Positions 1 through 64,000 of a DNA stretch of 64,000 nt are shown piece by piece. Source of the DNA: an uncultured Chloroflexia bacterium (lineage in GTDB: Bacteria; Chloroflexota; Chloroflexia; QHBQ01; JADMIH01); assembly GCA_963797095.1 (NCBI GenBank), contig CAWCNY010000002.1:992001-1056000 (forward strand), read 5' to 3'. The notes beneath the pieces were generated by a model that ran no database searches, had not been told where the DNA came from, and was given only the letters and a program-made list of their open reading frames with translations. Position numbers and translations under genes: made by a program. Numbering within the stretch: position 1 is the stretch's first letter; every line of letters begins with the position of its first letter.

Positions 1-85
1 CGAGCACCATGAAAAATGCGGCAGCAAAGCCGGCCACTACTTTATGGGCCAGGGATAGCTTTGGAATTATGAATAAAGTTGCCAT
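1..85 (-). CDS. 5' fragment of a membrane protein, possibly a sensor kinase or chemoreceptor-type N-terminus (runs off the window)
   Basis: ATG at 85 on the minus strand gives MATLFIIPKLSLAHKVVAGFAAAFFMVL..., open to the window edge and resembling a first TM helix. Confidence 0.5.
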   Translation of the reverse strand, partial: MATLFIIPKLSLAHKVVAGFAAAFFMVL

Positions 86-287
86 GATTCGACCTGACAC
101 CCTCAGGCACGCCGATCCGGTAGGGGTATGCTATAACCCGCATAGTAAATATAGCCCAGTTCATCTGACCTCGTAAGCCTACTTAAGTCCGGGCAACTGT
201 TGGCTAATCTTCCTACTACTTCAGATAGCAACAAAGTTGGACAGCACGAACCCTCCTACGCCTCCAACTTCCCAGGTATACAATCTG

Positions 288-342
288 TTTCTAAAAAGAG
301 CACTATTGGCGGCTTTTCCGCCAATAGTGCTCTTTTTAGAAA
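288..342. terminator. Perfect 25-bp inverted repeat downstream of the large SLH gene; probable terminator or REP-like hairpin
   Basis: TTTCTAAAAAGAGCACTATTGGCGG-ctttt-CCGCCAATAGTGCTCTTTTTAGAAA, followed by a second hairpin cacctccccaa-atc-ttggggaggtg. Confidence 0.6.
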
Positions 343-468
343 GCACCTCCCCAAATCTTGGGGAGGTGTTGGGGTGGGGCCTTTGCCCGTTCCCAATCTA
401 CTTTACATACAAATCGAATATTCGAGATGATGTATGTTTCTATTCACAAGACCTCACGCGATTATGCC

Positions 469-3400
469 CTACGGGTGAGTTATCGCAAGATACACAATCT
501 TCGATATCTGCCCCCTCAACGCCGGGTTCCCGGGCCGGAACGTACCGTCCGAATACCCGTTCAATATAGCGTAGCTCACCGCAGTCTCTATATAGCAGTA
601 GAACGAGCTATCGTGCGGCACGTCGCTGAAGTGCCCGCTTGCCGGGCATTGCAGCGTCCACCCCTCCGCCAGCACCACGATCTTCGTCAGCTGCCCCCTC
701 GTTACAAGCGCGTTCGGGCGGAAGTACGGTCGGTTACCCGGCCCAACGCACGGCTCCCCAACCCCACCGCATGGATAGCCGTTGATCAGCCCCGCGTTGT
801 ACGACGTCTCAACGTAATCGTAGAACGTGCTCCCCGCCACCACATCCTCGAAGTGCGGCCCACCGGACGTGTTGATTGCCATCCCCTCGCCCAGCACCAC
901 GATCTTCGTCAGCTGCCCCCTCGTCGTATTGTTCACCGGCTTGAAGCAGGGCGTCCCCGAGTCACATGGCGGGTTCGTGTTGTACCCGTTTATCACCGCG
1001 TGGCACGCCAGGTACTGCACCGGCTCATAGTAATAGTCCGCCGGGCTCACATCCACAAAATTCACCACGCACCCCGTTGGCGTAGGAGTAGGCGTGCCCG
1101 GTGTGCCGCCTACCGGTGTGGTGCTTGCCGTCGGGATCGGCGTCGGCGTAATCGCCCCCGCTACCACCACCAGCGACAGGTTGGTCGAATTGTAAGTTGG
1201 CAGCAGCGACCGCCCGCTCAGCACCAACCCCGTATACGAAGTAAACGTTCCACCGTGGCTGTTGTAAGGCATGATCTGAATTGTATTCCCCACGCTCGGC
1301 ACATACCCACCTACCATCTGTATATTGAGCGTGCCGCTCAGCGTGGCCGTTCCAAGCACATGCAACTGGTCGAAATCCGTCCCGGGGTTCGGTCCGCCTA
1401 TCTGGATAGTAACGGCCCCCGCTACTCCCTGCCGGTACGCCCCGTTCACAGTCAGCACACCAATCGCAGACCCAGGCCTGATCTCTCCCGAGTTGGCTAC
1501 CGTCCCCGTGATCACACCACCTCCCGTCAATAACCCGTCCAGGAAGTTCAGCGTCCCGGTGCTGCTCATATTGCCACCGCTCAGGCTCGTTGTCCCCGCA
1601 TACTGGTTGAAGTTCGGCCCGAAATTGATCACCCCGCTCAACACATCCACCGTACCGCTGTTGTTGAACACCAGCGTGCTCAGCCCCACGTTCGATGTGC
1701 CCGTCCCCGCCGCCTTCCGGAAAGTCCCGTCATTGCTGAAGATAGGCGCTGCTCCATTCTCATAACTTATCGAATCGTTATTCTGGATATTGAACGTACC
1801 ACCCGTCAGCACGTGGAATATCGCGCCCGTCCCCAGATACAATGTGCCGGTGCCTGTCCCATTCATATAAGCTATCCCGCCCAGGTCAAACGTTCGCTCC
1901 CGCAGGCGCTTCTGTGTCGAAACACCGTTCAGGTTCAGCACCGCCCCCACCGGTACGCTCGTGATCCCGGCGTCGACCATATACCCGCCCGACCAGTTCA
2001 ACGTATCCGTTACCGTATATATCCCACTCCCCCCTATCGTCCCATTTATCAGATTGGTAGATGCGCTCGTGGCATTCGAATTGAAATTGACCGTTCCGCC
2101 TGTAACGTTCGTGATACCTGCCATGTTACACACGCCCGCGATATTCACCGCCCCCGCGTTGAAAGTCAGGTTGCCCGATCCCGTCAGCGATGAGCCTGGC
2201 TGTAACGTGTGGTTGCCGCCGTTGAACCGCAGCGTAGCCTGCGATGACATCGTGAATGTCCCCTCGCTCGCTCCACCCCCGTCCAGGCTCAACGTGCCCG
2301 TCAGCACCTGCACCGCCCCGTCGTTGTTGAACAACAGGGAGCCGCTGCTGAGCGTTGACGTACCCGCTCCCCCCGACTTCTTGACCGTCCCGACATTATT
2401 GAAGTTTGCCTGGTTCGTGCCGTTCGCGTACAGGATAGAGTCGTTATTCTCAATGTCGAACACAGCCCCCAGGTTGTTATTGAACGTGGAGTGATTTCCC
2501 ATGTACAGGTAGCCCGTGCCCGTGCTGTTCATCAGCGCCAGGCCGTTGTTGTTCAGCGTCCTCTGGTACAAGTACTTCGATGTCGAGACCCCTGTAAACG
2601 TGAGGATACCTGATGCGTCTATATTCGTGGTCCCAGGCCCGTCTTGTATCCCACCTTGCCACGCCAAATAGGTCATATTCACCGTGCCCGTTCCCGTAAG
2701 CGTGCCGCTGCTCATAAACGCGGTGGTCGTATCCGCGTCCGAATCGAACCTGGCCGTGCCGCCGGTCACGCTGCTGGTGCCCATTATGTCGTATGTCCCT
2801 GCTACGTTCGCCGTCCCCGACTTGAACTCCACGTTCCCATCGCCCGTGATAGACGAGCTACTCCCAAGCAAATGTGTGCCCCCATTGAAGCGCAACTCAG
2901 AGCGCGGGTCAATCTCGAACGACCCGCTATCGGTCCCGCCGCCATCCAGGCTCAAGGTGCCCGTCATAACTTGCACGCTTCCATCGTTCTCGAACGACAA
3001 GCTGCCGCTCCCAATAGTGGAAACCAGCGCGCCGCCCGACTTGACTATCGTGCCTGTATTGATGAAGATGGCAGCCGTGGTGCCGTTTATGAACAGCACC
3101 GAGTCATTGTTCTGAAGGTCGAACACCCCGGTCGAAGTGTTGTTGAAGATTCCCTGGTCGCCGATAGCTATCGTACCGGTGCCTGTGCCGTTCACAACAG
3201 CGTGCCCGTTATTATTGAACACGCGCCCGCGCAGGCTCTTGGTAGCGCTAACACCCGCCACCGTCATCACGCCTGTTGCCGAAATATTCGTCTCGCCCGC
3301 CAGCGTATCGCCCTTGTTCATCGTGCCGCCGGTCCACAGCAGCACATCGGTATCGTACTCGCCATCGCCCGCCAGCGTGCCACCGCTCATGCTTGTGCTT

Positions 3401-4956
3401 GCTGACACTGCGATCGAATTGAATTTGACCGTTCCACCGGTTATATATGTAACCCCCGTGATGTTGTAGTCCCCTCCGATTGTGGTCAGCCCATTGCTGA
3501 ACGTCACATTTCCCTCGCCTGTGATCGAGGATGCCGGGCCGAGGTTATGCGTGCTCCCGGATACTCCGCCAAACCGGAGGGTTGTGTTCGGCAACACAGA
3601 GATCGCACTTACTATTGTATCGTTGAAACCGCCTGCGGCTCCTCCATCAATGCTGAGGGTTCCGGTCAATACATCTATTGGGCCGCTGCTGTTCAAGAAG
3701 AAGAAGTTCGACCCGAATGTCGAGATCCCCGCGCCTCCCGACTTACTTATCGTCCCATAATTATTGAAGGTCGGGTGCTCACCCGTACCATACACAACGG
3801 AGTCATTGTTCAGAATGACGAAACTGCCGTAATTATTGAACACAGCCAGGTTGCCCATCGCATATGTGCCTGTGCCTGTGCCGTTCAAGGTAAATGTGCC
3901 GTGATTGTTGAATGTGCGCTGGTTGAGGGTTTTGGTCGTTCCCGTGCCCGCCATCGTCACGGCTGCGCCAACCGGGATCTCGGTCGTTCCGGTGTCATTG
4001 CTAAACGGCCCATCCATCGTCCCGCCGTTCCAGGTCAACGTGCTGTTAACGGTGAACGTTCCCACTCCGGTCAGCGTTCCGGAGGTGAACTCGACATGAT
4101 CTGCGTTGGCCGATTGCGTGTTTACCGTGCCAATACTGACCGTGCCGCCGTTTATACGCATCACCCCTGAGCCGATAAATGAGGTGTTGTTGTCAAGTAT
4201 CTGCTGCCCGGTTGGGAAACACGCCGCCGATACTGATGAAATATCGAACAGGCCGTTACTCGTACCGCCGTTGGTCATATTCAAGGTGCAAGTATTAGGA
4301 GAAACAGGGGCTGTGGTTAGGCTAACCGTACCTAAATCATTCAAGATGCCGCCGTTCGCGACGGTCAAATTGTCCAGCCCAACCGTAATCGGTCCATCGA
4401 TCTTCACACCACGCCGCAAACCCTGCCCATCCAGCGTGCTTAGTGTTGATACCCCATATTGCGTCCAGCAAGTGCCGCATGTACCGCCCGCATAGCCACC
4501 TATCATTGTCAGTGGGATCGAGATCTCTGCCACTGCGTTCCCAGTGCCCAGGTAGGTCCCTCCCGCCAGCAAAACATAGTCGTCAGGCGCTGCTGACAGC
4601 AGAGCCAACTCTATAGACGTGAAGGTACTCCCGTTAGTACAAGGAGGCGCAGTAGGTTGAGATGTCATGTTATCGTCCACACACCAGTAGCTGGCTGTAG
4701 TCGACATAGCGGGCCTTTCCGCGAACGCCGAATATTGCTCGGCTGCCGTTCTCGCCGTATGAAATGCGTTTGCACTCCTCCCAATCGCGTGGAAGATGCT
4801 CTCAATACCCGAAGTTGCTTGCCCCGAAGAATCCACCACCCCACTTGTAGGGCGAGCGGCCTGCGAATTCTGCGCCATTGCACCCAGCACCAGTAGGATT
4901 ACCACCACAGGGATCGCATAACGCAAATATGCCGGCGTTCTCTTGCTATCTGACAT
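469..4956 (-). CDS. Large secreted beta-helix (autotransporter-passenger-like) surface protein with C-terminal SLH domains
   Basis: Signal peptide after MSDSKR (SD-like AAGGAAGG upstream), repeated G/T/N-rich ~200-aa modules (W.GG.M.G, FNN.GT..KSGG.G.S), a Pro/Thr linker, then three SLH repeats (F.DV...YY, GY...FRP...TRGQ). Confidence 0.85.
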   Translation of the reverse strand: MSDSKRTPAYLRYAIPVVVILLVLGAMAQNSQAARPTSGVVDSSGQATSGIESIFHAIGRSANAFHTARTAAEQYSAFAERPAMSTTASYWCVDDNMTSQPTAPPCTNGSTFTSIELALLSAAPDDYVLLAGGTYLGTGNAVAEISIPLTMIGGYAGGTCGTCWTQYGVSTLSTLDGQGLRRGVKIDGPITVGLDNLTVANGGILNDLGTVSLTTAPVSPNTCTLNMTNGGTSNGLFDISSVSAACFPTGQQILDNNTSFIGSGVMRINGGTVSIGTVNTQSANADHVEFTSGTLTGVGTFTVNSTLTWNGGTMDGPFSNDTGTTEIPVGAAVTMAGTGTTKTLNQRTFNNHGTFTLNGTGTGTYAMGNLAVFNNYGSFVILNNDSVVYGTGEHPTFNNYGTISKSGGAGISTFGSNFFFLNSSGPIDVLTGTLSIDGGAAGGFNDTIVSAISVLPNTTLRFGGVSGSTHNLGPASSITGEGNVTFSNGLTTIGGDYNITGVTYITGGTVKFNSIAVSASTSMSGGTLAGDGEYDTDVLLWTGGTMNKGDTLAGETNISATGVMTVAGVSATKSLRGRVFNNNGHAVVNGTGTGTIAIGDQGIFNNTSTGVFDLQNNDSVLFINGTTAAIFINTGTIVKSGGALVSTIGSGSLSFENDGSVQVMTGTLSLDGGGTDSGSFEIDPRSELRFNGGTHLLGSSSSITGDGNVEFKSGTANVAGTYDIMGTSSVTGGTARFDSDADTTTAFMSSGTLTGTGTVNMTYLAWQGGIQDGPGTTNIDASGILTFTGVSTSKYLYQRTLNNNGLALMNSTGTGYLYMGNHSTFNNNLGAVFDIENNDSILYANGTNQANFNNVGTVKKSGGAGTSTLSSGSLLFNNDGAVQVLTGTLSLDGGGASEGTFTMSSQATLRFNGGNHTLQPGSSLTGSGNLTFNAGAVNIAGVCNMAGITNVTGGTVNFNSNATSASTNLINGTIGGSGIYTVTDTLNWSGGYMVDAGITSVPVGAVLNLNGVSTQKRLRERTFDLGGIAYMNGTGTGTLYLGTGAIFHVLTGGTFNIQNNDSISYENGAAPIFSNDGTFRKAAGTGTSNVGLSTLVFNNSGTVDVLSGVINFGPNFNQYAGTTSLSGGNMSSTGTLNFLDGLLTGGGVITGTVANSGEIRPGSAIGVLTVNGAYRQGVAGAVTIQIGGPNPGTDFDQLHVLGTATLSGTLNIQMVGGYVPSVGNTIQIMPYNSHGGTFTSYTGLVLSGRSLLPTYNSTNLSLVVVAGAITPTPIPTASTTPVGGTPGTPTPTPTGCVVNFVDVSPADYYYEPVQYLACHAVINGYNTNPPCDSGTPCFKPVNNTTRGQLTKIVVLGEGMAINTSGGPHFEDVVAGSTFYDYVETSYNAGLINGYPCGGVGEPCVGPGNRPYFRPNALVTRGQLTKIVVLAEGWTLQCPASGHFSDVPHDSSFYCYIETAVSYAILNGYSDGTFRPGNPALRGQISKIVYLAITHP

Positions 4957-5297
4957 TGCTCTTCGTCCTTCCTTGATAATGTACAAATACTGCGTGTAAC
5001 GAGTGGGGATGTCGTTGTGCAAGCCTCACAGCACTAATCATCCTCAGAAAATATCATCCTGGCCCGGAAGCATCCCAAACATCGGACCTTGAATTGCTTG
5101 GCAGTAGAGCCGAAACTTCACCCAGGCGAAAACCACCCCTTCTCTTGCATTCTAGTAGCGTGCTCTATATACAACAATAGGCAAACAGTCCTACCCCTCG
5201 CGACATATGTACAGCAATTATGTACTACCCGTGCCTGGCATCCGCATCCGTGGGTGACTAACCGCGCCTGGCGAAGCTGGCTGAAGCACCCCTCGCA

Positions 5298-5380
5298 AAA
5301 AACTGTACCAAAGTACACCCCAAAATCTGTCCAGATTTGTCCCGCCAATGCCATATAGTAAGTGAGGGCAAGTCCAACCC
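5298..5380 (+). repeat. Dispersed ~83-bp intergenic element, copy 1
   Basis: AAAAACTGTACCAAAGTACACCCCAAAATCTGTCCAGATTTGTCC...GAGGGCAAGTCCAACCC; ungapped match to the reverse complement of 20726-20808. Confidence 0.85.
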
Positions 5381-5560
5381 TTGAAAAGAGAATGGCAGAA
5401 GGAGGTGAGCGGTGTTGGTTCGACAAAACTGAGGCTGATCGCCCTGGCTTTGAAGGGATCAGAGCGCAGACTGGGTGCGCGCCATCTTTTAGGAAGGAAA
5501 GAAAAATGATACCCTCTAGGTGAAAACATCCCGGCTAAGGCCGAAATCCTGGAGGGTATC

Positions 5561-7017
5561 ATGCAGAGTAGCGAGTTTCAGGCCGTTTGCGACCTGTCAC
5601 CTGCCCTCACTAGTATTGTGAAGGAATTTGAGGGGCTTGTCAAACAGCTTTGGATATATGCTCAACGCAACCCGGATGCTACTTTGAGCAGTCTCGAAGA
5701 AAGAGCACGTCAACTGCGCTCGGACTGTTTCGCCTCAGCCTTAGAAGCCGCAGCCCAACTGCATCGTGCCATGATAGAGGAAGAATGGCTGCTTGGGCAC
5801 AAGCAGTGTGACTGCGGGCAGACACCCCAGTACAAGGGTAAGCAGCGGCGCACTGTGCAAACATGGGTAGGCACGGTCACATTGGAGAGAGGTTACTTCT
5901 ACTGTAAAGGGTGTGGCACCGGACGCTACCCGCTGGATGAGGCTCTAGGCATACCCGCACGGGAACACTTCTCGGACGGAGTGCAACAAGGAGTGTGCCT
6001 GCTGGGTGTGCAGATGCCTTTCGAGCAGGCTGCACATGCAGTGGAGGTACTCACTGGCATGTCGGTCTCTCCAAGAGAAGCCGAGCGCATGACTGAACAG
6101 AGGGGGCTTACATTAGAGGAGAGCTTGCAAGAGGAGAGCTTGCAAGAGGAGAGCTTGCAAGAGGAGAGCTTGCAAGAGGAGAGGAGAGCTTGCAAGCAGA
6201 AGATCAAACGCTAGGGGCAAGTCCCACCTCTCAGAAAGGTTCAAAGGTTGCAGATGGAGCATTGGGCTTGGGCACATGGGCGGCGACGCTGGACGCTGGC
6301 AAGGTGCGCTACGAAGATGGGTGGCATGACGCTAAAGCGGGAGTGGTGTTTTGGGCCGAGCCTGCATACAACGAAGCAGGAGAGATAGAGGGGGCAAGAG
6401 CCACCCATCAGAGCTATGTGGCGGAGGTCGGCTCGATGGAGCGGGCAGGAAAGCGGTTGAGTGCTGAAGCATGGAGGAGAGGGATAGGCCCTGAGGAGCA
6501 GGTTGTATGTCTGGGAGATGGGGCACCCACCAACTGGATACAGTTCGATGAGCACTTTGCCAACAGGGTAGAGGTACTCGACTGGTATCACGCCATGGAG
6601 CACCTGTGGCAAGCAGGTAATGGTATCTTCGGGCAGGGCACACCAGACGCCGCAAGATGGGTGAAGCGTTGGGAGAAGGAATTATGGGAGGGAAGGGTAG
6701 AAGCAGTCATTGTGGCTCTACACAGAGAGAGCAAACGTGAAGGGGAGGCGGGAGAAGCGGCACGAGAGCAGATTCATTACTTCCAGACGAACAAAGAGAG
6801 GATGCGCTACTCCGAGTACCGGGCATTGGGCTTCCCAGTTGGTTCAGGCACGGTGGAGAGTGCATGCAAGCGGCTGATTGGTGCCCGTCTCAAGGGAGCA
6901 GGCATGTGTTGGAGCAAACCAGGAGCACAAGGGGTGCTGACACTGAGAGCCGAACTGCTCAGTGAGAGGTGGGAGCAATGCTGGCCCAAAACTCGCCCTC
7001 TCAGAAAAGTCGCCTAA
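5561..7017 (+). pseudogene. ISKra4-family transposase split into two frames (5561-6214 and ~6181-7017)
   Basis: N-part has Zn-finger motifs (CDCG, YFYCKGC, PLDEALG). C-part has CLGDGA, LDWYHA and GSGTVESACK..RLKGAGMCW. The frames change inside a 15-bp tandem repeat. Confidence 0.85.
6116..6195 (+). repeat. 15-bp tandem repeat GAGGAGAGCTTGCAA (4 copies + GAGGA + 1 copy)
   Basis: Directly visible; encodes EESLQ repeats. Confidence 0.95.
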
Positions 7018-7049
7018 ACGATGGCGCGCACCCGCGCAGACTTTTCCAC

Positions 7050-7078
7050 TTGCAATGCGCATTGCGCTATGCTATAAT
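7050..7078 (+). promoter_or_regulatory. Sigma70-type promoter for tRNA-Ser
   Basis: TTGCAA-17 nt-TATAAT with extended -10 TG. Confidence 0.75.
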
Positions 7079-7126
7079 TACCGTGCATGAGCGTGCATAG
7101 CAGGTGCGCTCAACCCATTTGTGTGT

Positions 7127-7217
7127 GGGGAGATGCCAGAGAGGTCGAATGGGGCCGCCTGCTAAGCGGTTAAGCGACGTTTAAGTTGCTTCTAGGGTTC
7201 GAATCCCTATCTCCCCG
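7127..7217 (+). tRNA. tRNA-Ser (anticodon GCT); CCA not encoded
   Basis: Acceptor stem GGGGAGA/TCTCCCC plus G discriminator, anticodon arm GCCGC-CT-GCT-AA-GCGGT, long variable arm, T-loop GGTTCGAATCC. Confidence 0.95.
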
Positions 7218-7689
7218 CCCCTTTCCTTTATGTCCCTAGCTTGTAACTTCCAATACCCCTGACCCTTCCCAGCCAGTTTCCACTTACATTACCCACATCA
7301 ACCAAGTTCGCACTCCACCCTTTGTTATCACCTAACCCCTCGTGCTTTCTGATCCAGCGAGCCATTGCCGAACCTGCGAATCCTATCTCTTCTTGATCGG
7401 ATGTAGGCGGTGGTCTTCAGGACCAGTTTTCGCACAACCGTGCCGCGCAACGAATGCGACTCGCTGCTTTCCTCCTATCTACTCAAAGTCTTATCGTGTG
7501 CGCAAAACTGATCCGGCAACCGGTAGCGTTCCATAAAGTAGGAACCAGGAACCAGAAACCAAGGATCAGGAACTGACAATCGTGTATGGAAAATGGCAAG
7601 CGTCATACGCACCCGGCACAATACCTATAGCCAGGTAATGCAATCGAATAGAACCAGCATAATCCGCTCAATGAAGAGAGGAAAACATA

Positions 7690-8667
7690 ATGGAAGAGAT
7701 GCAACGAAATCTTGCGCTTGAACTGGTCAGAGTAACAGAAGCAGCAGCGCTCGCGGCCGGGCTTTGGCTGGGGCGCGGCGATAAGATAGGCGCAGATGCG
7801 GCGGCGGTAAACGCAATGAGGCACACCCTGGCACGCATTGATATGGATGGTGTGGTAGTGATCGGTGAAGGTGAAAAAGATGAAGCCCCTATGCTCTACC
7901 TGGGTGAGGAGATTGGCAACGGCCGCCCCCCCAAAGTAGATATAGCCGTCGACCCTGTTGACGGCACTCGCCTCCTGGCACTTGGTATGCCTGGAGCTAT
8001 CGCGGTGGTGGCTCTCGCCGCCAGAGGTACGATGTTCTCAGCCCCGCCCGGTGTCTATTACATGGAGAAGATCGCGGTTGGCCGAGAGGCTCGCGGGGTT
8101 ATCGACATCCGCAAATCGGTAGCCGACAACATTGCCGCTGTCACAAAGGTGTTGGGGCGCGAAGAAGGCAACGTCACCGTTATGGTGCTCGACCGGCCTC
8201 GCCACGAACAACTGGTGAAAGACATCAGGGCTACAGGGGCGCGTGTGCGCTTCATACCCGACGGCGATGTAGCAGGCGCTATCGCTGCCGCCGACGAAAC
8301 CACCAGCGTTGATATGCTCATGGGTATAGGTGGTGCCCCTGAAGCTGTAGTAGCAGCCTGCGCCCTGAAAGCGCTGGGCGGCGATATGCAGTGCAGGCTC
8401 TATTTCCGAAGTGATGCTGAGCGCCAGGCTGCCGCGTCAGCAAGCATGAGCCAGGATATCGTCTACACAATCGATGACCTGGTGACAAGCGACGATGTCT
8501 TCTTCGCCGCCACCGGCATCACAGACGGCGAGTTACTTCGAGGCGTTCGTTACGGAACAGGCACAGCTACCACCGACTCGGTGGTCATGCGCGCCAAGTC
8601 GGGCACCATCCGCTATATGCATGCTGTGCATCATGGAGACAAACTGTCAAACATCGTGAATTATTGA
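7690..8667 (+). CDS. glpX: Class II fructose-1,6-bisphosphatase
   Basis: RNLALELVRVTEAAALAA, VVIGEGEKDEAPML, DIAVDPVDGT, FAATGITDG. Confidence 0.96.
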   Translation: MEEMQRNLALELVRVTEAAALAAGLWLGRGDKIGADAAAVNAMRHTLARIDMDGVVVIGEGEKDEAPMLYLGEEIGNGRPPKVDIAVDPVDGTRLLALGMPGAIAVVALAARGTMFSAPPGVYYMEKIAVGREARGVIDIRKSVADNIAAVTKVLGREEGNVTVMVLDRPRHEQLVKDIRATGARVRFIPDGDVAGAIAAADETTSVDMLMGIGGAPEAVVAACALKALGGDMQCRLYFRSDAERQAAASASMSQDIVYTIDDLVTSDDVFFAATGITDGELLRGVRYGTGTATTDSVVMRAKSGTIRYMHAVHHGDKLSNIVNY

Positions 8668-8745
8668 GAATGAGACCGAGGATAAGGATTAGCGAGAAGT
8701 CGATCCTGATCCCCTACCTCCCGTCCCTAACTCCTGGAGAAAACA

Positions 8746-10236
8746 ATGGATAGAGATCAAAAACAACAAAACAGTAGAAACGGCTACGCGCGTTACAACC
8801 GGCATCGCGGTGGCACCAAGAAGAGCAGAGGCAGGGAGCAGCAGTTCGACCAGGGTATGGACGATGGGAACATGATGAATGGGAACGTAGCCACAACTCT
8901 TGCGGATGGTGGCAACGGCGCTAGCCCAGGTATGCTTGTGCTGCCCGATAGCCAGGTAGCCGCGGGCCCCTCAAAGGTAATGCACACCCTGGCTGAGCTG
9001 GAAGCCCGCAACATGGACGACCTCCAGGAGATGGCCAAAGAACTGGACATCTCCGGCTACAGCCGCCTCAAGAAGCAAGACCTTGCCTTCCGCATCCTTC
9101 AGGCTCAGACCGAGCAGCAGGGCAACATCTTCAAAAAGGGTATCCTCGATATCATGGATGATGGTTTTGGCTTCATGCGCGTGACCAGCTATCTCCCCAG
9201 CCCCAGCGACGTGTACGTGAGCCAGAGCCAGATCAGGCGCTTCGGCCTGAGGCCGGGCGATGTGGTGGTGGGGCAGGTGCGCGCCCCCAAAGAGGGCGAG
9301 AAGTATTACAGCCTGTTGCGCGTGGAAGTGGTGAATGATATGGACGCGGAGACCGCGAAGAAGCGCCCGCACTTCGGCGACCTCACCCCTATCTTCCCGA
9401 CCCAGATGTATAACCTTGAGACGGGCCAGCAGCAAATCTCGACACGCCTGCTGAACCTGGTGGCCCCGATCGGTCGCGGCCAACGCGGGCTGATAGTGTC
9501 GCCTCCTAAAGCGGGGAAGACGCTGCTCCTGAAGGCCATCGCCAACGGCATCGTCGCCAACTATGGCAACGAGGTGCATCTTATGGTGTGCCTGATCGGT
9601 GAGAGACCGGAGGAAGTGACTGATATGGTGCGCTCGGTAAAGGGTGAGGTGATGGCCTCTACCTTCGACGAGCCTGTGGAGGACCATGCCAAAGTAGCTG
9701 AGTTGACGCTGGAGCGCGCCAAGAGATTGGTGGAAGGGGGGCAGGATGTTGTTATCCTGCTGGACTCGATCACGCGCCTGTCGCGAGCCTACAACACGCT
9801 GATGCCGCCATCGGGCCGCACCCTCACAGGCGGCATGGACCCTATCGCCCTCTACCCGCCTAAGCGCTTCTTTGGCGCAGCCCGCAACATCGAGGAGGGC
9901 GGCTCGCTCACCATCATCGCCACCTGCCTGGTAGACACCGGCTCGCGAATGGACGATGTAGTGTACGAGGAGTTCAAGGGTACAGGCAATATGGAATTGC
10001 ACCTCGATCGCAAATTATCCGAGAAGCGCGTCTTCCCGGCCATAGAGATACCCAAATCGGGCACACGCCGCGAAGAGATGCTTTTCGACGAGAATACCTA
10101 CAGGCAGGTGCTCACAATGCGCCGAATGGTAAGCGTACTGGGCGGTACCGAGGGTCTGGAGCTACTGCTTGCCCGCCTGTCCAAAACGAAAGATAACAAC
10201 GAGTTCCTTGCGACCCTCACCAAGGATATTCTCTAG
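8746..10236 (+). CDS. rho: Transcription termination factor Rho
   Basis: [53 protein letters not shown]. Confidence 0.98.
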
Positions 10237-10294
10237 TTCCGAAGCGAAATCTCTCGCCTAAAGCAATTGCGCGAGAGATTTTGTTTTAGAGACC

Positions 10295-11167
10295 ATGAAA
10301 CCGGGAGGCGGCTTCCTATCGAGCCTCGGATATCTGTGGGAACTGCTCATCCAGGGATGGGTGAGATATACCGGCAGGAAGTTAGACACCCCCAATGTGC
10401 CCTGGCTCGCAGGGCCGACCGGCGGAAAGAAGATAGGGCCGGGTTTCTACGAGAGCTATGCCAGGAGTGCGGGCCTCACGATCCGTCCCAGCCCCGACGC
10501 GGGTCTGCTTGAGAGCTTTAGCAGCCTGAAAAGCACCCATTTCAGCCCTGAAAAGGTGCGCCCGGAGATCGTGGACTTCTACGAGAAGACGTCCCACTAC
10601 GCCCTCGACGCCTGGGTGCAATGGAGCGGAGGGATAAGCCCGTTCGCCAGGATCATGATCTCCTCGATCAGCCGGAACATCGAGCAGTTGATCCTGCCTC
10701 TAACTCCGCTGACAACCAGTCACGGCATGAGTAGCCGGATCATCAGCATGGTCAATGAAGAAACTGGCGCTGTTGAGTATTCAGGCTGGCTGCGAACCGC
10801 CATCTCTACCGGCGAGATCGTGTATGCAGGCTTCTACTCAACCTGCCAGCCTCCAGGATACGATGGCCGTTGTGTGAAGGTGGTTTTTCCGCTCCCACAA
10901 GGCTCCGCCACCGTCATCCTGAAGCCTGTGAACAGTACCAAAGGCTCCTTCAAATTAGTTTCTGAGGGGCGGAGGTTCGGCGGTCCTGGATATTACCGTA
11001 TCCACAGGTTGAGCAATCGAAGCATACGGGTCAAATATATCCCTATCGAGGAAACGATTCACGTTTATGTTGACGACAATGATGTGCTTCGCACTGACCA
11101 CTTGTTCAACTTCTGGGGCAGGCGGTTTTTGACCTTGCACTACAAGATCACACGTAAGGATCTCTAA
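10295..11167 (+). CDS. Conserved hypothetical protein (reminiscent of the soluble domain of YndJ-like proteins)
   Basis: 290-aa ORF with globular composition (VRPEIVDFYEKT, VFPLPQG, FLTLHYKI); family assignment is tentative. Confidence 0.65.
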   Translation: MKPGGGFLSSLGYLWELLIQGWVRYTGRKLDTPNVPWLAGPTGGKKIGPGFYESYARSAGLTIRPSPDAGLLESFSSLKSTHFSPEKVRPEIVDFYEKTSHYALDAWVQWSGGISPFARIMISSISRNIEQLILPLTPLTTSHGMSSRIISMVNEETGAVEYSGWLRTAISTGEIVYAGFYSTCQPPGYDGRCVKVVFPLPQGSATVILKPVNSTKGSFKLVSEGRRFGGPGYYRIHRLSNRSIRVKYIPIEETIHVYVDDNDVLRTDHLFNFWGRRFLTLHYKITRKDL

Positions 11168-11883
11168 GCGACCTCGCGCCTCTGCCTGGGTAACTTCACT
11201 ACCAGCACACGATAAATAGTAAGCACGGCCAAACTCAAGCCGGAGAACCAGTAGATCAGCCCCGTCCAGGATGATCCTGTGTCACTGCCGCTGAAGATGC
11301 TGTGCAGCATCATGAGGGCGAACAACCCATAGCTAGCGTAGTGTATGACTTGCCATGTGCGGTTCCCGATGCGCTTGCGTATGTAGAATGTGAAGCTGAC
11401 TATGGCTAACCCATACAGTGCAAGTTGCCCCAATCCGACCCAGAACGGCTGGTAATTGGCGCTGGCAAACGGCACGAGCACACTGACCAGGTCATACGAT
11501 ATATAGAGGTTCCACATCAGGATCAGCCCGTGGAACAACCCGAAGCCAAGACCTAAAAGGCTTGTATACTCATGTAAATCAAAGGCCTTGGGTCCTCCGG
11601 GCCATACCCTCGCCATCTTGTTGGTGATAATGAGCCCAAACGCCATCGACATCCAGATCAGGCCAAATGCGGTGAAAGCGCTCGCCCTCGATAGATGCCA
11701 GAATATGGTCGGCTCATCCCCCGTGGCCGATGCGCCCATGCCCGGAACCCACAGCGGCAATACCACCACCGCCGCGATAGCCCCGACCAGCACGCCCATC
11801 AGTAGGAGCGTGGTGGTCGTCAACCCGTCATCGGACTGTTCATCACCTGCTCTATTCGTATTTGCATTATTCACCGCTTGCAT
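11164..11883 (-). CDS. Ferric reductase-like / MsrQ-like heme-b transmembrane protein
   Basis: W.LSRAS, DLHEY, LFHGL, RIG..TW..IHY, MLHS (heme-ligand His residues), about 6 TM helices; start placed at MQAVNN just after the apbE stop. Confidence 0.85.
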   Translation of the reverse strand: MQAVNNANTNRAGDEQSDDGLTTTTLLLMGVLVGAIAAVVVLPLWVPGMGASATGDEPTIFWHLSRASAFTAFGLIWMSMAFGLIITNKMARVWPGGPKAFDLHEYTSLLGLGFGLFHGLILMWNLYISYDLVSVLVPFASANYQPFWVGLGQLALYGLAIVSFTFYIRKRIGNRTWQVIHYASYGLFALMMLHSIFSGSDTGSSWTGLIYWFSGLSLAVLTIYRVLVVKLPRQRREVA

Positions 11884-11888
11884 TCCAC

Positions 11889-12821
11889 TTACTCCCAAGT
11901 GTGGTGTGTCATCCTCTTGCTGTAAAGCACCTGCCCATCCTCCAGGGTAAGTAGAGCCGACAGGGGCGGGCGTGCTTCTATCCATTCGATGCCTTGCCGG
12001 CTCCCCAGGATCAAGGTCGCTTTAGCCGCCACCTCTGCCTGCATGGTGCTGGGCGCGATCACGGTGGCGCTTAGAACGTCGGTGTCGGCAGGTTGTGCGG
12101 TGCGTGGATCAAGAATGTGGTGATGCCACCTATCGCCTACCCGCCAGCGCCTGTAATCGCGCCCCGAGGTGGCAACCCCACCGCCCCTCAAAGCGAGCAA
12201 TTCGAGTTGTTTGCCACGAGTTAGCGGGTCGTCTACACCAATGGGCCAGGCCGAGCCATCGGCGCGCGCTCCACTGAATGCTATGTCTCCCCCTGCATCA
12301 ACCATGGCGGGCGCGATCTCGCCGAGCCATCGCGCAGCTTTGTCGGCGGCCCAACCCTTCACGATACCTCCCAGGTCAAGTCTCATGCCCGCCGGAGTGG
12401 TGATTGTGTGCTTCCCCTGGTGCAGTTTGATAGCACGCCAGTCCTCCTCAGCAACCAGGGTGGCGCTCCTCTCCGGCATAACTGCGACCGCCGACCTCTC
12501 CTTTATGGTCTCAAAGCTGGCGTCGTAGCCTGCACGCTCCAGGGCGGTAAGCATTGTAGGCGTCACCAACCCGTCTGTCAGCTGGGCTGCCGCCAGTGCT
12601 TCGTTCAACACTTCCCACATAATCGGCCCCACCTTGACCGTGCTCCCGCTCTGTCTGTTATGCTTGCTAAGCTCGCTTTCCGGGCGGAAGCGGCTCAGTG
12701 CAGCTTCCCATTCCTCAAACATAGAGGGTATACGCGCCAGGCGCTCGCCTGCCTGCGATGAATCTGCCTCGATTATCGCCATCATCCCGGATCCCATGGC
12801 CCTGAATTCCAGCTTCTGCAT
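11889..12821 (-). CDS. apbE: FAD:protein FMN transferase (ApbE family)
   Basis: FRAMGS, LSRFRPESELS, LDLGGIVKGWAAD, DAGGD, VATSG, HHILDPRT. Confidence 0.93.
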   Translation of the reverse strand: MQKLEFRAMGSGMMAIIEADSSQAGERLARIPSMFEEWEAALSRFRPESELSKHNRQSGSTVKVGPIMWEVLNEALAAAQLTDGLVTPTMLTALERAGYDASFETIKERSAVAVMPERSATLVAEEDWRAIKLHQGKHTITTPAGMRLDLGGIVKGWAADKAARWLGEIAPAMVDAGGDIAFSGARADGSAWPIGVDDPLTRGKQLELLALRGGGVATSGRDYRRWRVGDRWHHHILDPRTAQPADTDVLSATVIAPSTMQAEVAAKATLILGSRQGIEWIEARPPLSALLTLEDGQVLYSKRMTHHTWE

Positions 12822-12833
12822 AACTTTTACCCC

Positions 12834-13232
12834 TTAGCGAGATGAGTGTGTCCTACCCATTGGCGCAGGCTGGTTGCTCGGAGCCTGTACACGCCTCAAT
12901 GCGGGTGTGGGTGTGGCTGCGGGCGCTTGAGATTGCGATTGGTCTTGCGGTTGGGTAATGGGTGTGGGCGACGCCTCTCCGGGGGGAAGCGACGGCAACA
13001 GGTATCCCGTTCCGCCTGCGTCGGGTGCTGTCTGCGCCGCCACTATCACATCATCCTGTGCCTGAGCAGCCGTAGATGCATCTTTGACGGCGAACATCGC
13101 CATCCCGCCCAACGTGGCGGTGAGTGATACTGCCGTGATCAGCAGCTTTGCTTCGATTGTCTTCCTCGAAGCGCGCTTCCTGGTCCTATTCTCTGACATT
13201 TCCTTTCCTGTCTCCTTGTCCATTGCGATCAA
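12834..13232 (-). CDS. Small membrane-anchored protein with Pro/Gln/Ala-rich linker, ending RTHSSR
   Basis: Basic N-terminus, one TM helix and a disordered tail; overlaps the PepSY gene stop and lies 12 bp before apbE. Confidence 0.75.
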   Translation of the reverse strand: MIAMDKETGKEMSENRTRKRASRKTIEAKLLITAVSLTATLGGMAMFAVKDASTAAQAQDDVIVAAQTAPDAGGTGYLLPSLPPGEASPTPITQPQDQSQSQAPAATPTPALRRVQAPSNQPAPMGRTHSSR

Positions 13233-13768
13233 TCATTGCCATCATTTGGTTCGTGCTGTTCTCCCGGGTCCTGGCGTCCGAAATGTCTCCCCCTCTGGAA
13301 TGGATTGTCGTTAGGGACGCCGTTGTACAGTACCGATCCGGTGCTAGCATCCACGTAAAGCGTTCCACGGTCTGTTTGCACTTCGTATGCGACCGTCCCG
13401 GCGAAATCGACTAATTGAGGAGCGGCCAGCAGAGATGCCCTGGGGGCAACCGACAGCGCTATTGCTGCCGCATCATCCGGTGTTACAGCATAAGATGGGG
13501 CAGGTTCCGGCGTTGGCGCGGATGCAGGTGGGTCCTGGGCCGCAGGCATCTCGGTTGGTTGTGCATTCTCCAGGTTCGACTGTTGCAATCCGTTGCCAGT
13601 CGATGTCAGTTGCTCCCCTGCGTTCCCCTGCGCCTGGTTGGGCTGCCCGGCTTGCGCCCGTGTCGCGCCACCCATCATTACATAGGTTACCGCGCCTGCC
13701 GCCAGTACCAGCAAAAAGCCTGTCAGGCCGGCGGCCAACATCAACATTATCTTCCGACCCATCTCCAT
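13229..13768 (-). CDS. PepSY domain-containing secreted or membrane protein
   Basis: Signal/TM segment, linker, then VTPDDAAAIAL...AYEV...LYVDASTGSVL (PepSY pattern). Confidence 0.85.
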   Translation of the reverse strand: MEMGRKIMLMLAAGLTGFLLVLAAGAVTYVMMGGATRAQAGQPNQAQGNAGEQLTSTGNGLQQSNLENAQPTEMPAAQDPPASAPTPEPAPSYAVTPDDAAAIALSVAPRASLLAAPQLVDFAGTVAYEVQTDRGTLYVDASTGSVLYNGVPNDNPFQRGRHFGRQDPGEQHEPNDGND

Positions 13769-13827
13769 CTCTCTCCAATCTTGTCCATCTTTGTATCTAT
13801 ATCCTAACCGGGTATGATTAAAACAAC

Positions 13828-13866
13828 ATTGGAAAACGCCACCTGTGTTTCCAATCTTCTTCCAAT
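13828..13866. promoter_or_regulatory. Candidate OmpR-type response-regulator binding sites
   Basis: TTCCAAT direct repeats at 13849 and 13860 (11-bp period) plus an inverted copy ATTGGAA at 13828, in the divergent promoter region. Confidence 0.5.
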
Positions 13867-13903
13867 GTTTCTGGTGTATGCTCATATACAGTAGGAAGAT
13901 GGC

Positions 13904-14593
13904 ATGAAAGTGTTGCTGATTGAAGATGATCAAAAGCTGGCACGCCTTATGGCAAGCGTACTGCGCGAGGAGCGGCATGAAGTAGATGTTGCACATGAAG
14001 GCAACGATGGATTGGATCTGGCTCTGCGTGGCGTATATGATGTTGCTATCATTGATTGGATGCTGCCTGGTCGCGATGGTCCATCCATAGCTCGCGGCAT
14101 ACGCGCGTCCCGGGTGCCTTTACCTATCCTGATGCTTACAGCCCGCAGCCAGGTCGAGGACCGCGTGGCAGGTCTCGACAGTGGCGCTGACGATTATCTG
14201 ACCAAGCCCTTCGCGTTCGAAGAGTTGCTCGCCCGCGTGCGCGCCCTGGGGCGGCGCTACCTGCAAGTTAGCGGTGACCCGGACGAGTTGCGTTCCGGCG
14301 ACATGGTGCTTGATACGCGCTCCCACACCGCCCGTAAAGCGGGCAATCCACTTGATCTTACGCACACCGAATGGAAGTTACTCGAATACTTCATGCGCCA
14401 TCCGGGCCAGACCCTCACTCGCCGCCAGATACTCGATTACGTGTGGGATTTCACCAGCGACGTGCAGCAAACCATGGTGGACGTCTACGTCTCCTATCTG
14501 CGCCGCAAACTCGCCTTTGGCCCGCACCCCGACCCTATACGCACTGTGCGCGGTGTTGGCTACCGGTTGGAGGCACCAGGTGACCAGGCTTAA
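13904..14593 (+). CDS. OmpR/PhoB-family response regulator
   Basis: LLIEDD, DWMLPG, GADDYLTKPF, VDVYVSYLRRK, TVRGVGY. Confidence 0.96.
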   Translation: MKVLLIEDDQKLARLMASVLREERHEVDVAHEGNDGLDLALRGVYDVAIIDWMLPGRDGPSIARGIRASRVPLPILMLTARSQVEDRVAGLDSGADDYLTKPFAFEELLARVRALGRRYLQVSGDPDELRSGDMVLDTRSHTARKAGNPLDLTHTEWKLLEYFMRHPGQTLTRRQILDYVWDFTSDVQQTMVDVYVSYLRRKLAFGPHPDPIRTVRGVGYRLEAPGDQA

Positions 14594-14597
14594 CCCC

Positions 14598-15974
14598 ATG
14601 TTCGGGCGATTGCGCCTCACGCTGACCATCCTGTATCTGGTGGCGGCCCTGGCCCTGATAGCTCTGGTGGGCATTGGTACCTACGGGCTTGTGGACCAAT
14701 ACTTCCAGAGCGGCACCGACCTCGCCTTGCGCGAGAGGATGGCGCTCGAGATGGCGGCGCTTGGTGTGCCGTTGCCCTCCGAGATCGCGGATGCCAGGAG
14801 TGAGTGGATTGCCACGCGCAATTCTCCACCACCTCCGGCCAGGGTACCACCGAGCCAGGATGGTGACGACCACAACGCGGAGCATAACCAGCACGAGCAA
14901 GACGAATATGCCTACAACAGCGAGCTTGCCTCCATCTTCGTGCTACCGTTAGCTTCGGATGGCGCTCTGCTCACAGCTACAGGTGGGCAGGCCAGCCCCA
15001 ATGGCGCGAATATTGCAAACATCACCCCGGATAGTGATGCATTTCAGGCCGCCCTCACCGGTGGCAGCGACCTGCGGACTGTGGACATGAGCGACGGCAC
15101 GCGTGTGCGCCTACTCACTTATAAGATCTCCTCCGCCCAGGCCGGATTGCCCGCAGCCCTGCAATTGGGGCGCACCCTGGGCGACCAGGACCGCACGTTG
15201 AACCAACTGCTGCTTATACTGTTGGGGTTGGGCGGGGTGAGCGCGGTTCTGCTAGGAGCGGCAAGCTGGGCGCTGGCAGGACGCTCGATCAGGCCCGCCC
15301 ATGAGGCCTGGGAGAAGCAAAAAGCCTTCATTGCCAATGCGAGCCATGAACTGAGAGCACCCCTTACGCTGGTGCGTGCCGGTGCGGAGGTTGCCATGCG
15401 CCATACCCCTCCCGGTAACATAGAGCAGAAAGAGACCCTTCAGGATGTGCTGGACGAATGCGACCACATGGGGCGATTGGTCGAGGACCTGCTGCTGATC
15501 TCACGCCTGGATGCTGGACGGCTTGAGCTACAGACCGAGCCTGTCGACCTTGCCGAGTTGATGACCGATGTGCAAAGGCAGGTAGGTCGTGTAGCCGAGG
15601 AACGCGGTGTGCAGGTGACGGTAGCGAATGCAAGTGGCCCGGTGAAGGCCGACCGCACGCGCCTCAGGCAGGTGCTGCTTATTCTGCTGGATAACGCGTT
15701 GCGCCACACGCCCTCAGGCGGCAGCATTACGCTATCTACCACCCGTCAGGACCGGCGTATCCTTATTGAGGTAATTGACACCGGGAGTGGGATCGCCCCT
15801 GAACACCTGCCGCACATTTTCGAGCCGTTCTACAGCGCCGATAACAGCCGCAACGGCGGCAGCAGCGGCCTCGGCCTATCGATTGCCAGCAAGCTGATCG
15901 AGGCTCATGGTGGGCGCATCAGCATCAGCAGCCAACCGGGCCAGGGCACCCGCGTCACGGTTTCTCTCCAGTAG
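14598..15974 (+). CDS. Sensor histidine kinase
   Basis: Two TM helices, FIANASHELRAPL H-box, LLDNALRH, DTGSGI, GLGLSI. Confidence 0.95.
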   Translation: MFGRLRLTLTILYLVAALALIALVGIGTYGLVDQYFQSGTDLALRERMALEMAALGVPLPSEIADARSEWIATRNSPPPPARVPPSQDGDDHNAEHNQHEQDEYAYNSELASIFVLPLASDGALLTATGGQASPNGANIANITPDSDAFQAALTGGSDLRTVDMSDGTRVRLLTYKISSAQAGLPAALQLGRTLGDQDRTLNQLLLILLGLGGVSAVLLGAASWALAGRSIRPAHEAWEKQKAFIANASHELRAPLTLVRAGAEVAMRHTPPGNIEQKETLQDVLDECDHMGRLVEDLLLISRLDAGRLELQTEPVDLAELMTDVQRQVGRVAEERGVQVTVANASGPVKADRTRLRQVLLILLDNALRHTPSGGSITLSTTRQDRRILIEVIDTGSGIAPEHLPHIFEPFYSADNSRNGGSSGLGLSIASKLIEAHGGRISISSQPGQGTRVTVSLQ

Positions 15975-16081
15975 TAAATAACCGGAACCCCCTTCACGGG
16001 CCACCCGTTATAATGATGGGATGGACGCCGTGCGTCTCCGATTTGCACTTGTTGTTTTATCAAGCGGAAGGAGAAATCAAC

Positions 16082-17167
16082 ATGACTACCAGATATAAGC
16101 TTCTCGTTCTAGCGCAAACTCTCATGATTGCCCTTCTAGTCGCATCATTAGGAGCGGGTATCTCTGCCCAGGCCCAGGTTCCGTCAGACACCCTCTCGCA
16201 GTCGCAGAGCGCCCAAACCTCCGCTGAGAACCCCCAGGCAACACGCGATTTCGAGGATGTGTCCCCCGATAGTACCTTCTTCCCTTACATCCGCAATCTC
16301 TACTTCTCAGGCATCGTCAGCGGATACCCATGCGGCGGGCCGGGTGAGCCTTGTGGCCCCGGCAACTTGCCTTACTACCGTCCCGGTGCCTCTGTTTCAA
16401 GGGGACAGATGGCGAAGTTTGCGGACGAAGTACGCAAGACACCGGGCTTCTTTATCGATACCAGCACCGACCCCCAGCCTTTCTATGTGCGCACCTCGGT
16501 TGCCAATGGGCGCGGCGTGCAGGGCGATAGCGTGCTCGGCAACGGCGTACATGGCGTATCAGCCGGATCGGCGGCGAGCGGCGTGTACGGCGAGAATGTG
16601 TCAGGAGGCTTCGGCGTGGCCGGGCGCAGCAGCGGTGCGGGCAGTGCCATATATGGTGACAACGTATCCGCTAACGGCTGGGCAGGCTACTTCAACGGCA
16701 ATGTGCGCGTGCAAGGCACCCTCAGTAAGGCGGCAGGCGCATTCGAGATCGATGACCCACTGGACCCTGGGCACAAGCTCCTTTACCACTCGTTCGTCGA
16801 ATCGCCCGACATGATGAACGTCTACAACGGCAACGTCACCCTCGATGCGAAGGGGGAGGCCACCGTCCAGATGCCCGATTACTTCGAGGCGCTCAATGAA
16901 GACTTCCGTTACCAGCTAACCCCCATCGGCGCGCCCGGTCCCAATCTCTATATAGCGCAGGAGATCACGGACAATACGTTCGAGATCGCGGGTGGCGCTC
17001 CCAACTCTAAGGTAAGCTGGCAGGTGACCGGCATCCGGCACGATCCTTACGCGGATCAAAACCGCATCCAAGTAGAGGTCGAGAAGCCCGCCGACGAGCA
17101 AGGCAAGTACCTGCACCCGGAGTTGTACGGCCAGCCAGATACGGCGCGCATTGATCCTTCTAAATGA
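16082..17167 (+). CDS. Secreted SLH-domain protein with a Gly-rich beta-helix and a tail-fibre/chaperone-like C-terminal domain
   Basis: Signal peptide, FEDV..GYPCGGPGEPC..YYRPG..RGQ, GV.G.S repeats, AGYFNGNV, IDDPLDP..LYHSFVESPDMMNVYNG. Confidence 0.85.
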   Translation: MTTRYKLLVLAQTLMIALLVASLGAGISAQAQVPSDTLSQSQSAQTSAENPQATRDFEDVSPDSTFFPYIRNLYFSGIVSGYPCGGPGEPCGPGNLPYYRPGASVSRGQMAKFADEVRKTPGFFIDTSTDPQPFYVRTSVANGRGVQGDSVLGNGVHGVSAGSAASGVYGENVSGGFGVAGRSSGAGSAIYGDNVSANGWAGYFNGNVRVQGTLSKAAGAFEIDDPLDPGHKLLYHSFVESPDMMNVYNGNVTLDAKGEATVQMPDYFEALNEDFRYQLTPIGAPGPNLYIAQEITDNTFEIAGGAPNSKVSWQVTGIRHDPYADQNRIQVEVEKPADEQGKYLHPELYGQPDTARIDPSK

Positions 17168-17239
17168 CGAAGGACGAAAGACTAAGGACGAAAGACTAAG
17201 GACGATAGCTCGATTAGCGTCGTCCTTAGTCTTTCGTCC
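17165..17239. repeat. Heptamer repeats (AGGACGA/AAGACTA) and their inverse, forming a hairpin between convergent genes
   Basis: aggacga-aagacta-aggacga-aagacta-aggacga ... tcgtcct-tagtctt-tcgtcc. Confidence 0.75.
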
Positions 17240-17240
17240 G

Positions 17241-17477
17241 CTAGGATGCTACCTTCTTCCAGTGCTTGACGATCTGAGAGATGCTTTGTGAGCCTTTCAC
17301 GTAGGTCTCGGCGTAACCACATGCCGCGCACACATAGCTGACGAGACGAGCGAACTCGGTGCGTACTGCCCCCCGTACCGGGATGGCCTGCACTCCGTAT
17401 ACACTGTTCACCGGGCCGATTTCCTGGTTGGTGTACACATCATGCGAACCGCATTTCGGACAAACACCGTTATTCAT
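17241..17477 (-). CDS. Small zinc-ribbon protein
   Basis: MNNGVCPKCGS...YVCAACGYAETY, 78 aa, SD-like GGAAGGA upstream. Confidence 0.8.
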   Translation of the reverse strand: MNNGVCPKCGSHDVYTNQEIGPVNSVYGVQAIPVRGAVRTEFARLVSYVCAACGYAETYVKGSQSISQIVKHWKKVAS

Positions 17478-17602
17478 CTCTTGTTCCTTCCTAGTGTGTG
17501 AGCGACTGCTTACTTTCCCACACCCATTTGTATATACGTAGCGCAGGCCCTGAGGTCGCATAACCTACCTTCAGTGCGTATGGTTCTGTATAATATGCCT
17601 AA

Positions 17603-19189
17603 GTGGCCAACTCCAGCACACAACAGAAAACACCAGAACAGGCGGACGCGCCCCCGACCAGGTTCGCGGCCTGGTGGATGTCCACGCGCAAGCGACGCTC
17701 CGAGTGGCAAACTCTCATAGCCACGGGCACGGCCACGTTTACGGGCCAGCCGCGCAGGCACTTCGTCGCGGCGCAGCCGGGCGATCCGGTGCTCCTCTAT
17801 GTGTCCAAGCCCGACCATGCTATTCGTGCGGTCGGAGTGGTCCTTGGCCCGACCGATAACGGGCGGCCATCGAGCGAGGATGGGGACGATGCCGGTACCG
17901 CAACGCAAAACCCAAAATCGATCGATGTTCAGCTGGCCTTTGAGCTGCCCGGCCCACTGGCGTGGCGCGATATCCTCGAGGTGCCCGCTCTCGCGAGCGC
18001 GGAGCCGGTGCGGCAGCGAAGTAGTGGCACCCTCTTCGGTCTCACACAGGACGAATATAGGGCGTTACAGGCTTTGATGATCATCCGCAACCCCGAATTG
18101 GCCGGTGCGTTCGCCGCCGTAGACGCGGGCGATGTGCAGCACGACGATGGGGATAGGGAAGAAGATGACGAGTTTGCTGTTATGCCGGGCAGCCCCCCTG
18201 CGGGGGCCGGGGGAGGGAACGGCCTCACCCCTGGCGCACCTACCTGGCTCAGAGAAGAGATCGCCTCTTATGCTGCACCTGCCTTGCCCTATACACCATA
18301 CGGCGCTCTACCCACGATCCGGAACCCGGCCGATCTCGCGGCCCTGACGGGTCTGCCAATGGAGACCCTGGAGGAGGCACGCGACCTGCTGGAAGATACG
18401 GGCCAGATAATCCTGAGCGGGCCGCCCGGCACAGGCAAGACTTGGCTTGCTCGCGGGCTGGCGTCGCTGGTGGCTGCCGGCCACAGCAGGATACAGGTGG
18501 TGCAGTTTCACCCTTCCACAGCCTACGAGGATTTCATCGAGGGGTTGAAGCCTCGTGTGGACGCCCTCGGCCACATCACTTATGCGATCATGCCCGGTAT
18601 CTTCGTACGTATGTGCGAGGAGGCGAGGCGCGATACCGACCACCATTATGTGCTGCTCATTGACGAGATCAACCGCGCCCCGCTTTCCCGAGTATTTGGG
18701 GAATTGCTTTACGCCCTGGAATACAGGGGGCCATCGGGTGCGGTGGAGCTGGCTGCGTCCGCCGGGTCGGGACAGGGCGGCGCTCCATTCTATGTGCCGG
18801 AGAACCTGCTGATTATCGGTACGATGAACTCGGCAGATCGGAGTATAGCGCTGGTAGACTACGCTCTCAGGCGTCGCTTCCGGTTCATCGAGCTTGAGCC
18901 GAACACGGATATACTGGACGGCTGGCTTGCGGCGCATGGGACGCCCGAAGCGGCACGCAGCGTCCTCCTTGACCTGTTCGAGAGCGTCAATAGCCGGCTT
19001 TCCGAGCATCTCGACCCCGATCACCGGCTCGGACACAGCTACTTTATGCTTGATCCACTTGACGCGCATACGCTTGACCTCCTGTGGCGGAGTGCTATCC
19101 GCCCGTTGATATCTGAGTACTTTACGCCTCCTGCAGGCGAGCTTGATGAGTATGCATCGCTGTTCGCGGAGGCGCGCCAGCGGCTGTGA
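17603..19189 (+). CDS. mcrB: McrB-family AAA+ GTPase with N-terminal EVE (PUA-like) domain
   Basis: QPGDPVLLYVS (EVE-like); SGPPGTGKT, QFHPSTAYEDFIEG, IDEINRA, GTMNSADRSIALVDYALRRRF. Confidence 0.9.
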   Translation: MANSSTQQKTPEQADAPPTRFAAWWMSTRKRRSEWQTLIATGTATFTGQPRRHFVAAQPGDPVLLYVSKPDHAIRAVGVVLGPTDNGRPSSEDGDDAGTATQNPKSIDVQLAFELPGPLAWRDILEVPALASAEPVRQRSSGTLFGLTQDEYRALQALMIIRNPELAGAFAAVDAGDVQHDDGDREEDDEFAVMPGSPPAGAGGGNGLTPGAPTWLREEIASYAAPALPYTPYGALPTIRNPADLAALTGLPMETLEEARDLLEDTGQIILSGPPGTGKTWLARGLASLVAAGHSRIQVVQFHPSTAYEDFIEGLKPRVDALGHITYAIMPGIFVRMCEEARRDTDHHYVLLIDEINRAPLSRVFGELLYALEYRGPSGAVELAASAGSGQGGAPFYVPENLLIIGTMNSADRSIALVDYALRRRFRFIELEPNTDILDGWLAAHGTPEAARSVLLDLFESVNSRLSEHLDPDHRLGHSYFMLDPLDAHTLDLLWRSAIRPLISEYFTPPAGELDEYASLFAEARQRL

Positions 19190-19345
19190 GGGTTACTTCA
19201 GCGTCTCACCCCGGCTCCTTCCCCATGAACGGGGAGATGGGAGTTAGAAGTTAGTGGGGAAGAGTTGGGGGACACCCCCAGACCCCTGTCAGGGGACTTC
19301 GCCCCTTGCACCCTCTTCTCCGCTCTGGCAAAGAACACGGAGATT

Positions 19346-20620
19346 ATGAAGGTAACTGACAGTAGCTTCCCAAATGTTTCAGGCGAGAGGTTCTCTATCT
19401 CGCTGAGCGAGTATGGCTCGGTTGAGGTTGCGTTACCCATCGAGGTTTATAGCCTGCTGCGCTCGCGGTATTCGAAGCAAATAGAGGTAGCTCATACCGG
19501 GCGTGAGGGCGTCTACAGGGTCGCGGCCCGCGATTATGTTGGGCGGATCAGCCTGCCGGGCGGGATGCTGGTGATCAGGCCGAAGGTTAGCGTGGGCAAC
19601 CTGTTCTATATGCTGTGCGCCGATGCGGGTTTGGCCGACTTTCACCCTCCACCTATGGGCTTGCATGAGGACGACGAGATATTCCCGTTCATCCTGGCTG
19701 CGCTGCTTAACGCCATCGAGACGGCGGTGGCAAGTGGGCTGTATCGCGACTATAACAGGCGCGAGGACCGCATACCTTATGTGCGGGGCCGCATTCTGCT
19801 CGGCGAGCAGGTGCGGCATGGTTGGCTTCAGCACTTGCATACCTGCGCTTATGCCGATCATAGCTTCGACACACCTGAAAACAGGGTGCTGGCGGCTACC
19901 CTTCGCTTGCTTCCGGCTCTGCTCAGGAGGCGCGAAGCGGAGGATGGGTTGGCGGCGCGAGCACGAAGCCTGCTCCGGCATTTCGGTGAGGTGGCGGCGA
20001 TCCGGCGCGGAGAGGCGGTAGCTCTGCTGCCTCGGCTGCAAATACACCGGCTCAATGCGGCTTATGGGCCCGCTCTTGCCCTTTGCGGGCTGGCTTTGCG
20101 CGGCCTGACGCTGAACGAGCAAGCGGGGGCGCACCCCTACGCTTCCTTCCTGGTGCAGATGCCCAGGCTTTTCGAGAGTTTTCTGACCAAGCGGCTTGCA
20201 AGGCTGCTGCCGAGGTATGGGCTGCGAGTGGTCGCGCAACGGCACGATTATCTGGACGAAGCGCGGACGGTTGGGATCAGGCCCGATGTGCTTGTTTTCG
20301 CGCGTCGAGAGGCCGCTCCGAGGCTTGTGCTCGATGCCAAGTATCGCCGGTCGGAAGGCCCTGATGCCGACCCCAACCGCGACCTGTACCAGGTGAGCGC
20401 TTATCTCGACCGCTATGGATTGAGAGAGGGGGGGCTGGTGTACCCACGCTTCGAGGGTGAGGAGGGTGCGCGTATGAAGCTGCGCGGGACGCCCAAGCAC
20501 CTGCATATTTTGACCCTCGACCTGGGCGCGACCACACCTGCCTTGCTTGACGAGAAGTGCGCTTTGCTTGCACGGCAGGTGGCACAACTTTCCGGTGGGG
20601 TTGGGGCCTCTGATAGTTAG
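19346..20620 (+). CDS. mcrC: McrC-family PD-(D/E)XK nuclease subunit
   Basis: YVGRI, IRPKV, RGRI, DTPENRVL, LFESF, IRPDVL..VLDAKY..DLYQVSAY. Confidence 0.9.
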   Translation: MKVTDSSFPNVSGERFSISLSEYGSVEVALPIEVYSLLRSRYSKQIEVAHTGREGVYRVAARDYVGRISLPGGMLVIRPKVSVGNLFYMLCADAGLADFHPPPMGLHEDDEIFPFILAALLNAIETAVASGLYRDYNRREDRIPYVRGRILLGEQVRHGWLQHLHTCAYADHSFDTPENRVLAATLRLLPALLRRREAEDGLAARARSLLRHFGEVAAIRRGEAVALLPRLQIHRLNAAYGPALALCGLALRGLTLNEQAGAHPYASFLVQMPRLFESFLTKRLARLLPRYGLRVVAQRHDYLDEARTVGIRPDVLVFARREAAPRLVLDAKYRRSEGPDADPNRDLYQVSAYLDRYGLREGGLVYPRFEGEEGARMKLRGTPKHLHILTLDLGATTPALLDEKCALLARQVAQLSGGVGASDS

Positions 20621-20725
20621 GCTGGCGCTTCGCTTTGCTTCCTGAGGTGGTTTGTCAGATGTTGTAGGCCAAATGGGTGATTGTTGCATCTTCTTCCGCC
20701 TTTCTTCGGGCAGGTTTGCGATTTT

Positions 20726-20808
20726 GGGTTGGACTTGCCCTCATTAACTTAATGTCATAAGTCGGACAAAACGGGACAGGTTTTGGGGTGTACTTAAGTA
20801 CAGTTTTT
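20726..20808 (-). repeat. Dispersed ~83-bp intergenic element, copy 2
   Basis: Reverse complement reads AAAAACTGTACTTAAGTACACCCCAAAACCTGTCCCGTTTTGTCC...GAGGGCAAGTCCAACCC. Confidence 0.85.
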
Positions 20809-21148
20809 AGTAGGTCGGAGTATTGTGCGCGGAGGGTATAAGGTGGGGTTACAGGGCTAATGCAAAGTCAGATAAGGCGGTGGGAAAGGCCGCCCATCCA
20901 GGCCTTGTCATTCTGAACGAAGTGAAGAATGACATAACCAAACCTGGTGTGTCCGATACCGACTTTGCATCAGCCGTACATGAGCCTGTGGCACACCCCC
21001 AAGGATGAAAATTGGCCAAGCGCCTGGTGCAGTTGTTGGTTACAGCGCCTACTTTCAGGTCAGCCCTGGGTGGGGTTAAGAGTGATGCGTGTTGTGGGTG
21101 GGGCGGATGCTATAATTGTTTTTACGATTGCAACCCTTACCTCCTTCG

Positions 21149-23383
21149 ATGGTTAATTACACTGTGAGCACGCACACTACGACGCATCCCCAGACACAAG
21201 AGATCGAGCCTGCACGTCGCGAGGGCATCGCGAGGGTGCAACTGCGGTCAATCGCCTTGCAGCCGTGGCTGTGGGTGGGCGGGTTGACCTTGCTTGCTTT
21301 TGCGTTGCGGCGATTTCACCTGGGCGCGGAGTCGCTATGGTTCGATGAGGCGGATATCGTGGCGCAGGCCCGCCAGCCGCTTGGCAACTTGCTCGATGGA
21401 TTCGCCAGAGCGGGCGAGAACGGCCCTCTCTACACGCTGATGCTTCATTTCTGGATGGCACTCTATGATGGCGTGCCGGGGGTTGCGCGCGCTATGCACC
21501 TCCTGTTCGGGTCGAGCTACGAAGCGCCGATACGCGGCCTCTCGATGCTGTTCGGGACGGCGGGCATACCGGCGATGTACGCGCTGGCACGCAAGATAGG
21601 CGGTACTGCTCTGGGCTTGATTTCGGCGGCGTTGCTGGCTATCAACCCGTTCGACCTGTGGTACTCACAGGACGCCAAGATGTACACCTTGCTTGTGCTG
21701 ATGACCCTGCTCACCACATGGCTCGTTATGCTGGCTGTCGAGCGCAATACAGTGGGATTGTGGGTAGCGTATGTGGTCGCCACATGGGTGATGCTCACGT
21801 CGCACAGCCTGTCGGGTCTGGTGCTGCTGGCCCAGGTGGCCGCGCTGCCGTTCCTGTTGCGGGCGCGCAGATGGCAAGTGGCGTCGAGGTCCACCAATGA
21901 GGCAGACGGGCAACCCGGGAAGCGTAACCCGAACTGGATATGGGCGTTCTTGCTTATCGTGCTGCCGGTGCTGCCTATCGTGTGGCTGCGGGCCGCCGCC
22001 GTGCTGACGGGCACGGTCGATTCGGGCAACTGGTATACAAGCACCACTCTCCCGGATATACTGCTCACCATTTTCGTGAAGTTCGCGGTAAACCAGGCGG
22101 TGCCCTGGGAGATCGCGGACGGTCTTTCGCTCTCGTGGGAGGGGGTTGGAGCGCTTGCCATGGGCGTACTCGCGGTGACAGGGGTGGTGGCGCTTGTCAG
22201 GCGGCCCCGTATCGTTGTGCGCCGACCTGCAACTGCAAGCTCAGGTGAAACGATACAGGAAGACCGGGTGTTGCACAACAGGTACCAGTATCATGCTCGA
22301 TCCGCGATTGTGCTTGCGCTGTGGTTGGTGCCCGTGCTGGTGTTCTGGGTGCTTACGCTGGCTCTGCCGTTGTTTCACCCTCGCTATCTGATTATGGCGC
22401 TGCTGGCATATCTGATCATGGCGTCAGCCGGGATCGTGGCGTTCAGACGGATAAACATGCTTGGACTGGTGGTGCTGCTGGGTCTATTGGCGGTTTCGAC
22501 GGGGGCCGCTCTTGCCAGTATCAATTACTCGGCGCAGCCGCAGAAGGAGGATTGGCGGGGGGCTATGCAGTACGTGCAGGACCACCTGCGGCTGCGCGAC
22601 GTGATCGTGCCGTTCCCCGGCTATCTGCAAACGGCGGTGAACCTCTACTACAAACCCGGAGGGACGGCACTGGTCCCGGACCGCCCGGTAAGCACGGTCA
22701 AGAGCCTGGGCACCGAGAACTACGGCACCCGCGAGATGGAGGAGGATTTACGCAGCATAGCGCAGTGCAACGAGCGGGCGTGGCTGGTGGTGTCGCCTGT
22801 GAGAGCGGATGGGGAAGACCCTGAGCAGAAGGTGCTACAGTGGTTCCAGTACAACTTCATGACATTTGATACGCAGGTGTTCAATGGGGTAACAGTGTAC
22901 GGGATCGCGTTCAACAGCGTATACGATTGCTGGTCGCCGAACCCTGATTACAGCGAGCCTCATCAATTTGAGAACGGGCTGAGGTTCCTGGGCTATATTT
23001 ACGAACTGCGCGACCAGAGCCAGCAGCCTGTGCAGCCTGACGCGTCGTATTTGCCTCTCACGTTGTTCTGGCGCACCGACAAGCAACTGACAGGGGACTA
23101 CGAGTTTCGCATCCAGGTGATCTCGCCATCGGGCGAGGTAGTGAAAGACGAGGCGCTTGGGCTGGAGAACGGGTACTTCCCCGCGACGCAGCTACACCCG
23201 GACGTGACGGTGATGGACTACCGGGATATTCGTCTACCGGGGGGGCTTATGCCGGGGGATTACCGGGTGACGGTGCAGGTATATCCGAGGGGAGAGCCGG
23301 ACAGCCCGCTCAAGCTGGTGGGTGAGGATGGGAATACGATCACATTGGGGCAGACGGTGAAGGTAGTGCCGTGGCAGCCTTGA
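21149..23383 (+). CDS. GT-C / family 39 (PMT-like) glycosyltransferase
   Basis: SLWFDEA, PLY..LHFW, YSQDAKMY, many TM helices, PRY, EDWRGA, C-terminal extracellular domain; start uncertain. Confidence 0.88.
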   Translation: MVNYTVSTHTTTHPQTQEIEPARREGIARVQLRSIALQPWLWVGGLTLLAFALRRFHLGAESLWFDEADIVAQARQPLGNLLDGFARAGENGPLYTLMLHFWMALYDGVPGVARAMHLLFGSSYEAPIRGLSMLFGTAGIPAMYALARKIGGTALGLISAALLAINPFDLWYSQDAKMYTLLVLMTLLTTWLVMLAVERNTVGLWVAYVVATWVMLTSHSLSGLVLLAQVAALPFLLRARRWQVASRSTNEADGQPGKRNPNWIWAFLLIVLPVLPIVWLRAAAVLTGTVDSGNWYTSTTLPDILLTIFVKFAVNQAVPWEIADGLSLSWEGVGALAMGVLAVTGVVALVRRPRIVVRRPATASSGETIQEDRVLHNRYQYHARSAIVLALWLVPVLVFWVLTLALPLFHPRYLIMALLAYLIMASAGIVAFRRINMLGLVVLLGLLAVSTGAALASINYSAQPQKEDWRGAMQYVQDHLRLRDVIVPFPGYLQTAVNLYYKPGGTALVPDRPVSTVKSLGTENYGTREMEEDLRSIAQCNERAWLVVSPVRADGEDPEQKVLQWFQYNFMTFDTQVFNGVTVYGIAFNSVYDCWSPNPDYSEPHQFENGLRFLGYIYELRDQSQQPVQPDASYLPLTLFWRTDKQLTGDYEFRIQVISPSGEVVKDEALGLENGYFPATQLHPDVTVMDYRDIRLPGGLMPGDYRVTVQVYPRGEPDSPLKLVGEDGNTITLGQTVKVVPWQP

Positions 23384-23384
23384 T

Positions 23385-25106
23385 TTACTCGATCCACCAG
23401 ACGTTGACGTTCCACAGGTAGCGGGGCGAAGAGAAATCTATATCTCCGTGCAGGGATGGTGCTGCTACCACGCCGAATTTCTGCGCCCACAGGAAATAAT
23501 AGGGAAGCTGGTCGGCTACGATAGCCTGCATGCGGTCGTACATACTCTTGCGCTGGTTGAAATCGTAGGTGGCACGGGCGCTGAAGGCAAGGGCGTCGTA
23601 TTCGGGAGCCTGGAAGCCGGGGATATTGAGGAGGGCGGGGGCGACCACGGTGGGTATCTGGGTGGAGTGGAAAAGAGCGAACAAGTCGGGGTCGAAGCCT
23701 GTGCGGGTCCAGCCGAGCATCACCAGGTCGAAGTTGAAAGGCGGGTTGGTGGTGGGGCTGATGCGGGCCAGGATGGATGTCTGGAAGTCGGCGGGCTGGA
23801 CGGTGAGGCTGATGCCCACCTGTGCTAGAGGGTCTACCATTTCCTGCGCGGCCTTGAGGCGCACGTCGCTGTCGTTACGCACATAGAGGGAGACGGCGAG
23901 CGGTTTGCCATCTCTATCGACCACGCCATCGCCGTTGGTGTCGGACCAACCGGCATCCGCCAGCAATTTGCGAGCCTGGTCGGGGTTGCCGTTTAGTTGA
24001 GGAGCATCGGGGTTGTAGGCCCAGGAGGCTTTGTTGACATCGGTCCAGACCGGGTCGTCGGCCCCACCTGTGGCATCGAAGACGAGCTTTTGCTTGTCGA
24101 GAGCGAGTGCGAACGCCTGGCGTAAGCGGGTGTCGCTGAAAACATGGGTTTCGCGCAGGTTAAATGCTATGAAGTCGTAACCCAACTCGTTGTACGACCC
24201 GCCTTTGATGCCCTTGCCCTCGCCGACCAGACGTTCGGCGGAGGCGGGAGATAGCTGAGCCAGCTGTAGAGTGTTGTTGCGGATGGCATCTTCGGCGATG
24301 CCATTATCGGGTGCCACAACGAACACCACGCGCTCGATCAGCGGGCCGCCGCCATAGTAGTGTTCGTTGGCCGCGAGAGAGATAGATTGGCCCTGCCTGC
24401 GCTCATCAAGTTTGAATGGCCCTGTTCCCACCGGTTTATCATTGAAGGGGCTGGTAGCGAGGTCGGTGGGAGTTGTGCCCGATAGTATGTGGCTTGGCAG
24501 TACGGGGAGGGCCATATCGGCCAGGATGGGGGAATATGGGCCTTTGAGCGTGAATCGGACGGTGGAGGTAACCGGGTCTATGGCCTCTACTTTCTGCACC
24601 CACTCCTGAAGGTGGACCATAGCCGTGTTCTGGGCAGGCACCTGTCTGAGTGTATCGTACGACCAGATCACGTCCTGGGCGGTGAAAGGAGCGCCGTCCT
24701 GCCATGTAACATCCCGGCGAAGATGGAAGGTGAGGGTGGTGCCATCGGGGCCGGCCTCCCAGCGTTCGGCGAGGTCGGGTTGGGGCTGGAGGTGGTTATC
24801 TATTTTGGTCAGGCCGGAGAAGATCAGGCCCATGACCTCCTGGGCGTTCTCGTCATAGCCCACGAACCAGGGGTTGAGGGACCAATAGGTGCCATCGGAG
24901 CGTGCGTCGTTAGCCAGCCGGATATTGAGGGTGCCTGAGCGCGGCTTGTCGGGGACGGTTGGTGTGGGGGGTGGGGGAGGTGCGGGGGTGGGCTGAGGGG
25001 TGGGATTTATGTCGCACCCTGCCAGGGACGGCAGCAAGGCGACGAGAGCCAACAGAAGTGGAAGAAAATGCGGCACGCTCAGCGCGCGCCGGGCGTTGTG
25101 TGGCAT
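23385..25106 (-). CDS. Peptide/nickel ABC transporter substrate-binding lipoprotein (family 5)
   Basis: Lipobox LAGC, PDLAERW, FTAQDV, PVGTGPF, RQAFALALD. Confidence 0.93.
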   Translation of the reverse strand: MPHNARRALSVPHFLPLLLALVALLPSLAGCDINPTPQPTPAPPPPPTPTVPDKPRSGTLNIRLANDARSDGTYWSLNPWFVGYDENAQEVMGLIFSGLTKIDNHLQPQPDLAERWEAGPDGTTLTFHLRRDVTWQDGAPFTAQDVIWSYDTLRQVPAQNTAMVHLQEWVQKVEAIDPVTSTVRFTLKGPYSPILADMALPVLPSHILSGTTPTDLATSPFNDKPVGTGPFKLDERRQGQSISLAANEHYYGGGPLIERVVFVVAPDNGIAEDAIRNNTLQLAQLSPASAERLVGEGKGIKGGSYNELGYDFIAFNLRETHVFSDTRLRQAFALALDKQKLVFDATGGADDPVWTDVNKASWAYNPDAPQLNGNPDQARKLLADAGWSDTNGDGVVDRDGKPLAVSLYVRNDSDVRLKAAQEMVDPLAQVGISLTVQPADFQTSILARISPTTNPPFNFDLVMLGWTRTGFDPDLFALFHSTQIPTVVAPALLNIPGFQAPEYDALAFSARATYDFNQRKSMYDRMQAIVADQLPYYFLWAQKFGVVAAPSLHGDIDFSSPRYLWNVNVWWIE

Positions 25107-25431
25107 ACCGTATTATACAGTACGGGCAGATTTGGGTAGATGGTAAAAGGGACTTGAGGCGGATCCAGCCTCTTAATCCCATCGTTTGGCACGCTCAAAT
25201 GTACGCCTGACATGCATTTTGTTAGTACCAATGTCTCGTAAACAATAACCCTTATATAACACCAATGAGCATTGTTGCAAAGAATAGCCATATGCTACAA
25301 TTTCCGTACTCTTACTAGATATAGTATCTCTTTGTGCTATCCACTTAGTAGGGACGGCTCCAGCGTGGGCGTTGGATGAGGCTCTTATTGAGTTTGAAGC
25401 AAGAAAGGGATCGCAAGCGAGCGTAGGCCCG

Positions 25432-27858
25432 ATGGCGAACGAAAGTGACCGCCTGGCGCACATTTTCATATGGAAGCAGACTGGCGCACACGACATAGAG
25501 TACGCGCGCCACGTGCTGAGTGTAGTTAATCCTAACGCACTACGAGTCCTCGATGAGGACGATCCGCCCCTGCGCTTTTTCACGCTCTACGGCCAGTGGC
25601 CTGAAGATCCGTGGGCGTATGCCCTGTACGATATGCGCTCAACCCCCAATCCGGAAGGCAACGAGTGGACCGATATTACCAAGTACGATCTTGCGGGGTG
25701 GCAGGGCACCGATCAGCGCACAGGGGAGCATCTTTTCATAGTTACCGCATATAGAAAGGCTAACGGGGCGACCGAGGCGTTCCAGGTAGCACCTATGCCC
25801 GCTCCGTCGCACTCCGCGACTCCGCCCGTGCCGCAAGTCCCCTATTATCCCCAGCACCCCACAGGCCCGCTCCAGTGGCCGCCAGGCGATACGGCATCGT
25901 CGATGGCTATGCCTTTTCAGGCCCAGGGCGCAGGAACGGAAGAAGTACAAGGGGAGAGAGGAGCGCGGCCTGCGCAAGCGGTCGAGCAGCCGCCTGAGGC
26001 GGCGCAACAAGAATCGGGGCAGGCGGGACGAGCCAGCGCTGGGCGGACAGGCCAGCCCGGAGGGAGTGCATATCCCCCGATTTACACCAGAGCGCTGGGC
26101 GGGCAGGTTCCGGCAGTGACGGGGGGCGACCTGCTGCCGGATAGCTACGCACCTTACTATGCGGGCTTCGCGCCGAGGTTGCTGGCTGGGCTGATCGATT
26201 TCTTTTTCGCGGGGCTGCTGGTAATTGCGGGCGTTTACATCGTGCTTGTTGTAAGGGGGAATGTAACTATCACCGATTTCGGGTCGTGGGTGGCCGCATA
26301 TGGCCCGCCCGCCGCTACTGCACTCATCATATTCGCGCTCTACCATATTGTGCAGTGGGCAATATGGGGGCGCACGCTTGGCAAGTACCTGATGGGGATA
26401 AAGGTGGTCGCGGCCAACGGAGATAAACCTGGCCTGAGTAGATCGCTGGTCAGGATGTTGGGCTACTTCTTCTCTTTCTTCGGGGGCTTCCTGATGATAG
26501 CCTTCGACCCGCGCAGGCAAGGTTTGCACGATAAGCTGGCCGAAACCTATGTGGTACCGGATACACCCGGCGCTGCGGTGCCGAGAGGACTGCCCGGCTA
26601 CGCTACTCCTGTGGCGGGTATTGGATTGCCGCCCAGGCAGCAAGGGCAACTACCGAGGCAGGCAGTGGCGGCGGCAACGGTAGCTGGGAGCCAGGCATAC
26701 GAGTTTGTAGAGATCGCGCCGGGCGCTTTTGAAACGGCGAGCACAGGTACGCTCAGCGATTTTCGCGGGCTGTACGGGGACGATAGGGGGCTTCAGACGG
26801 TGATGATGCTGCCCGATATCCCCGATGACACGTCTGTTGTGCGCCCAACGATCCCATTCGACACAGAGTCGGCCTTGTCGGGTCAGTTGGAGGGCGTGCC
26901 CGATACAACCTCCTCATTGACAGGTTCACTGGCAGGCCCACAGAGGCGCAGGCAGGGCGGCTACATGGTCGATAGGGCACGTGAGCTATACCGCCAGGGG
27001 ATCGAGCACCTGTCGAGCGGTGTGCAGCCGAGCGCTCGCGGCTACAAGATCGAGTCGGGCGCGGCGCGCTTGGCGGCGCTTGCGTTCAAGGGGGCTGTGG
27101 AACTTGTGCCCACCTCGGTGCTCTACAGGTATTTCTATGGTGTTGCGCTGCGATATTCGGAGGGTTTTGAGCTGGCGATTGGCGAGTTCAGGCGGGTGCT
27201 GGAACTGGACCCGAACTACTACGAAGCCCGGCAGCAGGTGGCCTACGGCCCAAGATGGCACGATGCGTTCGCTTATACGCCCTGGGAATCGCCTACAGGT
27301 GTTGATGTGGGGAGCGAGTTGCCGGGGTCTTTGCTGGCGCTGCTGCCACCGGGCAACGACCCGGTGACACGATTGGCGTTGTTGCGCGACGGCGTCGCGA
27401 AAGTGGTGTCGATACTTACCAGGACGCCGCGCTCTACCTGGGCCAAGCCTCTCACACCTGAATTGCCTGCGCATATCGACATGATGCTGTCGCGCACCCC
27501 GCATGGCCCGATCATCGCGTTCTACTTGATAGTGGAAGATAGGGCGGACGACCCGTACAAGGGTGAGACGTTCTTGAACCCCCACGATCCGGGCTATCCA
27601 ACTTATGATGCCTGCCAGTTGGGGCAGAACTTGGTGTCGCAACTGTCAAGGCAGGACCACACTTACTTGATCTTTGTGGACGAAAACAATAAACTGCTGA
27701 TGTCTCGCAAGCTGGAGTTCGACCCACAAACGCAGGTGAAGATCAATCACTGCATCTACGAAATTCAAACTCTGCCTGCCCAGGCAATGGACGCTCCTCG
27801 CTTCCAACTGGCTGCTCAATGGCACATGCAGAATATCCCGTTGGATCAGATCAAGTAG
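25432..27858 (+). CDS. Multidomain RDD-family membrane protein with a TPR-like region
   Basis: YAGFAPRLLAGLID, GRTLGKYLMGIKVV, RRQGLHDKLAETYV; later ELAIGEFRRVLELDPNY (TPR). Confidence 0.85.
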   Translation: MANESDRLAHIFIWKQTGAHDIEYARHVLSVVNPNALRVLDEDDPPLRFFTLYGQWPEDPWAYALYDMRSTPNPEGNEWTDITKYDLAGWQGTDQRTGEHLFIVTAYRKANGATEAFQVAPMPAPSHSATPPVPQVPYYPQHPTGPLQWPPGDTASSMAMPFQAQGAGTEEVQGERGARPAQAVEQPPEAAQQESGQAGRASAGRTGQPGGSAYPPIYTRALGGQVPAVTGGDLLPDSYAPYYAGFAPRLLAGLIDFFFAGLLVIAGVYIVLVVRGNVTITDFGSWVAAYGPPAATALIIFALYHIVQWAIWGRTLGKYLMGIKVVAANGDKPGLSRSLVRMLGYFFSFFGGFLMIAFDPRRQGLHDKLAETYVVPDTPGAAVPRGLPGYATPVAGIGLPPRQQGQLPRQAVAAATVAGSQAYEFVEIAPGAFETASTGTLSDFRGLYGDDRGLQTVMMLPDIPDDTSVVRPTIPFDTESALSGQLEGVPDTTSSLTGSLAGPQRRRQGGYMVDRARELYRQGIEHLSSGVQPSARGYKIESGAARLAALAFKGAVELVPTSVLYRYFYGVALRYSEGFELAIGEFRRVLELDPNYYEARQQVAYGPRWHDAFAYTPWESPTGVDVGSELPGSLLALLPPGNDPVTRLALLRDGVAKVVSILTRTPRSTWAKPLTPELPAHIDMMLSRTPHGPIIAFYLIVEDRADDPYKGETFLNPHDPGYPTYDACQLGQNLVSQLSRQDHTYLIFVDENNKLLMSRKLEFDPQTQVKINHCIYEIQTLPAQAMDAPRFQLAAQWHMQNIPLDQIK

Positions 27859-27885
27859 TACCGAGTACCGAGTACCGAGTACCGA
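27858..27885. repeat. Heptamer tandem repeat GTACCGA x4, with inverse-like copies at 27901-27923
   Basis: Directly visible after the stop codon. Confidence 0.85.
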
Positions 27886-27931
27886 GTTGTCGGTAGACGG
27901 CACTCAGTACTCGGCACTCGGTACTATCTCT

Positions 27932-28411
27932 GTGACTTACGACGTTTCATCCCCCCAGGACGAATGGGCTGCGTTTCGAGTTGGGCAAGGGGTCTTGCTC
28001 GATGGGGAGCGCGTGCTTCTTTGCGGAAACAGGTGGTTCTCCGGTAAGCCTCTTGTGTGGACTTTGCCGGGAGGGCGCGCCGAGGATGGGGAAGGGGTCG
28101 CAGAGGCTCTTGTGCGCGAGTTCAGGGAAGAGACAGGCCTGGATGTAGAGGTGGGCGACCTGGCATACGTGGCCGAATCGAGGAGCGTGGTCCAGAGGAA
28201 GACTTATTTGGTTTGTGCGTTCTCGGTGCGGCGGTTGGGCGGCACGCTCCAATGCGATGGCGATCCGGCAGTGGAGGAGTTGCGCTGGGTTTCCCTTGAG
28301 GAACTGGATCAATTTGTCACCACACCCTCGCTAAGCGGCCCGTTGCGCGATTATCTGGAGCACCCACACGGTAGGGCGCGGTACTGGTTTTTCCCCGAAT
28401 ATACAACCTGA
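27932..28411 (+). CDS. NUDIX hydrolase
   Basis: WTLPGG..EDGE....ALVREFREETGL (Nudix box). Confidence 0.92.
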   Translation: MTYDVSSPQDEWAAFRVGQGVLLDGERVLLCGNRWFSGKPLVWTLPGGRAEDGEGVAEALVREFREETGLDVEVGDLAYVAESRSVVQRKTYLVCAFSVRRLGGTLQCDGDPAVEELRWVSLEELDQFVTTPSLSGPLRDYLEHPHGRARYWFFPEYTT

Positions 28412-28472
28412 GTTATTGCTTATAGGGCTGCGATAACCGGCAAAGACAGAGGGCATATGAAGAGAGGAGGCT

Positions 28473-28613
28473 TTATGCCTCCTCCAGTTCTTCCATCTCC
28501 TCTTCGGGGCCGAGCAGCCTGTTTGTCAGGTAGCCTGCCAGCCAGGTAGCTATTGTGGTGAGTACCAGGGTCAAAATGCCTTTGACCAGTCTTCGTGTAA
28601 CATCTTCATCCAT
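28473..28613 (-). CDS. 46-aa single-TM small protein
   Basis: MDEDVTRRLVKGILTLVLTTIATWLAGYLTNRLLGPEEEMEELEEA, with SD GAGGAGG upstream. Confidence 0.75.
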   Translation of the reverse strand: MDEDVTRRLVKGILTLVLTTIATWLAGYLTNRLLGPEEEMEELEEA

Positions 28614-28657
28614 TGGCGTGTAAGCCTCCTCTCGTTGTGTTGCGATTGGCCTGTGGT

Positions 28658-29575
28658 CTAGTGCTCCGGGAGCCAGGGACTGGTTCTTTGTTTCTTCTGA
28701 TCGCTTGCTCCTGCGTGCTCGACCGCCGCCAGAACGCGCAATCGCCGCACCTCGGCGGTTTCGGCTGTGAATTCGGCTCCGGCCAATATTATAAGCGATG
28801 AGAGGTAGATCCATGTAAGAAGGGCCACTACTGCGCCCAGAGTGCCATATACGGCGTCGTAGTTGGCGAAGTTGGAACCCAGGTAATAGGCGAAACCCTC
28901 TTTTACCAGGCCCCAGGCAATTGCCGCCAGTAACGCCCCCAGCCATACGTCACGGTAGGTCACGTCCATTCGCGGCAGGAGGCGATACATCAAGACGAAC
29001 ACCACAAAGATGATCGCCAGGGTACTGCCGAAGTTGATCAACTGCCACAGGATGTTTTCGCCGGGCACATGCCCGATAAGTTGGGCGGCGACTGCCCTGC
29101 CCGCAGCCAGGATAGAGGTAATCACGAGCGATGCAACCACCACTGCTGCCAGCACCGCCATCATGCCGAAGCCTATCAGCTTGCTTACAAAGAAGGTAGG
29201 ATATTTCTCGGTGTCCCAGGCGCGATTGATGGCTTTATCGAGCGCATCGAAGGCCCCGGACGCGGACCAGAAGAGGGTAAGCAAGCCGATGAGTGCAAAT
29301 ATGCCGGCATTCGACCGGTTGCTCAAGGCAGCTTCAATTGCATTTGATAGCAATTCGCTGGAACCGGGTATCACCCTGGTAATGTTGTCGTAGATAAGTT
29401 GGCGTGCCTGATCCTCTCCAACAATAAAGCTGAAGATTGTTACGGCGAGGATCAGGAGGGGGAACAGGCTAAAGAACGCGTAATACGTCAGGGCGGCGGC
29501 CATATTGCCGACGTCGTCTCGCCCGAACTCACGCCATGTGGCTCTCGCGATTGTAAGGAACTCTCTGCGGGTCAT
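28658..29575 (-). CDS. YihY/virulence factor BrkB family membrane protein
   Basis: AAALTYYAFFSLFPLL, YGTLGAVVALLTWIY, GAE. Confidence 0.92.
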   Translation of the reverse strand: MTRREFLTIARATWREFGRDDVGNMAAALTYYAFFSLFPLLILAVTIFSFIVGEDQARQLIYDNITRVIPGSSELLSNAIEAALSNRSNAGIFALIGLLTLFWSASGAFDALDKAINRAWDTEKYPTFFVSKLIGFGMMAVLAAVVVASLVITSILAAGRAVAAQLIGHVPGENILWQLINFGSTLAIIFVVFVLMYRLLPRMDVTYRDVWLGALLAAIAWGLVKEGFAYYLGSNFANYDAVYGTLGAVVALLTWIYLSSLIILAGAEFTAETAEVRRLRVLAAVEHAGASDQKKQRTSPWLPEH

Positions 29576-29578
29576 TCA

Positions 29579-30079
29579 TCACTCATCACTTGCACTCGTC
29601 ACTCGTCGCTCGTCACTTTTCGGCAAATTCCGTTCGATAATAATGTCGGGATCGCCGCCCATGCGCGCCATCTCATCGGCCATATCGAGGATAATACGCA
29701 CTCCTTCGAGGTTGACTCCACCGCTTGTGAGGTGGCGTATCGACTGAAAACGATTGATATCGTTCTGGGAATAGCGGCGGCGATTGCCCTCGGTGCGGGC
29801 CGGGACCACCAACTGCTTCTCTTCGTAGATACGCAGGGTGCGAGGGTGGAGGCCAAGCAGGTCGGCTGCTACGCTGAGCGTGAAAATCGGCCTGTCCGCG
29901 CTTATTTGTGGTAGCCTGGCGTCTTCCTTGTTTTTGGTTTGCCTGGCACTCTTTGTCGATTCGGATGCGCGCGCTTCACTTCCCCTCACTTGAGTCTCGA
30001 ATTCTTCAGTCTTTGCGTGCCTGCTACTTTCATCTGATCTTTGCTTCTCGCTTCTACGCGGTTGATTATCGGTGAGCAT
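29579..30079 (-). CDS. MerR-family regulator, HspR-like
   Basis: SVAADLLGLHPRTLRIYE, PARTEGNRRRYS, GVNLEGVRII. Confidence 0.85.
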   Translation of the reverse strand: MLTDNQPRRSEKQRSDESSRHAKTEEFETQVRGSEARASESTKSARQTKNKEDARLPQISADRPIFTLSVAADLLGLHPRTLRIYEEKQLVVPARTEGNRRRYSQNDINRFQSIRHLTSGGVNLEGVRIILDMADEMARMGGDPDIIIERNLPKSDERRVTSASDE

Positions 30080-30473
30080 CTTTAATACCTCTGAGCCATA
30101 CGATGGCTCGTAAAGTTGGCTATAAAGTGGGGAGTAGCACAAACGGTGCCACACCCATCAGCCTTTCGGACAGTGAACACGGCCCATCATGCAAAATCGG
30201 GCATGCAGTAATAACACAAAGAGAGACGACTACATAAATCATCTCGTGCCGGTTTATCGTCTCTTCAATACATTATACACAGAAAAGTACTAAAGGATTA
30301 GTCGAAAACTTGACTTTTGTACCACGATACATGCTAGACTGGGCGAAACCACTTGACGTAACATCCGTCATATCTATATCAACGACATACAAGGCTGAAA
30401 GATGGCGGTCTGCAGGCATGCGAAATGCGGAACTTTGTAGCTTGTAATTTGAGGTTCCGACAGGGGAGGTGGC

Positions 30474-31097
30474 ATGAGGCATAGCTGGCGAATTGTCTTG
30501 AGTGGAGTGATCGGGCTGCTGGTATTGGCGGGGTGCGGGTCGGTGCCGCCTGCAGATGGCGGCATGGGCGGATCGCAGGCTAACGCGCCCGCAGTGGTGG
30601 ACGCGGGATCGGCAGTGCCCACAGTCGAGTCGAAAGCGTCTTCGGATGGAAGCACAACCGAAGACACGGCTTCCTGGAATACCGAGCAGCGCACGGCGGG
30701 TGATGTCACCTATTCTTACAAATATCCGGCGGGTTGGACCCCCGAGCTGACGTACTGCGTGCCGGGAGCGGGTCGCAATGCGATTGGCAACGAACTGCCC
30801 GCCCGGTGCGCGGCTACAGATATTCTGGTGGGGCAGAAAGCCCTCGACGTGGGCACTCTGAGAGGTGGGAATATGACCAACCTGACCATAGACAATAAGC
30901 AGGCTATGCGGCAGGTAGACAGCAAGCCACGTAATGGCATGGCCTCGCTCATTTACACCGTCATGATTTATGACGCTACGGGTGCGCCTCTCGTGGGTTT
31001 TTCGACATCAGTTGGCCCAGGTACGGACCAGGCTACCCAGAACAACATCACGGCTACGCTCGACAAGATTGCGGCAACTTTGACTGCTGGGAGGTAG
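30474..31097 (+). CDS. Hypothetical lipoprotein
   Basis: SD GGAGG, lipobox LAGC. Confidence 0.8.
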   Translation: MRHSWRIVLSGVIGLLVLAGCGSVPPADGGMGGSQANAPAVVDAGSAVPTVESKASSDGSTTEDTASWNTEQRTAGDVTYSYKYPAGWTPELTYCVPGAGRNAIGNELPARCAATDILVGQKALDVGTLRGGNMTNLTIDNKQAMRQVDSKPRNGMASLIYTVMIYDATGAPLVGFSTSVGPGTDQATQNNITATLDKIAATLTAGR

Positions 31098-31104
31098 AGA
31101 CGAA

Positions 31105-32436
31105 TTGCCTACTGTGTACTGGCTGCTGCTCGTCGCCCGCCGTCTGGCAAAGCTGCTCGTCCTGGTTGCGGGGTTGGCAGTTCTCTTCTGGAGCGGGACG
31201 AGCCTCACGCAGGCATCCTTGCCAGCGAGCGGTGGATTGGGCATCGCCACCTCCGGGTGGATAACAACCCTCTTTTTGGAGCCGATCACTTACGAGAACG
31301 CCGACTACTACTACGACCAGAACAACCAGCTACAGTATTCAAGCTATATTTTCCATCATGGCATTGACGTTTCGGGCGGGTGTTACGCGGGGACTTACCC
31401 GGTGTACGCGGCGGCTGACGGCGTAGTGGCGCTGGCGCAGTATATCAATGACGGGTATGGCACGCAGGTAGTGATAGACCACGGCTGGAACGTCGGCGGC
31501 AACGGTCGCTATACCTACACCTTCTACGGGCACATGGGCAACCGGGTGACGGGCGACAGGTATATTGTGGTGTCGCCGGGGCAGTATGTGCACGCGGGGC
31601 AGTTGCTCGGATATCAAGGGAACGATGGCAACGCCTTCGGGTCGTGCCCTCCCGATCCCGGCACTCACCTCGATTGGGAAGTCAGGGTCAGCAATGTGCC
31701 TGTGTCATATAGCACCGCTATGCGGTACAGCGCAATCTCAGCGAGCCATAATTATTACGTAGGCCAGCAATTGACCTACGGCCAGCCAGATCCGGTCACA
31801 TGGGTAAGCGCGGGGCCGTTCCCCGGCGGGCCTACGCCGACGCCCGCGCCTCCTGTCGCCACGCCCACGGTTGGCCCAGGCCCATGCGGGATGCAGTTCT
31901 CCGACCTGCCGCCCGGCCACTGGGCCTACGACTACGTTAACTACCTGTATTGTCGCAACATAGTTACCGGGTTCTCGGACGGCACGTTCAGGCCGAATAC
32001 CGAGACTTCGAGGGCCGAGTTTACCAAGTGGATTTCGCTTGGGTTCGGCTGGAACCTGTACAATCCATACTTCCCCTCCTTCACCGATGTGCCACCCACG
32101 CACCCATATTACGAGTACATCGAGACGGCCAAGCTGCGCGGGATCATAGTTGGTTACGGAGATGGCACGTTCGGGCCTGACAACGTGGTGCTGAGAGCGC
32201 AGGCCGCCAAGATGCTGGTGCTGGCGAAAGGCTGGCCGATAGTTACGCCTTCCGATCCGGACTTCTCGGATGTGCCGGTCGATACATGGTCTTACGGGTA
32301 TGTGGAGACGGCCCTTGAGAGAGGGATCATAGGCGGGTATGGGGATGGCACCTTCGGGCCGAGTAATTCGCTAACGCGCGCTCAGTTGAGCAAGATGCTT
32401 GCGCTCACCATGCAGCAGGCGCGACCTGCCCCATAA
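31105..32436 (+). CDS. M23 metallopeptidase with C-terminal SLH domains
   Basis: HHGID, VYAAADG, FYGHM, THLDWEV; three SLH repeats (GFSDGTFRPN...RA). Confidence 0.88.
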   Translation: MPTVYWLLLVARRLAKLLVLVAGLAVLFWSGTSLTQASLPASGGLGIATSGWITTLFLEPITYENADYYYDQNNQLQYSSYIFHHGIDVSGGCYAGTYPVYAAADGVVALAQYINDGYGTQVVIDHGWNVGGNGRYTYTFYGHMGNRVTGDRYIVVSPGQYVHAGQLLGYQGNDGNAFGSCPPDPGTHLDWEVRVSNVPVSYSTAMRYSAISASHNYYVGQQLTYGQPDPVTWVSAGPFPGGPTPTPAPPVATPTVGPGPCGMQFSDLPPGHWAYDYVNYLYCRNIVTGFSDGTFRPNTETSRAEFTKWISLGFGWNLYNPYFPSFTDVPPTHPYYEYIETAKLRGIIVGYGDGTFGPDNVVLRAQAAKMLVLAKGWPIVTPSDPDFSDVPVDTWSYGYVETALERGIIGGYGDGTFGPSNSLTRAQLSKMLALTMQQARPAP

Positions 32437-32475
32437 GCGGCCTGTGATCTGACTGTGCGCTTGCTCTTATCCGGT

Positions 32476-33687
32476 TCAGATGGTGTAAGAGGTCGCGGGG
32501 GCAGTTGGTACGGGCGAGCGCGGCCTTGTTACAAGGTATGAGGCGGCGAAGAGAGCCAGCATGCCCAGGGCGATTGCCGCTGTTGATAGGGCCAGACTTG
32601 GCGCTCCAAAGCCCTCGATCAAGTTGCCTTGAAGCCATGGAATGATCGTTCCGCCCACACTGCCTATCGCCATTATCAGGCTCGATGCCCTGCCTGCCGC
32701 CTGCGGGAAGCGCCCGGCCACTACGGAGACTATAGTTGGGTAGATGGGACCGAATGAGGCTCCCAGGATCACGATAGAGGCAATTGTGAAGACCGGGTTG
32801 CTGACGGTGAGCAACATGCCAAGCCCGCCAAGCAAGGCGATCAACAAGCTTGCCAGGAGCAGGTATCCGGAGCGCACTTTTGTGCCCAGGCCTGCCGCTA
32901 CCAGTCGCCCGGTGGTTAGTGACAGGTAGAAGGCCGAGGCCGTAAATGCCGCGCTTTCGGCAGGGATGTTGGTGGTGCGCTGCATGTAGGTAGCGACCCA
33001 CCCGCCAGTTCCTACTTCGACGCCCACGTAGAGGAGCAAGAGGATACCCAGAAGCCACAGAAAAGGTGAGAGGTAGAATGTGCTTTGTATTGTGGAAGGG
33101 GTTTGCTTCGGTTCGGCCTGTGCGTCCGGCGCTTTTCTCGCGCCCAGGCTGGGCACGGCCAGGATAAGCAGTAGAAGAAGGACCGAGATCAGCCACAGGG
33201 GAGGGAGGGCGGTGTGCCAGAGACCTAGCGAGGCCCCGACCAGAGCAGGACCCACGATGGCCCCCACTCCGTAGAAGACGTTCAATAGGTTGAGGGCGCT
33301 GGCGCTTCGTTTCGCGAAGGTCTGCGCTACCATCACGTTCGCGCCTACTACCAGAGCACCATCACCGAAGCCCCCGAAGGTCATGAAGGCAAGGGTGAGT
33401 GGGAGATTGTGGCTGAGGAGGCCGCCCGCAAGACCTATGCTCAATATGAGCATACCGGCTGCCAGCACCGGACGCGGGCCATATTTGTCGTTGAGCCAGC
33501 CGCTGATTAGCTCGGCGGGCACCGATCCGAGGAAGATAGCGGTGAAAATTGCGCCTGTGGCCGAGAGGCTGCTGGAGTTGTTACGCGCCAGCTCCGGTAG
33601 GGCGGGACCAACGGCGGCGATCATTCCCAGGCAGAGGAATAGATTGCTCGCTATCAGGAGCACTCGGCTTGTGCTCTTGTCTCTCAA
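32476..33687 (-). CDS. MFS transporter (FucP/TsgA-like)
   Basis: About 12 TM helices, LLNVFYGVGA, YVGVEV..GGW, GPIYPT. Confidence 0.9.
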   Translation of the reverse strand: MRDKSTSRVLLIASNLFLCLGMIAAVGPALPELARNNSSSLSATGAIFTAIFLGSVPAELISGWLNDKYGPRPVLAAGMLILSIGLAGGLLSHNLPLTLAFMTFGGFGDGALVVGANVMVAQTFAKRSASALNLLNVFYGVGAIVGPALVGASLGLWHTALPPLWLISVLLLLLILAVPSLGARKAPDAQAEPKQTPSTIQSTFYLSPFLWLLGILLLLYVGVEVGTGGWVATYMQRTTNIPAESAAFTASAFYLSLTTGRLVAAGLGTKVRSGYLLLASLLIALLGGLGMLLTVSNPVFTIASIVILGASFGPIYPTIVSVVAGRFPQAAGRASSLIMAIGSVGGTIIPWLQGNLIEGFGAPSLALSTAAIALGMLALFAASYLVTRPRSPVPTAPATSYTI

Positions 33688-33867
33688 GTGTGTTGTCCTG
33701 GGTTATTTTGTCTGATTCTATTATCGCAGGTCATGACAATGTCGGTCCACCACCCCAGCCCCTTCCCTTCGTCCACTCATTCCCCAAAACCACCCCGAGC
33801 GGGAGACTTGCCCCAAGCAACACGCAGTATCACAATGGACACCGTTGTGGCTGCCCGATGAATTGCC

Positions 33868-34168
33868 ACCCAAGCCAAGTCCCGAAAGGACGCTAGAACA
33901 TAGCCCAGGGTATAAGCCCTATGGATTGTATGCCACCCAAGCAGAAGTCCCGAAGGGACGGCAGAAAGTAGCCCAGGGCGTAAGCCCTGCGGTTAGCAAG
34001 ACTACCCAAAGCAAGTAGTCCCGTAGGGACGTAAGAAGATTAGCATTGCATCATATAGGACCGGGCGATTGTTCTTGCGCCCCTACGGGGCTATGGCATT
34101 TTCCTTGGCTTACCACAGGGCTTGCGCTCCGGGCTATTATCTAGCGTCCCTACGGGACTTGGCTTGGG
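33868..34168. repeat. REP-like / MITE-like cluster bounded by ~56-bp imperfect inverted repeats
   Basis: cccaagccaagtcccgaaaggacgctaga..tagcccaggg..aagccct at the left end is mirrored at 34113-34168; internal direct copies at ~33946 and ~34017. Confidence 0.8.
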
Positions 34169-34220
34169 ATTTATATATGACAACATTGCCCACCACGGGT
34201 GTCCCTATCCCAGATCCCCT

Positions 34221-34356
34221 GAAACTGTACTTAAGTAGACCCCCAAACCTGTCCGTTTTGTCCATCCAATGTCATTTAGCAAGTGAAGGGGAGATCCAAC
34301 CACCTTCCAATCAAACTACCGGAATCCGAAACATCACTGTACTAAAGTACGCATCC
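34221..34356 (+). repeat. Dispersed intergenic element, copy 3 (extended form)
   Basis: GAAACTGTACTTAAGTAGACCCCCAAACCTGTCCGTTTTGTCC...TCCAACC, then a second ACTGTACTAAAGTAC. Confidence 0.75.
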
Positions 34357-34528
34357 ATATCTGGAACTGCTCGCATAATCCGGCATACCCATGCGAAAAG
34401 CCCGCCCTTCGAGGTGATAGGTTGACGCAGGCTCCACATTAAGTTTATAGACTATTGGATGGAGCGGTGGAACGAAGGCTATACAGAGAGATATTCAAGC
34501 GTGAACGTGAGGGTCAGGAGGCATAATA

Positions 34529-35908
34529 ATGAACGCCGGCAATTCAACGGATTTCGCAGCTTACGACGCATATATCGAGGGGCATTTTGACGATATGGTG
34601 AAGGAGTTGCGCGCTTTCTGCGCCACACCCACTCTTGCCGGACAGCGGATCGGTCTGGAAGAAGGCGTGGCGGCGGTGCGTGCCCTATTGGAGGGCGTGG
34701 GCGCGACGGTCAATGCGGTACCTATAGATGACGGCTCGCCTCCCGTAGTGCTGGCCGAGCAAGGCTCTGGCGACAAGACGTTGCTTATCTACAACCACTA
34801 CGATGTGCAACCCCCTGAGCCGCTAGACCTCTGGGAGTCGCCCCCCTATGCGGGCGACGTGCGCGATGGCAGCTTCTATGCGCGTGGGGTAGCCGACGAC
34901 CGGGCCGACTTCCTGTCGCGGGTGCTGGCGGTGCGCGCCTACCAGGCCACGGTAGGGGAGTTACCGTTGAGATTGCGATGGCTGGTGGAGGGTGAGGAGG
35001 AGGTAGGTAGCCCGCACCTCGCTCCTATTGTGGAGCAGCACGCGGACGATTTGCGGGCGGATTGGTGCGTGTGGGAAGGCTCGTGGCGCAACGTTCAAGG
35101 CAACGTACAGATCATCTGCGGCGTGAAGGGGATGCTCTATGTCGAGCTACACGCCAAAGGCCCGAACCACGATGCGCACTCTGGCATGGGCGGTGTGCTG
35201 CCCAACCCGGCCTGGCGGCTGGTGATGGCGCTCTCTACTCTCCGGGACGACAAAGGCAATTTCGTCATGGATGGGCTGGACGAGATTGTGGATACACCAA
35301 CAGAGTTGGACCTGGGAGCCTTGAAGGCTATACCATTCGATGAGGAAGCGTCGCTTGCCATATACGGGTTGGACCACTGGCAGCGGGGCCTCAAGGGGCG
35401 GGATGCGCTGGCTGCCGAGATGTTCGACCCGACGGCCAATATAGCGGGCTTCCACAGCGGGTATGGTGGAGATGGGCCAAAGACTATCGTGCCGAGCAAG
35501 GGTATGGTCAAGATGGATTTCAGGTTGGTGCCTCACCAGACACCCGAAAAGATGCTGGAACTGTTGCGTGCTCATCTTGATAAGCGCGGGTACAACGATA
35601 TCGAGATCGTAGTGCTTGGGGAGCTCTATCCCGCCAAGACGCCCGTAGATCACCCGCTTGTGCAGGAAGGCGCTGCGGTGTGGCGGGACCTGGGCGAAGA
35701 CCCCGTCCTGATAGCGCCGATGACGGGTGGTAGCGGGCCGCTGTCGCTGATCACAGAGGAGCTTGGCATCCCCACTGTGGTGACGGGAGGCGTGGCTAAC
35801 GCCCAGTCGCGTGTCCATTCGCCGAACGAGAGCATCAAGCTGGACGACTTCAAGTTCGCCATCCGCTACTGGGGAAGGCTGTTCGCCAGGTTAGGGCGGC
35901 GAACGTAA
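34529..35908 (+). CDS. M20/M25/M40 family metallo-dipeptidase
   Basis: YNHYDVQP, ARGVADD, EGEEEVGS, HSG, HSPNE. Confidence 0.93.
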   Translation: MNAGNSTDFAAYDAYIEGHFDDMVKELRAFCATPTLAGQRIGLEEGVAAVRALLEGVGATVNAVPIDDGSPPVVLAEQGSGDKTLLIYNHYDVQPPEPLDLWESPPYAGDVRDGSFYARGVADDRADFLSRVLAVRAYQATVGELPLRLRWLVEGEEEVGSPHLAPIVEQHADDLRADWCVWEGSWRNVQGNVQIICGVKGMLYVELHAKGPNHDAHSGMGGVLPNPAWRLVMALSTLRDDKGNFVMDGLDEIVDTPTELDLGALKAIPFDEEASLAIYGLDHWQRGLKGRDALAAEMFDPTANIAGFHSGYGGDGPKTIVPSKGMVKMDFRLVPHQTPEKMLELLRAHLDKRGYNDIEIVVLGELYPAKTPVDHPLVQEGAAVWRDLGEDPVLIAPMTGGSGPLSLITEELGIPTVVTGGVANAQSRVHSPNESIKLDDFKFAIRYWGRLFARLGRRT

Positions 35909-35910
35909 GG

Positions 35911-37095
35911 CTACTCGGGTGATCGCAAAATAAACCGCGTGATCTCAGGCCTGCTGCCGAAGCGGATTGGGGGCTTGCCGCCGATACCCCGGCTGACATA
36001 CATGAGTGTGCCGGAACGCCGGAAGAACCCTTCAACATAGCGGCGTCCATATCGAGACGATACAAGCATAGCGCCCACTAAAGGAAGTTTTATCTGGCCT
36101 CCGTGATTGTGACCCGACAATTGCAGGTCTACACGCCCCGCAGCCTCCATCAGATAGTCGGGAACGTGCGCCAGCAGGACGGTGCAAGCGCCATCCGGTA
36201 TGCCGTGCAGGGCGATATCCAGGTCGGCCCTGCCCGACCAGGGGTCCTCAACGCCCGCTATATAGAGGCTGGCATCGTCCCGCTTCAACTCTACGTGGCT
36301 GTTGGACAAAACCGGAATACCCACCCTACGCAGGGCGTCGGTTACGCGCTCCGCACCCGCTACGTGGTCATGGTTGCCCAGGACCGCCAGCGTGCCTTTG
36401 CCTCCGCGCTGTTGTTGCGACCACGTGCCGAGGGGTGACAGCAATCGAGCCGCGCCTGCTATGTCCTGCGGGTAGGTTTGGTAGTCGCCGGTGAGCGCGA
36501 TCATGTCGGGCGACATCCGCAACACAATCTCCACGTAGCGACTGATGAACTCGGCAGATGCAAAGTGGGCGTAGTGCACGTCGCTGATCTGCACTATGGT
36601 GAAGCTGTCGAACTCCTTTGGGAGATTGGGCAGCATCAGCGTGTGGGTGGCGACCTCAAGATCGTGGATCTCGTTGACCCTGTTGACCAGCCCTTTGAGA
36701 CCGCCTGTGGGGAGATTGTCGTGCGTGCGCAGGGCATCACGCAGCTTGTAGCTTCGTATGGAAGTGGAGAGGAGTTCGGCGGGAGGTGGGGTTGGGTAAG
36801 ATTTACGATAGGCTTCCTGTGCAAGCCAGCGCGCTCCAAGTAGGGTGAAGAAAAGCGCCCAGATTCGGCCAGGAGTATTGGGGAGCAGAATCGACCGGAG
36901 GAAGCCGCGCCAGCCCAGGGTCAGGATATTGGCGAGGCCGATCAAGGGCCAAAGAGCCAGGTGGCTCAGGATGAGCGGTATTTTGGGGAGGCGTTCGGGC
37001 GCGCCTATGAGGACTCTGTTGTTGACGAAAGTGCCTGCTGCTTCGTGGCCTACAAGATCGAGCAGGATGGCGATAAGATTGGCTAATTTGCTCAT
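35911..37095 (-). CDS. Membrane-anchored metallophosphoesterase (YkuE-like)
   Basis: SDVH, LTGD, LGNHD, LLAH.PD, LSGHNHGGQ, SRGIG. Confidence 0.9.
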   Translation of the reverse strand: MSKLANLIAILLDLVGHEAAGTFVNNRVLIGAPERLPKIPLILSHLALWPLIGLANILTLGWRGFLRSILLPNTPGRIWALFFTLLGARWLAQEAYRKSYPTPPPAELLSTSIRSYKLRDALRTHDNLPTGGLKGLVNRVNEIHDLEVATHTLMLPNLPKEFDSFTIVQISDVHYAHFASAEFISRYVEIVLRMSPDMIALTGDYQTYPQDIAGAARLLSPLGTWSQQQRGGKGTLAVLGNHDHVAGAERVTDALRRVGIPVLSNSHVELKRDDASLYIAGVEDPWSGRADLDIALHGIPDGACTVLLAHVPDYLMEAAGRVDLQLSGHNHGGQIKLPLVGAMLVSSRYGRRYVEGFFRRSGTLMYVSRGIGGKPPIRFGSRPEITRFILRSPE

Positions 37096-37141
37096 CAAGA
37101 GCCATATTACTCGATCTTGACCGATGGCTCCAATTGGAATA

Positions 37142-37298
37142 TTGAACGATGGTGGTGTTGGGGATATAATGAGAGTGACCACTTGGATCCACGTTGGGGG
37201 ACTGAGATGGCGGACAGAATTGAAATAACGCGAAGGCCCGATTCGGGTCTTGTCGCGTACCGCCTCAACAGCTCCCAGCGCACAGGGGAGCTTTTTTT
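37142..37298 (+). promoter_or_regulatory. Promoter plus pan-motif-like structured leader ending in an intrinsic terminator (attenuator)
   Basis: TTGAAC-17-TATAAT; bulged stem TGAGATGGCGGAC...GTACCGCCTCA; AGCTCCC...GGGAGCT-T run, 6 nt before panG. Confidence 0.75.
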
Positions 37299-37304
37299 GT
37301 GGCT

Positions 37305-38261
37305 ATGACATCGAACAGCAGACAACGTGTGACCCTCCAGCGCCGGAGACAGGTATACGGGCAATCGCTGCCGGGGCCGATAGGCTTCATTGGGGCAGGC
37401 AAAGTAGGGACCGCGCTGGCGGCCCTGTTGCACCAGCGTGGTGCGCACGTGGCCGCCGTAGCGGGGCGCACGTCCGGGTCGAGTTTTGAGATGGCTCTGG
37501 GTGCGGGATTGAGCGCATCGGTGGCGAAAGACCGGGCGGGAGTGCTGGCAAGCGCATCTATCGTATTCCTGACGGTAACTGACGATGCTATCAAGCCTCT
37601 TTGCGAAGAGATCGCAGCCAACGAGGGATGGCGCGCCGGGCAGGGGGTGGTGCATTGTAGCGGCGCGCTGCCTAGCACCATATTGAGCGCAGCCGGCGAG
37701 CAGGGCGCGCTCGTGGCGTCGTTCCACCCGTTGCAGGCGTTCGCCAGCCTGCAAGCCGCCCTGAAGAATATGCCAGGCTCGACCTTCGCGTTGGAGGGAG
37801 ACGAGACGCTGGTCGCCCAGCTTGAGCAGTTGGCCGAAGCGCTGGGCGGGACGTCACTCCGTATGCGCCCTGAGGACAAGACGCTGTACCACGCGGCTGC
37901 TGTGATCTCCTCGAACTACCTGGTGACGCTGGCCGCGCTGGCGTCTGATCTGCTGGTGCGCGAAGGCGTGTCGCCGGATGCGACCACGGCGGTGCGTCAC
38001 CTGGTGCCTCTGCTCAGGGGCACGTTGGAGAATCTGCAAGCGGTTGGATTGCCCTGGGCGCTGACCGGACCGCTGGTTCGCGGCGACGCAGGAACGGTGC
38101 AGCGCCATCTGAAGGCCCTGGAGGAGATCGCGCCCGACACCGCCGACCTGTATCGCCACCTGGCGCGGCTGACGCTGCCGATGGCCCAGGAGAAGGGCGG
38201 GTTGGACGAGGCACAAGTGGGCAGGCTGCGCGAGGCGCTGGGCATGGAGAACGACTTTTGA
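37305..38261 (+). CDS. Rossmann-like + DUF2520 oxidoreductase, probable PanG-type ketopantoate reductase
   Basis: GAGKVG, HCSGA, FHPLQAF, YHAAAV..SNY, ALTGPL.RGD; first gene of the pan cluster. Confidence 0.88.
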   Translation: MTSNSRQRVTLQRRRQVYGQSLPGPIGFIGAGKVGTALAALLHQRGAHVAAVAGRTSGSSFEMALGAGLSASVAKDRAGVLASASIVFLTVTDDAIKPLCEEIAANEGWRAGQGVVHCSGALPSTILSAAGEQGALVASFHPLQAFASLQAALKNMPGSTFALEGDETLVAQLEQLAEALGGTSLRMRPEDKTLYHAAAVISSNYLVTLAALASDLLVREGVSPDATTAVRHLVPLLRGTLENLQAVGLPWALTGPLVRGDAGTVQRHLKALEEIAPDTADLYRHLARLTLPMAQEKGGLDEAQVGRLREALGMENDF

Positions 38262-38409
38262 TTTGTATTTGGTGGTTTATTTTGGAACACGAAGAAACGA
38301 AGGGAAACGAAGCACGCGAAGTTATGAAGGAATATTCAAATATGAACCTTCGTGATCTTCGGTCTCCTTCGACCCTTCGTGTTCAAGAGACTTCGCAAAG
38401 GAGATACCG

Positions 38410-39285
38410 ATGTCAGTGACTGAGCAACATACAGGGACGGAAACCCAGAGCAGGCCGGGGGCAGGGCGGGTGAGTGTGACCCGGCTGCGCACTATGAAGG
38501 AGAAGGGCGAGAAGATCGTGATGCTTACGGCTTACGACTACTCGACCGCAAAGCTGGCCGATATGGCGGGGATCCCTTTGCTGTTGGTGGGCGACTCGCT
38601 TGGGCGTGTGATGCTTGGGTACGACTCGGAGGTGCGGGTGACAATGGAGGATATGCTGCACCACACCAAAGCGGTGACTCGCGGGGTATCGCGGGCGCTG
38701 GTGGTGGGCGATATGCCTTTCATGAGCTATTCGGTCAGCCCCGAAGAGACGTTGCGGAACGCGGGCCGCTTCTTGCAGGAGGGCGGTGCTCGCGCGGTCA
38801 AGATGGAGGGAGCGGCTGTTGCACAGACGATTGAGCGAGTGGTGGCATCAGGCATCCCTGTGATGGGGCACCTGGGGTTGACGCCCCAATCGATCAACGT
38901 GATCGGCGGGCATAAGATACAGGGTAAGACGCGCGAGGCCGCCGCGAAACTGATCGAGGACTCCCTCGCGCTGGAAAGAGCCGGGTGCTTCGCCCTGGTG
39001 CTTGAGCTTGTGCCCACGCCCCTGGCGGGCCTCATCAGCCGGCGGCTGAGCATACCCACAATCGGGATCGGCGCCGGGCCTCTGTGCGATGGGCAGGTAC
39101 AGGTGGTACACGATTTGTTGGGCTGGTACCCCGATTTCACCCCCAAGCATGCCCGTAAGTACGTGGATATGGCCTCGGCTTTGACCACGGCCTTCGGCGA
39201 TTACATGAATGATGTGCGGGCTGGGACGTTCCCCACTGATGAGAACTCGTTCCCAATGGACGAGTTGTTGTTGGAGGGTTTGTAG
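38410..39285 (+). CDS. panB: 3-methyl-2-oxobutanoate hydroxymethyltransferase
   Basis: MLTAYD, LVGDSL, DMPFMSY, VKMEG, GHLGLTPQS, IGIGAG..CDGQV. Confidence 0.97.
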   Translation: MSVTEQHTGTETQSRPGAGRVSVTRLRTMKEKGEKIVMLTAYDYSTAKLADMAGIPLLLVGDSLGRVMLGYDSEVRVTMEDMLHHTKAVTRGVSRALVVGDMPFMSYSVSPEETLRNAGRFLQEGGARAVKMEGAAVAQTIERVVASGIPVMGHLGLTPQSINVIGGHKIQGKTREAAAKLIEDSLALERAGCFALVLELVPTPLAGLISRRLSIPTIGIGAGPLCDGQVQVVHDLLGWYPDFTPKHARKYVDMASALTTAFGDYMNDVRAGTFPTDENSFPMDELLLEGL

Positions 39286-39430
39286 AAGACCTGACGTGTT
39301 CCAGGAAAGCGATAGACTGGAAAAAAGATCGGATATGCGTATACTGTAAAGCGAAACATGATAAATTGCTGGACTCGCTACGATGCGTGTTTGGCCCGAA
39401 CAACTTTCAAAGGAGAAAGGGAATAAAGCA

Positions 39431-40573
39431 ATGGCAAATGCTCAACGTACAAAAGGTTTGGAGGGCGTAGTAATCGGGAGCAGCACGATAAGCAATGTGG
39501 AGGGCGAGATCGGTCGCCTTAGCTATCGTGGCTATCTGATCGGGGACCTGGCCGAGCACTCCTCCTATGAGGAGGTGCTTTACCTGTTGCTGAACGGGGA
39601 GCTGCCGAACAAGGCTCAGTTGGAGGAGTTGGACAGCATGCTGAAGTCACATCGAGAGCTTCCTGAGCAGGCGATGACGGTATTGCGTGCCCTGCCGACG
39701 ACGGGGGAGCCGATCGACGTTCTACGCACGATCGTATCAGCGCTGGCCTTGATGGACGCCGATGTGAACAACACCTCCGATGAAGCGGTTATTGACAAGA
39801 CCCTGACGCTGGTCGCCAGGATGCCCACTATTGCGGCGGCTTATGATCGCTTGCGCAACAGCAAGGAGCCGGTCGCGCCGAGCAAGACGCTTGGGCATGC
39901 CGCCAATCTTCTCTATATGCTTAAAGGCACCGAGCCTACCAAGGAGGATGCCGCAGCGCTCAACACCTACCTGGTGCTGGCGGCAGAGCACAGCTTCAAC
40001 GCCTCCACATTCACGGCGAAAGTGGTTATCTCCACGCTTTCGGACTATATGTCGGCTATCACGGCGGCGCTTTGCTCACTAAAGGGCGTCTCCCACGGCG
40101 GGGCCAACCAGAAGGCTATGGAGATGATGATCGAGATCGGGTCGCTGGATAATGTGGAGCCGTTCATTGACAATGCACTGGCGACCAAGCGCAGATTGAT
40201 GGGCATGGGGCACAGGATCTACAAGACGTATGACCCACGCGCCGCGCAATTGAACGAGCACGCCCGCATAGTGGCCGAGCGCAGCGGCAACACGCGATGG
40301 TACGAGATCGCCAAGAGGATCGACGAGATCTCGCGCACGCACGAATACTTTTCTTCGCGCAAGATCTACCCGAACGTGGAGTTCTACAGCGCACCGCTGT
40401 TGTACACGTTGGGCTTCGCGCCCGATATGATGCCCGCGCTGTTCGGTTGCAGCAGGGTAGCAGGGTGGTCGGCGCACGTGCTGGAGCAGTTGAGCGACAA
40501 CAGGATCATACGCCCAAGCGTGGAGTATACAGGCTCGGACATAAGGGATTACGTGCCGCTGGAGAAGCGGTAA
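39431..40573 (+). CDS. Citrate (or 2-methylcitrate) synthase
   Basis: KGLEGV, LSYRGY, EHSFNAST, HGGAN, MGMGHRIYK..DPR, YPNVEFYS. Confidence 0.93.
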   Translation: MANAQRTKGLEGVVIGSSTISNVEGEIGRLSYRGYLIGDLAEHSSYEEVLYLLLNGELPNKAQLEELDSMLKSHRELPEQAMTVLRALPTTGEPIDVLRTIVSALALMDADVNNTSDEAVIDKTLTLVARMPTIAAAYDRLRNSKEPVAPSKTLGHAANLLYMLKGTEPTKEDAAALNTYLVLAAEHSFNASTFTAKVVISTLSDYMSAITAALCSLKGVSHGGANQKAMEMMIEIGSLDNVEPFIDNALATKRRLMGMGHRIYKTYDPRAAQLNEHARIVAERSGNTRWYEIAKRIDEISRTHEYFSSRKIYPNVEFYSAPLLYTLGFAPDMMPALFGCSRVAGWSAHVLEQLSDNRIIRPSVEYTGSDIRDYVPLEKR

Positions 40574-40802
40574 CGCGAAGGTTATTGATGGGGGAGCCTG
40601 CGAATGGCTCCCCTTCTGCTAGTGCACTGCTGACATACCGATCTGACGGGAGCATCGCAAGTGGCAACCGGGGAGCCCACGCTGCGTATATGAATGTGTA
40701 GCAAGCAGAGAGGCGGGCAGCGGTATGGCTCAGGTGGCAAGCAACACACAGAGAAGCATTTGGTTGAGTCAGGATGATATCGCTGTGGGTGGCGGTATTT
40801 AT

Positions 40803-42047
40803 CGTTCCGAAAGCGGCTAAGACCCTCGCCTTATGAACATTAACAAATAAATCATCATAGGATAGAATGCATAAAGTTGGGGTATAATGTACTTATACGA
40901 AAGACGTTTCTGTACAGGATACGGCCTACTAAGATACAAGCCACTCGATTGAGTGCCATGCTTGAAGAGTGTCGCTGGCTGTACAATACCTTGCTCGAAC
41001 AGCGCAAGATATCTTGGGAAGAAGGCGGCCTGTCTATGAGCATGTACGCCCAGCATCAATACATCCCTTTCTTGAAGAAGGAACGTCCTACACTCTCTCA
41101 GGTACACAGTCAGGTCTTGCAGAATGTCTCCCAACGCATAGACCTTGCTTTTCAGCACTTTTTTCGTAGAGTAAAAGGCGGTGAAAAGCCCGGCTATCCC
41201 AGATTTCGCGGCTATGGTAGATATAACAGTATGTGCTACCCGCAAGCGCCTTCGGGATGTAACCTGGTGGGCAATAAGCTTCACCTGTCCAAAGTCGGGC
41301 CTGTAGAGGTAGTGCTTCATCGCCCGCTTGAGGGTACGCCTAAGACTGTTTGCGTCAAGCGAAGCGGCACTGGCAAATGGTATGCATCCTTCTCCTGTGA
41401 GTGGGAGCCTACCAGACTGCCTGAAAGCCCTGAGCGGGTAGGTATAGATGTTGGCCTCAAGACGTTCGCTACCCTCTCTACCGGAGAGGAGATTGAAAAC
41501 CCGCGCTTCTTTCGCCTTGAGGAAAAGGCGCTTGCTAAAGCGCAACGCCTGCTTTCCAGGCAAGAGAAAGGTACTCCTGAGCGAGCTAAACGAAGGAAGG
41601 TAGTAGCGAGAGTGCATGAGCGTATAGGCTGGCGTAGAGATAACTTCGCTCACCAGCATTCTCGCAGGATAGTCAACCGTTTCGGGTTGATAGCACTTGA
41701 GGATTTGGGAGTCAACCGGATGAAGCACAACCACTGTCTGAGCAAAAGTATCAGTGATGTGGCGTGGAGCGGGTTTCGCAGCATGATTGCGTGCAAGGCA
41801 GAATGGGCTGGCCGCAAGTACGTTGCTGTAAATCCTGCTTATAGCAGCCAGACGTGTAGTGGTTGCGGGCATAGATTGGCTACCGATAAGAGGCTCGGTC
41901 TCTCCGACAGGATATTCGATTGTCCGTGTTGTGCTTTGCATATCGACAGAGACCTCAATGCCTCTTTGAACATTCTTGCGTTGGGATTACAACGCATCGG
42001 TAATCAATCCGTAGAAGCCCCGCCGTTTACGGCTGGGGAGTAATCTC
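40803..42047 (+). mobile_element. tnpB-only IS200/IS605-family (IS1341-like) element; ends approximate
   Basis: Left end follows TTTAT and contains AAGCGGCTAAGACCCTCGCC; right-end hairpin AGAAGCCCCGCCGTTTACGGCTGGGGAG-TAATCTC; no tnpA. Confidence 0.75.
40877..42043 (+). CDS. tnpB: RNA-guided endonuclease TnpB
   Basis: RKTFLYRIRPT, GYPRF, RuvC-I GIDVG, RuvC-II LEDL, Zn finger CSGCG/CPCC, RuvC-III DRDLNASLNI. Confidence 0.93.
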   Translation: MGYNVLIRKTFLYRIRPTKIQATRLSAMLEECRWLYNTLLEQRKISWEEGGLSMSMYAQHQYIPFLKKERPTLSQVHSQVLQNVSQRIDLAFQHFFRRVKGGEKPGYPRFRGYGRYNSMCYPQAPSGCNLVGNKLHLSKVGPVEVVLHRPLEGTPKTVCVKRSGTGKWYASFSCEWEPTRLPESPERVGIDVGLKTFATLSTGEEIENPRFFRLEEKALAKAQRLLSRQEKGTPERAKRRKVVARVHERIGWRRDNFAHQHSRRIVNRFGLIALEDLGVNRMKHNHCLSKSISDVAWSGFRSMIACKAEWAGRKYVAVNPAYSSQTCSGCGHRLATDKRLGLSDRIFDCPCCALHIDRDLNASLNILALGLQRIGNQSVEAPPFTAGE

Positions 42048-42141
42048 CCGCTTCAGGATGTGTTGTACGCCGAGGTTGTTGACCGCCGGTCTCTCTGCTT
42101 GCTACCCGATGCTGCGCTCGACTTAAGAGTTAGGGAGGCTT

Positions 42142-42984
42142 ATGAAAGTACTCAGTAGTATCGCGGAGATTCGCTCTGCTCATGCCGGGGTCGGCGGTGA
42201 TGAGAGTGTGGGGTTTGTGCCTACTATGGGCTATTTGCACCGGGGGCATATCTCGCTTGTAGAGTTGGCGCGGCGCGAGAACAGCCTGGTTGTGGTGAGC
42301 ATCTTCGTAAACCCCACGCAGTTCGGGCCGAACGAGGACTTTTCGAGCTATCCGAGGGATACCGACCACGATCTTGAGTTGTTGAGAGAGGCCGGGGTCG
42401 ATTGGGTGTTTATGCCGAGCGTGGAGGAGATGTACCCTGATGGGTTTTCGACCTATGTGGAGGTGCGAGAGGTCACGCAGCGCCTTGAGGGGGAGATGAG
42501 GCCGGGGCACTTCCTGGGGGTGGCGACGGTGGTTGCCAAGCTGTTCCACATTGTGCAGCCTACGCGGGCGTATTTCGGGCAGAAGGACGCGCAGCAGGTG
42601 GCGGTGCTACGGAAGATGGTGCGCGACCTGGCTTTCCCGCTTGAGATCGTGGTGGGGCCGACTATGCGAGAGGCGGACGGGCTGGCGTTGTCGTCGCGCA
42701 ACGTCTATTTGAATGCCGAGGAGCGGGTGGCGGCGCTGTGCCTTTACAAAGCTTTGAGCGCGGCCAGGGCGCTATGGGAGAGTGGGGAGCGCCGGGGCGG
42801 TGTGTTGCGTGGGGCTATGGAGGGTGTGCTGGCCGGGGAGCCGATGGCGCGGCCAGATTATGTGAGTGTAGCCGACCCGGTGACGTTGGAGGAGTTGGAC
42901 GATAGCGGCGATGCGCGGGAAGCGCTGGCTTCGCTGGCGGTGCGGATCGGGAAGACGCGGCTGATCGATAACTTCATCCTGTAA
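42142..42984 (+). CDS. panC: Pantoate--beta-alanine ligase
   Basis: FVPTMGYLH.GH, SIFVNPTQF, RPGHF.GV, FGQKDAQQ, LALSSRN, RLIDN. Confidence 0.97.
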   Translation: MKVLSSIAEIRSAHAGVGGDESVGFVPTMGYLHRGHISLVELARRENSLVVVSIFVNPTQFGPNEDFSSYPRDTDHDLELLREAGVDWVFMPSVEEMYPDGFSTYVEVREVTQRLEGEMRPGHFLGVATVVAKLFHIVQPTRAYFGQKDAQQVAVLRKMVRDLAFPLEIVVGPTMREADGLALSSRNVYLNAEERVAALCLYKALSAARALWESGERRGGVLRGAMEGVLAGEPMARPDYVSVADPVTLEELDDSGDAREALASLAVRIGKTRLIDNFIL

Positions 42985-43097
42985 AACGGTTAGTTGGAAC
43001 CACAGAGACACAGAGTCACAGAGGTTATGAGGGTTATTGTAAGATCCTTTATAATCTCTGTGACTCTGTGGTTGATTAAGCAGGTAAGGTGAGGGCT

Positions 43098-43877
43098 ATG
43101 CTGCTGGCGATTGATGTTGGGAATACGAATACAGTGATGGGTCTTTACCAGGGTGAGGAGCTGGTGGCCGATTGGCGGATGGCTACTGTGCATACCCGCA
43201 TGCCGGATGAGTGGGCCGCCAGCCTGATCACCTTGATGGGGCACCGGGAGTATAAGCTGGCGGATATCGACGCTGCCATCCTGGCGAGCGTGGTGCCGCC
43301 TGTGACCACTGCTATGCGGGAGATGGCTGAGGATTACCTGCATACGAAGCTGATGGTCGTGGAGCCGGGGATCAAGACGGGCGTGAAGGTGACGGTGGAT
43401 AATCCGCGAGAGGTGGGGGCCGACCGGATCGTTAATACGATGGCGGCGCACGCCCGGTATGGCGGGCCTGCAATCGTGATCGATTTCGGGACGGCTACTA
43501 CCTTCGATGTGGTGTCGCCGGATGGGGAATATTTGGGCGGGGCTATCTCGCCGGGGCTGGTGGTATCGTCTGACGCACTGTTCAGGCTGACCGCGCAGTT
43601 GCGGCGAATAGAGCTTGTCGCGCCGAAGTCGAGCATCGGGAAGAACACGCCCCATGCCATGCAATCGGGCGTGGTGTGGGGGTATGTGGGCCTGGTGGAA
43701 GGTATGGTGAACAGGATCAAGGCCGATATGGGGGAGATGGGCCGTAGCGCCAAGGTGATCTCTACAGGCGGGCTGGCACGCTTGATTGCGGAGCACACGG
43801 ATTGCGTGGATATCATCGACAAAGACCTCACATTGGATGGGTTGAGGTTGATATATGAGTTGAATCGTGATACGTGA
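43098..43877 (+). CDS. coaX: Type III pantothenate kinase
   Basis: LAIDVGNTN, SVVP, VGADR, DFGTATT, YLGGAI.PG, TGG. Confidence 0.96.
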   Translation: MLLAIDVGNTNTVMGLYQGEELVADWRMATVHTRMPDEWAASLITLMGHREYKLADIDAAILASVVPPVTTAMREMAEDYLHTKLMVVEPGIKTGVKVTVDNPREVGADRIVNTMAAHARYGGPAIVIDFGTATTFDVVSPDGEYLGGAISPGLVVSSDALFRLTAQLRRIELVAPKSSIGKNTPHAMQSGVVWGYVGLVEGMVNRIKADMGEMGRSAKVISTGGLARLIAEHTDCVDIIDKDLTLDGLRLIYELNRDT

Positions 43878-43882
43878 GGTAG

Positions 43883-44008
43883 TGCGTACTGCGTATTGCG
43901 TACTGCGTATTGCGTACTGCGTATTGCGTACTGCGTATTGCTTACTGCGTATTGCTTACTGCGTATTGCGTACTGCGTATTGCTTACTGCGTATTGCTTA
44001 CTGCGTAG
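43883..44008. repeat. 14-bp tandem repeat TGC(G/T)TACTGCGTAT x9
   Basis: Directly visible; a related short array lies at 45850-45876. Confidence 0.95.
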
Positions 44009-44065
44009 TTTGAAGGTCGAGTGGTGGGGCTTTGTGTTGTTGGTTGATTGAATGGAGGTGTTGAG

Positions 44066-44323
44066 ATGGGTCGATCTGTTGTGAAGTCTTCTGTTGTGAA
44101 TGCCGCGGTATTGAATCCTTCTGTGTGGCGGCCAATCGGGGCGGCGGCGCTGGGCGCGCTGGCGGTTGGAGCATTTGCTATTGGGACGGTAGTGGTAGGG
44201 CGTATCGCGCTTGGGAAACTGGCGGTGGGCCAGGTGAGCGCGGGCAAGGTGAAGATCGCTGAGTTGGAAGTGGGCACGCTTCGGGTGAAGAAGCTCGAAG
44301 TGCTGGAAGGCATGGATTCATAG
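44066..44323 (+). CDS. Small hypothetical protein with pentad repeats (GALAV/GKLAV)
   Basis: SD GGAGG; 85 aa with 5-residue periodicity. Confidence 0.75.
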   Translation: MGRSVVKSSVVNAAVLNPSVWRPIGAAALGALAVGAFAIGTVVVGRIALGKLAVGQVSAGKVKIAELEVGTLRVKKLEVLEGMDS

Positions 44324-44334
44324 GGAGTTGTGTG

Positions 44335-45543
44335 ATGGGTTTGGACTGCAAGCGGGTTGTACTGGGGGTATCGGGTGGGATAGCCGCTTATAAGGCGGCG
44401 GACCTTGCCTCGAAGCTGTCGCAGGCGGGGGCGCTGGTTGATGTGATCATGACCGAAGGTGCCCGCAAGTTTGTGACTCCGTTGACGTTTGCTGCCCTCA
44501 CGCACAGGCCCGTGCGTACCGACATATTCGAGGATTGGTTGGGTGAGGATACGGGGCACGTGGGGCTGGCTCATGGGGCTGATGTGCTGGTGGTCGCGCC
44601 CGCCACGGCCCACACGATTGCCAGGCTGGCGCTTGGGTTGTCGGACGACTTGCTTGGAGCGGTCTATTTGTCGACGCGTGCTCCTGTGCTGATCGTGCCT
44701 GCTATGGAGAGCGGGATGTATACGCACCCGGCCACACAACAGCATTTGGAGACACTCAAGCAGAGGGGTGCGGTCGTGATGACTCCGGCGGAGGGGCACC
44801 TGGCTTCGGGGGCGTCGGGGGTCGGGAGGATGCCTGAGCCTGCCGAGATCCTGGCGGAGATACGGATCGTGCTGGGTAGAGAGGGGACTCTGAAGGGGAG
44901 GCGGGTGGTGGTGACGGCGGGGGGCACGCACGAAGCGATAGATCCGGTGAGGTTTGTTGGCAACGGGTCGTCGGGGAAGATGGGGTATGCTATCGCCGAA
45001 GAAGCGTTGTATGGAGGGGCCGAGGTGACGCTGATCAGTGGGCCTGTGGCTTTGCAAGCTCCCTACGGAGTGAAGGTTGTGCGTGTCACCGGCGCGCGGG
45101 AGATGGAGGGGGCGGTGCGTGAGGCGGTGGTAGATGGTCGGGCCGATGCCCTGGTGATGGCTGCGGCGGTGGCCGATTACGCGCCTGCCGAGGTGGCAGA
45201 GCAAAAGATCAAGAAGACGGGCGACACGCTGTCGCTGACAATGACGCGCAATCCTGATATACTGGGCAACCTGGCGGGGATGGATCTGCCGGGGCTGGTG
45301 CGTGTCGGGTTTGCAGCCGAGACGCAGGACCTTGTCGAGAATGCGCGGGAGAAACTGCGGAAGAAGAAGCTCGATATGATCGTGGCTAACGATGCGGTGG
45401 CAAGCATTGGGGCCGATGAGAGCGCGATCACGCTGATTACGAGGGATGGCGGGATGGAGCAGCTGCCGCCCGCGCCCAAGGGCGAGAACGCGCGGGTTAT
45501 TGTGGGAAAGTTAGTGGAATTGTTAGGTGTGAAGTACGTATGA
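44335..45543 (+). CDS. coaBC: Phosphopantothenoylcysteine decarboxylase/ligase
   Basis: GGIAAYK, APATA, PAM, GRMPEP, TAGGT.E.IDPVR..N.SSGKMG, GFAAET. Confidence 0.96.
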   Translation: MGLDCKRVVLGVSGGIAAYKAADLASKLSQAGALVDVIMTEGARKFVTPLTFAALTHRPVRTDIFEDWLGEDTGHVGLAHGADVLVVAPATAHTIARLALGLSDDLLGAVYLSTRAPVLIVPAMESGMYTHPATQQHLETLKQRGAVVMTPAEGHLASGASGVGRMPEPAEILAEIRIVLGREGTLKGRRVVVTAGGTHEAIDPVRFVGNGSSGKMGYAIAEEALYGGAEVTLISGPVALQAPYGVKVVRVTGAREMEGAVREAVVDGRADALVMAAAVADYAPAEVAEQKIKKTGDTLSLTMTRNPDILGNLAGMDLPGLVRVGFAAETQDLVENAREKLRKKKLDMIVANDAVASIGADESAITLITRDGGMEQLPPAPKGENARVIVGKLVELLGVKYV

Positions 45544-45848
45544 CGCTACCCTGGACAGTTGACTATCTGCCGCACCTGCTGGTGCTGCTGGTGATCGCGG
45601 CGGTGGTTGGGTGGCTGACCGATCTGATCGCCGGGGGGCGGGTGCCCCTTGGTTTCTTCGGAGCTATCTTGTTCGGGTTGGTTGGGGCCTGGTTCGCGAT
45701 TGAGATCGTGCGCCCGCGCGTGCCGTTCACATTGCCCACCGAGCCGATTTTCGATCATGTGCCGCTTGTGACGGCGGCTACCGGGGCGTTTGTGGTGTCT
45801 TTGATGTGGTGCGCGCTAGCCTCGCGGTTGCGGAGGCGGTACAGGTAG
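45540..45848 (+). CDS. GlsB/YeaQ/YmgE (transglycosylase-associated) membrane protein
   Basis: IAAVVGWL..LI.G, GLVGAW; overlaps the coaBC stop. Confidence 0.75.
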   Translation: MTLPWTVDYLPHLLVLLVIAAVVGWLTDLIAGGRVPLGFFGAILFGLVGAWFAIEIVRPRVPFTLPTEPIFDHVPLVTAATGAFVVSLMWCALASRLRRRYR

Positions 45849-46010
45849 AGCGTATTGCGTACTGTGTACTGCGTAGTGCTTATTTCGCTTGGAGAGGGCT
45901 TTTTTAGCCAGGGTTTTGTATTGGTTTGTTAAGGTGCTGGACTGTTACTTGCGTTTGCCTTTGTAGCGCCTTTGCTGTCGGGCTTAGGGTTGTGAACGTC
46001 CTTTGAATTG

Positions 46011-46039
46011 ATCTTAGCACAAGCGTTCTAGTTATGCAA
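46011..46039 (-). promoter_or_regulatory. Sigma70-like promoter overlapping a Gram-positive-type LexA-box-like site
   Basis: Minus strand TTGCAT-17-TAAGAT with TAGAAC-GCTT-GTGCTA spanning the spacer. Confidence 0.45.
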
Positions 46040-46329
46040 GTAGACTTTTGGGTAGTTTTTGTAGTGGTGAGTGCGGAGTGGGAGTGTTGGGGTTGGTACT
46101 TTCCCGTGGGTGATCTTGGGGAGCGAGATTCTTCACTTCGTTCAGGATGACAACCTTCTTCTTGGTTCGTTTCTTGCCACATTTTCTTTAGCGAAGTACT
46201 CAAGATGACCTGGTGGGAGGTGGGTTGGCTTTTGGGATGATAGTTGCCTACAGGTAGGCATTGTTCTGTCGGGTAGAGATTGTGGGTTGGTTGACGAGAA
46301 GAGGTGTGTGTTGAGAGATTGGTGTTGGC

Positions 46330-47253
46330 ATGAGTGATGGGGTTGAGTTGAAAGCTTTGGAGGATGGTTTGGCTGAGGGGAGTGGGGTGCCTTCGGCGGA
46401 GCGCGGTTCGCGCTTTTCTGTGTGGCGAATGCGCATGCGTTTGGGCGGGTTGGAGGTGTCGTTTCCCCAACTGGTGCTGGCTTCGGGGATTGTTGTTTAT
46501 GGCTTTGCCATGCCGGGGGATGTTAAGTTCAAGCTGGATGCCATGGGCTTCGGGGTGTGTCACCAGATACACACTCATTCCTTCACTATAGGTGGGCACC
46601 AATTGCCTCTGTGCGCCCGATGTACGGGTATCTACCTGGGCGCGCTTTCGGCTGTGTTTATTATGTCGCGATTGAGGAGGCGGTCTGATCGTTTGCCTGC
46701 TGCGGGGATGTTGGGCTTGCTTGGTCTCTTTTTCGGGGCGATGGTGCTGGACGGGCTTAACTCCACCTTTCAGACGTTCGGCGGCGGGCTCTGGGATAGC
46801 ACGAACCTGGTGAGGTTGATCACGGGGGCGATGTCGGGCTTGGCGGTGGCCTTCGTTTTCTACCCGGTGTTCAATCTGAGCGTGTGGCACCGGGAAGTAA
46901 GGCAGCGGCGGAGCGTGCTTGCGCGTGGGGTTGAGTTATTGCCCTACCTGGCGCTGGCGGGGGTGCTGCTCGCGCTGGTGCTGGTGGGTGCGGGTTGGCT
47001 CTATTATCCGCTGTCGGTGTTGAGTATCAGCGGGCTGCTGACGCTGCTTACTATGGCAAATACGTTGGTGATTTTGCTGGTCACTCGCAAGGACGAGCAG
47101 GCTCGCACGCCTCACGATGTATTGACATTTGTGCTGTGGGGGCTGGCCTTGAGCCTGGTTATGCTGACGCTGCTGGCGTGGGGTAGGGCTTCGCTCGCGC
47201 CCTTTATGGCGGGGAATCCGCTGGGAGTGCCGGTGCTGCCGGGATTGCCGTAG
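46330..47253 (+). CDS. DUF2085-family membrane protein
   Basis: VCHQ..HSF..GG.QLPLCARCTGIYLG, LDG, N..RLITG. Confidence 0.88.
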   Translation: MSDGVELKALEDGLAEGSGVPSAERGSRFSVWRMRMRLGGLEVSFPQLVLASGIVVYGFAMPGDVKFKLDAMGFGVCHQIHTHSFTIGGHQLPLCARCTGIYLGALSAVFIMSRLRRRSDRLPAAGMLGLLGLFFGAMVLDGLNSTFQTFGGGLWDSTNLVRLITGAMSGLAVAFVFYPVFNLSVWHREVRQRRSVLARGVELLPYLALAGVLLALVLVGAGWLYYPLSVLSISGLLTLLTMANTLVILLVTRKDEQARTPHDVLTFVLWGLALSLVMLTLLAWGRASLAPFMAGNPLGVPVLPGLP

Positions 47254-47434
47254 GAGGAACGAAGGACGAACGTCCCAAATTTCAAGTTCCAAGTTCCAAG
47301 TTCCTGGTGGTCGGTAGTCGGAACGTTCGTCCTGCGTCGCCCTCTCGCAACTTCCAAGTTTGAACCGCGTGTGATACACTGTAGGCGTTCGGACGTTAGC
47401 CGACTTATGTGGACTAGCAAAGGAGGTCGTACTC

Positions 47435-48565
47435 ATGGACGCTAATTCCAGTACTGGGCCTACACCTTCGGGCGGGATGACGCAGGCTCAGGCCAATAAC
47501 CTGAGCAGGATTGGTATCCCGTCAGACATTATTCAGGAGATCCGACAGGCAAACCTACCTGACCCTGTGTTGGCCAAGCTTGAGACTGTTACTTCACCTC
47601 AGCAATTGGCCGATGAGGTGGGAACGCTGTGGCTGTCGAGCGATCTTGTGGAGAGGATCAAGAAGACTCAACCACCTGAACTGCCAGCGGCCCCGGCGCG
47701 TGTGGAACTTCCGGCTCCGGAGACCCCTCCTGCCATGACTCCCGGCCCCAGCGCGCCGGTTACTCCTCCCGCAGGCTATGCTCCACCCCCGCAGATGCAG
47801 CAACCTCAGCCCCCCTCTCAGCCGCAATACAACTACGGGCAAGCGCCGCCGCAAGGTGCTCCACCGCCGGGAGGCTATATGCCGCCACAGGGCGCACCGC
47901 CGCCGGGCGGCTATCCGCAGCCGCAGCCGACCCAGCCTATGGGGCAGCAGCCGGGTTATCCTCCTCCACAGTACCCGCAGTACCAGCAGCAGCCAGGGGC
48001 ACAGGGATATGGGCAGGCTCCCTACGGGCAGCAGCCTTATCCCCAGCAGCCCTATGCGCAACAGCCTTATGGAGCGGCACCGGCGGCAGCAGTCGCCCCG
48101 AAGAAGGGCGGGGTGCCCGCTGTTGTGTGGGTGTTGGGTGGGATTTTCCTGTTCCTGATACTTTGCGTGGTGGGTATATGGGTGGCTGTCAGCGCATTCG
48201 TCAGCAGCGCGGGACATGCCCTGGATACGCTTGGCGCGACCGGAGTTGCATCTACGTTCAGCCTGGAGATGGCAACCGGCCAATTTGAGAATGCCCACGA
48301 TCTGCTTGGCGGCAGCCTGGGCACCAGGTACAGCGCTACCACCCTGGAAGATAAGTGGACCGCGTTGTCGGGCGACAGCACGTCCAGCCTTTCTACAGAT
48401 ATCGGTTCGCCAAAGGTTGACGGCGACAGGGTGATAATACCGTGGACGATAACGAATGCACAGGGGAAACAATATCACGTGGACCTTTATATGGGCACTA
48501 TTTCATCCGGCAATGATGCTTTCCAGATAGTGGATGCCAAGCCGGATTTAATACCGTCTCCCTGA
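47435..48565 (+). CDS. Pro/Gln/Gly/Tyr-rich bitopic membrane protein
   Basis: SD AAGGAGG; low-complexity cytoplasmic region, one TM helix, extracellular domain. Confidence 0.8.
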   Translation: MDANSSTGPTPSGGMTQAQANNLSRIGIPSDIIQEIRQANLPDPVLAKLETVTSPQQLADEVGTLWLSSDLVERIKKTQPPELPAAPARVELPAPETPPAMTPGPSAPVTPPAGYAPPPQMQQPQPPSQPQYNYGQAPPQGAPPPGGYMPPQGAPPPGGYPQPQPTQPMGQQPGYPPPQYPQYQQQPGAQGYGQAPYGQQPYPQQPYAQQPYGAAPAAAVAPKKGGVPAVVWVLGGIFLFLILCVVGIWVAVSAFVSSAGHALDTLGATGVASTFSLEMATGQFENAHDLLGGSLGTRYSATTLEDKWTALSGDSTSSLSTDIGSPKVDGDRVIIPWTITNAQGKQYHVDLYMGTISSGNDAFQIVDAKPDLIPSP

Positions 48566-48593
48566 TGCGTTGCGATGTATGAGAGCAACTTAG

Positions 48594-49055
48594 GTGAGGG
48601 GGCGGATCAGGCCGCGCCTGGTGGGCGGAGCGTTGGGCGTTGGTCTGGTGACGGCGCTCTACCTGGCTGATAGCTTGTTGAAGGGATCAGGTGGGGATGG
48701 AATGCCCCTGGTAGGACTGTTGGTGTTGGCGGCTCCGGGGATGTTGGCCGCGTGGTTGGCGCAACGGTATGGGCAACTGGAGGAGGTCGAGAGGGAGGGA
48801 GCACTGGCGGGTTTGATTACCGCGCACTTTGCTTCGGCGCTGCTGGTAGTGGCGCTCATCCTGGGGGCGCTCGATATCGATTGGACTGTTTACGAGGCGC
48901 AGGTAGGGGTGCAGATCGCAGGCGAAGTGAGGGATGCCGTTGTGCCTGCGGTGGCTGTGGCAGGGGCGGTGTCCGTGGTTGTGGTTAATGCGTGGTGTGT
49001 TACGGCCGGCTGGCTGGGCGCTCTCCTCTATAAGAGGCTGGCGGGTTTGAGATAG
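48594..49055 (+). CDS. Hypothetical membrane protein (4 TM)
   Basis: Hydrophobic ORF co-directional with its neighbours. Confidence 0.65.
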   Translation: MRGRIRPRLVGGALGVGLVTALYLADSLLKGSGGDGMPLVGLLVLAAPGMLAAWLAQRYGQLEEVEREGALAGLITAHFASALLVVALILGALDIDWTVYEAQVGVQIAGEVRDAVVPAVAVAGAVSVVVVNAWCVTAGWLGALLYKRLAGLR

Positions 49056-49065
49056 AAGTAGAAGT

Positions 49066-49671
49066 ATGGATGCGTTTTCTACCATAATCGCAGGGTTCGG
49101 GCTGTCGGCTCCGGCGGGCCTCAATGCGTGGATACCTCTGCTGGTAGCTTCGTTGGCTGCCAAGATCGGGTGGCTAAAGCTCAACGCCCCATTCAACGTG
49201 CTTGGGGAGACGTGGGTGTTGCTTGTGCTGTTGGCACTTGTCACGATCGAGCTTTTCGTGGACAAGATACCGGCGATTGATACGATCAACGATATCATTC
49301 ACACGTTCATCCGCCCGGTGGCGGGGGGTATCCTGTTCGCGGCGCAGGCAGGGGCTATCGGGGGATTGGACCCAACGGTAGGGTTTATTTTGGGGCTGCT
49401 GTCGGCGGGGGCGGTACACACGGTGAAGGCGACCGGGAGGCCGCTGGTGACGGCGTTTACCGGAGGGCTATTTAACCCTATTGTGAGCATGGTTGAGGAT
49501 ATTATCGCGGCTGTGACGGCTGTGCTGGCGCTGGTGGCCCCCATCGTGGCGGCGCTGATTATGCTGGTGTTGCTGGCGGTGGCGGGGTGGATGGTGTTGC
49601 GCTGGCGCGAGCGGCGGAGGCGGAGACGCCTGGAGGCGCAGGCAAGTGCAGCGAAGCAGGGGTCGCCGTAG
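49066..49671 (+). CDS. DUF4126-family membrane protein
   Basis: GLSAPAGLNAWIP, ELFVDKIPAID, IRPVAG, NPIVS..ED. Confidence 0.9.
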   Translation: MDAFSTIIAGFGLSAPAGLNAWIPLLVASLAAKIGWLKLNAPFNVLGETWVLLVLLALVTIELFVDKIPAIDTINDIIHTFIRPVAGGILFAAQAGAIGGLDPTVGFILGLLSAGAVHTVKATGRPLVTAFTGGLFNPIVSMVEDIIAAVTAVLALVAPIVAALIMLVLLAVAGWMVLRWRERRRRRRLEAQASAAKQGSP

Positions 49672-49737
49672 GCGGTAGCCGGTAGACGGCGGTTGGATTA
49701 CGGTTCCTGGTTGCTTTCTCATTTCACGGTATCTCCT

Positions 49738-50325
49738 CTAGGGTACGGGTGTGAAGTAGTCTGTGGTACGAACAACCAGCTTATCATCCACAAAGAAGGC
49801 GGCAACAGTCCTTACGGTCCATTGGGCCAGGGCTTTGTGGATATTGTACTGAGTAACGCTAACGCCGTCAGAATCTGTAACAGTGCCGTCGGCGTCGCGA
49901 AACGTTCCCCAGTAGCTAAAGGTGAAGTGTACTTTTGCCCCTTCCACAGGTTTGTTATCCAGGGTGAGGGTACTTGTGAGGGTGATGATGCCATCTGGCG
50001 TGGTAGGGTTGGTGGGGCTGATTTCGAGGGTAGCGGTGTATTCGCCTGGTTTGGGGGTCGAGGTGGGGATAGGGATGGGCGTTTGGGCATTTGCGCTTGT
50101 ATTGATGTTTGTAAGGGTTTCCATGAGGTCGGTGGCGGTGATTTTGGGGTTGCCAGCGTTGATTGCCCAGGCGAGAGCAGCGACTGTGGCGAGCGTCAAA
50201 ACTGAGACGAAGATCCAGGATGCCCAGGGTGTTCTCTCCTCGATGGTCAGCTTGAGAGGCGTCTGGTCTACCAGCGATTCGGGGTTGACGCGAGGTATTG
50301 GGTTGTCAGGCGGGTCGCTTGACAA
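49738..50325 (-). CDS. Hypothetical membrane-anchored protein with an Ig-like C-terminal domain
   Basis: TM helix, Pro/Thr linker, PVEGAKV.F...TDSDGV; TTG start with AAGGA SD. Confidence 0.65.
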   Translation of the reverse strand: MSSDPPDNPIPRVNPESLVDQTPLKLTIEERTPWASWIFVSVLTLATVAALAWAINAGNPKITATDLMETLTNINTSANAQTPIPIPTSTPKPGEYTATLEISPTNPTTPDGIITLTSTLTLDNKPVEGAKVHFTFSYWGTFRDADGTVTDSDGVSVTQYNIHKALAQWTVRTVAAFFVDDKLVVRTTDYFTPVP

Positions 50326-50413
50326 TGATGGTTCCTTTTGGGTTGGGCGAGTAGCCGCTGTGATTAATATCCGTTTTGGGGGCGGAATGTTTGTGTTGGT
50401 TTTGGTGGGACTG

Positions 50414-50445
50414 AAAAAAGCCCCTGCTTCCTAGGAAGCAGGGGC
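50414..50445 (-). terminator. Intrinsic terminator
   Basis: Perfect palindrome GCCCCTGCTTCCTAGGAAGCAGGGGC followed by T6 on the minus strand. Confidence 0.85.
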
Positions 50446-50478
50446 AAGTTCTCGTTTCCGAGCATCACCGGCTAATGC

Positions 50479-50526
50479 CTAGGCATTGTCCTCGCCGGTG
50501 ATGCTCATAAGTGTGCTACTACTCAT
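50479..50526 (-). CDS. Candidate 15-aa small ORF MSSSTLMSITGEDNA
   Basis: Full SD AAGGAGGTGA 5 nt upstream; has its own promoter and terminator. Confidence 0.55.
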   Translation of the reverse strand: MSSSTLMSITGEDNA

Positions 50527-50597
50527 ACGCATCACCTCCTTGTTCTTAATGTGGGGCCGGGACGATAAATTTGTTTAGAGGTGGCCTCACTGATTCA

Positions 50598-50627
50598 ACT
50601 ATAACAGAGCGTAGATCTGATTGTCAA
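50598..50627 (-). promoter_or_regulatory. Strong sigma70-type promoter for the small-ORF transcript
   Basis: TTGACA-18-TATAGT with extended -10 TG. Confidence 0.7.
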
Positions 50628-50855
50628 GGAGAAGTCATTAAGATCGGCATGAATACATCTACAGTAGGATGTATAATCGGCTGGCGGGTGTTGGCCCGCC
50701 ACAGACTGCCATTCTTTGCTTTTTGTTGAACGCACGCTAACTCTGATATAATTGAACGTACTTTGCCCGCGACCTTGCGTAAAAAGTGCGGTTAGGCACC
50801 CTCAATTCGCGCGCATTTATATCCCGTATTCCATTTTGGAGGAGGCTTACACAGA

Positions 50856-51701
50856 ATGCACCTTGGCTCTTTGCCGGGAATTCTACTTGCCCTTGCCTGG
50901 GGGCTGCTGGGCACTGCGCCCGGCCACAACGCAAATATCGCAGGCAATACGGTTGGTGCGAATAGCATCGCCCTTTATTCGATTGTCGCTCAGGCCGAGA
51001 CGCCAACAGTTGAGACGGGAACGACAACGATTACGCCCACCGCTACTCTTGAGATCACGGGCACGGCGGCCAGCACGATAACTCCCACCGGGACGATCAG
51101 CGTTACCGGCACGATCACGAGTGGGGGGACCCTTACTCCGACCGTAGAGGCCCCGACAGTTATACCGCTGCCGACGGCTGTGCCCCAGCAGATACAGCCG
51201 AGCTTGCAGATCAACCCCTTTGACTGGAACTTCCTGACAAGCGCGCCAACGGACCCGACTCCCAAACTTGGTCCTTTCGCATGGATTTTCCTGGTGCTTA
51301 TGTTGGTGCTGGTAGGGGGCGGTATTTACGGCTACAGAGTGTTGCGGCCCAGGTGGAAGAATACGAATACGGTGTGGTATAAGGCGGTTGCCAGGTTTGG
51401 GCAACCTGCTCTCTGGATCGGCGTGCTGGGGCTGGTGTTCCTTTTCTTCAGATTAGTAGAGCTGGACTTCTTCAACAAACGGCTGTGGCTCTACCTGGAT
51501 GGAGGGGCGCTGCTGGGGCTGATCGTGTGGTTCTTCTACTGGTATCGCAACTCATACCCGCAGGAGATAGCGAAGTTCCAGAAGACACAGAAAGCCAAGC
51601 AGTATATGCCGTCGGGGACGAAAGGCCCTGTGCGTAGCACGACCGGGCCAAGCTCACCGGTTGCCCAGAAGCGGGGCAGCAAGAACCGCCGGAAGAAGTA
51701 A
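50856..51701 (+). CDS. Hypothetical membrane protein with a Thr-rich extracellular region and basic C-terminus
   Basis: SD GGAGGAGG, signal peptide, 3 TM helices. Confidence 0.8.
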   Translation: MHLGSLPGILLALAWGLLGTAPGHNANIAGNTVGANSIALYSIVAQAETPTVETGTTTITPTATLEITGTAASTITPTGTISVTGTITSGGTLTPTVEAPTVIPLPTAVPQQIQPSLQINPFDWNFLTSAPTDPTPKLGPFAWIFLVLMLVLVGGGIYGYRVLRPRWKNTNTVWYKAVARFGQPALWIGVLGLVFLFFRLVELDFFNKRLWLYLDGGALLGLIVWFFYWYRNSYPQEIAKFQKTQKAKQYMPSGTKGPVRSTTGPSSPVAQKRGSKNRRKK

Positions 51702-51860
51702 GGCTTAGTAGAAGATACGCAAGTTGCTAACGATGCCCGCCATTGGCGGGCATCAATCTTGATGATATGTAGTAAGGGAGAGCCGCGCAACTTTTCCACC
51801 CGGCTCTCCGTCATAGTAATATAAACATGGACGCAATGACGACCAGGAGGGAAGATACAC

Positions 51861-53219
51861 ATGCTCACTACTTTACACAAGACTACTGAATTCAAGAGAC
51901 GGGCGCGAGGTTTTCTCCACGCCTCCTGGGCTGCTTGCGTTGTTCTGCTTGCTCTGGCGCTGGCACTTTCAGCTTGCGATTTCAGTCCGACACCTACACC
52001 CATTACCGGACCAACCTCGACGCCTGTGGCTACGGCGACTGCTGAGGGGCCTACTTCTACGCCGACCGGTGCGCCTACAGCAACGGCCACGCCTTTGCCG
52101 CCGAGCGCGACGCCCACGATTATGCCGTCGCCTACGCCCTCGCCAAGTCCCACTGAAGTGCCTTTGCCTACGTATACGTGGCAGCCGCTTGGTGTTCCGG
52201 AGGGTACGAACCTGCGCGATATCGCTTTGCTACCCGGAGGGAAGAATATAGTGCTGGTAGGGTCGGCATCGGGCGTGTGGCGGAGCGAGTACGATTATTC
52301 GAACTGGCAGAAATTGGATGTGCCGATACCGAGCAACCCACGTCCAGGCAATGTAGAGGTGGCTATAGGCAGCGCGGATGTGTTTTATGTAACGGCGCAC
52401 ACCGCATGCGCCAGCGGTCTGCCGATCAATAGTTTCCGCTCGACAGATGGAGGCCAGACCTGGGAGAAGATGTCTGTGCAGTTGTTGGATATGTACGCGC
52501 CCAATGCCACTCTAGCATACGGAACCGTTTGTGGAGGCGTATTGAAGAGCACAAATTCGGGAGCTACATGGTCGGATGTGCTGCCTGGGTCGCCCGTGGA
52601 TAATGGCGATCCGTATGCGGTTACAGGAAGCCCCGACGCCCAGTCGGTATACGTGGCGTATGCCAGCGAGGGTGGCACGGGTACGGTCAAGCGCAGCACT
52701 GACGGCGGTGGTAGCTGGACCGATGTGACCCCCAGGAACGTGCCGCCGGATGGGCTGCTGCATGCCACCGTGCAGATGATGTTCGTGCCAGGATCGGTCG
52801 GGAGGCCGGACGATGGCGGGCTATATATGGCGAACGGCCAGGGTACTTTCTTCCTGCCGATTGAGAGCGACGAGTGGCAGGTGCATATCGACACGGCTAA
52901 CGCGGTAGATAATGCAGAGTACTACTTGACGGCGCTGTACGCAGATACGGCTTACAGTGATGATTACGTGAAGCCAGGGCCTGTGTTGTACACGGCACGC
53001 GCCAAGCTGGGAGACCAGGCACTGGAAGGGATCGGTGTGTTCAGATCTATCAACCTGGGCGCGACCTGGCAGATGGTCGGTGATGATATCGGCAAGCGGT
53101 CGGTGCAGGGATTGGCGCTGGCCCCTCATGATACGACCGCCGTGCCCGATATGACGGAGGCGCTGATAGCGACAACATCGGATGGGGTGTGGGGGGTATT
53201 GATGCCGCCTTTGAAGTAG
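51861..53219 (+). CDS. BNR/Asp-box beta-propeller lipoprotein
   Basis: Lipobox LSAC, Pro/Thr linker, repeated RSTDGG.TW. Confidence 0.85.
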   Translation: MLTTLHKTTEFKRRARGFLHASWAACVVLLALALALSACDFSPTPTPITGPTSTPVATATAEGPTSTPTGAPTATATPLPPSATPTIMPSPTPSPSPTEVPLPTYTWQPLGVPEGTNLRDIALLPGGKNIVLVGSASGVWRSEYDYSNWQKLDVPIPSNPRPGNVEVAIGSADVFYVTAHTACASGLPINSFRSTDGGQTWEKMSVQLLDMYAPNATLAYGTVCGGVLKSTNSGATWSDVLPGSPVDNGDPYAVTGSPDAQSVYVAYASEGGTGTVKRSTDGGGSWTDVTPRNVPPDGLLHATVQMMFVPGSVGRPDDGGLYMANGQGTFFLPIESDEWQVHIDTANAVDNAEYYLTALYADTAYSDDYVKPGPVLYTARAKLGDQALEGIGVFRSINLGATWQMVGDDIGKRSVQGLALAPHDTTAVPDMTEALIATTSDGVWGVLMPPLK

Positions 53220-53245
53220 GGGAGTTCGGAGTTCCTGAGTATTGG

Positions 53246-55474
53246 TTAGCGCTTGTAGAGGGTCACTATCCCGTTGGTCCAGGCGTTGTTCTGGGGGGAG
53301 TATCCGGCGGTTGTAGGATCTTGTTTCGACCATAAGAGGGCGTAGTCCGGCAGGTTATTGGGGTCTGCGGGGAGTATGGGTTGGCCGAAGGTGAGCGATG
53401 GATCGCCGTACTCGGTGCGCCCCTCTCGTAGATAATAGCCGAGGGCAGCGGTGTAGCCGCCGCCGATCTTCCCATCTAGTATCGGATCGTCCGCTGGACT
53501 TCCTAAAAGGAGTGACGCACCCGAAGGGATCAGAGCGGGCAGTTGATCCAGGTGCCCAGGGGTTTTGAGTGTATATACCTGGTCGTTGCCGAACTCTTGC
53601 ACCAGCGTGAAGGTGTCGAGCACTCCGCCTTCGGCGTGGGTGGTCCGCCATTTGAAATCGTCCAATTGCGGGCCGCTGAGGTTCTCCAGGTGCACAACCA
53701 CATACTTCACGCCGAGCGCCCACAGGGCGTCTACGCTTCGGGCGCAGGGGAAACAGTCGTCTGTTTCGTGGATAAGGGCCGAATAGGCGAAGGGCCTGAT
53801 CGTGACGCTGCCGTTAACGGTGCGATCCCAGTGATATGTGCTGAAGTACTGGTAGGTGTTGCCCATAACCACATTGAGGTCGCCGGTCTTGTAGTAAACC
53901 ATAGGATACTCGACGATAGCCGCAGGAGGTTGGGCGGCCAGCCAGCGGTAGACCTGGGGCACCGCGCTGCGGGTAGGGATCGGTTCCATGTTGAGGGGGG
54001 CGCTCCAACTCTCGGCCACGGGGATAAGCGCAAGCAATATGGCTAGCGCGGGAACCCAACGGCGGGTGGAGCGTTGTTGGTTCTCGGTCTGGCGCGTTCG
54101 TCTCTCGCCCAGCCAGCGCAATAGAGCCAGCGTGCCGATACCGGCGAGGACCGCCAGGGAGAGCGCGATCAATACCTCAATGCGCGAGACGGTGCGCATA
54201 CTGGTGAAGCCTGGCACAAGGTTGAATAGGAGCAAGTAGGGAAGGGGCATCACGCCATTGATCGCGTTGGGGTCGTAATAGTTGTCGGGATAGGTAAGTT
54301 GGAGGGTTGGCCCCAGAGAGAGCACTACGGATACCAGGGCCACAATCACATAGAATATGGCGTGCTTGCCCAGGCTTAGCGGTGGGCGCTCGTTGGCTTT
54401 ATCGTCCGCTTGCATAGTCGCCGTCGTGGGTTGGCTTGCGCGCCTGCGCCGCCACAGCCAAACGAGGCCGATAATGGTCAGGATCAGCACGCCCAGGCCG
54501 GGGAATGCTGCGTGCTCAAGGGGCCAGGGTCCCTGGTCGGCGAATGGGGCGAGCAGGGTTTTGTAGAGAGGGTTGGCTTTGTACACCGATAGGAAGCTGA
54601 CGATAGCATAGGAGTAGCGCTCGGTCTGGTAAATATCGCGGCTGAAGCCGTACCCTGCCTGCACTTCCCGGTAGGCAAGCGCGATAGGAAGGATCAGGAG
54701 GGCAGACATAACCATCCCGGCCAGGAACCTGATCCAGAATGTGCGGGAGAAGAGCGGGCGTTGGACAATGAAGTAGTAGATTATGAACAGGCCAAGCAAG
54801 ATAGCCGAGTAGTAGGCGAGGTAGTGAGTGGAGAGGGCCTGGAGGGCGAAGAATATACAGAGAGCACCTGCCCAGCGCCATTTGTGCGTCCAGAGCAGCT
54901 TGTAGGCAGACAGGAGGATGAAGGGGAGCCATTCGGCGCTGAGGATGGTGGGGTGGATGAGGTTGTTCAGCATGTAGAAGCTGAACGCGTAGGCTGTGCC
55001 CGCCGCCAATCCTGCCCACCTGCTGCCTGTAAGCTCCCGGACCAGCAGCCACGTGCCGTAACCTCCCAGGATGAAGGCCACAAAGACCACGAAGTTGAGG
55101 CCAAGCACAGGGTTGCCCGTTGCCAGGTAAACGGGCGCTGAGATCACCGATTCGGTAAACGAGATTTCGTTGAAGCCGAGAGTGCCTGAGTACGGGTAGT
55201 TGATGTTGGCTTCCATCAAGCCGAGGGGGTTGGTGGCGAGGGCATGTCCCTGCCAGGCCAGTTCCCAGGTGACGAGTAGAGAGTCGTCTTTGTCGACGAG
55301 ATAGCCGCCCAGGTTGGGGAACATGGGCCAGGTGGCAGCGATGGTGATGAGGGCCATAGCAGCCAGCACGGTGATGTGCGGGAGCAGACGCGCTCCCAGC
55401 ACGCGCGTTTGCGCCAGTTTTGATTCGGTGACTTGTGCCTGGCTCAGTTGGGCAGTGGCGCTTTCGGTAGCCAT
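53246..55474 (-). CDS. GT-C fold membrane glycosyltransferase-like protein
   Basis: D..L..W.LAW..H, NINYPY..TLGFNE, many TM helices, PGF.SMR..SR. Confidence 0.8.
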   Translation of the reverse strand: MATESATAQLSQAQVTESKLAQTRVLGARLLPHITVLAAMALITIAATWPMFPNLGGYLVDKDDSLLVTWELAWQGHALATNPLGLMEANINYPYSGTLGFNEISFTESVISAPVYLATGNPVLGLNFVVFVAFILGGYGTWLLVRELTGSRWAGLAAGTAYAFSFYMLNNLIHPTILSAEWLPFILLSAYKLLWTHKWRWAGALCIFFALQALSTHYLAYYSAILLGLFIIYYFIVQRPLFSRTFWIRFLAGMVMSALLILPIALAYREVQAGYGFSRDIYQTERYSYAIVSFLSVYKANPLYKTLLAPFADQGPWPLEHAAFPGLGVLILTIIGLVWLWRRRRASQPTTATMQADDKANERPPLSLGKHAIFYVIVALVSVVLSLGPTLQLTYPDNYYDPNAINGVMPLPYLLLFNLVPGFTSMRTVSRIEVLIALSLAVLAGIGTLALLRWLGERRTRQTENQQRSTRRWVPALAILLALIPVAESWSAPLNMEPIPTRSAVPQVYRWLAAQPPAAIVEYPMVYYKTGDLNVVMGNTYQYFSTYHWDRTVNGSVTIRPFAYSALIHETDDCFPCARSVDALWALGVKYVVVHLENLSGPQLDDFKWRTTHAEGGVLDTFTLVQEFGNDQVYTLKTPGHLDQLPALIPSGASLLLGSPADDPILDGKIGGGYTAALGYYLREGRTEYGDPSLTFGQPILPADPNNLPDYALLWSKQDPTTAGYSPQNNAWTNGIVTLYKR

Positions 55475-55593
55475 TGGTGCCTTTTCCTGTCTTGGGGTTT
55501 GCGGTTGTACTGTACCACAAAAGTTCCTGTGGGGATAACTGCGTTTGCCTCTTGATCTTGTGGAACGAGCTCTTTTATCCGGCTACTGACATC

Positions 55594-55731
55594 GGAATGT
55601 GTACTCCAGTACAGTCGGTGATCCGGATTTCAGGAGGTTGATAGGAGGATGGTTAAATCTGCCCTCGTTAACTTAAAGGCATTGATGAGGCAAAACGGAA
55701 CAGGTTTCGGGGTGTGCTTAAGTATGGTTTC
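55594..55731 (-). repeat. Dispersed intergenic element, copy 4 (extended form)
   Basis: Reverse complement reads GAAACCATACTTAAGCACACCCCGAAACCTGTTCCGTTTTGCC...TAAGTTAACGAGGGCAGATTTAACC, then ACTGTACTGGAGTACAC. Confidence 0.75.
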
Positions 55732-55733
55732 TA

Positions 55734-56726
55734 TCAGGTGGAGCGGAGGATTATGGAGAGGGCGCCTGCGGCGAAGACTATGGGGACGGCTACGGCGCTT
55801 GCCAGGAGAAAAATGGTGGCGGCGCGCTCACGGCGGCGCACAAGACCTGCGAGCAGGGCGTTCACGAACCAGATGCCGAGGGCGATGGCCGGGAGCCTTA
55901 GAATTTCCTGGAGGTCGCCCACGCGGTCGATCTGGGCTTGCGCACTCCAGTGGAGGGGGAGGATTAGGGGAAGGGCATTGTACATCATACTCAACCAGCC
56001 GAAAAAGAGCATGCAGAGGAGGAGGCCAGCCAGGAGGAGCCATCGCGTGAGGGGGTCGCCCCAGAGGCCAGCGCCCCAGGCCAGCCAGCGGCCGGTAGTG
56101 GTGTTTGGGAGAGGCTCGGCGTGCCCGTTGAGTGTGCGTTCCTCGTTTTCGGCGTCTTTGGAGGCTTTGACGCGTGACCTCAATTCCTCCATGAAAGCGA
56201 GTGTGCGTTGTGGAGAGATACCGAAGGCTATGTCGGGTGTGGAGACGAACACCTGGTCGCTGGCAGGGCGAGTGGCAACCGAAACCACCTCTACGCGACC
56301 CAGTTGCGGGCTGCGGCCGGAGCCTACCAGGTAGCCGGGTATGGTGTCGGCCACCCCGCGCCAGCGCACCTGTATAGGAGCGCCTTCGCGATGCTCTGTG
56401 CCTCCTACTTTTTCGCCGGGGGCATAGACAACTATTACTGAGGAGAGGGGAATGAGATGGCGTGTTGCCCCGTAGCTGAGAGTAAGGTTGCCTCCACCCA
56501 GCCTGTAGGTGATGGTGTTGGCGCACCAGGCAAGGTAGGCCAGAAGCCCGACGAGGATCAGGCTAAGGAATAGAGCCAGCCCATATAGGAAGGTGAAGGG
56601 GCCATAACCTTCCATAGAGGCGCTTTCGGCGAGCATATTCCATAACCAGACCGCCACCGCTATCGTTAGCAGTGGCAGCAGGATAAGTATGAATCTAAAG
56701 GGGGAGGACGCTGGACGCCAGAGCAT
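55734..56726 (-). CDS. Bacterial PH-domain membrane protein with a DUF1648-like C-terminal region
   Basis: PGYLVG, FGISP; LP.ILPLHW....IDR.G. Confidence 0.75.
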   Translation of the reverse strand: MLWRPASSPFRFILILLPLLTIAVAVWLWNMLAESASMEGYGPFTFLYGLALFLSLILVGLLAYLAWCANTITYRLGGGNLTLSYGATRHLIPLSSVIVVYAPGEKVGGTEHREGAPIQVRWRGVADTIPGYLVGSGRSPQLGRVEVVSVATRPASDQVFVSTPDIAFGISPQRTLAFMEELRSRVKASKDAENEERTLNGHAEPLPNTTTGRWLAWGAGLWGDPLTRWLLLAGLLLCMLFFGWLSMMYNALPLILPLHWSAQAQIDRVGDLQEILRLPAIALGIWFVNALLAGLVRRRERAATIFLLASAVAVPIVFAAGALSIILRST

Positions 56727-56769
56727 TGTGTGAGTTCAAGGTTTAAAATTCAAACCTCAAGTGTTGGGA

Positions 56770-57723
56770 TTATGCGGTGACGGGTTGGCGAGCTTCGACG
56801 TGGACAGGGGTGCACCAGTTGGAGTACTTGGAGACATTGCCCCTTACTACATCGAAGTAGAGTTTCTGGAGGGCGCGACCCACTTCGCCCACTCCACCCG
56901 TGCCGACGGGCCGGTGGTCTACCGAGCCTATCGGCGCGATCTGGGCGCCCGTGCCGCATAGAATTAGCTCGTCACATATATATAGCTCTGTGCGATCGAT
57001 AACGCGCTCGACCACGGGGATGCCGAGGTCTTCGCTGAGGAGGGTCATTATGGTCTGGCGGGTTATCCCCTCGAGAATATTGGAGGTTACAGGTGGTGTG
57101 TAGGCTGTGCCGTTGCGGAACATGAATAGATTTTCGGCGGAGCCTTCGGAAACGTGACCGTCGTTGTCGAGCATGATCCCTTCATCGAAGCCGTTGGTGA
57201 GTGCTTCGGTCTTGGCGAAGGCCGAGTTGACATAAGCGCCGGTAATTTTGCTACGAGCGGGGATCATGTTGTCATCTACGCGCTTCCAGGAGGAGACGCC
57301 TACGTTGAGTGCGCGGTCGATATCAATGTAGTTGCCGAACGGGAGGACGGCCATGTACATATCGTCGCGGAGGTTATGGAGGCGGACGCCTATTGTCTCG
57401 TCGGCTTTGTAGGCCATAGGGCGGATGTAGGAGTCAGTGTGGAGGCCGCTCTGTGTGAGGAGGTCGATCGTAAGCTGCACCAACTCGTCTGCGCTGAGCT
57501 TCAGATCGATCATCATGATATGAGCCGATTGATGGAAGCGTTCGAAGTGCTCATGCGCGCGGAAGATATACAGTTGGCTGTGATCGGGGTTATAATAGGC
57601 TCGTATGCCTTCAAAGCAGCCCGTACCGTAGCTCATAGCATGGGTGAGGATGCCTATTTTGGCTTCGGCCAGTGGTACAATCTTGCCCTGGAAGTAGCAA
57701 AGTAGGGGCAGGTCTGTTTCCAT
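56770..57723 (-). CDS. ilvE: Branched-chain amino acid aminotransferase
   Basis: YGTGCFEGIR, YIRP, K..G.YVNS, EGSAENLF, LEGITR, GTGAQI.P. Confidence 0.95.
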   Translation of the reverse strand: METDLPLLCYFQGKIVPLAEAKIGILTHAMSYGTGCFEGIRAYYNPDHSQLYIFRAHEHFERFHQSAHIMMIDLKLSADELVQLTIDLLTQSGLHTDSYIRPMAYKADETIGVRLHNLRDDMYMAVLPFGNYIDIDRALNVGVSSWKRVDDNMIPARSKITGAYVNSAFAKTEALTNGFDEGIMLDNDGHVSEGSAENLFMFRNGTAYTPPVTSNILEGITRQTIMTLLSEDLGIPVVERVIDRTELYICDELILCGTGAQIAPIGSVDHRPVGTGGVGEVGRALQKLYFDVVRGNVSKYSNWCTPVHVEARQPVTA

Positions 57724-57956
57724 TTTGTTCTCCTGTTTGGTTGAAAATCGGCTCCGGACCGCATTGTTCGGGCCGAGGGCGGCGTATGCAAGGGTGCTTG
57801 CCTACCCGACCGCATTATAACATCGGGGTTGGGTTGGTTCAAGGAGGGTAGTCGGTAGTCGGAGGACGCGTGACGAGTGAAGAGTGATAAGGAACCAGGA
57901 ACCAGGAACTATAAATCCGACTACCGACTACCGACTACCAGCAACAGGAACTTACT

Positions 57957-58583
57957 ATGTATGACATAAGCGTTGCGATCCGGCCTGGGATGCCGGTTTG
58001 GGATAATGAAATGCCTGTGGAGATCGAGCCGATCTCTACAATTCCTCCTGATGTGGCGGCTGTGTCGCGGTTTTGCTGGGGGTCGCACACCGGCACGCAT
58101 GTGGACCCTCCGAAGCATTTTATCGAAGGCGGGGCCGGGGTTGACGAGATGCCGTTGGAGGCGATGATCGGGCCTTGCGTGGTGCGGAGGTTTGACGAGA
58201 GGTATGAGATCACGGCGGAGCAGTTGGAGGCGGCTGGTATCCCTGAGGGTACGGAGCGTTTGTTGCTGGCTACGCCGGGGTCGGAGTTGTGGGAGCGGGA
58301 TGACTTCTCGTTTGATTATACGGGGCTGAGCCTATCGGGGGCGCAGTGGTGCATACGGCGGGGCATCAAGCTGCTAGGGATAGATTATCTCTCAATAGAG
58401 CGGGCCGATGCGCCCACCGCATTTCAAACGCACGTTACGCTGCTGGGAGCGGGCGTGGTGATATTGGAGGGGTTGGACCTGCGCGCCGTGCCTGAGGGAG
58501 AGTACAACCTTGTGTGCCTGCCACTGAAGGTGCAAGGCGGGGATGGCGCGGGAGCGCGGGCTGTGCTAATACCTATGTACTAA
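57957..58583 (+). CDS. Cyclase family protein (kynurenine formamidase-like)
   Basis: HTGTHVDPP.HF, GIDYLS, H..LL, ILEGL, DGA.ARA. Confidence 0.9.
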   Translation: MYDISVAIRPGMPVWDNEMPVEIEPISTIPPDVAAVSRFCWGSHTGTHVDPPKHFIEGGAGVDEMPLEAMIGPCVVRRFDERYEITAEQLEAAGIPEGTERLLLATPGSELWERDDFSFDYTGLSLSGAQWCIRRGIKLLGIDYLSIERADAPTAFQTHVTLLGAGVVILEGLDLRAVPEGEYNLVCLPLKVQGGDGAGARAVLIPMY

Positions 58584-58694
58584 CGGTAACCCACACATAT
58601 TATCTATATATCACCATGGCTAACCTTGCTATACTGCAACCGTAGACATTAGGCGTACTGGTATGCGTAGTGGCAAGATTGCGGGGAGATTGTC

Positions 58695-61600
58695 ATGGTG
58701 GAAACGTCCTGGGCGGTGACCAAGGGTAAGGCGCTGGCTTTTGCCGCGCTTTTGTTTGGCTTGTTGGTGTTTGCCGGAGTGGCGGTGGCGAGTATGTCGC
58801 CGAAGGTAGGCTCGCCTTCCGGGGCGGAGGCCCTTGCGTCTCCTACGCCCGCAGGCTGCTCTCGTTTCTGGGATTTGACCGATACGCATATCCCGTCTAC
58901 GGAAGAGAGTATTTTGTATGGTGGTGATGCTCTGGCGGCGAACGATATCTGGGCGGTAGGTTTTGACGTCTATAGTGGACTGATTGAGCACTGGGATGGA
59001 ACTGATTGGAGCATATTAAGCGATTCACAGGTGCTGACTCGTACCATTCTAAATGATGTGGTGGCTATCGCACCTAACGATGTGTGGGCAGTCGGGCACT
59101 ACGACGGCGATGGACCTTACAAGTCGTATATCACTCATTGGGATGGGAGCACATGGAGCGAGGTTCCGAACCCTGGCGCGGTCGATGACTCGGGTTTGTT
59201 CGGTATTGACGCCCTCTCCGCAAATGATATTTGGGCGGTAGGTGCGCGCTGGTTCACGGATAATACAGTAATTGTCCTTCGCTGGGATGGCACGTCATGG
59301 AGCAATGTACCCACTCCTGTGCTGCTTAACTCCGGCAGCCTGTTATTTGCAGTAGACGCATTAGCTCCTGACGATGTATGGGCTGTTGGAGCGCAGAATT
59401 ACAACCAGACGCTGCTGATGCACTGGGATGGCACTGCATGGACGATTATGCCGACGGTACTGAATGCCACTCTCTATGGCGTGAGCGCGCTGGATGAGAA
59501 CGACGCGTGGGCGGTGGGCCATGGCGATACTTCAGGCACAGGACTGATATTGCACTGGGACGGCACCTCTTGGAACGTTTCGGTGAGCGATAGCGGGAGT
59601 TATCGGGACGTGAAAGCCTTTGCGCCTGATAATGTGTTGGTGGCGGCAGAGGATACATATATCAAGCAGTGGGATGGGTAATCCTGGGAAGATATTCCAT
59701 ATCCCTCACCGTATCCTTATAGGGGAACAATTGCTAGCATTGTTGCATTGTCCGCCAGTGACGAATGGCTATTAGGCAGCCAGAACTTCGAGCCAAATGA
59801 CCAGGCTATGGCAATTCATTGCGGCACTTGGTGCCCAACGCCCATAGAGTGTGAAACAGGATGGAATCTAATCGACCATGCTAGCCCTGGCCTGAACGTA
59901 AACACGCTGTTCGGGATCGATGGGGCGGGCGCTGATAATGTTTGGTCGGTGGGGTGGACCGATGAAGGAGGTCAGATACAGCACTGGAATGGCAACTATT
60001 GGAGCGTCGAATCGACGCCACCCCTGACTGCGCCTACGCTTCTAAGAAGTGTTAAGGCGATTTCGTCCAACGATGTATGGGCGGTGGGGTATGGAGCCCA
60101 GTATTATGGAGAAAGCGTTGGAGAGAGCCTGTCGCCTCTGAAATTAAGTACAGCCTCTGCCTCGACCAGTGTATCGAATTGGCTCTCTACAATACATTGG
60201 GATGGCTCAGCATGGAGTGAGATTCCCAATCCAATTGCACCAAATGGAGACCCTAAGTGGTTGCTTGGAGTAGATGGAACTTCATCAACTGACGTGTGGG
60301 CAGTGGGAGGCCGGGTCCCCAACCTCAACGATGAGGTTCTTATTTTGCACTGGGATGGCTCTGCCTGGACGCAAGACTGGGTAGATACGATGGGACTGCT
60401 GTACGGGGTGAGTGCCATATCAGCGAACGATGTATGGGCAGTGGGGAGTACAAGGGTAGAGAATGGCTCGACGTTGATCCTGCACTGGGATGGCACACAG
60501 TGGAGTGTTGTGCCTGGTCCAGGGCCGACGCCGGATGGGGCTGTTCTTGAAGGAATCAGCGCGGTATCGGCCAATGATATTTGGGCTGTAGGTACTTGGC
60601 AACCGCACTATGGTAATCAGCAGCCTCTTATTCTGCACTGGACCGGCAGCCAATGGGGTATCGTGCAAGCGCCAGCTGGTGCAGGAGAGTTGCGAGATGT
60701 ATCGGCAGTTTCGTCCAATGCGGTATGGGCAGTTGGGACGGACTATAGCATGAGTGAGCTATTGCCGCTGGTATTGCATTGGGACGGGAGCGCGTGGAGC
60801 CGTGAGAACACTCCAGAGCCTGACACAAGCGAATTGATAGGCGTATTCGCGTCTTCGAGTAACGAGGTATGGAGTGTAGGGTATACGGACGGATTGTATG
60901 ATGAGGATTCGCTTATCGAGCGGTACGTCGGTAGCTGCGAGACGCCTCTGCCAACGCCGACGCCCACGGTGTGCAGCACGGGGTGGGCGAATTCGGCCAG
61001 CGTCGATTTGAGTTTCGAGGAGAACCAACTGCTCGATGTAGCCGCGGTGGCGGGTGACGATGTGTGGGCGGCGGGGTTCTACAGAGTGGCTGGCTATACC
61101 TACCCGTTGGCGGAGCACTGGGACGGCGCTCAGTGGGGGTTATCGTCCACGGGCGTGATCACGAGCGGGGCCATTACGGCAGTTAAAGCATTTGCGTCAG
61201 ATGACGTGTGGGCTGTTGGATCGGGTAGCACCAACATTATTATGCGCTGGGATGGGGAGCACTGGACACCGGTAGAGGGTCCAACGCTCGAAGGCTACAC
61301 TCACCTGGAAGGCGTAGATGGCCTGGCAAGCAACGACCTGTGGGTGGTTGGAGGCCACAACCCCGGCTCAGGTAACTCGCCTGTGGCGGCGCACTGGGAT
61401 GGCGCGAACTGGACTCAACCGAGCCTGCCGGTCGATAGCACCCTGAACGCGGTGAAGGTGGTAGCTCACAATGATGTGTGGGCGGTTGGCTCAAAGATTG
61501 GTGCCGATGGTAGCCTGATCTTGCACTGGAATGGCGTGCAATGGACTGAGGTGACGGCACCCACGCAGCCCTATGCGGAGTTGTACGATATAGATGGCGT

Positions 61601-62960
61601 ATCGCCTGATGATCTGTGGGCAGTCGGATCGTGGGCGTACGCTCCTGAGCCATCCTATATATTGCACTGGAACGGCACACAATGGGCCAGAGTGGAGCCT
61701 GAGGGCAATATTTCGTCCGCGCTATCGGGTGTGGCTGCAATCGCAAGCGACAACGTATGGTTCGTGGGAGCAGATTCGAATGTGAGCCTGACGTTGCACT
61801 GGGATGGCACGTCGCTGGCGGTGGTGGACAACCCTCATGGTGGAGGAGTAAGCGCGCTATGGAAAGTGAGTGGCCTTCCCAATGGGGACGCCTGGGCGGT
61901 GGGTGAGCAAGATGGTGCGTCATTGGATACGCACGTAACGCTTGCGCAGCATTATCTTTCCTGCGTTTCCGCAACTTCTACCCCAACAGCTTCCGCTACT
62001 GCCACGCCTATGGGCACCGCGACAGTATCCGCCAGTGAAACTACTATTGCAACTTCAACCGGAACACCAACCCCTCTTGCTTCTGTAACCCACACGGACA
62101 CGACTACGCCCGTCATATCGACCGGAACATCGACCGAGATATCGACATCAACAGCCGCTCCGACGGACACCAGCGTAATTCCCACTCAATCCCCCACCGG
62201 CACGCGCACTCAAACACCTTCGGCTACTTCTACGGCCATAATCACCACCACGGCTAAATCGACGTCTACGGCAACAGCTACGGCTACCGCTAGCGCCTGT
62301 CCGGTGCAGTTCGCAGACGTGCCGGATGGGCATACTTTCTACTCCTTTGTGCGCTGCCTGGCTTGCAGGGGTATTCTGACAGGGTACGCTTGCGGGGGAG
62401 TGGGAGAGCCTTGTGACGGCAACAACGACCCCTATTTCCGCCCCAATAATGGGGTGACACGTGGGCAGATCGCCAAGATCGTGTCGGAAGCGGCAGGGTT
62501 CGATGAGGCTGTTTCGGGGCAGGCATTCGAGGATGTGCCCCCAGGCTCGACCTTCTATGTGTACGTGGAGAGGCTGGCAAGTAGAGGCGTTATGCAGGGC
62601 TATCCATGCGGTGGCGCGGGAGAGCCGTGCGGCACAGGCAGCCTCCCCTACTTCCGGCCCGGCGCTGGCGCTACGCGTGGGCAACTGGCAAAGATCGCAT
62701 CGAACGCTATAGAGTGGGCCGATTCGATCCCGGCGGGGCAGTATACCTTCGCGGATGTGCCGGTGGGGAGTGCGTTCCACCCATATATCGAGCGGATGCT
62801 GATGCACAGGCCGGGTGCTATGTCGGGGTATCCTTGCGGCGGCACGGAAGAGCCGTGCGACAGTGCTGGGAGGCCCTACTTCCGCCCAGGCAACACCCTT
62901 ACGCGGGGGCAGACCGCCAAGATCGTCACCAATACCTTCTTCCCGGAGTGTGTGCCGTAG
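58695..62960 (+). pseudogene. Large secreted beta-propeller repeat (HWDG..W / DVWAVG) SLH protein interrupted by one in-frame TAA
   Basis: ORFs 58695-59681 and 59748-62960 share a frame, and the repeat reads through as WDG*SWEDIP. Signal peptide is in the first part; SLH domains are in the second. Confidence 0.85.
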
Positions 62961-62984
62961 TCCAGCGCCAATAGATGCTGTTAA

Positions 62985-63063
62985 GTAAGGGCACCCCTCG
63001 TGGGTGCCCTGTGTTCTTGCCACGATCTCTTCCCAACGGGGCGCCCACTAGGAGTGCCCCTAC
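62985..63063. repeat. Inverted pair of REP-like palindromes
   Basis: GTAAGGGCACCCCTCGTGGGTGCCC, and on the reverse strand GTAGGGGCACTCCTAGTGGGCGCCC. Confidence 0.75.
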
Positions 63064-63108
63064 AGATAATTTGACCGCAAATCTGAGCACGTACCTTTTA
63101 TTCTGCTA

Positions 63109-63137
63109 TTGACAAGTAATTACTCTGCCTTTACACT
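63109..63137 (+). promoter_or_regulatory. Sigma70-type promoter
   Basis: TTGACA-17-TACACT. Confidence 0.7.
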
Positions 63138-63230
63138 CTTATCTACACTCTTATCCGAAGCCAAACATTTATCTAATATTCCTCCCAGGGGCGCACCCGG
63201 CAAATATGCCACTATGAAGGGGGTAACACC

Positions 63231-64000
63231 ATGTACCGAATCAGGGAGATTCTATTAGCCCTGTGCCTGTTTGTACTCTGCCTGATGGTGGCGGGGATGG
63301 CGGGTGAAGCAGGAGCTTCCTACCCGGCCGGGAGCGCACCTGCAGGCACCGACCCCTACCATCATCTATCGGGCGTGGTAGCGATGCGATTGACCGGGGG
63401 TGACGGCCTGGGGATGGCTGATGGCGGAATGCACCCCGCTTCGTTTGCGTCGAACTTTGTGCGCAACCCACAATCGGTGTTTGGGAGCCTCCTTGCCCCA
63501 CCTGTGTTTGGCCCGAACGTGGATGCCACGCTCAATAACTCGGCGACCCAGAACGAAACGACCATAGGCATCGATCCAACCAGCGACCAGCGCGTGATCG
63601 CCGGGGCCAACGACTACAGGGCCAACCTTAAGCCGTATATCTATTACTCCACCGATGGCGGCGATACATGGGTCAATTACGCGGTGCCGGGCACTCACTC
63701 GATCTATTACGGCGACCCCGCGATGGCGTTCGACCGTGGAGGCTACGCCTACTTCAGCAATTTGGGCTACATCAATGTGTGCGACCCCTCCGGTGGGATG
63801 TACGTCAGCAATTCGACCGATTTTGGGGCGTCGTTCTCGGAGCCGATCACGGTGGCGACCAACTTCGTGGGTGGCGGGTTGGCGATCTTCCACGACAAAG
63901 AGTACGTGGCGGTAGACGACAACCCGTCCAGCCCCTACTCCGGCACCGTGTACCTGGGGTGGACCAAGTTCATGTTCCAGTCGGGCACAGGGTGCGGTGG
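63231..64000 (+). CDS. Secreted sialidase-like BNR-repeat protein (partial, runs off the window)
   Basis: MYRIREILLALCLF signal; QNETTI, GANDYR, YSTDGGDTW, GDPAMAFD, DKEYVAVD. Confidence 0.85.
   Translation, partial: MYRIREILLALCLFVLCLMVAGMAGEAGASYPAGSAPAGTDPYHHLSGVVAMRLTGGDGLGMADGGMHPASFASNFVRNPQSVFGSLLAPPVFGPNVDATLNNSATQNETTIGIDPTSDQRVIAGANDYRANLKPYIYYSTDGGDTWVNYAVPGTHSIYYGDPAMAFDRGGYAYFSNLGYINVCDPSGGMYVSNSTDFGASFSEPITVATNFVGGGLAIFHDKEYVAVDDNPSSPYSGTVYLGWTKFMFQSGTGCG

Follow-up and report, generated by a model that had tools for sequence, protein, structure and literature searches.

A lineage-restricted, dispersed non-coding repeat of a Chloroflexia genome, probably spread as a non-autonomous mobile element

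Four copies of a short non-coding sequence lie scattered through a 64,000-nt stretch of Chloroflexia DNA (hereafter the window, meaning the whole stretch analysed), raising the question of what kind of element they represent. The original prediction, made from the letters of this DNA, had offered three options, namely a multicopy protein-binding or recombination site, a non-autonomous mobile element and a non-coding RNA, and we followed these up here through a genome-wide census, comparison with related genomes, and structural and end-sequence tests.

Architecture and placement of the repeat

Inspection and nhmmer both returned the four copies at the positions and on the strands first read for them (E-values 1e-15 to 6e-22), and all four proved to be intergenic (Table 1). 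Copies 1 and 2 align without gaps at 83% identity over 83 nt, consistent with an earlier hand count of 14 mismatches, and the perfect palindrome described for copy 2 is present. Copies 3 and 4 do share the further extension, of ~57 nt, up to a second CTGTAC-N4-GTAC, and their ends are direct, not inverted, repeats. Copy 4 starts 2 bases past the stop codon of its upstream gene (last base 55734), and copy 2, antisense to both of its neighbours, follows the stop of mcrC (19265-20620 +; Pfam McrBC, E 9e-45) and precedes a PMT_2 gene (21116-23383 +).

Table 1 Copies of the repeat in the window
Copy	Positions	Strand	Composition	nhmmer match
1	5298..5379	+	Head only, palindromic variant CTGTAC-CAAA-GTACAC, without recognisable tail	5298-5378 (+), E 5.7e-22, model positions 1-81
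2	20727..20808	-	Head only, perfect palindrome TGTACTTAAGTACA	20808-20728 (-)
3	34220..34358	+	Head and C/A-rich tail ending CTGTACTAAAGTACGCAT, 139 nt	34222-34295 (+)
4	55594..55732	-	Head and tail ending CTGTACTGGAGTACACAT, 139 nt	55730-55652 (-)

Across the family, the repeat unit comprises an 82-nt head and, recognisable in about one third of the copies, a C/A-rich tail of ~60 nt, for a total of ~140 nt. The head reads AAAAAC, a variable arm and loop, AAGTACACCCCAAAACCTGTCCNGTTTTG, an A/T-rich box and GAGGGCAAG; the tail terminates in a second CTGTAC-N4-GTACAC, and a second GTAC-N3-5-GTA hairpin was detected in 16/93 copies. At the 5' boundary, model position 1 is A in all 49 copies aligned there and positions 2-5 are A in 78/87 to 82/90 copies, while at the 3' end GTACACAT recurs among copies. 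The core consensus is near-invariant (G32 in 93/93, C34 in 92/93 and C11 in 92/92 copies), and its AAAAC and GTTTT arms can pair in 78-89 of 89-93 copies. TGTCC-N5-TGTCC forms a direct repeat whose two words stand 10 bp apart, a spacing of one helical turn, and the second word is T/C-variable (52 vs 33). Starting ~60 nt upstream and continuing to the end of the tail, the element strand is rich in C and poor in G, and internal tandem duplications of 19-21 nt occur in three copies.

Some features first read from the window copies hold family-wide and one does not. The 5' palindrome is indeed present in copies 1 and 2 but is not constant: TGTAC-N4-GTACA is intact in 19/81 near-full copies, and a non-palindromic CACCC-type arm takes its place in 25/81. 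By eye, terminal inverted repeats were seen neither in the four copies and their alignment nor in a 93-copy listing, in agreement with the first reading. The same is true of the lack of a conserved open reading frame (ORF), as the copy profile has no three-base periodicity and a reverse-strand ATG is intact in 61/92 copies; a coding origin was rejected on the absent periodicity and because the ORFs overlapping copies belong to no Pfam family.

The expectation that four copies in one window imply many elsewhere was borne out by an nhmmer census, which placed 93-94 copies in the 6.02-Mb genome (93 under an E cut-off of 1e-4, 98 under 1e-2 and 102 under 1). Judging from our own, crude gene calls, only 3/94 overlap a gene by more than 20 nt. 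The copies are randomly oriented and occupy the types of intergenic region at background proportions: of 94, 25 are same-sense and 25 antisense between co-directional genes, 28 lie between divergent and 16 between convergent genes, where intergenic length alone predicts ~54 co-directional, ~27 divergent and ~13 convergent. The copies of this genome show no preference with respect to GC skew or the strand of the genes. In co-directional gaps, the median distance is 81-85 nt to the upstream stop vs 161-163 nt to the next start. A promoter or 5'-UTR element was rejected on account of the random orientation and the lack of a sigma-70-type promoter in the two copies scanned. Heptamer (STRR-like) arrays adjoin 10/93 copies upstream and 9/93 downstream, compared to 7.5% of random intergenic 60-mers, and a link to them was rejected for want of enrichment; separately, 7 of the 10 upstream arrays stop at most 4 nt from the element.

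Decay, distribution and the search for a mobilising enzyme

Copies of the repeat are on average 75% identical in pairwise comparison. No pair exceeds 96%, and there is therefore no sign of recent movement. Rare variants (alleles below 10%) are spread evenly, at 4.6% for core positions 11-45 vs 5.4% for positions 46-80 (Fisher p 0.15), which argues that single copies decay neutrally after insertion. Multi-base blocks (7-10 TGTA/CACC, 76-78 TCC/AAT and 63-64) are found in every combination, such as 14/8/10/9; the blocks assort independently and the structure of the family is mosaic.

The ends gave no trace of target duplication in 38 copies, the longest word shared between 5' flank and 3' end averaging 4.0 vs 4.18 +/- 0.15 in shuffled pairs. 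Nor did the head and tail hairpins of the same copy match particularly well (5.15 mismatches in 16 positions vs 5.22 with the tails of other copies; 34 copies). Since neither an empty site nor an insertion polymorphism turned up among relatives or public runs, we infer, rather than observe, the movement of the element and its mode. In the relatives, empty sites are out of reach because identity in coding DNA reaches only 65-75% and synteny is lost, and the public DNA runs consist of short, low-depth soil-metagenome contigs, none of which bridges or skips an element.

Distribution among genomes is patchy. Within the genus, the core is confined to 4/26 genomes, with 50 matches of the core pattern in the genome under study (G000), 10, 3 and 1 in the genomes G017, G014 and G005, respectively, and none in the other 22, against none for the reversed control; outside G000 this search used the exact 17-nt core pattern only, so that diverged relatives may be missed. 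Beyond the genus, single matches in 3/375 genomes of the class vs 2 control matches amount to background. A 29-nt head pattern found 34 copies in G000 and none in the other species representatives. The head core is the sole part common to all four species, and the 5' hairpins differ by species while the core is kept (ATAC/GTAT in G017, GTAGCC/GGaCTAC in G014 and CCAATTT/AAATTGG in G005). The 10 copies of G017, selected by an exact core pattern, average 83% identity. The one metagenome contig with a match is of the G017 type. The A-run at positions 1-5, conserved in G000, is absent from 3/11 G017-type copies (10 G017 loci and that contig). Two of 11 G017 loci share an intergenic region with a G000 copy, where we estimate ~0.4 by chance; inheritance from shared orthologous sites was not established, as place and strand differ in one of the two pairs.

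A search of the genome for an autonomous partner found none. The only head-tail pair more than ~40 nt apart, at 1308 nt, encloses an ISAzo13-like insertion sequence (IS) with inverted ends of its own and a TTAG duplication, which is an unrelated, later insertion between head and tail. An ISLre2/UPF0236-like IS end was rejected as a source, since it lies 3' of copy 1 yet 5' of another copy in the opposite orientation. The flanks of 4 TnpA and 8 TnpB loci of the IS200/IS605 group contained no match to head or tail, apart from one diverged copy of the element beside an IS. Y1 transposase genes occur in 18/26 genomes, comprising all 4 that bear the element and 14 that do not; the four of G000 lie at C3:965884, C1:424188, C3:1053944 and C4:495048. 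Different, GTAG-tagged hairpins flank the single-copy Y1 genes of G000 and of G017; an nhmmer search by the element model yields no match at the RAYT-like gene of G000 (C4:495048-495389) and one marginal match (E 0.033) ~1.5 kb downstream of that of G017. IS110 is found in 6/26 genomes but is absent from G017, G014 and G005, and was rejected as mobiliser. The IS91 Y2 family had 0 matches in a search whose control likewise matched nowhere. Taken together, none of the elements examined, whether IS200/IS605, RAYT-like or IS110, fits as mobiliser.

Weighing the explanations

Of the three original options, the non-autonomous mobile element fits best, given the dispersed copies (~94), random orientation, even and thus neutral decay, patchy distribution and species-specific subfamilies; the non-coding RNA option received no support. 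We therefore consider it probable, with moderate confidence, that the sequence is a lineage-restricted, ~140-nt non-coding repeat family that spread through intergenic DNA as a selfish, non-autonomous mobile element.

The main competitor from the original options is a DNA site used by the host, in which a protein would bind the core and the copies would serve chromosome organisation or regulation; candidates for this protein are a nucleoid-associated protein, an OmpR/PhoB-type response regulator and a site-specific recombinase. Such a role would suit a near-invariant head core that alone is common to four species, the direct repeat at helical-turn spacing, which would link the site to OmpR/PhoB-type regulators, and the palindrome TGTACTTAAGTACA, shaped like a dimer-binding site. 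We nevertheless judge it rather unlikely. The core accumulates rare mutations about as the rest does and is thus not protected, its second TGTCC is variable, position and orientation are unrelated to promoters, and the element was not found in 22/26 genus genomes. Moreover, TGTCC-N5-TGTCC has 4 occurrences beyond the elements, compared to 25 of its reversed control, and the remaining core words have 0 there; therefore, no stand-alone regulon exists, and with neither stand-alone promoter sites nor an orientation preference, a transcription-factor regulon found no support. A multicopy small RNA gene or transcribed cis-acting RNA module appears still less likely, indeed very improbable, although several features invite it: read from the reverse strand, the palindromic variant would give a hairpin with a UUUUU end (TTTTT in the DNA), the forward strand has a CCUCC-rich tail, the AAAAC/GTTTT stem can pair in most copies, relatives retain a 5' hairpin of changed sequence, and copy 1 folds better than its own shuffles (z = -2.56). 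Against this, the terminator hairpin is intact in only the 19/81 copies noted above, the two copies scanned had no sigma-70-type promoter, and z-scores ranged from -2.6 to +1.2, with 1/8 folds below -2 and the other seven no better than shuffles. Against Rfam 15, nothing in the window passed the gathering threshold and 8 copy-bearing loci had no match at E<=1, the RNAalifold consensus of 81 copies was empty on both strands, and the top covarying columns were all adjacent blocks rather than base pairs. The pairing once suggested between TTGTCC and GGGCAA fails as well, with no compensatory changes and G42-C72 broken in 34/84 copies; a CATTT/AAATG pairing likewise showed no compensatory change.

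It is also conceivable, if unlikely, that the repeat is modular in the manner of BOX or ERIC and that recombination or gene conversion between copies, with no dedicated transposase, was the main means by which it was spread and homogenised. Independently assorting blocks, species-specific 5' modules on a common core, the internal tandem duplications of three copies and the lack of transposon-type ends all agree with this. Yet gene conversion alone cannot seed ~94 unrelated intergenic sites, and the shared 5' boundary together with the recurrent GTACACAT argues for a defined inserted unit.

Returning to the mobile element, we can offer its mechanism only tentatively: single-strand cut-and-paste by a trans-acting HUH/Y1-type enzyme is possible. 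On the C/A-rich strand, such an enzyme would read the sub-terminal hairpins together with the AAAAC-CTGTCCN-GTTTT stem-loop, which is invariant, and would excise and insert the element as a single strand in the 'peel-and-paste' manner of IS200/IS605 and PATE derivatives, a route that would leave no duplication and need no inverted ends. Inserted copies would then swap segments by ectopic recombination, and the enzyme may have been lost or may be encoded in a portion of the genome missing from the assembly. A hairpin-reading enzyme sits awkwardly with the small share of copies in which the palindrome is intact and with the 25/81 whose arm is non-complementary; an IS608-style guide would have no room, as the hairpin abuts the 5' boundary. 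We regard as a long shot the idea that the enzyme belongs to a class new to miniature elements, making the repeat a gene-less bacterial counterpart of Helitron-type elements. In that variant, recognition would rest on two features, the invariant AAAAC-CTGTCCN-GTTTT stem-loop, which with its conserved loop is reminiscent of a Rep/HUH nick site, and a 5' hairpin read by structure and free in sequence; rolling-circle-like or one-ended copying from the sharp head would explain the ragged 3' side.

Relation to known repeats

The intergenic DNA of bacteria is shaped by small dispersed repeats, which also break assemblies and can pass for regulatory RNAs or binding sites. The present family adds one more repeat type to a repeat-crowded Chloroflexota lineage and illustrates that a highly conserved core need not imply host function, the rare-mutation test being a means to tell conservation inherited from source copies from selection on each copy. 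Its species-specific hairpin modules and invariant stem-loop also provide a concrete substrate for an enzyme hunt.

Among known systems, DDE-derived miniature inverted-repeat elements (MITEs), such as Correia elements, carry terminal inverted repeats and target duplications. The repeat is likewise non-autonomous, intergenic and within the 100-200 nt range, but it has no target duplication, and inspection by eye showed no inverted ends. BOX of Streptococcus pneumoniae and ERIC/IRU of enterobacteria are modular intergenic repeats of 100-150 nt without a known mobiliser, strongly palindromic, with stable folds and with modules that vary between copies. Modularity, intergenic placement and variation of modules among copies are shared with our family, which differs in having no consensus fold, in its strand asymmetry and in its unrelated sequence.

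REPs, as described in PMC3733652, are GTAG- or CGTC-tagged palindromes of 20-40 nt with RAYT transposases. REPs and REPINs resemble the repeat in intergenic dispersal, hairpins and lineage specificity, whereas the hairpins that flank the RAYT-like Y1 genes of G000 and G017 carry a GTAG tag and are not those of the element. PATEs, reportedly also covered by Dyall-Smith et al. in 2011 (PMC3119063), are presented by Meers et al. 2023 (PMC10055086) as gene-less derivatives of IS200/IS605 single-strand transposons. PATEs and our repeat are alike in being small, non-coding, multicopy and presumably mobilised in trans, and in showing neither a target duplication nor, as judged here by eye, terminal inverted repeats. 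Same-strand palindromes near both ends, a feature of PATEs, are present in copies 3, 4 and others of our family; the head palindrome is intact in 19/81 copies, and the second hairpin was detected in 16/93. The repeat is unlike PATEs in that its ends match no IS200/IS605 copy of the genome, its left palindrome lies directly at the boundary and survives intact in that minority of copies, and it shows neither a clear pair of target and end motifs nor a detectable orientation bias. The repeat behaves as an otherwise ordinary genome parasite, a new form of a familiar kind of bacterial repeat.

Copy number, structure and distribution

A profile built from the four window copies and iterated over the source genome (G000; 8 contigs totalling 6,018,930 bases, 93% complete; the window is C2:992001-1056000) converged at 93–94 copies at E<1e-4, with 102 at E<1. 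The original prediction had placed four copies in the window and expected many more genome-wide, and both expectations are borne out: the four are present on the strands it gave, with a mutual alignment of ~82 nt. The G000 copies yield the head consensus AAAAACTGTACGAAAGTACACCCCAAAACCTGTCCCGTTTTGTCCCACCAATGCCATTTAGTAAATGAGGGCAAGTCTAACC, and a C/A-rich tail of ~60 nt, with the terminus ...GATCACCGGCTGTACCAAAGTACACAT, is still recognisable in 28–30 of them. Because the tail begins at the head end (its start always lies -2 to +41 nt from it), the full unit is ~140 nt; traces of tail persist in many ‘short’ copies.

Features in and around the element copies
Feature	Sequence	Coordinates	Strand	Description
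Copy 1	window	5298-5379	+	head, no tail recognisable
Copy 2	window	20727-20808	-	head, no tail recognisable
Copy 3	window	34220-34358	+	full unit, head and tail
Copy 4	window	55594-55732	-	full unit, head and tail
mcrC	window	19265-20620	+	Pfam McrBC, E 9e-45; copy 2 lies after its stop
McrBC-type restriction pair	window	17603-20620	+	McrB-like gene, then mcrC
Acido-Lenti-1 pair	window	33946-33991; 34114-34159	-; +	Rfam
Acido-Lenti-1 pair	locus L004	1606-1651; 1771-1816	-; +	Rfam
ISLre2/UPF0236-like transposase	window	5561-7017	+	split, overlapping ORFs 5561-6214 and 6190-7017
Solo TnpB gene	window	40877-42043	+	OrfB_IS605, Cas12f1-like TNB and HTH; crude gene caller favoured opposite-strand ORF 40817-41941
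Single-copy Y1 gene (L043)	G000 C4	495048-495389	-	between purine-biosynthesis genes, GTAG-tagged hairpins either side
Element copy split by an IS	G000 C5	537982-539410		outside the window; interrupted after model position 62 by ~1.3 kb

Three copies outside the window (G000 C2:22338, C2:1119887 and C2:895183) carry an internal tandem duplication of 19–21 nt. About the same segment is doubled in each (model positions 44–63). The units resemble each other within a copy but not from one copy to another, a pattern suggestive of a recurrent local event. A solitary AAAAAACTGTACCAAAGTACA site, also outside the window (G000 C5:725611), is followed by no element sequence; it may be what is left of a copy, mark an excision or have arisen by chance.

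Among the 26 genomes of the genus, a 17-nt core pattern, AAAAYCTGTCCNGWTTT, matched 50 times in G000, 10 times in G017, three times in G014 and once in G005, and had no match in the other 22, which include the unpublished genomes G016, G021 and G022; its reversed control gave no match in the genus. Outside the genus, in a 401-genome class sample, single matches in 3 of 375 genomes, compared with 2 control matches, are background. A 29-nt head pattern, matching 34 copies in G000, gave none in other species representatives. A metagenome collection yielded one contig, of G017 type. Spacing is preserved in the relatives, as are CCAAAACCTGTCCNGTTTT and the A/T-rich box that ends in (G)AGGGG, and each relative has its own 5′ hairpin (AAAAAATAC...GTATYTTTT in G017, CCAATTT...AAATTGG in G005 and, in one copy, GTAGCC...GGaCTAC in G014). 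The ten G017 copies, a set picked by exact core match, have a mean identity of 83%. Two of 11 G017 loci share an intergenic region with a G000 copy, where ~0.4 is the estimate for chance, and in one of these place and strand differ; the shared regions do not show inheritance. The picture is one of separate species-specific expansions, as mobile families behave.

Relation to genes and to RNA

Judged by crude gene calls, made from a codon-usage score and checked against Pfam within the window, 91 of 94 copies overlap a gene call by at most 20 nt. Between co-directional genes, 25 copies lie in the same sense and 25 antisense, compared with ~54 expected in such gaps from the summed length of each intergenic type; divergent gaps hold 28 (~27 expected) and convergent gaps 16 (~13 expected). 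In co-directional gaps the median distance is 81–85 nt to the upstream gene's stop versus 161–163 nt to the next start, whichever direction the element takes. Copy 2 lies between mcrC and a PMT_2 gene, antisense to both. Element orientation showed no association with local GC skew or with gene-strand bias (p 0.22 each), and we found no gene family recurring beside copies in a fixed arrangement. Placement and orientation rule out any promoter, leader or terminator module that would stand in a fixed relation to genes. The McrB-like protein of the window's restriction pair joins an EVE domain, at its N-terminus, to an AAA_5 ATPase.

For a non-coding RNA, the original prediction proposed pairing of TTGTCC with GGGCAA. 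That pairing shows no compensatory changes, nor do the AAAAC/GTTTT and CATTT/AAATG stems, and several pairs among the three are often broken. The RNAalifold consensus of 81 near-full copies is empty on both strands; the strongest column–column dependencies all link neighbouring bases and are block substitutions, not base pairs. Single-copy folds were no better than shuffles in seven of eight cases. Of the 81 copies, 19 keep the 5′ palindrome TGTAC-N4-GTACA intact and 25 have a left arm that reads CACCC, with a GAAA loop, beside an unaltered right arm, a change that disrupts the stem uncompensated. No Rfam match fell on the element, whether in the window, searched at the gathering threshold, or in eight copy-holding loci, searched at E<=1; the two matches beside copy 3, both to Acido-Lenti-1, lie off it.

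Variation among copies, ends and flanks

Conservation is uneven, with G32 in 93 of 93 copies, C34 in 92 of 93 and A at position 56 in just 61 of 92. When variation was divided into common (>=10%) and rare alleles, the rare-variant rate was flat, at 4.6% (149/3239) for positions 11–45 and 5.4% (162/2987) for positions 46–80 (Fisher p 0.15); the unevenness therefore stems from a few common alternative blocks of source copies, and copies decay evenly once inserted. These blocks (TGTA/CACC at 7–10, C/A at 36, TA/AT/AA at 63–64 and TCC/AAT at 76–78) are found in every combination, with frequencies close to random (e.g. 14, 8, 10, 9), and because freely combining blocks are multi-base changes, inter-copy recombination or modular assembly is needed. 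Pairwise identity of the G000 copies averages 75% with a maximum of 96%, and none is freshly copied. In G000 the core words AAAACCTGTCCNGTTTT and AAAGTACACCCC occur 40 and 38 times inside elements and never outside, and TGTCC-N5-TGTCC occurs 31 times inside and 4 outside (reversed control, 25), so there is no stand-alone binding-site set.

The 5′ boundary is sharp, conservation beginning at an A-run, and the element strand is C-rich and G-poor already in the 60 nt 5′ of this run; the full unit ends in GTACAC-AT(C/T)C, with weak similarity beyond. We found no target duplication: the best word shared by 5′ flank and 3′ end averaged 4.0 nt (38 copies), versus 4.18 +/- 0.15 nt in shuffled pairings. 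Between the head and tail hairpins of one copy 5.15 of 16 positions differ, and between a head and the tails of other copies 5.22 (34 copies); as these values are alike, the terminal CTGTAC-N4-GTACAC repeats were not created at insertion. No terminal inverted repeats were visible by eye, whether in the four copies, in the alignment of these or among the 93 copies as listed.

Other repeats adjoin the element. One of ~100 nt, ending ...GCCCACAAGGGGTGCCTCTA, abuts its 5′ side at a fixed 10–12 nt in at least four copies (G000 C2:74084, C6:327604, C6:1050501, C6:689286 and others); either the two form composite units or one targets the other. STRR-like heptamer arrays (CACTCCG, CTTCAAA, CACTCGG) precede 10 of 93 copies within 60 nt (e.g. 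G000 C3:650829 and C7:146610), on the same C-rich strand, and in seven of the ten they end within 4 nt of the A-run. Overall, their frequency does not exceed the intergenic background (7.5%). Acido-Lenti-1 matches (41–53 bits) form inverted pairs directly upstream of element copies and, in this genome, look like REP-like hairpin repeat units, not an sRNA gene.

Candidate mobilisers and comparison with known repeats

G000 has four Y1 (IS200/IS605 TnpA) and eight TnpB genes, the window's solo gene being one of the eight, and the ends of these loci bear no resemblance to the element. The single-copy Y1 gene on C4 has a RAYT-like arrangement, and a Y1 gene of G017 (locus L098) is similarly flanked by GTAG-tagged hairpins. 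Y1 genes are present in 18 of the 26 genus genomes and so do not mark out those with the element. G017, G014 and G005 lack IS110, and a search for the IS91 Y2 family gave 0 matches, its control search being likewise silent. Of the 12 loci of the ISLre2/UPF0236-like family in G000, three have an element copy less than 400 nt away, but the side of the element on which they lie varies. The sole far-apart head/tail pair (1308 nt) encloses the IS that splits the C5 copy. That IS has its own inverted ends GAGCCTTCCG.../...CGGAAGGCTC, a TTAG duplication and a 411-codon open frame, which we take to be ISAzo13-like.

On balance, we lean towards regarding the element as a lineage-restricted, non-autonomous, selfish dispersed repeat. 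With low confidence, we propose that it might move as a single strand, by ‘peel-and-paste’, through a hairpin-reading HUH/Y1-type enzyme. This mechanism is suggested by the palindromes that some copies, 3 and 4 among them, carry close to both ends on the same strand, the strongly strand-asymmetric composition, hairpins kept in form, not sequence, between species, and ends at which neither target duplication nor inverted repeats were seen. Against it, the left palindrome is frequently broken, and these searches turned up no autonomous element that matches.

A narrow literature search found no description of the element. PATEs, presented in PMC10055086 as IS200/IS605 derivatives, are the model for ‘peel-and-paste’; in the four tests for PATEs that we applied, the element agreed with them in one and departed from them in one. 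It fails the defining tests of a DDE-type MITE, a REP/RAYT element and any Rfam family. We therefore place it as a variant form of a familiar bacterial repeat type.
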